Source: Candidatus Saccharimonadales bacterium (GTDB lineage: Bacteria; Patescibacteriota; Saccharimonadia; Saccharimonadales; EFPC-124). From it: DNA of 24,000 nucleotides. Numbering within the stretch: the first letter of the stretch is position 1; each line of letters starts with the position of its first letter. The stretch is taken from the NCBI GenBank assembly GCA_035710125.1, contig DASTDY010000070.1, forward strand, positions 4,198-28,197. Reading direction: 5' to 3'. The translations under genes were made by a program, and so were the position numbers. Under the pieces are notes generated by a model. It did not search any database and was not told the DNA's origin. It saw nothing but the letters and a program-made list of their open reading frames with translations. Below, in pieces: positions 1 through 24,000 of this stretch.

Positions 1-92
1 CGCACAATTACTTGGGCAATATCAAAATCTACACCAAACCGTTCTTTGCACGATTTTTCTATTGCGATATCGCCGAGCATTTCTTCGTTCAT
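1..92 (-). CDS. 5' end of an unidentified backbone gene (continues past the window start)
   Basis: ATG at 92 (minus) reads MNEEMLGDIAIEKSCKERFGVDFDIAQVIVR and stays open to the window edge. A TATAAT hexamer (102-107, minus) lies 9 nt upstream, the same short-leader layout as other ~50% GC genes here. Too short to appear in the ORF track. Confidence 0.3.
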   Translation of the reverse strand, partial: MNEEMLGDIAIEKSCKERFGVDFDIAQVIV

Positions 93-180
93 ACTGCTGT
101 AATTATAACGCCAGTGGCGGGGGAGTGAAAGCAAAAGCGGTTTGCGCTTAATTTCGAAGTTCAAACAGAACATTTAAAAA

Positions 181-209
181 TTGACACATTAAAGTTTATA
201 TTATAATAT
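181..209 (+). promoter_or_regulatory. sigma70-like promoter of island gene A
   Basis: TTGACA (181-186), 17-nt AT-rich spacer, TAATAT (204-209). An overlapping TATAAT lies at 202-207. It sits in an AT-rich patch directly abutting the GC-rich leader. Confidence 0.5.
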
Positions 210-246
210 TTACGCTACATTGGCCCTCTGACCCTGGAGACAGCAC

Positions 247-714
247 ATGACCATCGCCGGCAACAGCAGCCTGACGCATGTCAGCGAACTGGCACAGGAC
301 ACCAACACCGACCCGGCCGCCATAGAGGCGGCATGTATCGAGCTCCTGCCCGAATGGGAGGACATGGTGCCCACCGACCAGAGCAGGCTGTTCTTGCTGC
401 TGGCCGAGGCCATCGGCACCGACCCGAACCGTCTGGACGCAGCCGCCGAGCTGGCCAACGAGGCCTGGCAACTGGCCCGAGAAGACGACAGCATCGTGCT
501 GGCCGTCGAAGCACGATGCGCCTACGCACGCTTCACCGCACACGAGTGCACCACGTTCGAGGAGTACATGGGAGGCACCATGAAGCTCGGGTTCCACCTC
601 CTGATCAAGTTCGCCCAGTTGCCGAGCGACGAGATCGACGCGATCACCGAGGCTCTGAAAAAGGTCTACGCCCACGGGGTGTCGCTGATCGCCAAGGGCG
701 TACTCACCGACTAG
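247..714 (+). CDS. hypothetical acidic helical protein, high-GC island A (155 aa)
   Basis: ATG at 247 preceded by GGAGA (236-240). The amino-acid composition looks natural, unlike the Arg/Pro/Gly-rich alternative frames. About 65% G+C. Distant paralog of island B over a ~47-aa stretch (..QLAREDDSIVLAVEA.. vs ..QIAYSKGNVVLAVKA..). Confidence 0.7.
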   Translation: MTIAGNSSLTHVSELAQDTNTDPAAIEAACIELLPEWEDMVPTDQSRLFLLLAEAIGTDPNRLDAAAELANEAWQLAREDDSIVLAVEARCAYARFTAHECTTFEEYMGGTMKLGFHLLIKFAQLPSDEIDAITEALKKVYAHGVSLIAKGVLTD

Positions 715-725
715 CAGGCCGATGC

Positions 726-767
726 GCCCCAAGCATGTTACCAAGATTACATGCTTGGGGCGTTTTC
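726..767 (+). terminator. intrinsic terminator of island A
   Basis: Perfect 13-bp stem, GCCCCAAGCATGT (726-738) with ACATGCTTGGGGC (749-761), 10-nt loop, followed by GTTTTCG. Confidence 0.75.
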
Positions 768-783
768 GATTGTGTATAAAACA

Positions 784-812
784 TTGACAAATAAACTTAT
801 TTATTATAGGAT
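784..812 (+). promoter_or_regulatory. sigma70-like promoter of island gene B
   Basis: TTGACA (784-789), 17-nt spacer, TAGGAT (807-812). A TATAAT also lies at 812-817. Confidence 0.45.
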
Positions 813-845
813 ATAATAATCAATCCTCTTGCCCTAGGGGTGCAC

Positions 846-1232
846 ATGGCCGAGTTCAACGAAGACGACCACATCAAGACCGTCGCAGACGCCATTGAGG
901 TGGCACTGATCGACGCAGAAGACCTGGCCGAAGCAGGCAACTACAACGAGGCGATCACCCTCGCCGACCGTGCCGCCCAGATCGCCTACAGCAAGGGCAA
1001 CGTCGTGCTGGCCGTCAAGGCAGCCAGCGACGCCCACCGCTACAACGCCCGCAGCCTGACGCTGGCGGAATTCTGGAAAAGCTTCCACGAGTTCTACAGC
1101 ATCGTCAGGAACGAGTGGCTGCAAGGCCGCAGCGACGCCGAGGCCAAGCAGGCCTACGTGTTGCTTCAAGAGCTCGAAACGTTTGGCGACGACCTCGCCA
1201 AACAGCGTGCCCTCGAAGCGCCTGAGGACTGA
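846..1232 (+). CDS. hypothetical acidic helical protein, high-GC island B (128 aa)
   Basis: ATG at 846 with AGGGG 5 nt upstream; the ORF track's GTG at 840 is less likely. Paralogous to island A. Confidence 0.7.
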   Translation: MAEFNEDDHIKTVADAIEVALIDAEDLAEAGNYNEAITLADRAAQIAYSKGNVVLAVKAASDAHRYNARSLTLAEFWKSFHEFYSIVRNEWLQGRSDAEAKQAYVLLQELETFGDDLAKQRALEAPED

Positions 1233-1235
1233 TAC

Positions 1236-1290
1236 CGTCCCCGGACTACCTGCCATCAACCGGCAGGAACGTCCGGGGCGCTTCAGTTTT
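1236..1290 (+). terminator. intrinsic terminator of island B
   Basis: Interrupted long stem: CCCCGGAC (1239-1246) with GTCCGGGG (1271-1278), inner CCTGCC (1249-1254) with GGCAGG (1262-1267), then CTTCAGTTTT. Confidence 0.65.
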
Positions 1291-1312
1291 AAAAACATTT
1301 TTAAACCTCTGA

Positions 1313-1341
1313 TTGCCCCAAGCGCCCCACCACAGTACAAT
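1313..1341 (+). promoter_or_regulatory. promoter of the helicase gene (near-leaderless)
   Basis: TTGCCC (1313-1318), 17-nt spacer, TACAAT (1336-1341). Only 7 nt separate the -10 from the ATG at 1349, and there is no SD. Confidence 0.45.
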
Positions 1342-1348
1342 AGATAAG

Positions 1349-4300
1349 ATGACGGAGTTCACCCAAGCGTATGCGGCATTAAATGCTGCTCAAAAACAGG
1401 CGGTCGACACAATTGACGGACCAGTTTTGGTTGTAGCCGGCCCTGGCACCGGCAAAACGCAGCTTCTTGGCATGCGCGCGGCAAATATTGTGCGTAAAAC
1501 AGATGTGCTGCCGGGCAATATTTTATGCCTTACATTTACCGAATCTGCCGCCGCAGCCATGCGCCAGCGCCTTATTAGCCTCATGGGGCCAGAAGGCAAC
1601 AAGGTGGCGGTGCATACATTCCACAGTTTTGGGTCAGAAATTATTAGTAATAACGCCGAATATTTTTATAACGGCGCCAAATTTGCACCCGCAGACGACC
1701 TTGCTAGTTACGAAATCCTGCGCGAGATTTTTGAATCGCTGCCGCACAGTTCACCACTCGCCAAAACCATGAACGGCGAATTCACCTCGTTAAAAGATGC
1801 GCGCGCTGCAATCTCGCACCTAAAACGCGCCGGCTTGTTGCCAGCCGAGCTTGGCGTAGTACTCGACCATAACAAACTATTTTGTGACGCAGCAGAACCA
1901 ATCCTGGGCGAACTGTTTGCAAACCGGCTTTCTAAAAAAGATTTGCCATCGTTTGGGACGGCTGCCGAGCAATTAGCTGCGTTCAAAGCCAAACCCATGC
2001 CACTTGGCTTTATAAAACCACTGCACCAACTTTGCACGGTAGAATTTAGCCGCGCAATCCAAGACGCAATCCAAACGGGCAAAACTACTCCTCTTACCGC
2101 GTGGCGCAACCGTTGGCTCGAAAAGAACCATCTTGGCGTTTTTGTTTTTAAAGACCGCAAGCAGAGCAAAAAACTGGGCGCACTCATTAAGGTGTACCAA
2201 AAATACCTAGAATCGCTGCAAGAACACATGCTGTTCGACTTTGACGACATGGTGAGCTCAGTAGCCCACACGCTAGAAACCGTGGCCGAACTGCGCCTAA
2301 ACCTACAAGAACAGTACCAATATATTATGGTAGACGAATTCCAAGACACCAACGGCGCCCAATCGCGCTTGCTGGCTGCGCTTACCGAAAACCCGCTCAA
2401 CGAAAACCGCCCCAACGTACTTGCGGTAGGCGATGACGACCAAGCTATTTATGCATTCCAGGGCGCAGAACTCAGTAACATACTAGAGTTTGCTGCCCGC
2501 TATAACGACACTAAAGTTATTACACTTACCGATAACTACCGCTCGACCGCCCAAGTACTCTCACATGCCCGCCGCGTGATAACACTGGGCGAAAACCGGC
2601 TCGAAAACTCATTGCAAGACATCCGCAAAGACTTAATCGCCCACAACACAGCCGCGCCGTCGGGCACAGAACTTCACGTTGCTAAAACCCCCGACGCAGA
2701 GCTCCACTGGATCGCTGCCCAGGTTAAAAAGCGCGTGCAAAACGGGATGCCCGCCCAGGATATTGCCATTTTAGCCCGTACGCACCGGCAACTTATACAG
2801 CTTGTGCCTCATTTGCACGCCGCAGGCATCGCAGTCAATTACGAACGTCGCAACAACGTACTAGAAAGCCAACCAATCCAAGAGCTCATTACGCTTGCAG
2901 AAGTGACAGTGGCAATATCTGAACAACGCTATGACATTGCCGAAAGCCTGCTGCCCGAACTTTTAAGCTATAAGTTTTGGGGCATAACAACTGCCGACCT
3001 CTGGAAACTATCGGTCCGTGCCTACAAAGAGCGCCGCATGTGGCTCGAACTTATGGTAGATTCTAAAGGCAGACTGCGCCAGATTGCCGAATTTTTAATT
3101 GTTGCCTCGCACAACGCTACACATGACCCACTCGAAGAAATACTGGACTTCCTGCTAGGAAGCAACGAACAGCAAGTGCCAGCCGAAGATACCGATTCTG
3201 ACCTGCCATTCTTGCACAACACCACAGACGACGAAGAAACGTTTATTTCGCCCTTCCGCGCCTACTTTTTTAACCAAGGGCAACTGCAAAAAAACCCGAC
3301 CGCCTATTTAACCCTGCTTAGCAACCTGCGTGCAATCCGTCGCGGTGCCGCCGCATACCGTCCCAATAGCATACTAAGCTTGCGCAGTTTTATAGATTTT
3401 ATTGAACTATGCGAACGTACCAATACCCCTGTTGTAGACACCGGAACCACACACGAATCTGCACACGGCGTCCACCTAATGACAGCCCACAAAGCAAAAG
3501 GGCTAGAATTTAACACCGTGTTCGTTGTAAGCTGCCAAGACGATGTATGGGGGCGCAAAACCCGCCATAAATACACCAGCTTGAGCTTTCCGCACAACCT
3601 GCCCATAGAGCCTGCCGGCCAAAAGTACGACGATGCCCTGCGTTTGTTTTTTGTAGCTATGACGCGGGCCAAACAACACTTAATTTTGTCGGCGCACCTT
3701 GCTGACGCCGATGGCAAAGAACGAATTTTAGCAGAATTTTTGCAAGATGACAGCCTTTCGCCCATACCCGCAACCGAAGACGACGCGCCAAAACTAGAAG
3801 AACGCAGCCCGGGGTGGGAACTCCGGCACCTCACCCTGCCACAAGTAGACCAAAAGGTATTGTTACAGCCCATCCTAGACTCATACCAATTAAGCGCAAC
3901 CCACCTAAATAACTTCTTAGATATCACCCGCGGCGGCCCGCAGGCATTTTTACTACAGAACCTACTGCGTTTTCCGCAGGCAATCACCTCTGGCCAAGCA
4001 TTTGGCCAAGCCGTGCACGCAGTGCTGGCCCGCGCCCATACTCATTTAACGGCCACTGGCGAACGCCGCCCCATAGAAGATATCCTGCACGACTACGAAC
4101 TGCAACTGCAACAAAACCTGCTCAGCGAAAAAGAATTTAGCTATTTGCTAGAGAAGGGCAGCGAAGTCCTACATACCTTTTTAGCCGCCCGTTACGATAG
4201 CTTTTTGCCGGAACAGAAGGCAGAGCGCAGTTTCAGCACCCAGGGCGTGCGGCTCGGCGACGTCCGGCTAACCGGCGCAATCGACCTACTAGACATAGAC

Positions 4301-4687
4301 AAGCAAGCCAAAACCCTAATTGTTACCGACTACAAAACAGGCAAATGCCACTCAAACTGGCGCGGCGCAACCGACTACGAGCGCATTAAGCTACATAAAT
4401 ACAAGCAACAACTTATGCTGTACAAAATTTTGGCAGAAAACTCGCGCGATTTTCAGGGTTACACAGCCACCAAGGGCGTACTCGACTTTGTAGAACCAGA
4501 CGAAAACCGCCAATGCCACAGCCTAGAGCTCATCTACAACCCCGAAGACATGGCGCAGTTTAAGCAGCTCGTTACCAAAGTATGGCAGCACATTGTGGAA
4601 TTAAACTTCCCAGATGTCAGCAGCTACGACCCCACGCTCAACGGTATGCTCGCGTTTGAGCGGGATCTTCTAGACGGTACCATCTAA
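1349..4687 (+). CDS. UvrD/PcrA (SF1A) DNA helicase with C-terminal PD-(D/E)XK nuclease domain (AddA-like)
   Basis: Walker A VVAGPGTGKTQ. Other motifs: LCLTFTESAA, IMVDEFQDTN, AVGDDDQAIYAFQGA, TDNYRST, MTAHKAKGLEFNTVFV, FFVAMTRAK. C-terminal GAIDLLDI..VTDYKTGK plus QQLMLYKIL resembles a RecB-type nuclease. The ATG at 1349 (MTEFTQAY..) is preferred over the TTG at 1313. Confidence 0.9.
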   Translation: MTEFTQAYAALNAAQKQAVDTIDGPVLVVAGPGTGKTQLLGMRAANIVRKTDVLPGNILCLTFTESAAAAMRQRLISLMGPEGNKVAVHTFHSFGSEIISNNAEYFYNGAKFAPADDLASYEILREIFESLPHSSPLAKTMNGEFTSLKDARAAISHLKRAGLLPAELGVVLDHNKLFCDAAEPILGELFANRLSKKDLPSFGTAAEQLAAFKAKPMPLGFIKPLHQLCTVEFSRAIQDAIQTGKTTPLTAWRNRWLEKNHLGVFVFKDRKQSKKLGALIKVYQKYLESLQEHMLFDFDDMVSSVAHTLETVAELRLNLQEQYQYIMVDEFQDTNGAQSRLLAALTENPLNENRPNVLAVGDDDQAIYAFQGAELSNILEFAARYNDTKVITLTDNYRSTAQVLSHARRVITLGENRLENSLQDIRKDLIAHNTAAPSGTELHVAKTPDAELHWIAAQVKKRVQNGMPAQDIAILARTHRQLIQLVPHLHAAGIAVNYERRNNVLESQPIQELITLAEVTVAISEQRYDIAESLLPELLSYKFWGITTADLWKLSVRAYKERRMWLELMVDSKGRLRQIAEFLIVASHNATHDPLEEILDFLLGSNEQQVPAEDTDSDLPFLHNTTDDEETFISPFRAYFFNQGQLQKNPTAYLTLLSNLRAIRRGAAAYRPNSILSLRSFIDFIELCERTNTPVVDTGTTHESAHGVHLMTAHKAKGLEFNTVFVVSCQDDVWGRKTRHKYTSLSFPHNLPIEPAGQKYDDALRLFFVAMTRAKQHLILSAHLADADGKERILAEFLQDDSLSPIPATEDDAPKLEERSPGWELRHLTLPQVDQKVLLQPILDSYQLSATHLNNFLDITRGGPQAFLLQNLLRFPQAITSGQAFGQAVHAVLARAHTHLTATGERRPIEDILHDYELQLQQNLLSEKEFSYLLEKGSEVLHTFLAARYDSFLPEQKAERSFSTQGVRLGDVRLTGAIDLLDIDKQAKTLIVTDYKTGKCHSNWRGATDYERIKLHKYKQQLMLYKILAENSRDFQGYTATKGVLDFVEPDENRQCHSLELIYNPEDMAQFKQLVTKVWQHIVELNFPDVSSYDPTLNGMLAFERDLLDGTI

Positions 4688-4851
4688 AAGCTGAGGACCA
4701 CCCAGTAGATAACAGACGCTAAACCTCGTTTTCCACAGGTTTTACCTAAAAATCCTCTGGAACACCCCGGGAACTTAGGCTACTCTTAGACTGCTCAGAA
4801 TTTAGAGCATCATAGCAAGGTGTAGACGACCCAAGTAAAGGAAGTGTCGCT

Positions 4852-5356
4852 ATGCACTCGAGGATACGGAGGACGCTGCTAGCTGCAGCGTTGGTGATAT
4901 TCATCTCCGCAAGTCTGGCAGCAACTCCCGCTCAGGCAGCAGATGGCTGTTATGGCGACTACTGTTCCGGACGCGATCCGTCAAACTACCGGTGTAGGCA
5001 ATGTCCCATGTGCTAACGACGCCAAGTCCGTGATGCACGCAGATTTGGAGGTATATCGACCCGACTACCCGGGCGCCGTCACCGGCTCCTGGGTGAAGGT
5101 CGGCGACCTTGACCTGCGATGGTCGCCTCGGTGTCAAACCAACTGGGCCAGGGCAAGCATGTTTGCAGACACCACAATGATCGCGGCGAGCGTCACCCAA
5201 AGCACTGGCTACACGATGCGCCGTCAGACCAATGGCTGGTGGGGCGGTTCATCATCAGGTGTCTACTGGACGAACATGATTTACTCGCCAGTGGCCGCCT
5301 GCAGGGCCTGGGTTGAGGGTGGCTCGTTCCGCACAAGTTCGACCGGCTGGAGATAG
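4852..5356 (+). pseudogene. frameshifted gene for a secreted DUF2690-like protein (high-GC island C)
   Basis: ATG at 4852 with AAAGGAAG upstream encodes a signal peptide (MHSRIRRTLLAAALVIFISASLAATPAQA) followed by DGCYGDYCSGRDPSNYRC, then stops at 5014. The rest (CANDAKSV...LDLRWSPRCQTNWAR...) continues in the +1 frame (ORF 4943..5356). The two Cys codons that fit the same motif position (4993 and 5009) are 16 nt apart. Confidence 0.6.
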
Positions 5357-5369
5357 TCCTGCTATGGCA

Positions 5370-5399
5370 CCCCGTTGCACCCAAAGTTGTGCAACGGGG
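5370..5399 (+). terminator. GC-rich hairpin after island C (no U-tract)
   Basis: 11-bp stem, CCCCGTTGCAC (5370-5380) with GTGCAACGGGG (5389-5399), 8-nt loop. No T-run follows. Confidence 0.5.
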
Positions 5400-5440
5400 G
5401 TATAAGCCTTACTATAAAATAAGTGAGCAAAGGAATGTGA

Positions 5441-5644
5441 ATGTACCCAATACAACATGCAATAGCATATCTGGTTTTATTATTAATGAGCGCCGTCTTA
5501 GTTATTGTTTTACCTAAGGTGATTGATTTGTTGCCTCTTACGAAAGAATCCAAAAATCAAGCAATTGGAATCGCTATAGGAGGCGTAATTATATTTGCGG
5601 TGATATCTTATATCCTACAGCCGTTTGCAATGCTTCTTGGTTAA
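5441..5644 (+). CDS. small AT-rich two-TM membrane protein (67 aa), hypothetical
   Basis: ATG at 5441 with AAAGGA 8 nt upstream. Two hydrophobic spans (AIAYLVLLLMSAVLVIVL and IGIAIGGVIIFAVISYIL). No recognisable family. Confidence 0.4.
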   Translation: MYPIQHAIAYLVLLLMSAVLVIVLPKVIDLLPLTKESKNQAIGIAIGGVIIFAVISYILQPFAMLLG

Positions 5645-5792
5645 ATCAAAGACTTAGTGTCACCTGCACTATTCCAGTTACTGCGTTATTTTCGATTTCC
5701 CTATAAACTAGTAGAGCTTACTTATCACGTTGAAACCCTTCGCGATCCGCAAGACGAAGACCGAGGTTTAGCTACCGTCCACAAGGAACTTT

Positions 5793-6218
5793 CTACAAAC
5801 GTTTGCGATGCCGGCGAAGCTCTGCGACTTTAAGGCGTACAGCGTGACGGTCTATTAAGGCCTCGGCGTGGTCTAGTTCTACCTGGCCCTTGGCTTCTGC
5901 CTTTAGTTTTTTAGCCCGTTCGAGCGCTTCGCGGGCTTCGCTTTCTACAATATCTGCCGCGTGGTCGGCTTCGTCTACCAATAGCCGCACATGATGGCCC
6001 GACACTTCAGCCACGCCACCGTTTATGGCAAAAATCTCTACTTGGTCGTCGCTGTCGGTTTTGGTGCGGCGCACTTTTACCACACCGGCAACTACTGCAG
6101 TTACTAGCGGCGAGTGCTGCGGGTACACGGCCACCCCGCCAACAGGAGTAGGCAAGATTACCTCGTACACGTCTTCTTGGATTTTAGGGCCAGTGAGTGT
6201 TACAAATTCGAGCTTCAT
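5793..6218 (-). CDS. atpC: F1 ATP synthase epsilon subunit
   Basis: 141 aa in the last position of the atp operon. N-terminal beta-sandwich-like sequence (VILPTPVGGVAVYPQHSPLVT..) and a C-terminal helical hairpin. Confidence 0.9.
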   Translation of the reverse strand: MKLEFVTLTGPKIQEDVYEVILPTPVGGVAVYPQHSPLVTAVVAGVVKVRRTKTDSDDQVEIFAINGGVAEVSGHHVRLLVDEADHAADIVESEAREALERAKKLKAEAKGQVELDHAEALIDRHAVRLKVAELRRHRKRL

Positions 6219-6225
6219 TGCGGAG

Positions 6226-8486
<2,261 letters not shown>

Positions 8487-8489
8487 GGT

Positions 8490-10013
8490 TTAGGCCTCAT
8501 ACCCCTTAGCTATTTTTTTAGCGGTGGCCAGAATGAGCTTGCTTGTTTCTTCAGATGGTTTTGCACCTTTGCTCAGCTCTTTCATGGCGTCTTTGTGGTC
8601 GGCCCACAGGTCGGCTATAAGGGCGCGGGTAGCATCGTGAAGTTTTTCTACGGGCACGTGGTCGAACTCGCCTTGCGTAGCAGGCAATAATACGGCAACT
8701 TGCTCCCACACGCTCATTGGGCTGTATTGGGGCTGTTTGAGCAGTTCGGTGAGGCGTTGGCCGCGGTTGATGCGCTGTTTAGTCTGGGCATCTAGGTCGG
8801 TGCTAAATTGGGTGAATGCGGCAAGCTCGCGGAAACGCGCAAGGTCTAACTTTAGGCCGCCGCCAACGCTTTTAACAGCCTTGGTTTGGGCAGCGCCACC
8901 AACACGGCTCACACTTAAACCAACCGAAATGGCAGGGCGGATACCCTGGTAGAACAAACTTGTCTCTAAGAAAATCTGGCCATCGGTAATAGAAATGACG
9001 TTGGTTGGAATGTACGCACTAATGTCGCCGGCTTGGGTCTCGATTATCGGCAAGGCAGTCAGCGAGCCACTCCCAAGTTTGTCGTTCAATTTAGCCGATC
9101 GCTCCAGCAAGCGTGAATGCAGGTAAAACACATCACCAGGGTAGGCTTCGCGGCCTGGTGGGCGGCGCAATAGTAGCGACATCTGGCGGTAGGCAACAGC
9201 GTGCTTTGTGAGGTCGTCGTAAATAATCAGCGCATGCTGTTTGTTGTCGCGGAAATATTCCGCCATAGCCGTGCCTGCATAAGGGGCCAGGTACAAGAGC
9301 GACGCAGGGTCGGCAGGGCTGGTCGCAACCACAATAGATTGCTCCATAACGCCTTCTTCTTTAAGGCGCTCAACCAAGCGGCTTACTTTGCTCAGCTTTT
9401 GGCCAACGGCAACATACACGTTGATCACACCTGTTTTTTGGCGGTGCTGGTTAATCATGGTGTCGAGTGCAATAGCAGTTTTACCAGTTTGGCGGTCGCC
9501 AATAATCAATTCGCGCTGGCCACGGCCAATTGGCACAATGGCGTCGATTGCCATTAGGCCAGTCATCATGGGTTCGTGTACCGATTTACGGTCCATCACC
9601 CCTGGTGCAGCACGCTCGACCAAGCCGGTTTGCTTAGCCTTGATTGGGCCCTTGCCATCGAGCGGACGGCCAAGCGGATCTACCACGCGGCCAAGCAGTT
9701 CGGGACCAACCGGAACGGTAAGCACCGTGCCCTTTAATTTTACGCGGGCACCGGCAGCTACTTTGCTGTCTGCGCCGAGCAGTACGGCACCAATTTCGTC
9801 TTCCATTAGGTTTAGGGCGAACGCTTCAACGGTAGAGCCATCGGTAGCTTCGATCTCTAGCACCTCGTTAAAACCGGCGTTTGTTAAGCCGTACACCCAC
9901 GCCACACCGTCACCAATGCGGGTGACAATCCCGACCTCTTGAAGGTCTTGGTCGCTTTTTAGCTGGCTTATTGCAGCCTGCAACTCATTTGAGAGTTCTT
10001 TTACAGATATCAT
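8490..10013 (-). CDS. atpA: F1 ATP synthase alpha subunit
   Basis: Walker A GDRQTGKT, with [23 protein letters not shown] and [16 protein letters not shown]; the ATGA start overlaps the atpH stop. Confidence 0.95.
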
Positions 10014-10408
10014 TTTATTCCTCCGGCAATTTGATTAAGCTGTCGGCGCACAGTTGCGTCGAGTTCGTGGCGAGGGGTGCGCACAAGTATGCCACCGACA
10101 AGGGAAGGATCGAGCGTACTCGAGAGCTCCACCGTCTTAGCGCCAGTAGACTGCATAAGCAGCGCTTCGAGCGCCGTACGGATATCGTCGGTCATGGCAT
10201 GCGCGTGCGAAACCTGCGCCACCATGTGTTGGTTTTGCAAAAATAGCTCATCGGCCATATCTTTAACCAGTAGGTCGAGTTGCTTCACTTGGTTGGTATC
10301 TATAAGATACGCCGCCACTTGCTGCACAATCTGAGGCTTATCGTTTGGACGCGCCAGCAGCATGCGCACAACTTCACGGGCAAAACGGCGACGGCTCAGT
10401 TTAGGCAT
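10010..10408 (-). CDS. atpH: F1 ATP synthase delta (OSCP) subunit, short form (132 aa)
   Basis: Lies between atpF and atpA. C-terminal [26 protein letters not shown] is OSCP-like. The ATG at 10408 ([10 protein letters not shown]) overlaps the atpF end by 8 nt. The longer ORF-track start at 10459 would run deep into atpF. Confidence 0.75.
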
Positions 10409-10973
10409 TCGACCGCCCCTTTGCTGCTTCCTGCAAGGCAGTCTTAATAAGCGCTGCATCTTTGGTCGGGTCTAGTTTTTCGCGAATAATCTGCTCAGTT
10501 GCAGCAGCAACAAGATGGGCCGCCTCTGCCTTGAGCGCCTCACGCGCCTTACCAACCTCTACGTCCATCTGGGCTTTTGCTTCTTTTACAATGTGCTCGG
10601 CACGGGTGGCAGCTTTGCGCTCGGCAGCCTCAACCATTTGCGCAGCCTCTTTGTGGCTTGCTGCAACAACGGCGTCGGCTTCTTCGCGCGCCTCAGCCAG
10701 CATGGCTGCAATGGTTGCCTCAGACTTCTTAAGCGCTTCTTCTGTCTTTGCGGCATGCGCCAGACTTTTTTCTACGGATTCGCGGCGGCCTTCGATAGTT
10801 GCAACAAGTTTTGGCAATACGAATTTTCGTAGCACCAACAGCACAATCACAAAAGTTACCAGCTGGAACAAAAATCCCTGCCAGTTTAGGCCAAGTGCAG
10901 CAATGCCACTGTCACCGCTCTTTTCGGCGGTTTGAGTAGCTGCTTCAGCGGCAACATGTAATAGGTTTTGCAC
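10401..10973 (-). CDS. atpF: Fo ATP synthase subunit b
   Basis: A single N-terminal TM (FLFQLVTFVIVLLVL) followed by a long Ala/Glu/Lys-rich helix. Operon position. Confidence 0.85.
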   Translation of the reverse strand: MQNLLHVAAEAATQTAEKSGDSGIAALGLNWQGFLFQLVTFVIVLLVLRKFVLPKLVATIEGRRESVEKSLAHAAKTEEALKKSEATIAAMLAEAREEADAVVAASHKEAAQMVEAAERKAATRAEHIVKEAKAQMDVEVGKAREALKAEAAHLVAAATEQIIREKLDPTKDAALIKTALQEAAKGRSNA

Positions 10974-10985
10974 GGGCTAGCTCCT

Positions 10986-11201
10986 TTAGGCGGTTGTAAA
11001 CACGATCAGCAGAACAAAGGCAAGTACGGCGTCTACAAGACCAGCCATAATAAAGGCGGCAGACAACACCTTACCCTGTACCTCTGGGTTCTGGCCGACA
11101 GCCTTTACAGCCGATGCACCAATTAAACCTACGCCGATTGCTGGGCCAATTGCACCAAATGCAATGGTAAGGCCTTTAATTAAACTTGGGTCGATTTCCA
11201 T
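10986..11201 (-). CDS. atpE: Fo ATP synthase subunit c
   Basis: 71-aa hairpin proteolipid with a Gly-rich helix 1 (GAIGPAIGVGLIGA) and the carboxylate in helix 2 (AGLVDAVLAF). AAGGAG SD. Confidence 0.9.
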   Translation of the reverse strand: MEIDPSLIKGLTIAFGAIGPAIGVGLIGASAVKAVGQNPEVQGKVLSAAFIMAGLVDAVLAFVLLIVFTTA

Positions 11202-11222
11202 AAGATATCTCCTTATTTTTAC

Positions 11223-12071
11223 TTATTTTGCGGCATCATTCCCCGCCACTGGTTTAAGTTCGGGTTTGAGTGAATGATCATCATGTGAATCGCCACCGTG
11301 CGACGTTGTGGCCATGCCAAGGTACGCCGTGGTAAGCATTATAAAAATGTAGGCTTGGATTACGCTAAAGAAAATCTCCATAAAGTACACAGGAATCGTT
11401 GCCGCCCAGCCAAAGTTACCTGCAATATCGCCAATGACGTGCAACAATACCTCGCCAGCGTAGATTACACCAAATAAACGCATGCTGAGCGTCATAATAC
11501 GAATAAATTCACCCATGACCTCTATAAGCCCTATAAAGAGGTTCATCGGATTCCACGGCTTGTTTGTGAAGTAGTTTCTTAGGTGCCCCACAAAACCAAG
11601 TTCACGAAGCGCATAAAACTGTACCAACCCAATGGTAAGCACGGCGAGCGCGAGCGTACCGTTAAGGTCGGTAGTAAAAGGGCGGAGTAGGGGAGTTACA
11701 TGCTCGCCAGACCCCACTGTTACAGTACCCACTCCTGGCAGCAAACCAGACAAGTTGCTAATTAAAATAAAGGTGAACAGGGTAATGATGAGCGGCAAAT
11801 GTTTTGCGGCTTTTTTGCGGTCACCCCCAAAGTTTTCGGCGGCTGCGCCCACAATAAGCTCTAGCAAGCTCTCTACCCAAAACGCAAATTTACTCTTTGG
11901 ACGCAAGGTTGTGCGGCGTGCGGCGGCAATAAAAATAGCCAGTACGGCAGCACCAAGTATGACGCCAAAAAACATGGCGTTGGTAACTACAAAAGACCCA
12001 ACATTAAAAATGGGCTCTGCCGCCAGGGGTACGCCGGTACCTATTGAAGCTATGTGCTGTAGATTCTGCAT
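11223..12071 (-). CDS. atpB: Fo ATP synthase subunit a
   Basis: Polytopic membrane protein with the conserved LSMRLFGVIYAGE motif (essential Arg). First gene of the operon; no atpI upstream. Confidence 0.9.
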   Translation of the reverse strand: MQNLQHIASIGTGVPLAAEPIFNVGSFVVTNAMFFGVILGAAVLAIFIAAARRTTLRPKSKFAFWVESLLELIVGAAAENFGGDRKKAAKHLPLIITLFTFILISNLSGLLPGVGTVTVGSGEHVTPLLRPFTTDLNGTLALAVLTIGLVQFYALRELGFVGHLRNYFTNKPWNPMNLFIGLIEVMGEFIRIMTLSMRLFGVIYAGEVLLHVIGDIAGNFGWAATIPVYFMEIFFSVIQAYIFIMLTTAYLGMATTSHGGDSHDDHSLKPELKPVAGNDAAK

Positions 12072-12083
12072 TTCTTGGTGGAT

Positions 12084-12112
12084 AGTATAGCAGTAAAACA
12101 GGTGTAGGCCAA
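12084..12112 (-). promoter_or_regulatory. candidate atp operon promoter
   Basis: Read on the minus strand: TTGGCC (12107-12112), 17-nt spacer, TATACT (12084-12089). 12 nt separate it from the atpB ATG, and there is no SD. Confidence 0.4.
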
Positions 12113-12354
12113 GGCTAAGGATCGTAACGCGCCACGACTGGTGGGACGATACCTTTTAAGAACCAGTCTTTGCGTTTGGCTCACCCACCGGTTTTGATTC
12201 GGGCGATCCCCGTTACGATCGACAGTGAATTTTCTTTAATACGCTTCCACACATAAATATGATACCAAACTAAATTAACAGTTGTTGGCATGCATGCAGC
12301 ATTTTGGGCAAGATGGCCACATATAATGCCAGAAGTGACGTTCTTTAGAAACAC

Positions 12355-12383
12355 TTGACTTCTTATACGAAATATTATATGAT
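12355..12383 (+). promoter_or_regulatory. sigma70-like promoter of cassette D
   Basis: TTGACT (12355-12360), 17-nt spacer ending AAATATTA, TATGAT (12378-12383). The -35 and the spacer 3' half are identical to the cassette E promoter. Confidence 0.55.
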
Positions 12384-12415
12384 TTAATTTAGTCTGCAAG
12401 GTAAAAACCAGCAAG

Positions 12416-12430
12416 ACAAGCACCCTGCGT
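12416..12430 (+). promoter_or_regulatory. 5'-leader box of cassette D (ACAAGCACCCTGC shared with E)
   Basis: GCACCCTGCGT (12420-12430) is the exact reverse complement of ACGCAGGGTGC (12921-12931), which lies just 5' of hammerhead 1. The 13-nt ACAAGCACCCTGC recurs at 13098-13110. Confidence 0.6.
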
Positions 12431-12460
12431 TACTACCGCCTAGGAAAAGGACTTTCCGAG

Positions 12461-12883
12461 ATGAACTTCTTCGCCAAGATCGCCCAGCGTTTCACCAGCA
12501 AGAAGACCGCGGCCACCGTGTTGCACATCTTCTGCACGATCCGTTCGATGCAGACGAAGGTTGGCGGCATGCTGCACTACGCGCTGGAGAGCACCACCCC
12601 CGCCTTGTTCTGGCCGACCAGCCACACCAACCCCGCAATGGGGTTCACGGTGTGGTCCACGCCGGACCTGCACGGGTTCACCATGGACGTCGCCATCTCT
12701 TGCCCCAACCGATTGGTGCGCGCCGCGACGGAGAGAGTCCTTCGGCAGAGCCCCTACCTGGCTCCTGGCTCGCTGCAGAGCAACGGCACCACCATCTGGT
12801 GCACGTTCTCCAGCGGCTACGCCGAGCTGGCGGATCGCTACTACACCGTGCGATCCAACATGCTGGCGTACCGCCCCTCCTAG
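12461..12883 (+). CDS. hypothetical protein, high-GC cassette D (140 aa)
   Basis: ATG at 12461 with AAAGGA upstream. This is the only frame with a natural composition; the overlapping and antisense ORFs are Arg/Pro/Gly-rich. No family recognised. Confidence 0.65.
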   Translation: MNFFAKIAQRFTSKKTAATVLHIFCTIRSMQTKVGGMLHYALESTTPALFWPTSHTNPAMGFTVWSTPDLHGFTMDVAISCPNRLVRAATERVLRQSPYLAPGSLQSNGTTIWCTFSSGYAELADRYYTVRSNMLAYRPS

Positions 12884-12920
12884 TCGATTCTTGGCTTCCG
12901 CACTGCGCGGAGCCGGCGGG

Positions 12921-12933
12921 ACGCAGGGTGCGT
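12921..12933 (+). promoter_or_regulatory. GGG-loop hairpin occluding the hammerhead 1 stem III strand
   Basis: ACGCA-GGG-TGCGT. Its 3' arm overlaps the stem III 5' strand (12930-12937). The 14-nt ACGCAGGGTGCGTT is conserved in cassette E. Confidence 0.5.
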
Positions 12934-12988
12934 TTCGTCTATATCTTATAGATATACTGATGAGCTCTGATAGAGCGAAACGAAACGC
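12930..12988 (+). ncRNA. type III hammerhead ribozyme 1 (GUC cleavage after C12939)
   Basis: Stem III: GCGTTTCG (12930-12937) with CGAAACGC (12981-12988), plus A15.1:U16.1. GTC triplet at 12937-12939. Stem I: TATATCT (12940-12946), loop TAT, AGATATA (12950-12956). Core CTGATGA (12957-12963). Stem II: GCTCT, loop GAT, AGAGC (12964-12976) with the G10.1:C11.1 pair. GAAA (12977-12980). Confidence 0.85.
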
Positions 12989-13040
12989 CAACCAACACTA
13001 CATACCTTATAAGTCCAGCCATTTTTGGTTTAATTTACCA

Positions 13041-13069
13041 TTGACTTTTTTATATAAATATTATACAAT
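13041..13069 (+). promoter_or_regulatory. sigma70-like promoter of cassette E
   Basis: TTGACT (13041-13046), 17-nt spacer ending AAATATTA, TACAAT (13064-13069). Confidence 0.55.
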
Positions 13070-13097
13070 AGTACGGCATAGGAAATCCTTCCAAAGC

Positions 13098-13110
13098 ACA
13101 AGCACCCTGC
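13098..13110 (+). promoter_or_regulatory. 5'-leader box of cassette E (ACAAGCACCCTGC)
   Basis: GCACCCTGC (13102-13110) is the reverse complement of GCAGGGTGC (13644-13652) in front of hammerhead 2. Confidence 0.6.
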
Positions 13111-13129
13111 ACGAACTTGAGAGGTCTAA

Positions 13130-13600
13130 ATGGGATTCATCAGCAACTTCCGCGAGTGGCTCATCACCGACCACTTCCGCAAGGAGTTGGGCGTGGTAGG
13201 TATGGCTCTGGCGGCCATTCGCGGCCAGCAGCTGCGCTACCAGATGCGCTACGAGCTTGCGATTGCCAGCAACAAACCCGTTTACGAACCCAACGGCCCG
13301 AACTTCACCAGCACCGTCGACGTCGTCACGCCCCTGGGCACAGTCAACCTGACCGCGAACGCCGTCGGCAACGACCTGTCCAAGCTCTACCTGAGCGTGG
13401 GCTGCGGCAAGCGCCTGGCTGTGGAGCTGATCGAGGCAGCGCTCGCGGCGTCGGGCGAGGAGTTCACCCCCTTCGGAGTGGACGCGTTGGAGTTCCAGCG
13501 GGCCGAGGACTACAACGACCTCCTCTACCTGTTCACCTGCGAGATCAGCGGTGTCCCCGCACACCTGGAGGAGAGCTACCACAAGGCCTTCCCAGGCTGA
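13130..13600 (+). CDS. hypothetical protein, high-GC cassette E (156 aa)
   Basis: ATG at 13130 with GAGAGG (13119-13124) 5 nt upstream. Natural composition. No family recognised. Confidence 0.65.
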   Translation: MGFISNFREWLITDHFRKELGVVGMALAAIRGQQLRYQMRYELAIASNKPVYEPNGPNFTSTVDVVTPLGTVNLTANAVGNDLSKLYLSVGCGKRLAVELIEAALAASGEEFTPFGVDALEFQRAEDYNDLLYLFTCEISGVPAHLEESYHKAFPG

Positions 13601-13638
13601 CCTCCAACACATTCGACAGTGTCTTCGGGCACAGTCGG

Positions 13639-13657
13639 GCGAACGCAGGGTGCGTTC
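13639..13657 (+). promoter_or_regulatory. GGG-loop hairpin occluding the hammerhead 2 stem III strand
   Basis: Perfect 8-bp stem, CGAACGCA (13639-13646), loop GGG, TGCGTTCG (13650-13657). It sequesters all of GTTCG (13653-13657), which the ribozyme stem III needs. Confidence 0.55.
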
Positions 13658-13706
13658 GTCTATATCTATTAAGGTATACTGATGAGCCCTGTTAGGGCGA
13701 AACGAA
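13653..13706 (+). ncRNA. type III hammerhead ribozyme 2 (GUC cleavage after C13659)
   Basis: Stem III: GTTCG (13653-13657) with CGAAC (13702-13706), plus A:U. GTC triplet at 13657-13659. Stem I: TATATC, loop TATTAA, GGTATA (13660-13677). CTGATGA (13678-13684). Stem II: GCCCT, loop GTT, AGGGC (13685-13697). GAAA (13698-13701). Stem II carries a compensatory T:A to C:G change relative to ribozyme 1. Confidence 0.8.
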
Positions 13707-13720
13707 CAAACGAAACATCT

Positions 13721-13778
13721 AAATAGGGTGGTTGTCTTTTTTTCGACTGTCTTAGAAGAAAAAAGACACCACCCTATT
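13721..13778 (+). repeat. conserved-apex long hairpin, copy 1
   Basis: AATAG (13721-13725) pairs with CTATT (13774-13778). The middle stem GGTGGTTGTC pairs with GACACCACC (one bulged T). The apex TTTTTCGACTGTCTTAGAAGAAAAA is identical to copy 2. A possible outer extension is CATCTA (13715-13720) with TAGATG (13784-13789). Confidence 0.65.
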
Positions 13779-13808
13779 TTGCTTAGATGTTTACTCAAAT
13801 AATCCTTA

Positions 13809-13836
13809 TTGACTTTCACTCACGATAGTATAATAT
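13809..13836 (+). promoter_or_regulatory. sigma70-like promoter of cassette F
   Basis: TTGACT (13809-13814). The -10 is ambiguous within TAGTATAATATATAAT (for example TAATAT at 13831-13836 with a 16-nt spacer). Confidence 0.4.
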
Positions 13837-13909
13837 ATAATAACCCCTTAGCGATCATTTCCGCTCTGGGCTTTACGTATCCCCGTTTCTGAATCAGGAG
13901 GCACTGCGA

Positions 13910-14326
13910 ATGATCGCAGCTTGCAGAACACAGATCACGGCCCTCGGCGAGAAAGTTTTGGCCTTCATCGGCGCGCCCGACTGCACCACCAACGACACCG
14001 CGTGGTTCGGCACCTTCGGCGTCGAGCTCGGGCTGCTGCCCGAAGCCAAAGACGACAGCGTGCGCATCACCTGCGCGGTGACGTTCGCGGAGGCCGACGA
14101 CGACCTCATGGACGCCGTCACGACCTCGCTGCACGACCTCGGCATGGTCAAGACCGACGAGGACCTCGCGGCGCGGCACCTCAAGTTCGAGATGCCGACC
14201 GAGATCTGGCGCAAGTACGCGGCCGACTGCGGTCAGATCGACCTGACCTCGCCGGCTACGATCACCCCGATCGGCGCGCCCACGACGTCGCACGGCCTCG
14301 ACCTGGCCCTCGCGACCACGGCCTGA
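13910..14326 (+). CDS. hypothetical acidic protein, high-GC cassette F (138 aa)
   Basis: ATG at 13910 with AGGAGG 8 nt upstream. Natural composition, unlike the overlapping Arg-rich frame 13921..14424. Confidence 0.65.
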   Translation: MIAACRTQITALGEKVLAFIGAPDCTTNDTAWFGTFGVELGLLPEAKDDSVRITCAVTFAEADDDLMDAVTTSLHDLGMVKTDEDLAARHLKFEMPTEIWRKYAADCGQIDLTSPATITPIGAPTTSHGLDLALATTA

Positions 14327-14344
14327 CCTGCTTCACCCGCCGGC

Positions 14345-14386
14345 GGCCCCACGCCCTGTCAACTCCTCCCGCGAGGGCGTGCGGCC
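14345..14386 (+). terminator. GC-rich hairpin after cassette F (no U-tract)
   Basis: CACGCCCT (14350-14357) pairs with AGGGCGTG (14374-14381), extended by GGCC with GGCC. A second small hairpin, GGGGG-TACG-CCCCC, lies at 14405-14418. Confidence 0.45.
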
Positions 14387-14446
14387 GCCACCCATGCAAG
14401 AAACGGGGGTACGCCCCCACCTAGACTTATATGCTATATTATTTAT

Positions 14447-14722
14447 ATGGATAGCGCTTCACACAAAACATCACCAGTCGTTGTATATAGCAGCCCCACC
14501 TGTGGTTTTTGCCACATGGCTATGGATTACCTTTCTGAAAAGGGCGTAGATTTTATAGAAAAAGACATCAGCACCGACCAAGAAGCCTTACGCTATGTAC
14601 TAGAGAAGGTCGGCCAGGCAGTCACTCCAATTATCACTATTGGCGACCAAAATATTGTTGGCTTTGACCGTGCAAAAATAGACGAAGCATTAAAACAGCT
14701 CAACCCACACGCGGCCGCCTAA
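14447..14722 (+). CDS. glutaredoxin-like thioredoxin-fold protein
   Basis: 91 aa. VVVYSSPTCGFCHMAMDYL (a CxxC active site after beta1), with TPIITIGDQNIVGFD typical of the Grx/NrdH fold. Confidence 0.85.
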   Translation: MDSASHKTSPVVVYSSPTCGFCHMAMDYLSEKGVDFIEKDISTDQEALRYVLEKVGQAVTPIITIGDQNIVGFDRAKIDEALKQLNPHAAA

Positions 14723-15292
14723 ATGGCATTTGAAGATTTTAAAACCAAGCCCAGTGTCGTTATTGTATACACTGGCGAAAGCAAGGGAAAAACCAGCGCC
14801 AGCATTGGCCTTATGTGCCGGGCTTTAGGGCGCGGCTGGCGGGTGGCCTATATCCAATTTATAAAAGACTGGGAAGTAGGGGAGCATACGTTTATCCGCA
14901 CTATCGAGCCCCTCTTTGAAGACCGTCTCACCTTTTACAAGGGGGGGAAGGGGTTTTTTAATGCCGGCAGTATCAGCGCAAAAGATGTGACGCCCGCCCA
15001 GCATCGCGAGGCGGCTAAAGCCACCTTTGACTTCGCCCAAAAATGTATAACGTCCGGAAACTACGACCTTGTGGTTTGCGACGAAATCAACAATGCCGTG
15101 GCCGACGGTCTTTTAACGGCCAAAAACCTAGCCTCATTACTACAAACCCGCGCCCCACACACCAGCGTGTGCGTGACCGGCCGGAATTTCCCAGAAGAGC
15201 TGCTGCCGCTGGCAGATATTGCAACCAACATGGCCAAGATAAAACACCATTTCGACGACAAATTTCTTGCCAACAAAGGCATAGACTACTAA
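14723..15292 (+). CDS. cobO: cob(I)yrinic acid a,c-diamide adenosyltransferase family protein (CobO/BtuR-type)
   Basis: P-loop-like YTGESKGKTSASIGLMCRALGRGWRVAYIQFIK, with VCDEINNAV and VTGRNFPEEL. The start abuts the grx stop. Confidence 0.8.
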   Translation: MAFEDFKTKPSVVIVYTGESKGKTSASIGLMCRALGRGWRVAYIQFIKDWEVGEHTFIRTIEPLFEDRLTFYKGGKGFFNAGSISAKDVTPAQHREAAKATFDFAQKCITSGNYDLVVCDEINNAVADGLLTAKNLASLLQTRAPHTSVCVTGRNFPEELLPLADIATNMAKIKHHFDDKFLANKGIDY

Positions 15293-15335
15293 AAAACCGC
15301 CAAGTTGCAGCGGCTGATGTTTTGCGAAAGTATGT

Positions 15336-15379
15336 GCCTGCGGCACCCCAACCCGAAAATCGGGTGGAGTGCCGCAGGC
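15336..15379 (-). terminator. long GC-rich hairpin downstream of island G
   Basis: GCCTGCGGCAC (15336-15346) pairs with GTGCCGCAGGC (15369-15379). Inner ACCCG pairs with CGGGT. It lies between the convergent cobO and G; there is no clear U-tract. Confidence 0.5.
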
Positions 15380-15385
15380 GGCCGT

Positions 15386-15649
15386 TCAGACGACGTAAGC
15401 GCCAGTGCGGGCGTCGCTGATCGAGGACTCAAAGTGCCCCCAGTCGCGCAGCTTCTGGAGCACCTGGCCCACGGTGTAGCTGCTGACGTTCTCCGGCGCG
15501 AAGAACACCACCGTCACAGGACCACTCCCGCTGTGCGCCTTGATGCCGGCGATGCCCAGCAACGAACCATGAAAGCCACCCTTGTCCAGGCAGACGGTCA
15601 TCTGCTCGTGGCCGGTGCCGGCTTCGTAGCCCCACGAAACGCTTCCCAT
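15386..15649 (-). CDS. hypothetical protein, high-GC island G (87 aa)
   Basis: ATG at 15649 with AGGGG 5 nt upstream. The ORF-track TTG at 15682 is less likely. Confidence 0.55.
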   Translation of the reverse strand: MGSVSWGYEAGTGHEQMTVCLDKGGFHGSLLGIAGIKAHSGSGPVTVVFFAPENVSSYTVGQVLQKLRDWGHFESSISDARTGAYVV

Positions 15650-15687
15650 TTGTACCCCTGTCGCTCGTGCTGACTTTGACAAATGTT

Positions 15688-15717
15688 ATGCTATCACACC
15701 ATTTACAATTTTGTAAA
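15688..15717 (-). promoter_or_regulatory. candidate promoter of island G
   Basis: Read on the minus strand: TTTACA (15712-15717), 18-nt spacer, TGaTAGCAT extended -10 (hexamer at 15688-15693). Confidence 0.35.
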
Positions 15718-15729
15718 GTGTGCTACCAT
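15702..15729 (+). promoter_or_regulatory. candidate promoter of island H
   Basis: TTTACA (15702-15707), 16-nt spacer, TGcTACCAT extended -10 (15721-15729). Its -35 and the G -35 are the two arms of TTTACA-N4-TGTAAA. Confidence 0.4.
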
Positions 15730-15784
15730 ATACATCTACCCTGTGTAGGTAGTTTGTTGTCCGTTGTTTTGGAGAGGAACGCAA

Positions 15785-16213
15785 ATGTGTGAAGCGCGGC
15801 GCATCATGGTCACGCCCACCGGCATCGTGCAGGACACGCCCGCACCCCAACCGCAAGCGCAGGGGACGGACGCGCATCCGCCTACCGACCAGCAGGTGTT
15901 GCTGGCCGCCGACAAGCTGGCCGGCATCGAGCTGCTGGTGTCCAACTGCGTGGGCGGCGTCGATTCGACCACTGGAGCCAAGGTGTTACAACCGCTCGAG
16001 GGTGCCGACATCGGCCTGACCGTGCTGGTGGCAGCGAACGCCGAGGCGCCCGACGGCATCGACGTGGAGTTCTTCCGCATCGAGCCGTTGGCAGCCGACC
16101 CCCGCCTGCAGTACTTGGCGTACGACCCGTACGACGAGGTGTGGTTCTTGACCTGCGGCGGCTCGCTGTGCACCAGCACGTCCGAGAGCGAGCTGGTGGG
16201 CGCACCCGCTTAA
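15785..16213 (+). CDS. hypothetical protein, high-GC island H (142 aa)
   Basis: ATG at 15785 with GGAGAGG (15771-15777). A Pro/Gln-rich N-terminal segment precedes a structured-looking C-terminal part. Confidence 0.65.
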   Translation: MCEARRIMVTPTGIVQDTPAPQPQAQGTDAHPPTDQQVLLAADKLAGIELLVSNCVGGVDSTTGAKVLQPLEGADIGLTVLVAANAEAPDGIDVEFFRIEPLAADPRLQYLAYDPYDEVWFLTCGGSLCTSTSESELVGAPA

Positions 16214-16243
16214 TCGGGCCAGACGCCGATTCAAGACATGCAA

Positions 16244-16290
16244 CAAAAGCCCTGCTGGCACACCATGCGCGTACCAGCAGGGCTTTTTGC
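16244..16290 (+). terminator. intrinsic terminator of island H
   Basis: 11-bp stem, AGCCCTGCTGG (16248-16258) with CCAGCAGGGCT (16274-16284). Flanked by AAAA upstream and TTTTTGCTTTTT downstream. Confidence 0.75.
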
Positions 16291-16406
16291 TTTTTAAAAC
16301 TCTTGCTATAATTTTGGTGGGGAGTGAGTGCTTTTTTAGTGCTCCTCTCCACCAGCTGCTTTTAGAGCAGTTTTTATTTTTGTTCACCTTAGCTAAAAGA
16401 CCACGT

Positions 16407-16473
16407 AATAGCGGCAGGTATGTTCCATTTTTCGACTGTCTTAGAAGAAAAATGGAACATACCTGCCGCTATT
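16407..16473 (+). repeat. conserved-apex long hairpin, copy 2
   Basis: Perfect 26-bp stem (16407-16432 with 16448-16473) and a 15-nt loop, CGACTGTCTTAGAAG. The base AATAG/CTATT and the apex TTTTT-loop-AAAAA are identical to copy 1; the middle 16 bp are unrelated but fully complementary. Confidence 0.7.
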
Positions 16474-16500
16474 GCAATCAACCTGACCATACAGTACCAT
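16472..16500 (+). promoter_or_regulatory. candidate promoter of the thermonuclease gene (near-leaderless)
   Basis: TTGCAA (16472-16477), 17-nt spacer, TACCAT (16495-16500). 9 nt to the ATG at 16510. The -35 overlaps the last 2 nt of hairpin copy 2. Confidence 0.4.
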
Positions 16501-16509
16501 TTAATCGCC

Positions 16510-17073
16510 ATGACCCGACGCCGAGCTATATCTACAACAATCTCATTGCTAATCGCCATAGTGGCAATTATTATTGCCAGCTACCAGTATCCGCCGACCA
16601 CCCCCGCCACACCGGCTACCCAACCTGGATTTTACCGTGTTACAAAAATTAGCGACGGCGACACTATAACAGTAGATATGAACGGCACGGCCGAAACCAT
16701 CCGCCTAATCGGGGTAGATACGCCAGAGACACACAAACCAAATACACCCGTACAATGTTTTGGACAACAAGCGAGTGATTTTACCGCCAAAACGCTCACC
16801 AACACTAGTGTACGGCTCGAGGCCGACCCAACAAACGACAACCGCGACCGCTATGGCCGCCTACTGCGTTACGTGTACACCCAAGATGACACGCTGTTTA
16901 ATAAAATATTAGTAGAGCAGGGGTACGGGTTTGCGTACCTCAGTTTTCCATTTGAGAAAAAGGCTGAATTTTCTGATGCCCAGGCGATGGCGCAATCAGC
17001 CGGTAGCGGCCTCTGGAGCGCCTGCGGCACTATCAAATCGAGTACAGGACCGTGGCAAACAGTCACAAAATAA
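16510..17073 (+). CDS. membrane-anchored thermonuclease (SNase/micrococcal nuclease family)
   Basis: N-terminal anchor MTRRRAISTTISLLIAIVAIIIASY. SNase motifs: DGDTITV, IRLIGVDTPE, DRYGRLLRYVY, LVEQGYG. The start at 16510 is chosen because the upstream extension would translate the palindrome. Confidence 0.85.
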   Translation: MTRRRAISTTISLLIAIVAIIIASYQYPPTTPATPATQPGFYRVTKISDGDTITVDMNGTAETIRLIGVDTPETHKPNTPVQCFGQQASDFTAKTLTNTSVRLEADPTNDNRDRYGRLLRYVYTQDDTLFNKILVEQGYGFAYLSFPFEKKAEFSDAQAMAQSAGSGLWSACGTIKSSTGPWQTVTK

Positions 17074-18357
17074 CTACTCTTGTGGTTGGTGTTTTGCCCG
17101 GATGATCTTAGCGTAAATGCGTAAGATTTTTTTACACTGCTTTTGTTCAGAAAACTCACGTGCGATTTCTTGGCTGGCGTTGCTCATGGCCTGGTAGGCA
17201 ACAGGGTCCTCTAGCACGCTATTTATTTTGGCGGCCATGTCTATGGGGTCGTTTTTGCAGAAATAGCCGTTTACGCCATCATGGACCACCTCTGTAACTG
17301 GCTCGTCAATCATGACAATTGGCAATCCTGCCTGGGCGGCTTCATGCAAGGCTAAGCTTTGCGTATCTGTTAACGAAGGGAACGCGAACACTTTGGTGGC
17401 TGCAAAGGCCTTACCCAGGTCTTCTCGGGGCAGCCTACCAGCGAAAATAATACGGTCGGCGGCCGGCGACGCAGCGGCTTTTTCTTCTAATTTAGGCCTG
17501 TATTCGGCAAAGTCACCTACATACATAAGCTTGGCGTTTGGCCGCCATTTTACAAGCTCACCGATCATTTCTATAAGCATGTCTAGGTTCTTTTCGGGGC
17601 TTAAACGTCCTACATAGGTGATAACTTGGTCATCTTTTGTTATGCCCCATTGCCGGCAAAATTCGGCCCGCTGCTTAGGAGTGGCAGGTGGAATTTGATC
17701 TACCCCTGTTGGAATAATATCTATTTTGTAATGCTCGTCGTTATTTTGCCAGCCCTGCATCTGTAAGGCGCTTTTGCGCGAATGGGCAATTACCGCATCG
17801 CAGTGGCTGTGCATGACCGTTATAAGATGTTTTACCATCTCACGGTTCCATTTTGCAGTGCCTAAACGGGGGCGGGCGGCTTTAACCATCTCGAGTAAGT
17901 CTACGCGTGACGGTTTAAACGTAAACGGCAAAATCGCACCCATGGCAAAAATACCAGGGGCGGCGAGAGGGTAGTGCTCTACGTATTCAAAAAGGTCTGT
18001 GCAATACTCGGCAACAAGCGGTTTATTCAACTTGTGGGCTGCGTAAATAGCCATCATACCGACCGTGCCAGGGGTAAGAAAATGCATCACATCTAGGTTG
18101 ATGTCGTTAATTTGGCTTAAGACTTTTGGCGGGTAAAAAAGCGAACTGTTAAAATCGTCAAAAAGTACCCCCGATACCGCCGGGAAACGAATAATATGCG
18201 GATCTGTTTCGTCTGCGCTATTGGTGAGCCCCGATGATGGGGCAAAAATAAAGACTTCGTGGCCGGCAGCTTCAAAATTGCGGCGAAGAATTTCTGTCAC
18301 ATATACTATACCGTTCAAAGAAGGACGGTAGGTGTCCGTAAAAATACCGATTTTCAT
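17074..18357 (-). CDS. GT4-family (GT-B) glycosyltransferase
   Basis: MKIGIFTDTYRPSLNGIVY N-terminus typical of GT4. C-terminal PSLTDTQSLALHEAAQAGLPIVM..EVVHDGVNGY (an EX7E-type motif). The ATG at 18357 is preferred, with TGtATACT 9 nt upstream. Confidence 0.85.
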   Translation of the reverse strand: MKIGIFTDTYRPSLNGIVYVTEILRRNFEAAGHEVFIFAPSSGLTNSADETDPHIIRFPAVSGVLFDDFNSSLFYPPKVLSQINDINLDVMHFLTPGTVGMMAIYAAHKLNKPLVAEYCTDLFEYVEHYPLAAPGIFAMGAILPFTFKPSRVDLLEMVKAARPRLGTAKWNREMVKHLITVMHSHCDAVIAHSRKSALQMQGWQNNDEHYKIDIIPTGVDQIPPATPKQRAEFCRQWGITKDDQVITYVGRLSPEKNLDMLIEMIGELVKWRPNAKLMYVGDFAEYRPKLEEKAAASPAADRIIFAGRLPREDLGKAFAATKVFAFPSLTDTQSLALHEAAQAGLPIVMIDEPVTEVVHDGVNGYFCKNDPIDMAAKINSVLEDPVAYQAMSNASQEIAREFSEQKQCKKILRIYAKIIRAKHQPQE

Positions 18358-18436
18358 CTTAGATTTAGTATACAGCACGACAACTGATTTGCTATGCAAA
18401 CCCCATATATCGACCACCATACAACAGTCCAGATAC

Positions 18437-18465
18437 TTGAATTCATAAGGGTTTTATGTTATAAT
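18437..18465 (+). promoter_or_regulatory. sigma70-like promoter of island I
   Basis: TTGAAT (18437-18442), 17-nt spacer, extended -10 TGtTATAAT (18457-18465). Confidence 0.6.
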
Positions 18466-18512
18466 TTGCAAAGTCGTAAGAAGAACCCACACAATCTGCG
18501 CAAGGAGAAACC

Positions 18513-19232
18513 GTGGACACCGAGCAATTGCTGATTGATGTCCGCAACACCGTGCTGGCGCAGCTCAGGCCTCTGAGCGCATTCGGCGTGTACGCCATCG
18601 GCTTCAACCCGAGCCGCGTGCAGGACCGTGAAAGCGGAAACGGGAAGTTCGGCATGAACTTCGTAATCTACGCCGGATCGGAGCTGTACACCCACCTGAA
18701 CAAGCGCGGCAACCACTGCGTGTACCCCGAACGCCTGCTGTTGATCTACCGCACATTGGCGGAGGTGCTCAAGCCCTTCACCGACAGCGGCCGACTGCAC
18801 TTCATGGCGAACGAGGCCATGCTGATGGCAACTCTCCCCGAGTTCATGTGGGAGTCGGCCGGCGTAGTACTGGACGACGACCTGGTTCGGGTGCCCCAGA
18901 GCAACATCTGGGACATCTGGGACCGCGCGCTGGCCGAAGGCTGGCTGGCGGACCGCACCAACTCAGAGCTCGACCCCTGGGGCCGCGTGCTCAACAACGC
19001 ACCCCTGTTCACCGCCGAGAACCCTGACCACAACGCGTGGGCAAGCTTCTCGGTCCTGCCCTACGACTCGAAAGAGCCGCGGACAGAAGAGGCGATGGGC
19101 ATGGCTGCTCTGACCCACATCGGTTGGAACTTCCTCGGAGAGACCGAACCTCACGAGCTCCAAGAGATCGCCGAGAAGCTGCTCAGCGACTCGGTGTTCC
19201 TCAGGCAGCACAACTGCTGGGTCTTTCTCTGA
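18513..19232 (+). CDS. hypothetical protein, high-GC island I (239 aa)
   Basis: GTG at 18513 with AAGGAG (18502-18507) 5 nt upstream. Trp/Asp-rich with a natural composition. No family recognised. Confidence 0.7.
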   Translation: MDTEQLLIDVRNTVLAQLRPLSAFGVYAIGFNPSRVQDRESGNGKFGMNFVIYAGSELYTHLNKRGNHCVYPERLLLIYRTLAEVLKPFTDSGRLHFMANEAMLMATLPEFMWESAGVVLDDDLVRVPQSNIWDIWDRALAEGWLADRTNSELDPWGRVLNNAPLFTAENPDHNAWASFSVLPYDSKEPRTEEAMGMAALTHIGWNFLGETEPHELQEIAEKLLSDSVFLRQHNCWVFL

Positions 19233-19255
19233 GCACTGCCAGGGTCTTCTGCGAC

Positions 19256-19287
19256 TGCCTGCTGCGCCCCAACCGGCGCAGCAGGCA
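19256..19287 (+). terminator. GC-rich hairpin 1 after island I
   Basis: Perfect 13-bp stem, TGCCTGCTGCGCC (19256-19268) with GGCGCAGCAGGCA (19275-19287), 6-nt loop. Confidence 0.6.
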
Positions 19288-19310
19288 AGAAGACTCCCCC
19301 TAACCAATCT

Positions 19311-19336
19311 CACGCAACGATGCGTGGGTTTTTTAT
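19311..19336 (+). terminator. intrinsic terminator 2 after island I
   Basis: CACGCA-ACGA-TGCGTG (19311-19326) followed by GGTTTTTTATTTT. Confidence 0.7.
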
Positions 19337-19370
19337 TTTGGCAAAAATCGGTATATTACTGATAACGCCC

Positions 19371-20444
19371 ATGCCTACAAAACCTCCAATTGCACGCTTT
19401 TTTTGGCAAGATCCACAGTGGAAGCCATTTTGGCAACGCCACCGCTGGTTAAAACGGATTAGCGTTGCCATTATCGGGTTTGCTGCACTCCTGTTCGCGT
19501 TCCAGTTGCTCAATACCTTTGTGTTCACCCCTGTTAAGAATCCCTCTTACGGTGTTAGCTTTTCTGTAAAACAGGCTAAAAACCTTGGCCTAGACTGGAA
19601 AGCCGCCTACCTAGCATTGCTCGACGACCTTAAATTTAAGCACCTCCGCCTCATGTCATATTGGGACGAAAGCGAAGCAATCCGCGGCAACCTAGACTTT
19701 ACCGACTTAGACTGGCAAATGGACCAAGCCGCCGAAAGGGGAGTAAAAGTCAGTCTAGGCACTGGTTTACGTCAACCCAGATGGCCTGAGTGCCACCAGC
19801 CAGAGTGGGCAAGCAAACTAGGCGGCAACGAATGGAAACAGGCGCTTTATGCCTACATGGAGATTGTAACCAATAGATACAAGGTACACCCCGCGCTCGA
19901 AAGCTGGCAACTCGAAAACGAGGCAGTAAACGACTGGTTTGGCACCTGCGACCGTCCAGACAGAGAGCGCTTAAAAGAAGAGTTCACTCTTATGAAACTG
20001 TGGGACCCGTACCACCCCATACTTATGAGCCTCAGCGACCAGCATGGCTTCCCCCTAAACGAACCCCACCCCGACGGCTACGGCTTTTCCGTATACCGAA
20101 TAATCTGGAACGACAAATTCCCTCCAAACGGCTATATGTATTATCCAACTCCAATCTGGTACCACCAAATGCGGTCGGCAATTATAAAGGCGACCCACAA
20201 CAAACCCACCTTTATCCATGAGCTACAAATGGAACCCTGGGGACAGCAAGATTTTAAAAATCTGACAATAGAAGAACAAGACAAATCTATGAGCGTGAGG
20301 CAAATTCCAAAATCATTCAAGTTTGCCCGCCAGCTGGGCATGAAAGACATTTATTTATGGGGTGGCGAGTGGTGGTACTGGCGCATGCAACACGGCGACC
20401 CTACAGTATGGCAAACAGTCAAAGAGCAATTGCAAGCCCCTTGA
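19371..20444 (+). CDS. membrane-anchored glycoside hydrolase, GH5/clan GH-A-like (tentative)
   Basis: N-terminal TM (ISVAIIGFAALLFAFQLL). WQLENEAV (an NE acid/base-like motif) and IHELQMEPWG (a possible nucleophile Glu). The ATG at 19371 is chosen because 19320 lies inside the upstream terminator. Confidence 0.5.
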   Translation: MPTKPPIARFFWQDPQWKPFWQRHRWLKRISVAIIGFAALLFAFQLLNTFVFTPVKNPSYGVSFSVKQAKNLGLDWKAAYLALLDDLKFKHLRLMSYWDESEAIRGNLDFTDLDWQMDQAAERGVKVSLGTGLRQPRWPECHQPEWASKLGGNEWKQALYAYMEIVTNRYKVHPALESWQLENEAVNDWFGTCDRPDRERLKEEFTLMKLWDPYHPILMSLSDQHGFPLNEPHPDGYGFSVYRIIWNDKFPPNGYMYYPTPIWYHQMRSAIIKATHNKPTFIHELQMEPWGQQDFKNLTIEEQDKSMSVRQIPKSFKFARQLGMKDIYLWGGEWWYWRMQHGDPTVWQTVKEQLQAP

Positions 20445-20476
20445 CCACCTAAAAAGGTCAGTACACCTGCTGCAAC

Positions 20477-21490
20477 CTACAAAATCTCTTGGTAAGCTTT
20501 TACCAAAAGCGCACCGCCAGCTTGGCTATCGAACCGTGCAGCAACCTCTTGGGCGCCCTTAACGGCATCTGCATAAAAATTCTTGTCTTTGCCCAGACGT
20601 TCAATAATAGAGGTAAAAGAGGTATCTGTGCCCCTGATGACATCCGTTCTAAATGTATCGTTATATTCAGATAAATTGCGCACCACAATTGGCAGGCCAA
20701 CTCCGGCGGCTTCTAGAACCGCCATGGGGTGGTTCTCTTGGCTCGAAGGCAAAAAGAACACATCGACTGCCTGCAAATATTGCCGCACGTTGTCGTGCAC
20801 AATAACGCCAGTAACGGTAACGTTGGGCGGCCGTTTATCTACTTGGCGCTGCATTTCATTATAGTCGGCTCCCAGATGCTTAAAGGGGATGCCGCCAATC
20901 CAAATAAACTGCACATTTGGCAATGACCTGGCGACTTTGCAGAATTGGTCAAAACGCTTGCGGGGTTGGATCTGTCCACAGCTGGCCACAATTGTGGCAT
21001 CTGGGGACAGTTTTAACCGTTTGCGCGCAGCGGCTTTATCTGCTGGAGTAGTCTTATATAAGCTCATGTTAACAGTGTTATATAACACTTTGGTCGGCCG
21101 TTTTACCTTTAATTGCTGGCGTAAGGTGATATCAACCTGTTTAGAAACCGATAATAACAGGTCGGCGCGCCCATAAAAAAAGTGCATGTACCATCTGGCA
21201 ATGCCGTAAAAATACTTGGCGCCAATTATTGACCCAACGAGCGAATCTGGCACCACGTGCACAGACACCACTTTTTTGCCTGACCCAAATAAAAGATGTA
21301 GCAAACCGTAAGGGCCAAATGTTTGGATATGTGTAATATCGGCACCGCGACGGAACTTATTTACGATTACATCTGTATCTGGTTGCGCACGCAAGGCGTG
21401 TGTCATTTCTTCGAATGCGGTATGTACGCCATGACCCTGTACCGTAAAAACGCTTTCAGAGATCATGTTGATTTTAAGTTTTCGACTCAT
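20477..21490 (-). CDS. GT4-family (GT-B) glycosyltransferase
   Basis: 337 aa. C-terminal FFLPSSQENHPMAVLEAAGVGLPIVV motif. TACAAT lies 10 nt upstream of the ATG at 21490. Confidence 0.8.
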   Translation of the reverse strand: MSRKLKINMISESVFTVQGHGVHTAFEEMTHALRAQPDTDVIVNKFRRGADITHIQTFGPYGLLHLLFGSGKKVVSVHVVPDSLVGSIIGAKYFYGIARWYMHFFYGRADLLLSVSKQVDITLRQQLKVKRPTKVLYNTVNMSLYKTTPADKAAARKRLKLSPDATIVASCGQIQPRKRFDQFCKVARSLPNVQFIWIGGIPFKHLGADYNEMQRQVDKRPPNVTVTGVIVHDNVRQYLQAVDVFFLPSSQENHPMAVLEAAGVGLPIVVRNLSEYNDTFRTDVIRGTDTSFTSIIERLGKDKNFYADAVKGAQEVAARFDSQAGGALLVKAYQEIL

Positions 21491-21580
21491 AACTAGAGGT
21501 ATTGTAGCAGATAATCACGAAACAACCGCCTACCCCCAAGGATTTCTCCAAAAAGAGCAGGCGGTCGTTCGACCAAAAAA

Positions 21581-22297
21581 CTAGCCACGTGGCAGGCAAC
21601 CTGCAGCTCCTTGCCACCACTCGCTGAGCGGTCGCTGGAGCAGGGGCCAGCCATTGCTGATATGCACGCAAATCGTGTCTGGACGGGGCATCGTGTTGTC
21701 GAGCACCACGCACACCACCCAACCCACAATGCCGCCGAGCGCCACCAGACGCATCACCATATGCCAGGCTCGCCACGGGGCTTCAACCAAGGCAGGCAAC
21801 ACCAGGGCGAACAGCGCGTAGCCGTACGTAGGCAGGATCAGCGTGTGATACACCTTGGTGGGGCTAAAAAACGCCCCCCAGGTCATGATGTTCGACTGTC
21901 CCTGCATTGAGTAGGTGACAATGGCCTCAGGGATTGTCAGGCCCAACAGGCACGCCACACCAAAGCCGACTGCCAACCAACGGAACCAGCGACGCTGATA
22001 CCACTGGTTCTCGCCGTGGAGCTCTTTGGCCAGCATGCTGGCCGCAAACCAGGTGAATCCCAAAAGCAGATCACCAGGCAAGAGTCCCAGGTACTGTTGG
22101 CTCAGGTTGACCGATCGACCCTCGACAAGCAACGCCAGAGCCAACAGGCCAACCGGAGTCGCCAACCAACCTATGTAGGGCTGGATTTTCGAGGAGTCAA
22201 AGGTCCAACGCAAGCCAGGGACAATCCGCAGTTGAATCCTCGGAAAGTCAAAAGCCCAACGAAGGCCAGGGACAATCCGCAGCTGCTGCGCCAACAT
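21581..22297 (-). CDS. polytopic membrane protein, high-GC island J (238 aa), paralog of K
   Basis: ATG at 22297 with AAGAGG upstream. It aligns with K across the E(N/G)R..S.QY.GL..GD, WYQ..W...GxGVA and SPT..(V/Y)HT blocks. The N-terminus carries a 17-aa tandem duplication. Confidence 0.65.
   Translation of the reverse strand: MLAQQLRIVPGLRWAFDFPRIQLRIVPGLRWTFDSSKIQPYIGWLATPVGLLALALLVEGRSVNLSQQYLGLLPGDLLLGFTWFAASMLAKELHGENQWYQRRWFRWLAVGFGVACLLGLTIPEAIVTYSMQGQSNIMTWGAFFSPTKVYHTLILPTYGYALFALVLPALVEAPWRAWHMVMRLVALGGIVGWVVCVVLDNTMPRPDTICVHISNGWPLLQRPLSEWWQGAAGCLPRG
22196..22282 (-). repeat. 51-bp tandem repeat (about 1.7 copies) inside the 5' end of J
   Basis: GTCAAAGGTCCAACGCAAGCCAGGGACAATCCGCAG (22196-22231) and GTCAAAAGCCCAACGAAGGCCAGGGACAATCCGCAG (22247-22282). 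The 51-nt period encodes LRIVPGLRW(A/T)FD..(R/K)IQ twice. Confidence 0.8.
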
Positions 22298-22353
22298 CTG
22301 GCACCTCTTTCGGATCGAACGAACACTTCTTCCGTAACGGAATAGCAAAAAAG

Positions 22354-22362
22354 ATTATAACA
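22354..22362 (-). promoter_or_regulatory. extended -10 promoter element of island J
   Basis: Minus-strand TGtTATAAT, 56 nt upstream of the ATG. No good -35. Confidence 0.4.
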
Positions 22363-22384
22363 TAATTGTCTTCAAAAAGCGAAT

Positions 22385-22426
22385 AGCCGCCCGCTCTCCC
22401 ACTGGTGTAGTGGGGAGCGGACGGCT
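22385..22426 (-). terminator. intrinsic terminator of island K
   Basis: Imperfect ~14-bp GC-rich stem (AGCCGCCCGCTCTCC with GGGGAGCGGACGGCT on the plus strand). On the minus strand it is followed by ATTCGCTTTTT. Confidence 0.65.
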
Positions 22427-22442
22427 TATCCGACCTTGAGAG

Positions 22443-23708
22443 TTACTTCTTGACCCAGGGCGGGTCAACCCAGCCAGCCGGCTTGGAGTTCTCGTTGCCC
22501 TGGGTGGGCGCCGAGGTCTCCTCGCCGGTCATCCACGGCGGCAGCGGCAGGCTCGACTGCGGCTGCACGATGTGAGGCTGGGTGCCGGTGTCGACCGGCT
22601 GCCTGTCGGCGATCCACGGGGGGACAGCCAACGGGCGGTTCTGCGGTGCGACGGACGGCTGGTCGGGTCCACGCCCGAAAGTCGGACGCTGGACGCCGCC
22701 ATCGAACGGAAGCGGTTTCACGAGCACCTCGCCGTCCTGCTGACGGACACGCACGACCTGAGTCGCATCGGAGTCGCGCTTGCTGTCGTCCACCACGCAC
22801 TCCGGCTTGGCTTTCACGAACGTCTGCTTCTTCGGCACCCAACGGGCGTGGCTGAAGCTGTTGTAGTACTTGTACCACTTCCAGACGAACAGCTTGTCAC
22901 GCTTGCCCGCAACCAGCAGACCCAGGAACACCTGAAGCTTGGGGAGCCACCCGTTGTAGGGGTGTACCAGGCTCAGGTCGACCTTGCGGCCACCGTTGCC
23001 TGCCTTGTAGTCCTTGCGTTCCTTGTTGTCCTTGATCACGGAGTTGACGAACCAGACGAACAGGCCGACTGCCATGACGCAGATCAGCTGAGCCGCCAGC
23101 ACCTTCTTGCCGACGCTGTAGTCGCCCAGAATGCCGTGCGTCAGTTCCACCGTCGTTGCCGACACGATGACCACCGTGAGGTAGGTCACCAGGAGGATCA
23201 GTGCGGTGTGCACCAGCGAGGTAGGGCTGAGCTGCTGACCGATGGTGTAGACACCCTCGTCGTTCAGCGACTTCCGCTTGGCCCACCTCATGGTGTGGTT
23301 CTTCGGACGACCCCACGCCCACGTGCGGGCCAGGGTGAAGAAGATCTCCGTTCCCTTGAGCAGCAACATCAACGCGACGCCGAGGCCCCAGCCGATGTTG
23401 TGCAGCCACGCCTCCTGGTACCACATGCCAGTTGTGTCCGGCAGGAGGATGAGGGTGGCGATGGTTCCCGCGGTGAGGGCGATGCCCACGCCGATGTCAC
23501 CGTACTTCAGTCCCTTGTACTGCGCGCTGTAGGGGATCCAGCGGTTCTCCAGGAGGAGTCCCGTGGTCCACATGAGCACGAAGGTGTAGATGAAGCCGGC
23601 GAACAGGGTGGTGAACGGCGTTGTCCACGTTGGCCAGATCTCGTAGAAGAATCTCGCCCACGGGTACAGGTTCAGCTTGTCGGGAAACGACGTGACGTCG
23701 ATGTTCAT
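22443..23708 (-). CDS. polytopic membrane protein with Pro-rich C-terminal tail, high-GC island K (421 aa)
   Basis: ATG at 23708 (MNIDVTSFPDK) with GAGAGG upstream. About 6 hydrophobic spans. The C-terminal ~130 aa are Pro/Gln-rich, with three PPW motifs (VPPWIAD, LPPWMTG, DPPWVKK). Confidence 0.65.
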   Translation of the reverse strand: MNIDVTSFPDKLNLYPWARFFYEIWPTWTTPFTTLFAGFIYTFVLMWTTGLLLENRWIPYSAQYKGLKYGDIGVGIALTAGTIATLILLPDTTGMWYQEAWLHNIGWGLGVALMLLLKGTEIFFTLARTWAWGRPKNHTMRWAKRKSLNDEGVYTIGQQLSPTSLVHTALILLVTYLTVVIVSATTVELTHGILGDYSVGKKVLAAQLICVMAVGLFVWFVNSVIKDNKERKDYKAGNGGRKVDLSLVHPYNGWLPKLQVFLGLLVAGKRDKLFVWKWYKYYNSFSHARWVPKKQTFVKAKPECVVDDSKRDSDATQVVRVRQQDGEVLVKPLPFDGGVQRPTFGRGPDQPSVAPQNRPLAVPPWIADRQPVDTGTQPHIVQPQSSLPLPPWMTGEETSAPTQGNENSKPAGWVDPPWVKK

Positions 23709-23763
23709 GTGCACCTCTCGGGAAAAATGGTCGGATGGTGCGCCAGGCGGCGACACCAACATT

Positions 23764-23792
23764 ATTTTACTATATTACATAACTATTGTCAA
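23764..23792 (-). promoter_or_regulatory. sigma70-like promoter of island K
   Basis: Minus-strand TTGACA (23787-23792), 17-nt spacer, TAAAAT (23764-23769). A 55-nt GC-rich leader follows. Confidence 0.6.
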
Positions 23793-23834
23793 TAGTACCA
23801 CCCCTGTTCGTTTTGGGTTACAATAAAGGCCAGT

Positions 23835-24000
23835 ATGGCCAAAAAACTACCCGAAACATCTGTCCAAAATCGCCGCGCAAGGCACGACTACGATCTGCGC
23901 GACGAATTTAACGTAGGCATTGTGTTAAGCGGCCAAGAAGTTAAGGCTGCCAGGAGCGGCCATGTGAGCCTAAAAGGCAGTTATGTCACCTTAAAAGCAG
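23835..24000 (+). CDS. smpB: SsrA-binding protein SmpB (5' part, runs off the window)
   Basis: MAKKLPETSVQNRRARHDYDLRDEFNVGIVLSGQEVKAARSGHVSLKGSYVTLKA matches the conserved SmpB N-terminus (N+KA+HDY.., G..L.G.EVK.+R...). TACAAT lies 10 nt upstream. Absent from the ORF track because it is truncated. Confidence 0.8.
   Translation, partial: MAKKLPETSVQNRRARHDYDLRDEFNVGIVLSGQEVKAARSGHVSLKGSYVTLKA

Follow-up and report, generated by a model that had tools for sequence, protein, structure and literature searches.

Ten intact GC-rich open reading frames (ORFs) and one frameshifted one, located between the backbone genes of a soil Candidatus Saccharimonadales MAG (Patescibacteria/CPR), are probably resident, lineage-restricted, fast-evolving genes, likely to be strongly expressed, whose synonymous GC content is actively maintained. 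All eleven, designated islands A to K, fall in a window of 24,000 nucleotides. A first-pass annotation had listed eleven ORFs here, each filling an available intergenic gap. All of the ORFs exist, although C (4852-5356) is not a single ORF, and the claim that every gap is filled was overstated; the nuc/GT4a (0 nt) and GH/GT4b (about 33 nt) junctions between listed ORFs are empty.

The contrast in composition among islands, backbone and promoter patches is real by several measures. GC content in 200-nt windows is 0.59-0.73 for islands, about 0.46-0.56 for backbone and 0.34-0.43 for promoter patches. GC3 per gene is 0.68-0.92 (around 0.86) for islands vs. 0.43-0.60 for backbone, and GC at 4-fold sites is 0.83 vs. 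0.56. At the first and second codon positions (GC1, GC2) islands and backbone are roughly alike, while GC3 is bimodal. The switch had been placed at the -10 element, which the profile refutes: GC steps from 0.285 in the promoter to 0.53, the backbone level, in the leader, and reaches about 0.63 only with the ORF. A leader at 0.53 next to a GC3 of 0.86 argues for a force that acts on coding sequence in particular, not on the region as a whole. ATP synthase genes, usually well expressed, are not GC3-rich, so simple expression-level codon bias is insufficient to account for the islands. By GC-normalized dinucleotide signature (delta*), islands differ from backbone by 0.227, compared to 0.043 +/- 0.014 among backbone segments, a distance that foreign DNA would show as well. 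Mean z scores for mRNA structure against synonymous shuffles are about -1.8 for islands and -0.95 for backbone, with overlapping ranges, and islands are not clearly enriched in structure beyond composition.

Each unit appears self-contained, as the first-pass annotation proposed: an AT-rich, near-consensus sigma-70 promoter, a leader of 26-71 nt with a Shine-Dalgarno sequence, a GC-rich ORF and a structured 3' end would together permit autonomous expression. Shine-Dalgarno sequences precede 11 of 11 ORFs. The claim of near-consensus promoters holds for nine units (A, B, D, E, F, G, H, I and K), where a site 30-110 nt upstream of the ORF matches TTGACA-N16-18-TATAAT at 9 or more of 12 positions. 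J has instead an extended -10, TGTTATAAT, and the sigma-70 promoter search found no convincing promoter for C. The 12-24 kb half contains 16 promoter-like sites, vs. 7.7 +/- 2.8 expected. At the 3' ends are T-run hairpins or, after D and E, a candidate hammerhead ribozyme, again as had been described. Six of the proteins are acidic and soluble, two are membrane proteins and one is secreted. In a correction to the earlier annotation, the minus strand is the coding strand of G, J and K.

Unit A (181-766, plus strand) has a promoter TTGACA-17-TAATAT (181-209), an ORF at 247-714 (155 aa, pI 4.4, GC3 0.87) and an intrinsic terminator (727-766). Unit B (784-1290, plus) has its promoter at 784-812, its ORF at 846-1232 (128 aa, pI 4.5, GC3 0.83) and nested hairpins with a T-run at 1239-1290; directly downstream is an apparently leaderless helicase gene (-10 at 1336-1341, ATG at 1349). 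Unit C (4852-5400, plus; GC3 0.68) encodes a secreted DUF2690-like protein in frames that begin at 4852 and 4943, with a frameshift near 4990, and ends in a hairpin (5368-5400); a conserved AT-rich membrane ORF of 67 aa (5441-5644) lies 3' to it. Unit G (15291-15717, minus) has its promoter at 15717-15688, ORF at 15649-15386 (87 aa, GC3 0.84), a hairpin at 15381-15336 and a terminator at 15315-15291. Its promoter overlaps the divergent promoter (15702-15729) of unit H (15702-16288, plus), whose ORF at 15785-16213 (142 aa, pI 4.1, GC3 0.87) is followed by a terminator at 16246-16288. Unit I (18437-19334, plus) has a promoter TTGAAT-17-TATAAT (18437-18465), a GTG-initiated ORF at 18513-19232 (239 aa, GC3 0.85), a hairpin (19257-19286) and a terminator (19309-19334). 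Unit J (21527-22362, minus) has the extended -10 at 22362-22354, an ORF at 22297-21581 (238 aa, four TM-like segments, GC3 0.72) and 3' hairpins at 21574-21527. Unit K (22374-23792, minus) has a promoter TTGACA-17-TAAAAT (23792-23764, 11 of 12 positions), an ORF at 23708-22443 (421 aa, five TM-like segments, a Pro-rich C-terminus, GC3 0.88) and a terminator at 22426-22374. Two paralog pairs had been proposed; J and K are paralogous (E-value 2.5e-7), but the similarity of A to B is marginal (E-values 0.013-0.025).

The remaining units, D, E and F, all on the plus strand, have features that are new here: type III hammerhead motifs in D and E, and complementarity of the 5' leader to the 3' UTR in all three. 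Unit D (12355-12986) has a promoter TTGACT-17-TATGAT (12355-12383), a 5' box (12420-12440), an ORF at 12461-12883 (140 aa, pI 9.7, GC3 0.91), a 3' box/hairpin (12915-12939) and a hammerhead motif at 12932-12986 with predicted cleavage after C12939. Unit E (13041-13791) has a promoter TTGACT-17-TACAAT (13041-13069), a 5' box (13102-13110), an ORF at 13130-13600 (156 aa, GC3 0.89), a 3' box/hairpin (13637-13661), a hammerhead motif (13653-13708) and a long hairpin (13714-13791). Unit F (13809-14418), with its promoter at 13809-13836 and ORF at 13910-14326 (138 aa, pI 4.3, GC3 0.92), has a GC hairpin (14342-14389) and no ribozyme; its 5' box, CGTATCCCCGTTTCT (13876-13890), is matched by a 3' box, AGAAACGGGGGTACG (14399-14413), that overlaps a hairpin GGGGG-TACG-CCCCC (20-nt stretch located at 14399-14418).

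The Rfam type III hammerhead matches in D and E have E-values of 3e-6 and 5e-5 and an intact catalytic core, with scores of 42.2 and 38.0, below the gathering score of 48.5. A third copy occurs in the corresponding slot of the sister MAG L002, and another, in L026, lies upstream of the helicase gene. Across 14 sequences, a set pre-selected for stems, pairing is found in 90% of cells and compensatory changes in 15 of 19 pairs. Between strains, conservation is about 97-100% for the hammerhead and the E promoter and leader, against 82% identity for the D ORF.

The leader/3'-UTR pairing comprises 15 bp in F. Within the 24 kb, exact copies of the 9-mer GCACCCTGC are confined to the four sites where they are expected, and the leader pairs with the 3' box in full-length RNA folds. 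Independent metagenome loci have such complementarity as well, formed by different sequences. The boxes of locus L118 show a compensatory change, CCC/GGG to CUC/GAG, and at loci L106 and L127 the boxes, unrelated in sequence and perfect over 13 and 12 nt, are the top-ranked duplexes. Ranked by duplex energy, the leader sites of D, E and L118 do not come first, because the GC-rich background yields many strong duplexes. Folding predictions suggest that in D and E a strand of hammerhead stem III, otherwise held in a local hairpin, would be freed by leader pairing; cleavage would then leave an mRNA with both ends paired to each other.

Comparison with relatives points to vertical descent. Checked against MAGs from sister genera (L002, L003 and L004), the slots of G, I and J/K contain syntenic orthologs (those of G in L002 and L003) with GC3 of 0.73-0.92; the corresponding slot of L002 lacks D, E and F, which indicates gene turnover. 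Backbone proteins are 52-88% identical to those of sister MAGs (most 68-88%), island proteins 24-47%. That GC3 stays high at such divergence argues for active maintenance, not a fading donor signature. Among closer strains (L005, L140 and L141), B, D, E and I were compared with neighboring backbone genes. dS is 0.13-0.31 for D, E and I vs. 0.26-0.34 for their neighbors, and dN/dS for B, D, E and I is 0.45-0.67 vs. 0.02-0.07 for backbone, with dN roughly 5-100 times that of backbone. The L005 ortholog of B is 43% identical (dN 0.49, dS 0.73; neighbors' dS 0.30-0.46). A dS close to that of the neighbors for D, E and I, together with raised dN, favors vertical descent over independent capture, and B, D, E and I appear to co-diverge with the backbone.

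Such capture, repeated behind resident promoters, had been the original interpretation. Worked out in full, foreign units taken up by natural competence from a high-GC donor (an actinobacterial host or its mobile elements) would have inserted behind resident AT-rich promoters or gained them later, and would retain the GC content of the donor. A high-GC partner is plausible for a Saccharimonadales backbone, as cultivated Saccharibacteria are naturally competent epibionts on Actinobacteria (PMC10633639). Capture would also fit the delta* value, the broadly high-GC codon usage of the islands and the absence of D, E and F from L002. C, moreover, matches a Rhodococcus plasmid protein (36% identity, E-value 2e-7). 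We nevertheless consider capture unlikely and the proposal mostly unsupported, given the unchanged GC3 of syntenic orthologs, the backbone-like dS of D, E and I (that of B lies above its neighbors'), and GC1, GC2 and leader GC at backbone level. The codon profile, suggested as a check, upholds the GC3 contrast, but the islands rank their Arg, Ser and Gly codons as the backbone does and retain its quirks (AGC-Ser dominant, CGC>CGT>CGG, GGG low); these ranks differ from typical actinobacterial usage. Homologs in Actinomycetota had been named as fitting the idea, but C is the only island with an actinobacterial relative or a plasmid match; a relative of C at 95% identity is intact, at 165 aa. The family of I has nine matches among 1.84 billion representative proteins, the sole named one from Ca. 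Saccharimonas, and the search with E returned, besides E, a single relative (84% identity); for neither was a homolog found outside the lineage.

Slightly less probable again is that the islands are moron-like cassettes of a Saccharibacteria phage or mobile element, with conserved flanks (promoter, boxes, hammerhead) serving as recombination handles while ORFs are swapped between strains. D and E have a promoter-like sequence, leader box, 3' box and hammerhead in common around unrelated ORFs; hammerheads that flank individual genes are a typical prophage feature (PMC3088659); and three such ribozymes lie between small ORFs on the IMG/VR contig L010. Recombination is suggested by the dS of the C region, 0.11 vs. 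0.30-0.46 in its flanks, and by uneven dS among islands (0.13-0.73) and neighboring genes. Against this, the proteins scanned include no integrase or transposase, the window has no tRNA gene and no direct repeats were seen flanking the islands; the earlier view that this is not classical island-type transfer stands. The PHROG search gave no hit, no island has a match in GenBank phages, and A, E and K, the three searched against IMG/VR, have no relatives there. The neighbors are housekeeping genes in conserved synteny, and the boxes are part of the predicted transcript and pair in its folds.

That the GC3 excess is a by-product of GC-biased gene conversion, acting at recombination hot spots in variable genes without selection on RNA or translation, seems improbable. 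G-ending and C-ending codons do rise in parallel (C3 0.48, G3 0.37), and the uneven dS among adjacent genes points to recombination, but the leaders and promoters of the units show no GC enrichment, and the GC3 shift, about 0.55 to about 0.86, is far above the much smaller conversion effects reported in bacteria. Chimeric assembly of 50% and 65% GC genomes, conceivable for a MAG and with Logan assemblies breaking near some islands (e.g. the 905-bp contig L142), is ruled out, since the junctions recur in independent assemblies and samples (Logan contig L001, spanning grx-cobA-G at 99.86% identity, and L005, L140 and L141 of related strains) and three sister MAGs show the matching pattern in matching slots.

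We infer, then, a force that maintains GC3 in resident genes. Selection on stable, strongly expressed mRNAs is the leading candidate for it, with GC-biased gene conversion as the alternative. Islands other than C may have an ancient foreign origin, and a role for their proteins in host interaction or defense is a guess. The GC-rich ORFs would constitute a second class of genes in this lineage, vertically inherited in the gaps between conserved housekeeping genes.

The eleven GC-rich ORFs (islands A to K) set between housekeeping, or backbone, genes of the window are a real and unusual observation. A sliding GC profile of the window shows eleven patches at GC 0.59-0.73 on a background of about 0.46-0.56, with short AT-rich stretches (GC 0.34-0.43) at the edge of each patch. 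By codon position, GC3 is 0.68-0.92 in the islands and 0.43-0.60 in the backbone, GC1 and GC2 are about equal between the two sets, and GC at fourfold sites is 0.83 vs. 0.56; the excess is therefore synonymous and does not stem from amino-acid content. Of the ten intact islands, translation and codon-position GC assign G, J and K to the minus strand and the other seven (A, B, D, E, F, H and I) to the plus strand.

Several codon preferences of the backbone are reversed in the islands (TTC over TTT, GAG over GAA, AAG over AAA, with GTC favoured), and C-ending and G-ending codons share in the rise. Quirks of the lineage are nevertheless retained: AGC is the main serine codon, CGC exceeds CGT, which exceeds CGG, and GGG is low. 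Typical actinobacterial codon usage differs in these respects. The GC-normalised dinucleotide signature, delta*, separates islands from backbone by 0.227, compared with 0.043 +/- 0.014 within the backbone, and TA occurs at 0.45 of expectation in islands vs. 0.91 in backbone genes. This signature looks foreign, yet has been kept through vertical descent.

Within units, GC climbs in steps from promoter (0.285) to leader (0.53) to ORF (about 0.63). The first-pass annotation had the composition switch within a few nucleotides of the -10 element; these steps refute that, and the leader is not GC-rich. Leaders at only 0.53 also make it less likely that the cause is purely regional, as it would be with donor DNA or gBGC, while the atp genes, which are not GC3-rich, argue against a simple expression-level bias. 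Predicted folding energies are -0.40 to -0.50 kcal/mol per nt for island ORFs and -0.21 to -0.38 for backbone ORFs; z-scores for mRNA structure beyond composition overlap between the two sets and are not clearly greater in islands.

The backbone encodes a UvrD-like helicase, an F1Fo ATP synthase operon, a glutaredoxin-like protein, CobA, a thermonuclease, two GT4 glycosyltransferases and a glycoside-hydrolase-like protein. One GT4 has relatives in three Candidatus Saccharimonadales/Saccharimonas soil MAGs, and island I is itself NCBI protein HET9412322.1 (locus tag VFO38_05815) from a Candidatus Saccharimonadales MAG. Backbone proteins of three sister MAGs (L002, L003 and L004) are 52-88% identical to those of the window, most of them 68-88%. 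The same slots in these genomes hold GC3-rich, strongly diverged orthologs of islands: 24-30% identity to the window for I (GC3 0.78-0.86), 47% for J, 22-26% for K-like ORFs, and 34% for G (GC3 up to 0.92).

Comparison with closer strains separates protein change from silent change. Backbone genes have dN 0.004-0.021, dS 0.26-0.46 and dN/dS 0.02-0.07; the corresponding values are 0.49, 0.73 and 0.67 for B, 0.18, 0.31 and 0.57 for D, 0.07, 0.13 and 0.55 for E, and 0.135, 0.30 and 0.45 for I. Silent sites of the islands diverge at about the rate of their neighbours (B faster), while the proteins change about 5-100 times faster. GC3 is equal in both strains compared, at 0.86-0.89. With protein identity down to 24-47% and GC3 unchanged, silent sites must have been replaced repeatedly, from which we infer that island GC3 is a maintained equilibrium. 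Closer strains have B, C, D, E, G and I, and sister genera have G, I and J/K. Gene turnover also occurs, as the atpB|grx gap of L002 lacks D, E and F.

The islands are probably not recent captures. The first-pass annotation had proposed repeated capture of foreign coding units behind resident promoters, a mechanism that lacks support for most units. G, I and J/K have syntenic GC3-rich orthologs, and B, D, E and I diverge together with the backbone. Its suggestion of a high-GC partner fares better: cultivated Saccharibacteria are epibionts on Actinobacteria and naturally competent (PMC10633639), and the idea fits this biology. Homolog taxonomy, expected to point to Actinomycetota, does so for C alone, which is the sole island with a match in a search of 72,556 plasmids. 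The ten intact islands have no credible match in Pfam, NCBIfam, PHROGs or PADLOC. I has 9 matches among 1.84 billion representatives, of 214-245 aa except for one repetitive protein, and the only named relative there is from Ca. Saccharimonas. For E, the only matches are E itself and one relative at 84% identity. Relatives of I and E are confined to Saccharimonadales-type contexts.

In a separate comparison with L005, one of the closer strains, C together with a 67-aa ORF (4921-5640) has dS 0.11-0.12, with flanking backbone at 0.30-0.46 and adjoining B at 0.73. This patchiness around C and B suggests recombination.

No integrase, flanking tRNA or direct repeats were found for the window islands, in keeping with the earlier statement that this is not ordinary island-type transfer. 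A phage origin gains no support, with no relatives of A, E or K in IMG/VR and no match for any of the 11 island proteins by tblastn among GenBank phages. An assembly artefact is ruled out by independent contigs: L001, a Logan contig built from different reads, spans grx-cobA-G at 99.86% identity, related-strain assemblies (L005 and L140) cover B-helicase-C-atpC and atpB-D-E, and the sister MAGs likewise have GC-rich patches, on background GC of 0.51-0.56. Island/backbone joins, a point of concern in the first reading, therefore recur in independent assemblies. An E. coli or synthetic construct is dismissed, since megablast against E. coli genomes gave no match.

A remnant of a DUF6766 gene lies at 12159-12291 on the minus strand. 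It matches the intact gene over residues 1-26 at 85% identity and over residues 203-232 at 53%. The intact gene, found between atpB and D in L140, encodes 232 aa and is AT-rich (GC3 0.42); the gene of the window genome has an internal deletion of about 175 codons.

All the ORFs originally listed exist, C not as a single ORF. A frameshift near 4990 (about 4985-4995) splits it, leaving a signal peptide and CYGDYCSGRDP motif apart from the rest of the protein. The 95%-identical ortholog in L005 (P0003) is intact at 165 aa, and the frameshift marks a genuine pseudogene or else an error in the MAG consensus. The plasmid match of C is a Rhodococcus "DUF2690 domain-containing protein" (36% identity, E 2e-7). 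C shares with DUF2690 (PF10901) secreted proteins the signal peptide, the CYGDYCSG.DP motif and a conserved LRWSPRCQTNWAR block; it differs in being frameshifted and under the Pfam cut-off, the repaired protein scoring 19.6 bits (E 1.1e-3) against a cut-off of 23 bits. PF10901 is present in 16 of 20 C homologs. Close relatives of C come from compact genomes of about 50% GC. The C family is confidently modelled (pLDDT 86.6) as a beta-sandwich, to which nothing in PDB is significantly similar. Downstream of each C-family gene lies an AT-rich membrane ORF of about 70 aa (GC3 0.31-0.45), at 5441-5644 in the window, 4694-4897 in L005, 5580-5795 in L006 and 5605-5817 in L008, the pair being kept across distant loci. 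The window copy has two TM-like segments.

The strongest promoter-like matches of the window in a consensus scan sit upstream of islands. K matches at 11/12 positions, A, B, D, E and I at 10/12, and F, G and H at 9/12; J has an extended -10. In the 12-24 kb half, 16 promoter-like sites are found against 7.7 +/- 2.8 expected. At their 3' ends the islands carry either T-run hairpins or ribozyme motifs. The description of the islands as autonomous expression units fits these consensus scans for promoter and terminator, except at C, for which the scan gives no clear promoter. A Shine-Dalgarno sequence lies 6-9 nt ahead of the start in all islands, as the first reading had it. Backbone units begin differently: their first genes (helicase, grx, GT4b and atpB) have a -10-like hexamer 6-12 nt ahead of the ATG and no Shine-Dalgarno sequence, as at 1336-1351, 14435-14449 and 21490-21510 (minus strand). 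From its sequence this arrangement suggests leaderless or near-leaderless mRNAs, unlike those of the islands.

Two further features concern the starts of islands. G and H are divergent, and their overlapping promoter-like sites at 15688-15729 have a palindromic TTTACAAAATTGTAAA core in common. J begins with a 51-nt tandem duplication at its 5' end (22182-22283, 78% identity), which encodes the repeated motif RIVPGLRW.FD.

Rfam model RF00008 predicts type III hammerhead motifs after D (12932-12986; 42.2 bits, E 3e-6) and after E (13653-13708; 38.0 bits, E 4.8e-5), in agreement with the ribozyme 3' ends proposed at the outset. Both score under the Rfam gathering threshold of 48.5 bits and have intact cores, defined as CUGAUGA, GAAA and an NUH cleavage triplet; in the type III form three helices surround the core, of which I and II are closed and III is open. 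Both window copies carry GUC / CUGAUGAG / CGAAAC. An alignment of 14 hammerhead sequences has 16 invariant columns. In this set, which was pre-selected for stems, 90.2% of cells are paired, both-sided changes occur in 15 of 19 pairs and in all three stems, and the covariation score is 0.77, compared with 0.27 for shuffled and 0.06-0.15 for slid controls. Strain-to-strain identity is about 97-100% for the hammerhead and for the promoter and leader of E, but 82% for the D ORF.

Related positions recur elsewhere. L002 has a hammerhead motif (42.0 bits) 25 nt before grx, in the slot lacking D, E and F; the short GC3-rich ORF that precedes it has no similarity to E. In a more distant relative (L026/L123; helicase 44% identical), the motif occupies the B slot, after a GC-richer 112-aa ORF and 19 nt ahead of the helicase start. 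A ribozyme motif is found 17-27 nt ahead of the next start in L002 (grx), L026 (helicase) and a metagenome locus, L106 (an ORF that looks RecG-like by eye). Within L106 1776-1900, an ORF starts 17 nt after the hammerhead with MELQSPVTDVKGVGEELAKRLAVLGVKTVGELID, and a -10-like TATACT lies 7 nt ahead of its ATG. The metagenome search by hammerhead pattern returned 120 stretches, about 15 of which passed the stem filter; most of the 120 were rejected as chance matches in coding DNA, for example in a recurrent human-gut gene.

Hammerheads are described flanking single genes in bacterial prophages and in archaeal viruses/haloviruses, including HHphage, 13 nt upstream of a viral helicase gene; their proposed role is to divide long transcripts into mRNAs of one gene each (PMC3088659). 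The window shares with these the type III motifs between small genes (D|E|F), and L002, L026 and L106 the position just ahead of the next gene. It differs in being a Saccharibacteria chromosome, in the hairpin that competes for stem III, and in the 5'-leader box. An IMG/VR contig, L010 (UViG_3300008261_000142), has three co-oriented type III hammerhead motifs with small ORFs between them (reverse-complement 1888-3911), a layout resembling the prophage arrangements of Perreault et al. (PMC3088659). A narrow literature search returned no paper connecting hammerheads with Saccharibacteria or Patescibacteria, and no description of a 5'-leader box complementary to pre-ribozyme sequence.

The stem III strand doubles as the 3' arm of an upstream hairpin, and in local folds the hairpin prevails. 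The 5' leader contains a box (GCACCCUGC...) that can pair with the complementary top of this hairpin; a 9-mer of the box occurs in the window only at the four expected sites. In predicted folds of full-length D and E mRNAs, the leader pairs with the 3' box and frees stem III; D has 10.8 expected base pairs and a duplex energy of -25.7 kcal/mol, E 9.2 and -20.7 kcal/mol. F has a 15-bp complement between leader and 3' UTR, without a ribozyme.

Three independent metagenome loci, L118, L106 and L127, have the layout of D and E: promoter, leader box, Shine-Dalgarno sequence, GC3-richer ORF, 3' box and hammerhead. The boxes of L118, GCACUCUGC/GCAGAGUGC, represent a compensatory change relative to the window, and its ORF is weakly E-like (E 0.026). 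L106 and L127 have perfect boxes of unrelated sequence, 13 nt and 12 nt long, which are the best duplexes in their own loci. Full-length folds of the three give 17-20 expected base pairs between the ends, and the prediction over D, E, L118, L106 and L127 spans 9-20. Ranking by duplex energy singles out the boxes of L106 and L127, while those of D, E and L118 are swamped by GC-rich background. A leader match in L082 and L088 was dropped, as it sits upstream of the promoter. The predicted leader box, complementary to a pre-ribozyme hairpin that would compete for stem III, seems to be a new element.

Two long hairpins in the window, one following the E hammerhead (13714-13791) and one preceding the nuclease gene (16407-16473), have different stems (about 30 bp; 27 bp perfect) and an identical 25-nt top, TTTTTCGACTGTCTTAGAAGAAAAA, which is absent from the other loci compared and from IMG/VR.

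Several known systems resemble the islands in part. The phage "moron" of Hendrix and colleagues is reportedly an autonomous promoter-gene-terminator unit of deviant composition between prophage genes. Islands likewise are single intergenic genes of deviant composition with their own promoter and terminator, and interrupt nothing. However, they adjoin chromosomal housekeeping genes in conserved synteny, with no PHROG match and no prophage around them, and they are inherited vertically across genera with the GC-rich deviation maintained. In type I toxin mRNAs such as hok/sok and AapA1/IsoA1, the 5' and 3' ends fold back on each other, 3' processing is tied to refolding, and a very stable transcript is expected. 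The predicted pairing of the 5' region with the 3' end in D, E and F is similar, but hok-like products are small membrane toxins, whereas those here are 136-286 aa and mostly soluble; D, E and F, at 138-156 aa with no TM-like segment, encode no small hydrophobic toxin. Processing is by exonuclease trimming in hok-like mRNAs and here would be by ribozyme.

Classical genomic islands share the deviant GC, codon usage and dinucleotides, the unannotated genes, and the presence/absence seen for D, E and F. They differ from the single-gene units described here, which are spread over many gaps, have co-diverging orthologs and are not ameliorated in composition. Integron gene cassettes, which are promoterless and carry attC beside an integron integrase, do not match, as there is no integrase, each unit has its own promoter, and the inverted boxes lie inside the transcript. 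Bacterial orphan and accessory genes generally have a higher AT content than the core, in contrast to the GC-rich islands of the window.

In the best reading of these results, the islands are a resident, fast-evolving, strongly signalled gene class with maintained silent-site GC, whose expression and function we infer. A candidate subset may make ribozyme-ended, end-paired mRNAs, as the folds predict. It is improbable that this Saccharimonadales clade keeps a host-facing compartment of fast orphan genes with host-like, actinobacterial synonymous GC and durable mRNAs. Such mRNAs would combine a strong promoter and depletion of UA with ends paired 5' to 3' and a 3' terminus set by the ribozyme, and possible reasons would be message survival in a host-free stage, matching to nucleotide pools scavenged from a GC-rich host, or even function inside the host. 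Such a compartment would perhaps be wider in Saccharibacteria, and a leader-dependent hammerhead would be a natural transcript-integrity sensor or insulator.

When orphan and accessory genes deviate in composition, the usual interpretation is a transfer whose signature is fading. The case here is the reverse: across strains and genera, GC-rich orphans hold GC3 near 0.86 beside a core of about 0.53. This provides a clean natural system for the cause of synonymous GC, whether mRNA/translation selection or biased conversion. The hammerhead with its 5'-3' box pair is a candidate for regulated self-cleavage, mRNA end protection or insulation in bacteria. For an epibiotic CPR lineage whose host-interaction factors are largely unknown, the islands probably represent a highly expressed, unannotated gene set.

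What the first reader, a model, noticed from the sequence alone, without database searches (positions are those of the whole stretch)
12416..13657. The cassette's own 5' leader is complementary to a hairpin that masks the ribozyme: a possible 5'-3' controlled switch
D and E share a 13-nt leader box, ACAAGCACCCTGC (12416-12428; 13098-13110). They also share a 14-nt 3' box, ACGCAGGGTGCGTT (12921-12934; 13642-13655).

The 3' box folds on itself:
- ACGCA-GGG-TGCGT in D.
- A perfect 8-bp CGAACGCA-GGG-TGCGTTCG in E (13639-13657).
- This fold buries the 5' strand of hammerhead stem III, completely so in E.

The leader box is the exact reverse complement of the hairpin's 5' arm plus loop. The match is 11 nt in D (12420-12430 with 12921-12931) and 9 nt in E (13102-13110 with 13644-13652).

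Leader-to-tail pairing would open the hairpin and free GTTCG/GTTTCG to form stem III.

The three mutually exclusive structures are conserved in two cassettes whose ORFs are unrelated. This looks like a designed conformational switch: cleavage might occur only in full-length transcripts from the cassette's own promoter, or depend on ribosome occupancy of the leader. It could also be a panhandle that protects the processed mRNA. At DNA level the same boxes are 9-11-bp inverted repeats bracketing each ORF.
Basis: inference. Interest (0 to 1): 0.8.

Follow-up and report, generated by a model that had tools for sequence, protein, structure and literature searches.

The report
Hammerhead-ended mRNAs with 5'-3' pairing
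Two small gene cassettes in a Saccharibacteria genome end in a self-cleaving hammerhead ribozyme, and the RNA just before the cut site can pair with the ribozyme, with a local hairpin, or with the mRNA's own 5' leader; related cassettes keep the leader pairing through compensatory mutations, which gives a testable clue to what bacterial hammerheads are for.

Summary
D (12461-12883) and E (13130-13600) each end in a type III hammerhead that cuts after C12939 and C13660.

- **Leader pairing.** The leader core GCACCCUGC is complementary to the hairpin's 5' arm plus loop, and that helix directly abuts stem III.
- **Folding.** 3'-only fragments fold into the masked form. Full-length transcripts fold into leader:tail pairing plus an active hammerhead. 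Blocking the leader restores the mask.
- **Comparative support.** Related Saccharibacteria cassettes upstream of an MMPL transporter gene use different box sequences in the same geometry. L003 and L029 differ by two double compensatory changes and one wobble change (P about 0.003).
- **Limits.** Two of those families (L003/L029, L027) support the helix statistically; in the third (L016/L024) it is not significant. The mask is strong in D/E, L029, L027 and L016 and weak in L003 and L024. Neighbouring cassette F has a 15-bp leader:3'UTR helix but no ribozyme.

The long-range helix is very likely real. Its role is unresolved: it could license cleavage, or it could protect the mRNA ends. No literature match was found. 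I rate this a new variant of known kinds.

The parts
12355..12383 (+). Cassette D promoter-like site (TTGACT, 17 nt, TATGAT); inferred transcription start near 12391
   Evidence: Promoter scan, 10 of 12 matches. The start site is inferred, not mapped.
12416..12440 (+). D leader box. The shared 13-mer is 12416-12428. The pairing core 12420-12431 and a second segment 12436-12440 are both complementary to the tail.
   Evidence: Mean pair probability 0.95 in the full-length fold.
12461..12883 (+). ORF D (140 aa), GC3 0.91, an orphan protein that evolves fast (dN/dS 0.57)
12893..12914 (+). GC-rich 3'UTR hairpin upstream of the tail box. A hairpin sits at the same place in the related strain despite many sequence changes.
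   Evidence: L001 sequence
12915..12939 (+). D tail element. It forms the 11-bp mask hairpin (12915-12925 with 12929-12939, loop GGG). Nucleotides 12920-12931 are the tail box that pairs with the leader. Nucleotides 12932-12938 are the 5' strand of stem III. Cleavage is after C12939.
   Evidence: The segment 12921-12939 (tail box plus stem III 5' strand) is 100% identical in the related strain.
12932..12986 (+). Type III hammerhead ribozyme of cassette D, followed directly by the E promoter with no terminator in between
   Evidence: Rfam RF00008, 42.2 bits, E=2.8e-7. Covariation on alignment A5. Model R1, 76.8 bits.
13041..13069 (+). Cassette E promoter-like site (TTGACT, 17 nt, TACAAT); inferred transcription start near 13076
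13098..13110 (+). E leader box. The core 13102-13110 (GCACCCUGC) pairs with 13645-13653.
   Evidence: Mean pair probability 0.78.
13130..13600 (+). ORF E (156 aa), GC3 0.89, orphan protein, dN/dS 0.58
13614..13637 (+). 3'UTR hairpin with a cUUCGg tetraloop. A UUCG-loop hairpin at the same position in the related strain has a largely different stem sequence.
13638..13660 (+). E tail element. It forms the 10-bp mask hairpin (13638-13647 with 13651-13660). The tail box is 13645-13653. The stem III 5' strand is 13654-13659. Cleavage is after C13660.
13653..13708 (+). Type III hammerhead ribozyme of cassette E
   Evidence: Rfam RF00008, 38.0 bits, E=4.4e-6. Alignment A5. Model R1, 66.5 bits.
13713..13792 (+). 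Long hairpin just downstream of the E hammerhead, presumably a terminator, with the conserved central sequence TTTTTCGACTGTCTTAGAAGAAAAA
   Evidence: Sequence. Spurious miRNA-like Rfam hits reflect the long stem. A similar element lies at 16400-16470.
13876..13890 (+). Cassette F leader box (CGUAUCCCCGUUUCU), complementary to the F 3'UTR
   Evidence: 15-bp helix in the minimum-energy fold; P about 0.003
14399..14419 (+). Cassette F tail box (14399-14413), overlapping the local hairpin GGGGGUACGCCCCC (14406-14419). The geometry matches D and E, but no ribozyme was detected.

Best explanation
D and E are mRNAs whose 3' ends are made by a type III hammerhead. The roughly 25 nt before the cut site act as a three-way conformational element.

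1. The last 7-9 nt can pair with the ribozyme's 3' strand. This forms stem III and gives the active ribozyme.
2. The same nucleotides can instead pair back onto an upstream 3'UTR segment. This helix ends exactly at the cleavage site. It masks the ribozyme before cutting and gives a blunt 3'-terminal stem afterwards.
3. The tail box immediately 5' of the stem III strand pairs with a box in the mRNA's own 5' leader, 18-30 nt upstream of the start codon.

In D and E the leader pairs with the very nucleotides that form the mask's 5' arm and loop. A free leader therefore pulls the mask open, stacks a long-range helix onto stem III and lets the hammerhead cut.

An occupied or absent leader would leave the hairpin closed. 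Initiating ribosomes could occupy it, because the box lies within or near the reach of a 30S footprint.

After cleavage the mRNA is separated from downstream RNA. That RNA is the next cassette, a terminator or, at the other locus, the MMPL gene. The mRNA then stays closed, either as a 5'-3' panhandle or as a blunt 3' hairpin carrying a 2',3'-cyclic phosphate.

**Shown:** the sequences, their conservation, covariation of the long-range helix and of the hammerhead stems, and the predicted energetics.

**Inferred:** cleavage itself, its dependence on the leader, the effect of ribosomes, and the stabilising role.
For: **Hammerhead identity.**
- Full-length RF00008 matches.
- On a 12-sequence alignment, 12 of 20 pairs show changes on both sides; 0 of 500 shuffles reach this.

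**Mask.**
- 3'-only folds bury stem III and C17. The masked fold is favoured over the active fold by 4.7 (D) and 5.9 (E) kcal/mol.
- In all nine cassettes the helix at the cleaved product's 3' end stops at the cleavage site or one base beyond. It never forms at offsets of +2 or more.

**Leader:tail helix in folds.**
- It appears in the full-length minimum-energy fold of all nine cassette copies analysed. Pair probabilities are 0.75-0.98 for D, E, D', E', L003, L029 and L027, 0.65 for L024 and 0.26 for L016.
- The tail box ends 4-6 nt before the G of GUC in every case, so it abuts stem III.
- The helix persists when the ORF is held single-stranded, and it persists in nascent transcripts.
- Forcing the leader to stay unpaired restores the mask.

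**Selection.**
- Between strains the tail box plus stem III strand is 100% identical and the leader core is invariant. The flanking 3'UTR is 66-79% identical and the ORFs 82-90%.
- The homologous cassettes L003 and L029 differ in the helix by A-U to G-C, C-G to U-A and U-A to U.G. All 10 pairs are kept (P=0.0026 by simulation).
- L027 carries a different 14-bp solution.
- All non-Watson-Crick pairs are G.U on the sense strand, and the antisense versions are weaker.
- In L016 and L024 a second leader segment (CCCUCU) pairs with the mask's 5' strand (GGCUAGAGGG). This is the same logic as in D and E.
Against: - There are no experimental data. Every fold is a nearest-neighbour prediction for RNAs of 370-650 nt, and the transcription start sites are guesses.
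- A local hairpin should form faster than a helix spanning 500 nt, so the thermodynamic preference may not decide the outcome.
- A whole-3'UTR complementarity score is significant only for D, F and L027. It is marginal for E, L003, L029 and H, and not significant for L016 and L024.
- The mask does not share nucleotides with the leader helix in L029. The mask is weak in L003 and L024.
- Cassette F has the leader helix without a ribozyme, so the pairing does not need a hammerhead to have a purpose.
- The mask hairpins also look like weak intrinsic terminators.
- D and E come from only two strains and show no variation within the boxes.
Confidence: 0.45

Rival explanations
1. End-protection panhandle with no control of the ribozyme. 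The hammerhead cuts constitutively during transcription. The leader:tail helix and the blunt local helix are two alternative ways of hiding the new 3' end from nucleases, and the helix also hides the leader. The panhandle forms when the leader is free, and the hairpin forms when ribosomes sit on the leader. Overlap with stem III exists only because the protected 3' end must be the stem III strand.
For: - The terminal helix ends exactly at the cut site in nine of nine cassettes.
- The processed products still contain the leader:tail helix in their minimum-energy folds.
- Cassette F has a 15-bp leader:3'UTR helix competing with a local hairpin and has no ribozyme. Cassette H has a marginal one.
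- There is a documented precedent. A 14-bp 5'/3'-UTR interaction in B. subtilis hbs mRNA modulates RNase Y cleavage in the leader (PMC5737220).
Against: - In D and E the predicted mask is more stable than the active ribozyme fold by 4.7-5.9 kcal/mol. Fast constitutive cleavage would therefore need help.
- In D, E, L016 and L024 the leader pairs with the strand that masks stem III, which looks purposeful.
- This reading is not exclusive of the best explanation.
Confidence: 0.35
2. Weak terminator with a long-range antiterminator. The 3' box hairpin followed by UAUAUCUUAU terminates some transcripts. Leader pairing with its 5' arm prevents termination. The hammerhead then trims read-through RNA back to the same hairpin-ended 3' end and releases the downstream message.
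For: - The terminator scan reports 12915-12939 and 13637-13661 as terminator-like.
- D has no other terminator before the E promoter.
- F's local hairpin also sits at the end of its 3'UTR, directly upstream of a host gene.
Against: - The U tract is poor: 5 U in 8, interrupted.
- The scan found 3 sites where shuffles give a mean of 2.1.
- In the MMPL-site cassettes the masking helix encloses other hairpins and is not terminator-shaped.
- The U-rich tail is simply stem I of the hammerhead.
Confidence: 0.1
3. DNA-level inverted repeats. The boxes are recombination or insertion scars that mark where foreign high-GC ORFs were swapped into a promoter-ribozyme chassis, and they have no RNA function.
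For: - The boxes sit at the boundary between AT-rich flanks and the GC-rich insert.
- D and E share their flanks but have no detectable ORF similarity by BLASTP.
- The MMPL site holds different cassettes in different genomes, or none.
Against: - Compensatory changes between L003 and L029, whose ORFs and flanks are alignable, point to selection on pairing.
- All imperfect pairs are G.U on the sense strand only.
- The tail box sits at a fixed distance from the ribozyme's stem III in every family.
- D and E may be diverged duplicates rather than swapped ORFs.
- A DNA-level origin does not exclude an RNA-level function.
Confidence: 0.05
4. Chance complementarity carried along by a tandem duplication, with no function.
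For: D and E are paralogous copies, so the shared boxes amount to one event. GC-rich UTRs produce many random helices.
Against: - The boxes are islands of perfect conservation inside diverged leaders and 3'UTRs, both between paralogs and between strains.
- Independent cassettes have the same geometry with other sequences and show covariation.
- Directed tests give P of 0.002 to 0.009.
Confidence: 0.03

Closest known systems
Type III hammerhead ribozymes in bacterial and phage polycistronic transcripts (Rfam RF00008; Perreault et al. 2011, PMC3088659; review PMC6765202)
   Same: The catalytic core and three-stem architecture are the same. The position between genes on one transcript is the same: D is followed by E, and the other cassettes are followed by the MMPL gene. 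The role suggested in those papers is mRNA processing.
   Different: No long-range pairing to the mRNA's 5' leader, and no conserved masking helix that ends at the cut site, has been described for them as far as I could find. Searches for hammerhead together with Saccharibacteria or Patescibacteria found no paper. The host here is a Saccharimonadales genome, and the cassettes carry orphan ORFs with high GC3.
hok mRNA tac/fbi fold-back of hok/Sok type I toxin-antitoxin systems (PMC9841398)
   Same: A long-distance 5'-3' UTR helix closes a short mRNA. Mutually exclusive structures are linked to processing of the 3' end. Some of the related cassettes (L003, L029) encode peptides of about 46 aa whose sequence looks like a single membrane-spanning segment (my reading of the sequence; no prediction tool was run).
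   Different: In hok, processing is by cellular nucleases, and it removes the 3' partner to activate translation. Here processing would be self-cleavage and it leaves the tail box on the mRNA. No antisense RNA or toxin homology was found, and D and E are not membrane peptides.
5'/3'-UTR interactions in Firmicute mRNAs: B. subtilis hbs (PMC5737220) and S. aureus icaR (PMC3868564)
   Same: A helix of about 10-14 bp joins the leader and the 3'UTR of the same mRNA. In hbs it is tied to initiating ribosomes and to nuclease access.
   Different: Neither involves a ribozyme. In icaR the 3'UTR pairs with the Shine-Dalgarno region. Here the main box lies upstream of it. Only E shows an extra complementarity between its Shine-Dalgarno region and the 3'UTR, at 13116-13126 with 13599-13607.
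Alternative inactive folds of hammerheads in viroids and satellite RNAs, and engineered allosteric hammerheads (own knowledge; PMC12747935 for engineered bridges)
   Same: A competing helix sequesters one strand of a hammerhead stem, so activity depends on which fold forms.
   Different: Those are circular-RNA replicons or synthetic constructs. Here the effector would be the mRNA's own distant 5' leader in a chromosomal bacterial gene.

Membership tests
Hammerhead ribozyme, type III (RF00008) | Conserved core CUGANGA ... GAAA with a GUC cleavage triplet, arranged as open stem III, closed stem I and closed stem II | tested here: met
   Both elements align over model positions 1-54 of 54 with an intact core. 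The same holds in 10 related copies.
Hammerhead ribozyme, type III (RF00008) | Score at or above Rfam's gathering threshold (48.5 bits) | tested here: not met
   42.2 and 38.0 bits, giving no hit at gathering level. E-values are 2.8e-7 and 4.4e-6. A family-specific model scores them at 76.8 and 66.5 bits.
Hammerhead ribozyme, type III (RF00008) | The three helices are supported by covariation | tested here: met
   12 of 20 pairs have changes on both sides and 89% of cells are paired. 0 of 500 shuffles reach this, and slid controls fall to 26-40% paired.
Hammerhead ribozyme, type III (RF00008) | Self-cleavage after C17 | not testable with these tools
   Needs an in vitro transcription or cleavage assay, or 3'-end and 5'-OH mapping in RNA-seq data.
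mRNAs closed by a 5'UTR-3'UTR helix (hok tac/fbi, hbs, icaR type) | Significant complementarity between the leader and the 3'UTR of the same transcript | tested here: met
   D, E, L003 and L027 have Watson-Crick runs of 9-11 against a null of P(9 or more)=0.014. The directed test gives P of 0.002 to 0.009. F has a 15-bp helix. L016 and L024 are not significant.
mRNAs closed by a 5'UTR-3'UTR helix (hok tac/fbi, hbs, icaR type) | The helix is maintained by compensatory evolution | tested here: met
   L003 and L029 differ by two double changes and one wobble change, with 10 of 10 pairs kept, P=0.0026. This rests on only one pair of alignable homologues.
mRNAs closed by a 5'UTR-3'UTR helix (hok tac/fbi, hbs, icaR type) | The helix sequesters the Shine-Dalgarno sequence or otherwise changes translation or stability | tested here: inconclusive
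   The main boxes lie 18-30 nt upstream of the start codon, outside the Shine-Dalgarno sequence. E and E' have an extra complement between the Shine-Dalgarno region and the 3'UTR. In L027 the box abuts the Shine-Dalgarno sequence. Functional effects are not testable here.
Intrinsic (rho-independent) terminator | GC-rich hairpin followed immediately by a U tract | tested here: inconclusive
   The scan flags both mask hairpins, but the tail is UAUAUCUUAU or AUAUCUAUUA, which is stem I of the ribozyme. The scan found 3 sites against 2.1 expected.
Type I toxin-antitoxin (hok/Sok-like) | Small hydrophobic toxin ORF plus an overlapping antisense RNA gene | tested here: not met
   D (140 aa) and E (156 aa) are predicted alpha/beta proteins and not membrane peptides. 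There are no family hits. No promoter-like site was found on the minus strand of 12250-14500. Antisense transcription itself cannot be tested here.

The most novel reading that the evidence does not exclude
This would be a natural hammerhead whose folding is gated by its own mRNA's distant 5' leader. Cleavage, release of the downstream message and closure of the mRNA ends would then report whether the leader is present and free of ribosomes. It would be a ribozyme-based 5'-3' communication device that recurs in Saccharibacteria gene cassettes.

A bolder extension is not excluded. The cassettes are orphan ORFs with high GC3, driven by strong promoters in a 50% GC epibiont. They might be built as unusually stable closed-loop mRNAs for a special purpose, such as proteins aimed at high-GC host bacteria.
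Probability: 0.3. Interest if true: 0.85.

Novelty: new variant of a known kind. Interest (0 to 1): 0.7.

Why it matters
The biological role of most genomically encoded hammerheads, especially bacterial ones, is still open (PMC6765202). This case has a defined context: the ribozyme sits at the 3' end of a single-gene mRNA. It also has a conserved, covarying long-range partner in the 5' leader and a competing local helix that ends exactly at the cut site.

That turns the question of what the ribozyme is for into a small set of testable mutants. If the leader licenses cleavage, this would be the first natural hammerhead controlled by mRNA architecture or translation status, and a ready-made part for synthetic biology. 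If it only protects the ends, it adds a ribozyme-made closed-loop mRNA to the few known bacterial 5'/3'-UTR interactions.

It also flags a class of fast-evolving orphan gene cassettes in Saccharibacteria that occupy hot spots next to host genes.

Tried and rejected
- **Exact-sequence look-ups.** Look-ups of D, E and the neighbouring ATP synthase subunit found nothing. The source MAG is known only through NCBI names.
- **RNAduplex matrix.** Scoring whole leaders against whole 3'UTRs was uninformative, because long internal loops inflate every score. I replaced it with Watson-Crick-run tests and directed tests.
- **Smith-Waterman-style complementarity score.** Over whole 3'UTRs it is much noisier than the directed test and leaves several cassettes non-significant. 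I report it as a caveat.
- **Hammerheads in other contexts.** Copies with the same stem I in phage and other settings (L007-L014, L017-L023, L034, L035) show no leader-type complementarity above controls. The feature is therefore not general to this hammerhead subtype.
- **L015.** It has a long high-GC operon upstream and its leader is off the contig.
- **Further ribozymes.** Full-window Rfam scans and the custom model R1 found none, including downstream of cassette F.
- **Protein function of D and E.**
  - No hits in Pfam, PHROGs or PADLOC.
  - No phage tblastn match for E; D was not queried.
  - No homologue of E among 1.84 billion representatives.
  - AlphaFold models have modest confidence (pLDDT 72 and 59), and D has no PDB fold match.
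  - The afdb50 library was unavailable.
- **Integron attC-like reading.** I considered it and dropped it. The boxes do not resemble the attC core sites as I remember them (not tested), and the evidence points to RNA-level pairing.
Full report
**Setting.** The window comes from a Candidatus Saccharimonadales metagenome-assembled genome. ORFs D and E carry the NCBI locus tags VFO38_05770 and VFO38_05775. The host sequence is about 50% GC. It is interrupted by about ten islands of roughly 65% GC. In the cassettes I examined (A, B, D-H), each island is a small ORF with its own TTGACA/TATAAT-type promoter.

The cassette ORFs have GC3 of 0.83-0.92, against 0.55-0.59 for host genes. D and E evolve fast: dN/dS is 0.57 and 0.58, against 0.01-0.02 for the ATP synthase genes, at similar dS. 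D and E have no Pfam, PHROG or PADLOC match. Each has only one homologue, in a related strain, among 5.8 billion proteins. For E the same holds among 1.84 billion representatives searched exhaustively.

**Check of the observation.**
- The leader box lies at 12416-12428 and 13098-13110.
- The 3' box lies at 12921-12934 and 13643-13656.
- Only D and E have hammerheads. They match RF00008 over the full length at 12932-12986 (42.2 bits, E=2.8e-7) and 13653-13708 (38.0 bits, E=4.4e-6), below the gathering score of 48.5.
- Twelve related copies give strong covariation for all three stems. Twelve of 20 pairs change on both sides, and 0 of 500 shuffles reach this.
- Cleavage would fall after C12939 and C13660.
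- D's ribozyme is followed directly by E's promoter. E's ribozyme is followed by a long terminator-like hairpin at 13713-13792.

**The mask.** RNA running from the stop codon to the end of the ribozyme folds with the 3' box closed.
- D forms 11 bp (12915-12925 with 12929-12939, including three G.U pairs).
- E forms 10 bp (13638-13647 with 13651-13660).
- Each hairpin is worth -13.9 kcal/mol.
- The hairpin covers the entire 5' strand of stem III and the cleavage-site C.
- It beats the active ribozyme fold by 4.7 kcal/mol in D and 5.9 kcal/mol in E under nearest-neighbour rules.
- Its 3' arm ends exactly at the cut, so the cleaved mRNA would end in a blunt hairpin.

**The leader helix.** In full-length transcripts from the inferred start sites, the minimum-energy fold has the leader paired to the tail and stem III formed.
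- D pairs 12420-12431 with 12920-12931 and 12436-12440 with 12915-12919.
- E pairs 13102-13110 with 13645-13653.
- Mean pair probabilities are 0.95 for D and 0.78 for E.
- Forcing the mask costs 11.8 kcal/mol in D and 4.1 kcal/mol in E.
- Forcing the leader box to stay unpaired brings the mask back and buries U16.1 and C17.
- The helix survives when the ORF is held single-stranded, and it already forms in nascent transcripts.
- The tail box directly abuts the stem III strand, so the two helices could stack.

**Related loci.** A related strain (L001, L002) has D at 74% and E at 84% amino-acid identity. Between strains the conservation is uneven:

| Segment | Identity |
|---|---|
| Tail box plus stem III strand | 100% (19/19 and 18/18) |
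| Rest of the ribozyme | 98% |
| Adjacent 3'UTR | 66-79% |
| Leader | 75-82%, with AGCACCCTGC invariant |

Pattern scans of the genome and metagenome collections and look-ups of MMPL-transporter homologues recovered further cassettes. They have the same build: promoter, small high-GC ORF, then a type III hammerhead. All sit directly upstream of an MMPL gene in other Saccharibacteria.
- L003/L006 and L029/L030 encode a 45-46 aa peptide.
- L016 and L024/L025 encode a protein of 143-146 aa.
- L027/L028 encode a protein of 87 aa.
- In other genomes the site holds a cassette that has a terminator instead of a ribozyme (L026), or it is empty (L031-L033).

Every ribozyme cassette has a leader:tail helix in its full-length minimum-energy fold. 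The tail box ends 4-6 nt before the G of GUC in each:

| Cassette | Leader | Tail | Pair probability |
|---|---|---|---|
| L003 | GCAUCGGACA | UGUCCGAUGC, plus 3 bp | 0.75 |
| L029 | GCGUCGGAUA | UAUCCGGCGC | 0.98 |
| L027 | CAACGAGACAAGACA | UGUCUUGUCCGUUG | 0.96 |
| L016 | GAAAACC, plus CCCUCU | GGUUUUC, plus AGAGGG | 0.26 |
| L024 | CACCCUCUCUCC in the fold (ACGAAAAUC:GGUUUUCGU by inspection) | GGAUCAGAGGGU | 0.65 |

**Covariation.** L003 and L029 are alignable across the promoter, leader, tail and ribozyme. Within the 10-bp helix they differ by A-U to G-C, C-G to U-A and U-A to U.G. Random placement of the same five substitutions keeps all ten pairs with P=0.0026. All imperfect pairs in these helices are G.U on the sense strand, and the antisense versions are weaker. 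This argues for an RNA-level structure and against a DNA-level repeat.

**Statistics and caveats.**
- The longest Watson-Crick run between cognate leader and 3'UTR is 9-11 for D and E, 10 for L003 and 9 for L027. The null gives P(9 or more)=0.014, P(10 or more)=0.003 and P(11 or more)=0.001. Non-cognate pairs mostly reach 5-7.
- A directed test on the 14 nt next to stem III gives P=0.002 for D, P=0.009 for E and P<0.001 for L003. L016 is not significant.
- A broader local-complementarity score over whole 3'UTRs is noisier. It is significant for D, F and L027, marginal for H, E, L003 and L029, and not significant for L016, L024, A, B and G.
- The blunt terminal helix in the cleaved product stops at the cut site or one base beyond in all nine cassettes, and never forms at +2 or more. 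It is weak in L003 and L024.
- In L029 the masking partner lies elsewhere in the 3'UTR and does not share nucleotides with the leader helix.
- In L016 and L024 a second leader segment pairs with the masking strand, as in D and E.

**Beyond the ribozyme.** Cassette F (13910-14326) has no detectable ribozyme. It does have a 15-bp leader:3'UTR helix, 13876-13890 with 14399-14413. That helix overlaps the 5' arm and loop of a local hairpin at 14406-14419, which is the same geometry as in D and E. Leader-tail pairing is therefore not tied to hammerheads in this genome.

The terminator scan also flags the D and E mask hairpins as terminator-like. Their 'U tract' is just stem I of the ribozyme.

**Are D and E unrelated?** BLASTP finds nothing. 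However, AlphaFold models (pLDDT 72 and 59) show the same order of elements. These are a long N-terminal helix, three strands, a helix, one or two strands, and a C-terminal helix. A profile comparison also aligns two Cys-containing motifs, at E=0.07. The simplest history is a tandem duplication of the whole unit followed by rapid ORF divergence. The boxes and ribozyme stayed fixed, which still argues for constraint on them.

**Interpretation.** I consider the long-range helix real, with roughly 80% confidence. It has an island-like conservation pattern, a fixed position next to stem III, independent sequence solutions and compensatory changes.

What the helix does is inferred. The switch reading says a free leader opens the mask so the hammerhead can cut. 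It fits the D and E energetics and the L016/L024 arrangement. The end-protection reading says the RNA alternates between a panhandle and a blunt hairpin, as in the hbs 5'/3'-UTR interaction (PMC5737220). It fits F and the exact blunt end. The two readings are compatible. I give the switch-including model 0.45 and pure protection 0.35.

The hok tac/fbi fold-back (PMC9841398) is the closest analogue for a 5'-3' helix coupled to 3' processing. Bacterial hammerheads between genes are known (PMC3088659), and their purpose is still undefined (PMC6765202). I found no paper that links hammerheads with Saccharibacteria or Patescibacteria.

**Verdict.** This is a new variant that combines two known kinds: a type III hammerhead and a 5'/3'-UTR closed mRNA. 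Interest: 0.7.

Noticed in passing
window 247-714, 846-1232, 12461-12883, 13130-13600, 13910-14326, 18513-19232 (further high-GC islands near 4943-5356, 15764-16213, 21581-22348 and 22443-23762 were not measured): About ten islands of roughly 65% GC sit in a genome of roughly 50% GC. In the six ORFs listed, GC3 is 0.83-0.92 against 0.55-0.59 in host genes, each has its own strong sigma-70-type promoter, and none has a family hit. D and E have dN/dS near 0.57, and their dS is similar to that of host genes. High GC3 therefore persists during vertical descent.
   Followed up: partly
window 13876-13890 with 14399-14413; local hairpin at 14406-14419: Cassette F has a 15-bp helix between its leader and its 3'UTR. 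The helix competes with a local GGGGGUACGCCCCC hairpin. No ribozyme was found downstream. A glutaredoxin-like host gene starts at 14447, only about 27 nt after the hairpin.
   Followed up: partly
window 13713-13792 and 16400-16470; L002 1730-1794: These long hairpins have different stems but share the central sequence TTTTTCGACTGTCTTAGAAGAAAAA. This may be a repeated terminator-like element with a conserved loop.
   Followed up: no
L003 6420-6840, L016 990-1690, L024 1800-2500, L027 1990-2500, L029 2060-2500, L026 1-465, L031-L033 near 2400-2500: The site directly upstream of an MMPL transporter gene is a hot spot in Saccharibacteria. Four different cassettes were seen there, three ending in a hammerhead and one in a terminator. 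In some genomes the site is empty.
   Followed up: partly
window 13116-13126 with 13599-13607; L002 1129-1139 with 1600-1612: In E the Shine-Dalgarno region (UUGAGAGGUC) is complementary to GACCUCCAA immediately after the stop codon. This is conserved in the related strain and may add translational control to the closed form.
   Followed up: no
window 12461-12883 and 13130-13600: D and E have no BLAST similarity. Their predicted secondary-structure order is the same, and a weak profile alignment matches two Cys motifs (ISCPNRL with SVGCGKRL, and WCTFSSG with FTCEISG). They are probably very diverged tandem paralogs.
   Followed up: partly
window 4853-5356: This high-GC island has a signal-peptide-like start at 4853. 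By my manual reading the frame stops near 5017, and it differs from the frame of the listed ORF 4943-5356, which has a weak DUF2690 hit (E=0.004). It may be a frameshifted secreted-protein cassette.
   Followed up: no
window 18484-18496 with 19320-19335: The A-rich leader of cassette H (AAGAAGAACCCAC) is complementary to the 3' arm and U tract of its own terminator. The significance is marginal (P 0.03-0.08).
   Followed up: partly
window 12181-12260 compared with L001 5080-5778: In the related strain a 232-aa DUF6766 gene lies between the ATP synthase operon and cassette D. The window keeps only its two ends, so there appears to be a deletion next to the cassette array.
   Followed up: no

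What the first reader, a model, noticed from the sequence alone, without database searches (positions are those of the whole stretch)
12921..13706. Two complete type III hammerhead ribozymes close consecutive high-GC gene cassettes
Both elements contain every invariant hammerhead position in the right order.

Order of parts: open stem III, GUC cleavage triplet, loop-closed stem I, CUGAUGA, loop-closed stem II with G10.1:C11.1, GAAA, then the return strand of stem III with A15.1:U16.1.

Coordinates:
- Copy 1: 12930-12988, cleavage after C12939.
- Copy 2: 13653-13706, cleavage after C13659.

The helices differ between the copies but stay paired:
- Stem II is GCTCT/AGAGC in copy 1 and GCCCT/AGGGC in copy 2.
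- Stem I loop is TAT versus TATTAA.
- Stem III is 8 bp versus 5 bp.

That is the signature of a selected RNA fold, not a chance match.

Each ribozyme sits 50-60 nt after the stop codon of an unrelated small ORF (D, E). Neither ORF has an intrinsic terminator. The ribozyme would therefore define the mRNA 3' end and separate D from the immediately following E promoter and cistron.

I am not aware of hammerheads serving as the 3'-end module of individually promoted cellular gene cassettes as a described arrangement.
Basis: partly seen in the sequence, partly recalled or inferred. Interest (0 to 1): 0.85.

Follow-up and report, generated by a model that had tools for sequence, protein, structure and literature searches.

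The report
Hammerhead ribozymes ending two orphan genes
Two real, strongly conserved self-cleaving hammerhead RNAs sit just after two small, fast-evolving genes of an uncultured Saccharibacteria genome, where they most likely cut each message to a hairpin-protected end; ribozymes flanking small bacterial genes have been described before.

Summary
Rfam RF00008 scores 42.2 and 38.0 bits. That is below the curated cut-off of 48.5, but E is 3e-6 and 5e-5 over the whole window. Seventeen related hammerheads show clear helix covariation. In a syntenic relative (L007), HHR1 is 59/60 identical, while the preceding ORF is only 82% identical and its changes fall evenly on all three codon positions.

The window comes from a Candidatus Saccharimonadales MAG. 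D and E are orphan genes with GC3 of about 0.9, each with a consensus promoter, inserted between atpB and glutaredoxin.

- A conserved 10-11 bp hairpin (P0) whose 3' arm is the 5' strand of stem III plus the cleavage site.
- A conserved 5'-UTR box complementary to P0.
- A strong terminator hairpin directly after HHR2.

Most likely the ribozymes cut the 3' UTR, separate neighbouring transcripts and leave a hairpin-capped 3' end. Cleavage may be gated by P0.

Hammerheads flanking small non-conserved bacterial ORFs are already published, so this is a new member of a known kind.

The parts
12355..12383 (+). Promoter-like site of cassette D (TTGACT-17-TATGAT)
   Evidence: 10/12 match to the sigma-70 consensus. 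It is similar to the E promoter (direct repeat D3).
12416..12431 (+). 5'-UTR box A of D (ACAAGCACCCUGCGUU), complementary to the 5' arm and loop of P0
   Evidence: Inverted repeats I4 and I5. It is 13/13 conserved in L007. An 11-nt perfect complement was reached by 1 of 1000 shuffles. It is unpaired in the isolated 5'-UTR fold.
12461..12883 (+). ORF D, a 140-aa orphan with GC3 0.91
   Evidence: Its only homolog is in L007. It is 82% nt and 72% aa identical to L007, with differences of 29/22/25 by codon position.
12893..12914 (+). GC-rich 3'-UTR hairpin of D
   Evidence: Fold. The sequence is only 62% conserved, but the stem is kept by compensatory changes (GGCUUC/GGAGCC against GACUCU/AGAGUC in L007).
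12915..12939 (+). Hairpin P0 of copy 1 (GGCGGGACGCA-GGG-UGCGUUUCGUC). Its 3' arm is the 5' strand of stem III plus C17.
   Evidence: 11 pairs. It excludes stem III. The hammerhead conformer is 0 to +2.8 kcal/mol less stable, depending on flank. It is 13/14 conserved in L007, with one G.U to A-U change.
12930..12988 (+). Hammerhead ribozyme 1, type III; predicted cleavage between C12939 and U12940
   Evidence: RF00008 42.2 bits, E 3e-6. R1 model 69.1 bits. The minimum free energy fold of the isolated motif is the hammerhead, -20.3 kcal/mol, z -4.6. It is 59/60 identical in L007.
13041..13069 (+). Promoter-like site of cassette E (TTGACT-17-TACAAT)
   Evidence: 10/12 match. It is 27/29 conserved in L007.
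13098..13110 (+). 5'-UTR box A of E (ACAAGCACCCUGC)
   Evidence: Direct repeat D6, identical to the D copy. A 9-nt perfect complement to P0 was reached by 8 of 1000 shuffles.
13130..13600 (+). ORF E, a 156-aa orphan with GC3 0.89
   Evidence: It has one homolog among 1.84 billion representative proteins. Differences from L007 are 16/8/13 by codon position.
13614..13637 (+). GC-rich 3'-UTR hairpin of E (UUCG loop)
   Evidence: Fold. The stem is kept in L007 despite 76% identity.
13638..13660 (+). Hairpin P0 of copy 2 (GGCGAACGCA-GGG-UGCGUUCGUC)
   Evidence: 10-11 pairs. The hammerhead conformer is +5.8 to +5.9 kcal/mol less stable. It is 20/20 conserved in L007. The arm changes in step with the shorter stem III strand of copy 2.
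13654..13707 (+). Hammerhead ribozyme 2, type III; predicted cleavage between C13660 and U13661
   Evidence: RF00008 38.0 bits, E 4.8e-5. R1 model 70.4 bits.
13713..13792 (+). Long palindromic hairpin followed by U-rich sequence; the likely intrinsic terminator of cassette E
   Evidence: -35.9 kcal/mol, z -8.1. Inverted repeats I1, I8 and I9.

Best explanation
Both elements are functional type III hammerhead ribozymes built into the 3' UTRs of two tandem, separately promoted accessory genes (D and E) of a Candidatus Saccharimonadales chromosome.

Inferred mechanism:
1. Transcription from each cassette promoter runs through the ORF, a GC-rich 3'-UTR hairpin and the ribozyme.
2. The ribozyme cuts after C12939 (D) or C13660 (E).
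3. The 5' product, which is the mRNA, refolds its last 23-25 nt into hairpin P0. This hairpin ends flush with the 2',3'-cyclic phosphate. It should make cleavage irreversible and block 3' exonucleases.
4. The 3' product carries a 5'-OH and takes away whatever follows. For D that is read-through into the E promoter and cistron. For E it is the terminator region.

The net effect is a defined, hairpin-capped 3' end and RNA-level insulation between neighbouring units. D especially needs this because it has no strong terminator.

Because P0 and stem III exclude each other, cleavage is probably slowed or gated. The conserved 5'-UTR box A can pair with the 5' arm and loop of P0, which in silico frees stem III.

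Shown: motif, fold family, covariation, conservation, context and the competing structures.
Inferred: cleavage in vivo, the protective role of P0 and the activating role of box A.
For: Ribozyme identity:
- Complete core and three helices.
- RF00008 E-values of 3e-6 and 4.8e-5.
- The isolated HHR1 folds as a hammerhead, z -4.6.
- An alignment of 17 related hammerheads from genomes, metagenomes and viral contigs gives a covariation score of 0.424 against 0.129 when shuffled (0 of 500 shuffles reach it) and at most 0.12 when the partner columns are slid.

Selection:
- Relative L007 is 92-94% nt identical in the atp genes, with changes at third codon positions.
- ORF D is 82% identical with changes spread evenly over codon positions. 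The D 3'-UTR hairpin is 62% identical.
- HHR1 is 59/60 identical, the single change lying in loop I. P0 is 93-100% identical.

Context:
- The ribozymes are sense to the ORFs. HHR1 starts 46 nt and HHR2 53 nt after the stop; the cleavage sites lie 56 and 60 nt after it.
- Each ORF has its own promoter-like site.
- D has only a -6.1 kcal/mol hairpin downstream.
- The same layout (small GC-enriched ORF, GC hairpin, hammerhead) occurs in L015, L014, L001 and L008.

P0 and box A:
-.
- Co-folding the 5' UTR with the 3' region yields the box A:P0 duplex together with the active hammerhead.

Literature:
- Bacterial hammerheads flank single genes and cleave in vitro and in E. coli (PMC3088659).
- An mRNA-processing or 3'-UTR role has been suggested but remains open (PMC6765202).
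Against: - No cleavage assay or RNA end data exist for this locus.
- Both copies score below Rfam's curated cut-off.
- With natural flanks the predicted minimum free energy fold is the inactive P0 conformer for copy 2 (+5.8 to +5.9 kcal/mol), and for copy 1 in one of two flank choices. Constitutive fast cleavage is therefore doubtful.
- Loops I and II are only 3-6 nt, and no loop-loop contact could be evaluated.
- E already has a strong terminator, so the ribozyme is not needed there to end transcription.
- In most other family members the ribozyme sits 4-29 nt before the next start codon. That points to 5'-end processing of the downstream gene rather than 3'-end formation.
- Box A and P0 are invariant in all four instances, so their pairing has no covariation support. 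As DNA they are also inverted repeats.
Confidence: 0.6

Rival explanations
1. Conditional switch. The resting state is the inactive P0 conformer, and cleavage happens only when the 5'-UTR box A (or a trans factor) opens P0. In this reading the ribozyme reports on the state of the 5' leader and tunes mRNA fate, rather than acting constitutively.
For: - P0 is the predicted minimum free energy fold in context.
- P0 covaries with the stem III strand between copies 1 and 2, and shows a G.U to A-U change in L007.
- Box A is conserved, predicted unpaired and complementary to P0 at 9-11 nt (reached by 1 to 14 of 1000 shuffles).
- Co-folding switches both copies to the active fold.
- Perreault et al. 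raise regulated cleavage for phage hammerheads (PMC3088659).
Against: - Only four non-independent instances exist (D and E in two genomes), with no covariation in the duplex.
- The energy differences of 0-6 kcal/mol lie within model error and ignore tertiary stabilisation. The result for copy 1 flips with the choice of flank.
- L015 shows no such complementarity.
Confidence: 0.25
2. Expression damper. Cleavage removes the downstream terminator hairpin, or exposes the message, and so shortens the life of mRNAs for possibly harmful orphan proteins made from very strong promoters.
For: - HHR2 lies between ORF E and its terminator hairpin.
- The promoters are near consensus.
- 3'-UTR ribozymes lower reporter expression in engineered bacterial constructs (summarised in PMC6765202).
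Against: - After cleavage each message still ends in two stable hairpins: the 3'-UTR hairpin plus P0, totalling -26 to -28 kcal/mol. That argues for protection, not exposure.
- D has no terminator to lose.
Confidence: 0.12
3. Excision of a unit-length RNA. Read-through transcripts from the D promoter are cut at both ribozymes. This releases a 721-nt RNA (12940-13660) carrying ORF E, with 5'-OH and 2',3'-cyclic-phosphate ends, which a ligase such as RtcB could circularise, as in retrozymes or viroid-like RNAs.
For: - The two hammerheads have the same sense and lie 721-722 nt apart.
- There is no strong terminator after D.
- The stem III strands of the two copies are near-identical, so a hybrid hammerhead could form across the junction.
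- The possibility was raised for clustered bacterial hammerheads (PMC3088659).
Against: - E has its own conserved promoter inside the unit and a terminator after it.
- D has no upstream ribozyme.
- L014, L015 and L008 carry single ribozymes.
- Perreault et al. looked for circular or spliced products in similar arrangements and detected none (PMC3088659).
- The presence of a ligase could not be checked.
Confidence: 0.05
4. DNA-level element. Box A and P0 are inverted repeats bracketing each ORF (GCACCCTGC ... GCAGGGTGC) and serve recombination or cassette exchange. The hammerhead is a passenger or relic of a mobile cassette.
For: - Inverted repeats I4 and I5.
- The D and E scaffolds (promoter, box A, P0, hammerhead) are paralogous while the ORFs differ.
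- The D/E/F array is absent from relatives L018 and L021, where grx and atpB are adjacent.
Against: - No recombinase, integrase or transposase lies in the 24 kb.
- The repeats are only 9-12 bp.
- The 59/60 conservation of a full catalytic core, while neighbouring sequence drifts 18-38%, is not expected of a relic.
Confidence: 0.05
5. Chance resemblance with no function.
For: - Scores fall below Rfam's gathering cut-off.
- The core pattern alone is not rare.
Against: - E-values of 3e-6 and 5e-5.
- Two copies in the same context.
- A compensatory stem II change between the copies.
- Family covariation.
- Conservation in L007.
Confidence: 0.01

Closest known systems
Hammerhead ribozyme type III (Rfam RF00008)
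   Same: All invariant core positions are present: C3-A9, G12-A14, A15.1:U16.1 and C17. Stem III is open, and stems I and II are loop-closed with G10.1:C11.1. Both copies align full-length to the model.
   Different: The scores of 42.2 and 38.0 bits fall below the curated 48.5. The loops are very short (3-6 nt), and stem I starts UAUA...UAUA, typical of a bacterial/phage subgroup found here. The family was first known from viroids, satellites and plant repeats; this one is in a CPR bacterial chromosome.
Clustered bacterial/prophage hammerheads flanking single genes (Perreault et al. 2011, PMC3088659; reviewed in PMC6155905 and PMC6765202)
   Same: Several same-sense hammerheads lie close together and bracket small, non-conserved ORFs of unknown function. 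The proposed role is to cut long transcripts into single-gene mRNAs.
   Different: No prophage signature lies within 24 kb. Each ORF has its own consensus promoter, so the units are not simply cistrons of one polycistronic RNA. The ribozymes sit in 3' UTRs behind GC hairpins. The P0 competitor hairpin and a complementary 5'-UTR box are present.
Synthetic ribozyme insulators such as RiboJ (sTRSV-derived type III hammerhead; from my own knowledge, not checked in a paper here)
   Same: A type III hammerhead is used to decouple a coding region from neighbouring transcribed sequence, and a hairpin is retained on the product.
   Different: RiboJ sits between promoter and RBS and defines the 5' end. 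Here the ribozyme follows the ORF and defines the 3' end. Other family members (L003, L005, L009, L012, L015, L016), which lie 4-29 nt before a start codon, resemble RiboJ more closely.
Discontinuous hammerhead in 3' UTRs of rodent Clec2 mRNAs (from my own knowledge; mouse hammerhead mentioned in PMC3088659)
   Same: A hammerhead embedded in the 3' UTR of a protein-coding mRNA, cutting between the stop codon and the normal 3'-end signal.
   Different: It is eukaryotic and split by a long insertion, and it lowers expression by removing the poly(A) signal. Here the cleaved bacterial message keeps stabilising hairpins.
Alternative foldings that hold viroid hammerheads inactive (e.g. PLMVd and ASBVd; from my own knowledge)
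   Same: A stable competing helix sequesters one strand of a hammerhead stem, so the active fold is transient or conditional.
   Different: In viroids this protects the mature circular genome. Here the competitor is a local upstream hairpin in an mRNA 3' UTR, and it would also cap the cleavage product.

Membership tests
Hammerhead ribozyme, type III (RF00008) | Invariant catalytic core: C3 U4 G5 A6 N7 G8 A9, G12 A13 A14, A15.1:U16.1, and a cleavage-site nucleotide H17 | tested here: met
   Both copies carry CUGAUGA, GAA, the A:U pair and C17 (GUC triplet) in the correct order.
Hammerhead ribozyme, type III (RF00008) | Three helices around the core: stem III open-ended, stems I and II closed by loops | tested here: met
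   Stem III is 9 and 6 bp, stem I 7 and 6 bp, stem II 5 and 5 bp. The minimum free energy fold of the isolated HHR1 is exactly this.
Hammerhead ribozyme, type III (RF00008) | Covariance-model score at or above Rfam's curated gathering cut-off (an annotation rule, not a property of the RNA) | tested here: inconclusive
   42.2 and 38.0 bits against 48.5, so no hit at gathering. The matches are full-length with E of 3e-6 and 4.8e-5. The shortfall lies in the short loops. The family-specific model gives 69-70 bits.
Hammerhead ribozyme, type III (RF00008) | Helices supported by compensatory changes among relatives | tested here: met
   17 sequences: 80% of cells paired, 68 cells with double changes, covariation 0.424 against 0.129 shuffled (0 of 500) and at most 0.12 for slid partners. 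Between the two copies, stem II U-A changes to C-G. Caveat: the base of stem I was fixed by the search pattern.
Hammerhead ribozyme, type III (RF00008) | Mg2+-dependent site-specific self-cleavage giving 2',3'-cyclic phosphate and 5'-OH ends | not testable with these tools
   No experiment or RNA end data are available.
Hammerhead ribozyme, type III (RF00008) | Tertiary contact between loops I and II (or a pseudoknot) for fast cleavage at cellular Mg2+ | not testable with these tools
   The loops are UAU/GAU and UAUUAA/GUU. No Watson-Crick pseudoknot is evident, and non-canonical contacts cannot be judged from sequence.
Clustered prophage hammerheads flanking single genes (PMC3088659) | Two or more same-sense hammerheads bracketing individual small genes | tested here: met
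   HHR1 and HHR2 are 721 nt apart and bracket ORF E; HHR1 follows ORF D.
Clustered prophage hammerheads flanking single genes (PMC3088659) | Location in a prophage or near integrase or phage genes | tested here: not met
   The 24-kb window holds the atp operon, a UvrD-like helicase, glycosyltransferases and orphans. There are no phage, integrase or PHROG hits. Only 24 kb of an 89.7-kb contig was seen.
Retrozyme / viroid-like circular RNA unit | Unit bounded by hammerheads that is excised and circularised | not testable with these tools
   The geometry allows a 721-nt unit, but no RNA data exist. The internal promoter, the terminator and the single ribozymes in L014, L015 and L008 argue against it.
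Intrinsic (Rho-independent) terminator | GC-rich hairpin directly followed by a U tract | tested here: inconclusive
   P0 plus UAUAUCUU was flagged at both sites, but the region's shuffles give 2.1 such hits and the U tract is poor. The hairpin at 13713-13792 after HHR2 fits much better.

The most novel reading that the evidence does not exclude
The two ribozymes are the output of a three-way RNA switch. An upstream hairpin (P0) locks stem III and the cleavage site. A conserved 5'-UTR box, about 500 nt away, opens P0 by long-range pairing and licenses cleavage. The same P0 then caps the product. This would be a natural hammerhead whose activity is coupled to the state of the mRNA's own 5' leader. 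It would serve a class of fast-evolving, GC3-rich orphan-gene cassettes that Saccharibacteria insert between housekeeping operons.
Probability: 0.2. Interest if true: 0.7.

Novelty: new member of a known kind. Interest (0 to 1): 0.42.

Why it matters
The biological role of bacterial hammerheads is still an open question (PMC6155905, PMC6765202). This locus is an unusually clean case:
- It is chromosomal, not in a prophage.
- It has recognisable promoters and two paralogous copies.
- A relative shows the ribozyme under far stronger constraint than the gene it follows.
- It offers an explicit, mutable competitor hairpin and a complementary 5'-UTR box, which give simple predictions for in vitro kinetics and RNA end mapping.

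The finding also places hammerheads in Saccharibacteria (CPR). A full-text search found no paper linking hammerheads with that group.

It draws attention to a set of GC3-rich, individually promoted orphan genes of unknown origin.

It does not change what is known about the ribozyme class itself.

Tried and rejected
Origin of the window:
- E. coli genomes, phage and plasmid collections gave no DNA match, so I dropped my first guess of a synthetic construct in E. coli.
- Exact-protein contig look-ups for window proteins found nothing.

More copies:
- No third or degenerate hammerhead appears in the window, even with filters off.
- None appears in four syntenic relatives.
- A pattern combining P0 and the hammerhead found nothing in viral contigs.

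Function of D and E:
- Pfam, PHROGs and NCBIfam found nothing significant (E below 0.001) for any of the ten high-GC ORFs; Pfam gave only sub-threshold hits.
- Homology searches found only the L007 orthologs.
- AlphaFold models had pLDDT of 72 (D) and 59 (E).
- D against E by hhalign was not significant: E 0.04, probability 1.3%.

Leader structures:
- An anti-SD/SD hairpin suggested by leader similarity among cassettes A, B and L015 is not supported by folding (z about 0 to +0.9).

Other family members:
- L015 shows no 5'-3' UTR complementarity.
- The L010 pair turned out to be type II hammerheads caught by the pattern.

Literature:
- No paper links hammerheads with Saccharibacteria or Patescibacteria.
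Full report
**Observation**

The sequence at 12921-13706 contains two complete type III hammerhead motifs on the + strand.

- HHR1 spans 12930-12988. Stem III is 9 bp (GCGUUUCGU/ACGAAACGC) and C17 is at 12939. Stem I is 7 bp with loop UAU. The core CUGAUGA is followed by stem II GCUCU-GAU-AGAGC and then GAA.
- HHR2 spans 13654-13707. Stem III is 6 bp and C17 is at 13660. Stem I is 6 bp with loop UAUUAA, and stem II is GCCCU-GUU-AGGGC.
Everything else it described is correct, including the compensatory U-A to C-G change in stem II.

Rfam at gathering thresholds reports nothing in the window. With E-value reporting, RF00008 (Hammerhead_3) aligns full-length to both copies. The scores are 42.2 and 38.0 bits against a cut-off of 48.5. 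E is 1.2e-7 and 1.9e-6 on 951 nt, and 3e-6 and 4.8e-5 on the whole window, where these are the only two matches with E<1. The bare core pattern is not rare by chance, so the helices carry the signal.

**Where the window comes from**

The window does not match E. coli genomes, phages or plasmids. ORFs D and E are 100% identical to hypothetical proteins of a 'MAG TPA: Candidatus Saccharimonadales bacterium' on an 89.7-kb contig.

The window carries an atp operon (5793-12071, minus strand), a UvrD-like helicase, glutaredoxin, a corrinoid adenosyltransferase, an SNase-like nuclease and glycosyltransferases. These genes have GC3 of 0.45-0.60. Between them lie about ten ORFs with GC3 of 0.83-0.92. 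None has a significant Pfam hit (only sub-threshold ones) or any PHROG or NCBIfam hit. The best sigma-70-like sites of the window sit immediately upstream of these ORFs. D (12461-12883) and E (13130-13600) are two of them.

**Evidence for function from a relative**

A Logan contig (L007) is syntenic: atp operon, then D, then E.

| Region | Identity, window vs L007 | Pattern of change |
|---|---|---|
| atp genes | 91-94% nt, 96-99% aa | almost all at third codon positions |
| ORF D | 82% nt, 72% aa | 29/22/25 by codon position |
| ORF E | 90% nt, 84% aa | 16/8/13 by codon position |
| D 3'-UTR hairpin | 62% nt | stem kept by compensatory changes, GGCUUC/GGAGCC to GACUCU/AGAGUC |
| HHR1 | 59/60 | the one change is in loop I |
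| Segment just upstream of HHR1 and HHR2 | 13/14 and 20/20 | |

The ribozyme is therefore under much stronger constraint than the gene it follows.

**Evidence from the family**

A pattern built on the shared features of the two copies found related hammerheads:
- two Saccharibacteria MAGs and one other MAG;
- three viral contigs;
- ten metagenome contigs.

Seventeen distinct sequences align with 80% of cells paired. The covariation score is 0.424 against 0.129 for shuffles (0 of 500 reach it) and at most 0.12 for slid partners. Double changes occur in the distal part of stem I, in stem II and in stem III. The base of stem I was fixed by the pattern and says nothing. One member, L010, is really a type II pair flanking a small ORF.

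A model built from this alignment scores the window copies at 69-70 bits. It finds no third copy in the window and none in four syntenic relatives.

**Context**

- In relatives L018/L019 and L021, glutaredoxin and atpB are adjacent. L020 has other ORFs there. The D-E-F array is therefore a lineage-specific insertion at that junction.
- The accessory ORFs of those relatives are also GC3-enriched, at 0.72-0.85.
- D and E share paralogous scaffolds: promoter, a 13-nt 5'-UTR box, the pre-ribozyme segment and the ribozyme, spaced 682-722 nt apart. The ORFs show no significant similarity.
- The same layout (promoter, small variable ORF, GC hairpin, hammerhead) occurs in other Saccharibacteria-like contigs. 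In L015 a 143-aa ORF with GC3 0.72 is followed by the ribozyme 87 nt after its stop. L008/L001 have a 45-aa ORF. In both cases the ribozyme lies 28-29 nt upstream of an MMPL transporter gene. In L014 the ribozyme comes after a high-GC operon.
- In several low-GC, phage-like members the ribozyme lies 4-29 nt before the next start codon.

The family thus marks boundaries between adjacent coding units. The window copies are the 3'-UTR variety.

1. The 23-25 nt ending at each cleavage site form a hairpin, which I call P0.
   - Copy 1 is 12915-12939, GGCGGGACGCA-GGG-UGCGUUUCGUC. Copy 2 is 13638-13660.
   - Its 3' arm is the 5' strand of stem III plus C17, so P0 and the active ribozyme exclude each other.
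   - The arm differs between the copies in step with the different stem III strands. L007 has a G.U to A-U change.
   - With natural flanks, the active conformer is predicted 0 to 2.8 kcal/mol (copy 1; 0.2 in L007) and 5.8-5.9 kcal/mol (copy 2) above the minimum free energy fold. These numbers ignore tertiary stabilisation and lie near model error for copy 1.
2. Each 5' UTR has a conserved, predicted-unpaired box, ACAAGCACCCUGC (12416-12428 and 13098-13110). It is complementary to the 5' arm and loop of P0 over 9-11 nt, a match reached by 1 to 14 of 1000 shuffles. Co-folding the 5' UTR with the 3' region gives the box:P0 duplex together with a formed stem III in both cassettes.
3. HHR2 is followed at once by a strong hairpin with a U-rich tail (13713-13792, -35.9 kcal/mol, z -8.1). 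D has only a weak hairpin downstream. Cassettes A and B end in ordinary terminators and F ends in two GC hairpins, all without ribozymes.

**Mechanism**

The best-supported reading is that each ribozyme cuts the 3' UTR of its cassette.

- The upstream product, the mRNA, keeps the 3'-UTR hairpin and can refold its end into P0, flush with the cyclic phosphate. The two hairpins together have -26 to -28 kcal/mol. This should prevent religation and hinder 3' exonucleases.
- The downstream 5'-OH fragment is uncoupled. For D this separates its message from read-through into E.
- P0 followed by UAUAUCUU may also act as a weak terminator giving nearly the same end.

These steps are inferred; cleavage itself is untested. 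The competition between P0 and stem III suggests slowed or gated cleavage, with box A as a possible activator. I rate that sub-model at about 0.2-0.25, because the four instances are not independent and show no covariation.

Rivals are an expression-damping role, excision and circularisation of a 721-nt E unit, and a DNA-level role for the inverted repeats. All are weaker, for the reasons given under each rival explanation.

**Comparison with what is known**

The elements meet the defining sequence and structure features of type III hammerheads. The Rfam cut-off miss is an annotation-threshold matter, and catalysis and tertiary contacts could not be tested.

The arrangement is not new in kind:
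- Perreault et al. 2011 (PMC3088659) describe multiple hammerheads flanking individual genes or short blocks, propose processing into single-gene mRNAs, show cleavage in vitro and in E. coli, and mention circular products that they could not detect.
- The de la Pena review (PMC6155905) notes hammerheads close to each other flanking small non-conserved ORFs.
- Weinberg et al. 2019 (PMC6765202) list mRNA processing and 3'-UTR effects as suggested but unproven roles.

Four things differ here:
- the setting is non-prophage and chromosomal, in a CPR bacterium;
- each cassette has its own promoter;
- the ribozymes follow GC3-rich, fast-evolving orphans;
- the P0/box A architecture is present.

A full-text search found no paper linking hammerheads with Saccharibacteria or Patescibacteria.

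**Verdict**

This is a new member of a known kind, with a possible regulatory twist worth a bench test. Interest is 0.42.

Noticed in passing
window 247-714, 846-1232, 12461-12883, 13130-13600, 13910-14326, 15764-16213, 18513-19232, 22443-23762(-); weaker 4943-5356, 21581-22348(-): About ten orphan ORFs with GC3 of 0.83-0.92 are scattered between housekeeping genes with GC3 of 0.45-0.60 in a roughly 50% GC Saccharimonadales genome. The window's best sigma-70-like sites sit just upstream of them. None has a significant Pfam, PHROG or NCBIfam hit. D and E evolve with changes spread evenly over codon positions. Their origin (host Actinobacteria, phage or de novo) and their function are unknown.
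   Followed up: partly
L018, L020, L021 (syntenic relatives) against window 12072-14446: Housekeeping synteny (UvrD, atp operon, glutaredoxin, CobA-like, SNase, glycosyltransferases) is conserved, but the junctions carry different accessory ORFs or none. Those ORFs are also GC3-enriched (0.72-0.85). Glutaredoxin and atpB are adjacent in L018 and L021, so the D-E-F array is an insertion.
   Followed up: partly
L015 985-1690; L008 2610-3050 (same as L001): Two other Saccharibacteria-like contigs carry the layout promoter, small variable ORF (143 aa or 45 aa), GC hairpin, type III hammerhead, 28-29 nt upstream of an MMPL transporter gene. The start of the L008 promoter and leader (TGATTTAATTT) resembles cassette D of the window.
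   Followed up: partly
window 12072-12354 against L007 5080-5778: L007 has a 232-aa DUF6766 gene between atpB and cassette D. The window lacks about 560 bp of it (BLAST blocks break at window 12214), leaving a remnant.
   Followed up: no
window 12461-12883 and 13130-13600 (proteins D and E): The AlphaFold models of D (pLDDT 72) and E (pLDDT 59) share the same order of secondary-structure elements: a long N-terminal helix, three strands, a helix, one or two strands, a helix. hhalign aligns two cysteine positions (E 0.04, probability 1.3%). They may be very remote paralogs, but this is not established.
   Followed up: partly
window 14327-14446: Cassette F ends with two GC-rich hairpins (a 15-bp interrupted stem at 14342-14389 and GGGGG-UACG-CCCCC at 14405-14418). 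It has no U tract and no ribozyme, directly before the glutaredoxin start.
   Followed up: no
window 12989-13015: The 27 nt after HHR1 (CCAACCAACACUACAUACCUUAUAAGU) are 26/27 identical in L007. This is more conserved than the neighbouring spacer, and no role could be assigned. A CCAACAC heptamer recurs just after the E stop codon (13604-13610).
   Followed up: no
L010 6190-6780: Two type II hammerheads about 490 nt apart flank a small ORF on a low-GC, phage-like metagenome contig. This is a textbook example of the published arrangement.
   Followed up: partly

What the first reader, a model, noticed from the sequence alone, without database searches (positions are those of the whole stretch)
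13715..16473. Hairpin family with identical apex and base but fully covarying stems, placed at cassette boundaries
Copies:
- Copy 1: 13721-13778.
- Copy 2: 16407-16473.

Shared between the copies, in the same orientation:
- an identical 25-nt apex, TTTTTCGACTGTCTTAGAAGAAAAA (15-nt loop CGACTGTCTTAGAAG)
- an identical base pair block, AATAG...CTATT

Different between the copies:
- The 10-16 bp in between are unrelated (GGTGGTTGTC versus CGGCAGGTATGTTCCA).
- Each pairs with its own partner arm. Copy 2 forms a perfect 26-bp helix.

This is strong covariation for only two copies. It argues for a selected structure (RNA, or single-stranded DNA) rather than a duplicated repeat.

Position:
- Copy 1 lies 9 nt after hammerhead 2 and 30 nt before the F promoter.
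- Copy 2 lies after island H and overlaps the -35 of the nuclease promoter.

The variable middle inside a constant scaffold resembles a guide or specificity segment, or a protein- or RNase III-recognised insulator. I could not match it to any RNA or recombination-site family I know. No integron GTTRRRY core is present.
Basis: seen in the sequence. Interest (0 to 1): 0.7.

Follow-up and report, generated by a model that had tools for sequence, protein, structure and literature searches.

The report
Hairpin family: constant loop, swappable arms
A soil Saccharibacteria genome carries a few long, almost perfect DNA hairpins that share an identical 15-25-base tip but have completely different, self-complementary arms, even at the same site in a sister strain; they match no known RNA or repeat family and their function is unknown.

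Summary
Two hairpins (13713-13791 and 16407-16473) share an identical 25-nt apex, with unrelated arms that each pair with their own partner.

What I added:
- A third copy lies at the same site upstream of the nuclease gene in a sister strain (two independent assemblies). The loop is identical, the helix is again 27 bp, and the arms are entirely different.
- A near-identical strain appears to carry copy 2 with the loop inverted. That sequence sits at a contig end, so it may be an artefact.
- More distant relatives have no hairpin at that site.
- The apex was not found in 185,579 species genomes, IMG/VR, JGI metagenomes (one chance hit), phages or plasmids. No Rfam family fits.

The window is a Saccharimonadales chromosome.

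The arms are strictly Watson-Crick: 81 of 82 pairs, with no wobble. All changes are two-sided, and the arms are randomised between strains whose other spacers are 76-96% identical. A genuine RNA helix 60 nt away shows wobble pairs and one-sided changes. This points to complementarity made at the DNA level, not slow RNA compensation.

My best reading (confidence about 0.35) is a lineage-restricted folded-DNA palindrome element recognised through its loop. An RNA insulator or RNase III site is the main rival. I found no support for a guide role, and the "cassette boundary" placement is not general.

The parts
13713..13791 (+). Hairpin copy 1, full extent. Outer helix ACATCTAA/TTAGATGT, a 5-nt bulge in the right arm, inner helix ATAGGGTGG(T)TGTC / GACACCACCCTAT, then T7/A6 clamp and loop.
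   Evidence: fold -35.9 kcal/mol, z -7.5. Found independently by covariance model R1, which was built from the other two copies (48.6 bits, E 1e-9).
13739..13763 (+). Constant apex of copy 1: TTTTT CGACTGTCTTAGAAG AAAAA.
   Evidence: (D18).
16407..16473 (+). Hairpin copy 2: perfect 27-bp helix (AATAGCGGCAGGTATGTTCCATTTTTC / complement) around the 13-nt loop GACTGTCTTAGAA.
   Evidence: I1; -52.5 kcal/mol, z -14. Orthologous copies at L042 118-184 and L043 296-362. Loop-inverted variant at L057 1-58.
16428..16452 (+). Constant apex of copy 2.
   Evidence: (D18).
16376..16471 (.). Hypervariable spacer that holds copy 2. It is the only stretch not properly alignable between the window and the sister strain, apart from the apex.
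   Evidence: 64% identity in a gap-permissive alignment, against 76-96% for eight other intergenic stretches. Arm against arm shows no similarity (p = 0.89).
13653..13708 (+). Context: type III hammerhead 2, ending 4 nt before the extended copy 1 helix.
   Evidence: 38 bits, below the gathering score of 48.5; E 5e-7 in the local search.
13809..13836 (+). Context: promoter-like site of island gene F, 30 nt after the inner helix of copy 1.
   Evidence: TTGACT-16-TAATAT, consensus scan only.
16313..16375 (+). Context: conserved small-RNA-like minihelix plus terminator just upstream of copy 2. It is present in relatives that lack the hairpin.
   Evidence: invariant G.U plus wobble changes, meaning RNA-type conservation.
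16472..16509 (+). Context: inferred promoter of the leaderless nuclease gene (TTGCAA-17-TACCAT, then 9 nt to the ATG at 16510). It overlaps the last 2 nt of copy 2.
   Evidence: Read from the sequence and conserved in L042-L046. The ORF start is fixed by 187-aa homologues.

Best explanation
These are copies of a small DNA palindrome element restricted to one Saccharimonadales lineage.

**Anatomy.** Each copy has a constant A/T-clamped apex (T4-7, C, GACTGTCTTAGAA, G, A4-6). The apex sits on a 27-30-bp helix whose sequence is unique to each copy.

**Proposed mechanism.**
- Arm complementarity is created and kept at the DNA level. Either one arm is copied from the other by intrastrand (fold-back or quasipalindrome-type) template switching, or the element is inserted as a ready-made hairpin. 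It is not the product of slow compensatory RNA evolution.
- The constant loop is the part that a trans-acting factor reads on the extruded or single-stranded hairpin. That is the logic of REP, attC and single-strand-origin hairpins.
- The element inserts or turns over in the spacer between an upstream RNA 3'-end module (hammerhead, or terminator plus small RNA) and the next promoter.
- If read-through transcription crosses it, a 27-bp perfect duplex would be an RNase III substrate and would cut the upstream transcript from the downstream gene. I treat that as a likely side effect, not the demonstrated function.

**Shown:** the structure, the family, the constant loop, the constant helix length, hypervariable but strictly Watson-Crick arms, and absence at the site in more distant relatives.

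**Inferred:** DNA-level templating, loop recognition, and insertional behaviour.
For: 1. **Three independent arm sets on one apex.** Copy 1, copy 2, and L042/L043 from two separate samples. Model R1, built from copy 2 and L042, recovers copy 1 at E 1e-9 and nothing else in 596 kb of Saccharibacteria DNA.
2. **Wholesale arm replacement.** Copy 2 against its positional orthologue: 15 pairs changed on both sides, 0 on one side, 98% of cells paired. The arms are unalignable (p = 0.89). Backbone dS between these strains is only 0.26-0.46, and eight other intergenic stretches are 76-96% identical. Gradual compensation cannot randomise 21 pairs in that time, so the arms were replaced en bloc with complementarity preserved.
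3. **Strict Watson-Crick pairing.** 81 of 82 pairs, 0 G.U on the + strand, one A.C. The neighbouring conserved RNA minihelix shows an invariant G.U and one-sided GC/GU changes.
4. **Conserved helix length.** 27, 27 and 28-30 bp.
5. **Possible loop inversion.** A 99.8%-identical strain (L057) has the same arms but the loop in reverse complement. The model scores 53.2 bits on the - strand against 32.6 on the + strand. That is a flip/flop signature of hairpin-mediated DNA events.
6. **Lineage-specific gain.** Relatives with 67-75% identical nuclease keep the small RNA and promoter but have no hairpin and almost no spacer.
7. **Known mutational route.** Template switching that perfects inverted repeats is established in E. 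coli (PMC7202029).
Against: - No enzyme that could read or move such a hairpin is encoded in the window. Neither Pfam scan found a HUH/Y1 transposase, RAYT, tyrosine recombinase or Rep.
- Only 3-4 copies are known, and no two share arms, so there is no direct evidence of copy-and-paste.
- There are no target-site duplications.
- The test for arms derived from flanking DNA was inconclusive. A global alignment gave p about 0.008 before correction for 7 tests. A cleaner local test gave p = 0.43-0.91.
- 15/15 loop identity across strains at dS about 0.4 also fits purifying selection on an RNA loop.
- Three of four copies have the loop in the same orientation relative to the flanking genes, which a strand-specific RNA function would predict.
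- The inverted-loop sequence sits at a contig tip with extra errors and may be an artefact.
Confidence: 0.35

Rival explanations
1. A functional RNA hairpin made by read-through from the upstream gene. The long perfect duplex is an RNase III processing site, roadblock or insulator that uncouples the upstream cassette from the next promoter. The constant 15-nt loop, which contains a YUNR-type CUUA, binds a lineage-specific protein or RNA.
For: - Both window copies and the orthologue lie on the coding strand of the flanking genes, between an RNA 3'-end module and the next promoter.
- The loop is 15/15 identical across strains despite dS of about 0.4.
- The folds are very stable (z -6.5 to -14).
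- Copy 1 directly follows a hammerhead, an arrangement like engineered ribozyme-plus-hairpin insulators (my own knowledge of RiboJ-type parts).
Against: - No G.U pair in 82 pairs on the + strand, and no one-sided changes, unlike the real RNA helix next door.
- En-bloc arm replacement needs a DNA mechanism anyway.
- No promoter-like site drives the hairpins.
- There is no U-tract after copy 2 or the L042 copy, so they are not intrinsic terminators.
- The single mismatch in L042 is A.C on the + strand but G.U on the - strand.
- The possible loop inversion in L057 would destroy a strand-specific loop.
- Cassette D has the same hammerhead design without any hairpin.
Confidence: 0.25
2. A mutational by-product with no function of its own. 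A short A/T-clamped mini-hairpin (the apex) was duplicated to a few intergenic sites. At each site it has grown into a long palindrome by replication template switching, tolerated because it lies in non-essential spacer DNA.
For: - Strict Watson-Crick arms, wholesale differences, the indels in copy 1, and the possible loop inversion are all typical products of palindrome-associated template switching (PMC7202029).
- The element is confined to one lineage and is absent in relatives.
Against: - It does not explain why the 15-nt loop stays identical in the middle of the most variable 100 nt of the locus.
- It does not explain why helix length is held at 27-30 bp in all copies.
- It does not explain how an identical 25-nt apex reached two sites 2.7 kb apart.
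Confidence: 0.15
3. An attC-like folded recombination site of a gene-cassette system. The hairpin, with a few tens of flanking nucleotides, would be an ORF-less mini-cassette exchanged by a site-specific recombinase that cuts at the RTAG/CTAY foot.
For: - The surroundings are a mosaic of small GC3-rich orphan genes, each with its own promoter and terminator.
- At the same array position two strains carry hairpins with different arms and non-homologous immediate flanks, as in integron arrays.
- The foot is loosely conserved: TAA-RTAG ... CTAY-(T)GC in three copies.
Against: - No GTTRRRY/RYYYAAC core.
- No integrase in the window.
- Hairpins occur at only 2 of about 10 island borders.
- In attC the foot is conserved and the apex is variable, which is the opposite of what is seen here.
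- The islands themselves are syntenic and old (G and I are conserved in position in distant relatives), so they do not look like shuffled cassettes.
Confidence: 0.08
4. A guide-bearing hairpin (shRNA- or pre-miRNA-like). The variable arms would be specificity segments processed from a constant scaffold and directed against phage, host or self sequences.
For: - Constant loop plus constant helix length with hypervariable arms, even between sister strains, is what diversifying selection on a specificity segment would give.
- The only Rfam similarities are to miRNA precursors, all far below threshold and reflecting only generic hairpin shape.
Against: - No match of any arm (up to 3 mismatches) in the window or in 590 kb of related loci.
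- In IMG/VR, only exact 17-19-mers without extension, at about the frequency I estimate chance would give from an assumed database size; no expectation was computed.
- No Argonaute, Cas or Dicer-like gene in the window.
- No promoter of its own.
Confidence: 0.07
5. An assembly or sequencing artefact: a fold-back chimera created at an inverted repeat.
For: Perfect palindromes can be produced by chimeric reads. The one loop-inverted version lies at a contig tip.
Against: Hairpins with this apex appear in four independent assemblies from different samples and assemblers: the NCBI MAG window, L042 (SRR7186533), L043 (SRR7186536) and L057 (SRR31678429). L042 and L043 are identical to each other.
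Confidence: 0.01

Closest known systems
REP/BIME and SMAG-type intergenic palindromic repeats mobilised by RAYT (HUH/Y1) transposases
   Same: Short intergenic hairpin-forming DNA elements, often near gene ends. They are recognised as folded single strands. A 5' GTAG-like tetranucleotide sits at the foot (GTAG in L042, ATAG in the window copies).
   Different: REP copies in a genome share their stem sequence, whereas here every copy has different arms and only the loop is constant. Far fewer copies are seen. No RAYT gene is in the window. The helix is much longer and perfect.
Integron attC sites
   Same: Folded single-strand sites whose structure is kept while most of the sequence differs between copies. 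They sit among small gene cassettes. Different sites can occupy the same array position in different strains.
   Different: attC keeps the foot (R''/R' boxes, GTTRRRY) and varies the apex, and here it is the reverse. There is no core, no integrase in view, and no site at every cassette border.
Single-strand origins and single-strand promoters of rolling-circle and conjugative plasmids (ssoA with conserved RSB and a loop motif; Frpo-type hairpins)
   Same: Long imperfect hairpins that work only as folded single-stranded DNA. Short conserved motifs are displayed on otherwise divergent stems. Function depends on orientation (PMC5703833 for ssoA: it forms a large secondary structure in the single-stranded state, is recognised by RNA polymerase, and cannot be reversed in orientation).
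   Different: The context here is chromosomal (ATP synthase, glutaredoxin and nuclease genes), with no Rep or relaxase. There is no sequence similarity, and no phage or plasmid hits.
Quasipalindrome template-switch hotspots
   Same: This is a mechanism, not a family. The nascent strand is used as template at an inverted repeat, making it perfect or more perfect (PMC7202029). That the same process can lengthen a palindrome or invert its spacer is from my own knowledge of the strand-switch literature, not from that paper. It would explain strictly Watson-Crick arms, two-sided changes and a flipped loop.
   Different: It does not by itself explain an identical 25-nt apex at several sites, or a constant helix length.
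Ribozyme-plus-hairpin insulators (RiboJ-type synthetic parts) and RNase III processing hairpins
   Same: Copy 1 directly follows a type III hammerhead. A 27-bp perfect duplex would be cut by RNase III if transcribed.
   Different: Here the ribozyme and hairpin lie after a gene and before the next promoter, not in a 5' leader. Copy 2 has no ribozyme. There is no wobble pairing, and no evidence of transcription.

Membership tests
Integron attC | Inverse core / core sites RYYYAAC ... GTTRRRY at the foot of the hairpin | tested here: not met
   None of the 37 GTTRRRY matches in the window falls in 13713-13791 or 16407-16473. The feet are ATAG/CTAT, AATAG/CTATT and GTAG/CTAC.
Integron attC | A site at the 3' end of every cassette, with an intI tyrosine recombinase next to the array | tested here: not met
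   Only 2 hairpins for about 10 GC-rich islands. No integrase domain in any window ORF scanned. The rest of the 89.8-kb contig could not be read.
REP / RAYT (including SMAG) | Many copies per genome sharing the same palindrome sequence | tested here: not met
   The three arm sets are mutually unrelated. No further copy in 596 kb of related DNA.
REP / RAYT (including SMAG) | Conserved GTAG at the 5' foot, and a RAYT gene in the genome | tested here: inconclusive
   GTAG in L042, ATAG in both window copies. No RAYT/Y1 transposase in the window. A whole-genome check was not possible.
Rho-independent (intrinsic) terminator | G+C-rich stem with a short loop, followed directly by a U-tract | tested here: not met
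   Neither hairpin is called by the terminator scan. Copy 2 is followed by GCAAUC, and L042 by GCGGUUC. The loop is 13-15 nt with A/T closing pairs.
Any Rfam family (release 15) | Covariance-model score at or above the family's gathering threshold | tested here: not met
   Whole window: only two sub-threshold hammerheads. Local permissive scans: best hits on the hairpins are miRNA-precursor models at 22-27 bits, against thresholds of 70-140.
IS200/IS605-type transposon ends (or PATE) | Left and right subterminal hairpins of similar sequence flanking tnpA/tnpB, or nothing, as an insertion | tested here: not met
   The arms of the two copies are unrelated. The 2.7 kb between them holds syntenic backbone genes (glutaredoxin, CobA) also present in sister strains. 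No TnpA or TnpB.
Plasmid single-strand origin (ssoA-like) | Located on a rolling-circle replicon with Rep and a double-strand origin; conserved RSB and loop motifs | tested here: not met
   Chromosomal context. No similarity to any of 72,556 plasmids or 50,697 phages beyond chance.
Guide-RNA hairpin (shRNA / pre-miRNA-like) | Arms complementary to a target nucleic acid; processing enzyme and effector present; small RNAs produced | tested here: inconclusive
   No arm target in the window, the loci or IMG/VR beyond my rough estimate of chance; no expectation was computed. Host genomes and RNA data cannot be tested with these tools.

The most novel reading that the evidence does not exclude
The hairpins are the visible part of a new kind of hairpin-DNA transaction system in an ultrasmall (CPR) bacterium. 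A loop-specific enzyme nicks or resolves the extruded hairpin. This flips the loop and re-templates or swaps the arms, so each site carries a unique, fast-changing 20-bp duplex on a constant scaffold. That would be either a novel self-propagating palindrome element or a programmable specificity or diversification device.
Probability: 0.12. Interest if true: 0.85.

Novelty: new variant of a known kind. Interest (0 to 1): 0.55.

Why it matters
Interspersed bacterial palindromes (REP, attC, Correia and similar) normally keep their arms or their foot and vary the tip. Here the tip is invariant and the arms are replaced wholesale while staying perfectly complementary, even at one orthologous site in sister strains.

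- If a dedicated mechanism does this, it would be a new way of making or moving DNA hairpins, in a bacterial group whose mobile-element biology is almost unknown.
- If it is only template-switch mutagenesis around a bound site, it is a clean natural example showing that 'perfect covariation' in a few copies need not mean RNA selection. That is a useful caution for covariation-based RNA discovery.
- The surrounding locus may be the larger story. It has orphan genes with GC3 near 0.9 in a 50% GC genome, each with its own promoter, and some ending in a terminator-plus-hammerhead module.

Tried and rejected
1. **Exact apex 19-mer in public collections.** 0 in species-representative genomes, 0 in IMG/VR, and 1 in JGI metagenomes that has no hairpin and is a chance hit.
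2. **Fuzzy loop search and covariance model over about 596 kb of Saccharibacteria loci.** Only the known copies were found.
3. **Other long hairpins in the window and in sister contigs.** Only GC-rich terminators of the island genes turned up. No second loop type was found.
4. **Arms as guides.** No match in the window or loci. Viral matches were exact 17-19-mers only, and no chance expectation was computed for them.
5. **Arms as inverted copies of flanking DNA.** A global alignment hinted at it (p about 0.008 uncorrected). A local test of arms against the other strain's non-arm spacer was null. I treat this as unsupported.
6. **Alignment of the spacer with the hairpins removed.** No better than shuffles (113 of 500).
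7. **Phage and plasmid similarity.** Nothing below E = 2.
8. **Orthologue of copy 1.** Sister-strain contigs break in the hammerhead repeat (L041) or start inside gene F (L054), so it was not recovered.
9. **Walking beyond the window on the 89.8-kb source contig.** Exact-protein look-ups for edge genes failed or returned only short Logan contigs.
10. **Function of the island proteins.** No hits in Pfam, PHROGs, PADLOC or NCBIfam. E has one homologue and F has none.
11. **Literature.** No paper links Saccharibacteria with hammerheads or such hairpins.
12. **Motifs compared by eye only, from memory.** Operator, dif, parS, IHF, LexA and sigma-54 readings of the apex: none fits. These are not formal tests.

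Full report
**1. What is there**

The two hairpins are real.
- The 25-nt apex TTTTTCGACTGTCTTAGAAGAAAAA occurs exactly twice in the window, at 13739-13763 and 16428-16452, on the same strand. No further match appears at up to three mismatches, and none is expected by chance (family D18).
- Copy 2 (16407-16473) is a perfect inverted repeat of 27-nt arms around 13 nt (I1). It folds at -52.5 kcal/mol, z = -14.
- Copy 1 is less perfect. It has one bulged T, and T7 opposite A6.
- Copy 1 is also longer than reported. After a 5-nt bulge the helix continues into ACATCTAA/TTAGATGT, giving about 28-30 bp over 13713-13791 (-35.9 kcal/mol, z = -7.5).
- The shared AATAG/CTATT block is therefore not the foot of copy 1.

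**2. Where the window comes from**

- Backbone genes are an AddA-like helicase-nuclease, the F1Fo ATP synthase operon, glutaredoxin, a corrinoid adenosyltransferase, a secreted staphylococcal-type nuclease and glycosyltransferases.
- The nuclease neighbourhood is found only in Saccharibacteria/Saccharimonadales MAGs.
- Proteins E and F are 100% identical to entries from an 89,762-bp contig of a Candidatus Saccharimonadales MAG.
- Independent Logan contigs from another sample match the window at 99.3-99.9% (L040; L057). The mosaic of 50% GC backbone and 62-70% GC islands is therefore not an assembly chimera.

**3. More copies**

- The apex 19-mer is absent from 185,579 species-representative genomes and from IMG/VR. 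It occurs once, without a hairpin, in JGI metagenomes.
- A sister strain has backbone about 93% identical and dS 0.26-0.46.
- That strain was assembled independently from two samples (L042, L043). At the same place, between a conserved small-RNA-like element and the nuclease promoter, it has this sequence:

  GTAGAGCCCAACACTGTAGCGTTTTC-CGACTGTCTTAGAAG-GAAAACGCCACAGTGTTGGGCTCTAC

- The 15-nt loop is identical to the window copies.
- The closing clamp differs by one compensated pair.
- The helix is again 27 bp, with one A.C.
- The arms are unrelated to those of copy 2.
- A covariance model built from copy 2 and this orthologue finds copy 1 at E 1e-9. It finds nothing else in 596 kb of Saccharibacteria sequence.
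- Relatives whose nuclease is 67-75% identical keep the small-RNA-like element and the leaderless nuclease promoter. They have no hairpin and almost no spacer. The hairpin is therefore a gain in one narrow lineage.

**4. How the copies differ**

- Anchored at the loop, copy 2 and its orthologue differ at 15-16 of 27 pairs, always on both sides. No change is one-sided. 98% of cells are paired, 0 of 500 shuffles reach this, and all slid controls collapse.
- Arm against arm shows no similarity (p = 0.89).
- Eight other intergenic stretches of the same two strains are 76-96% identical. The 96-nt hairpin spacer scores 64% even in a gap-permissive alignment, and about 25 of its 61 identities are the apex.
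- With the hairpins removed, the spacers align no better than shuffles.
- Across all three copies, 81 of 82 pairs are Watson-Crick. There are no G.U pairs on the + strand.
- By contrast, the conserved minihelix 60 nt upstream (16313-16375) has an invariant G.U and several one-sided GC/GU changes across five genomes. That is the usual mark of RNA-level selection.
- Helix length is held at 27, 27 and 28-30 bp.

**5. A possible flip**

- L057 comes from the sample that also gave the 99.86%-identical L040. It starts inside copy 2.
- Its arms match copy 2 apart from the contig-tip bases, but its loop is the reverse complement (CTTCTAGACAGTCG). It also has one base deleted and one T-to-C change in the clamp.
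- The remaining 1,843 nt differ from the window at only 4 positions.
- The model scores it at 53.2 bits on the minus strand against 32.6 on the plus strand.
- With 27-nt arms and k = 31 there is no graph ambiguity, so reads with this orientation must exist. But the sequence is at a contig tip, and a library artefact cannot be excluded. I treat it as a lead.

**6. What it is not**

- It is not an intrinsic terminator. There is no U-tract after copy 2 or the orthologue, the loop is long with A/T closing pairs, and the scan does not call it.
- It is not attC. There is no GTTRRRY core and no integrase in view. The conserved part is the tip, not the foot.
- It is not a REP-type repeat in the usual sense, because the arms differ in every copy.
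- It is not IS200/IS605 ends. The 2.7 kb between the copies is syntenic backbone shared with sister strains.
- It matches no Rfam family and has no phage or plasmid relative.
- It is not a general cassette-boundary mark. Only two of about ten island borders have one. Cassette D has the same terminator-plus-hammerhead end as cassette E but no hairpin.

**7. Interpretation**

The structure is certainly non-random. But four features are what DNA-templated palindromes produce: strict Watson-Crick pairing, exclusively two-sided differences, complete randomisation at modest strain divergence, and perhaps loop inversion. Template switching at inverted repeats that makes them perfect is well documented (PMC7202029).

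The features that still need a cause are:
- the invariant loop in the middle of the most variable 100 nt of the locus;
- the constant helix length;
- the presence of the same 25-nt apex at two sites.

I therefore favour, at about 0.35, a lineage-restricted folded-DNA element. Its loop would be read by a trans-acting factor, and its arms would be generated or replaced by a DNA-level process. In logic it is closest to REP/RAYT, attC and single-strand-origin hairpins (PMC5703833), but it is a member of none of them.

The rivals, in order:
- **RNA insulator or RNase III site with a protein-bound loop, about 0.25.** The consistent orientation and position between a 3'-end module and the next promoter favour it. 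The absence of wobble pairs, the absence of a promoter and the possible flip count against it.
- **Non-functional palindrome growth, about 0.15.**
- **attC-like site, about 0.08.**
- **Guide hairpin, about 0.07.**

No enzyme candidate is in the window, and only 3-4 copies are known. Confidence is low throughout.

**8. Limits**

- The source contig beyond the window could not be read.
- The orthologue of copy 1 was not recovered, because sister-strain contigs break at the hammerhead repeat.
- No expression data are available.

The decisive tests are a whole-genome and read-level census, a flip/flop count and strand-specific RNA ends.

Noticed in passing
window 247-714, 846-1232, 4943-5356, 12461-12883, 13130-13600, 13910-14326, 15386-15649(-), 15785-16213, 18513-19232, 21581-23762(-): There are two codon-usage classes in one genome. 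Small orphan genes have GC3 of 0.68-0.92, and each has its own A/T-rich promoter and G+C-rich terminator. They sit in a backbone with GC3 of 0.45-0.60. They evolve fast (dN/dS about 0.55 for D and E). Genes G and I have positional homologues at only 30-41% amino-acid identity in distant relatives, and most of those homologues still have raised GC3 (0.75-0.90; one G-like gene, in L046, is at backbone level, 0.58). This is therefore not recent horizontal transfer. None has a hit in Pfam, PHROGs, PADLOC or NCBIfam. E has one homologue and F has none among 5.8 billion proteins.
   Followed up: partly
window 12915-12986 and 13637-13708: Each of the two type III hammerheads overlaps a terminator-like hairpin. 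The hairpin's 3' arm is the 5' strand of hammerhead stem III, and it is followed by a U-rich tail. Termination and ribozyme cleavage (after GUC) would give nearly the same hairpin-protected mRNA 3' end, which looks like a fail-safe 3'-end module. The module is conserved in the sister strain.
   Followed up: partly
window 12420-12428, 13102-13110 (+) and 12923-12931, 13645-13653 (complement): The 9-mer GCACCCTGC lies in the 5' UTRs of cassettes D and E. Its exact complement lies just 5' of each hammerhead (4 hits against 0.3 expected). The two ends of each cassette mRNA could therefore pair.
   Followed up: partly
window 16313-16375; also L042 41-98, L044 52-110, L045 400-463, L046 529-590: A small-RNA-like element, GGUGGGGAGUGAG...CUCCUCUCCACCA (a 15-bp minihelix ending in CCACCA) plus a terminator, is conserved directly upstream of the leaderless nuclease gene across Saccharimonadales. 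It has an invariant G.U and wobble changes. It has no Rfam match.
   Followed up: partly
L057 1-58 (matches window 16417-16473): In a 99.8%-identical strain from SRR31678429, hairpin copy 2 has its loop in reverse complement, with a 1-nt deletion and one clamp change. The sequence is at a contig tip, so this is either real flip/flop or an artefact.
   Followed up: partly
L056 1-160 (joins window at about 14312): In a third strain (ERZ27339557, coverage about 2) the ORF of island F is replaced by a G+C-rich fragment that reads like the N-terminal part of a glucose-6-phosphate isomerase. This assignment is by eye from the translated sequence and memory of PGI motifs, not a tool result. The fragment is joined at the F stop codon and terminator. 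It may be cassette-content swapping or an assembly chimera.
   Followed up: no
window about 12214 (against L041 5138-5701): The window lacks about 560 bp that in the sister strain belong to a 232-aa DUF6766 gene next to the ATP synthase operon. Only an 80-aa remnant ORF remains, at 12181-12423(-).
   Followed up: partly
window 22182-22283: A 51-nt tandem duplication at 78% identity lies inside the G+C-rich membrane-protein-like ORF J (D5). ORFs J and K are weakly related to each other.
   Followed up: no
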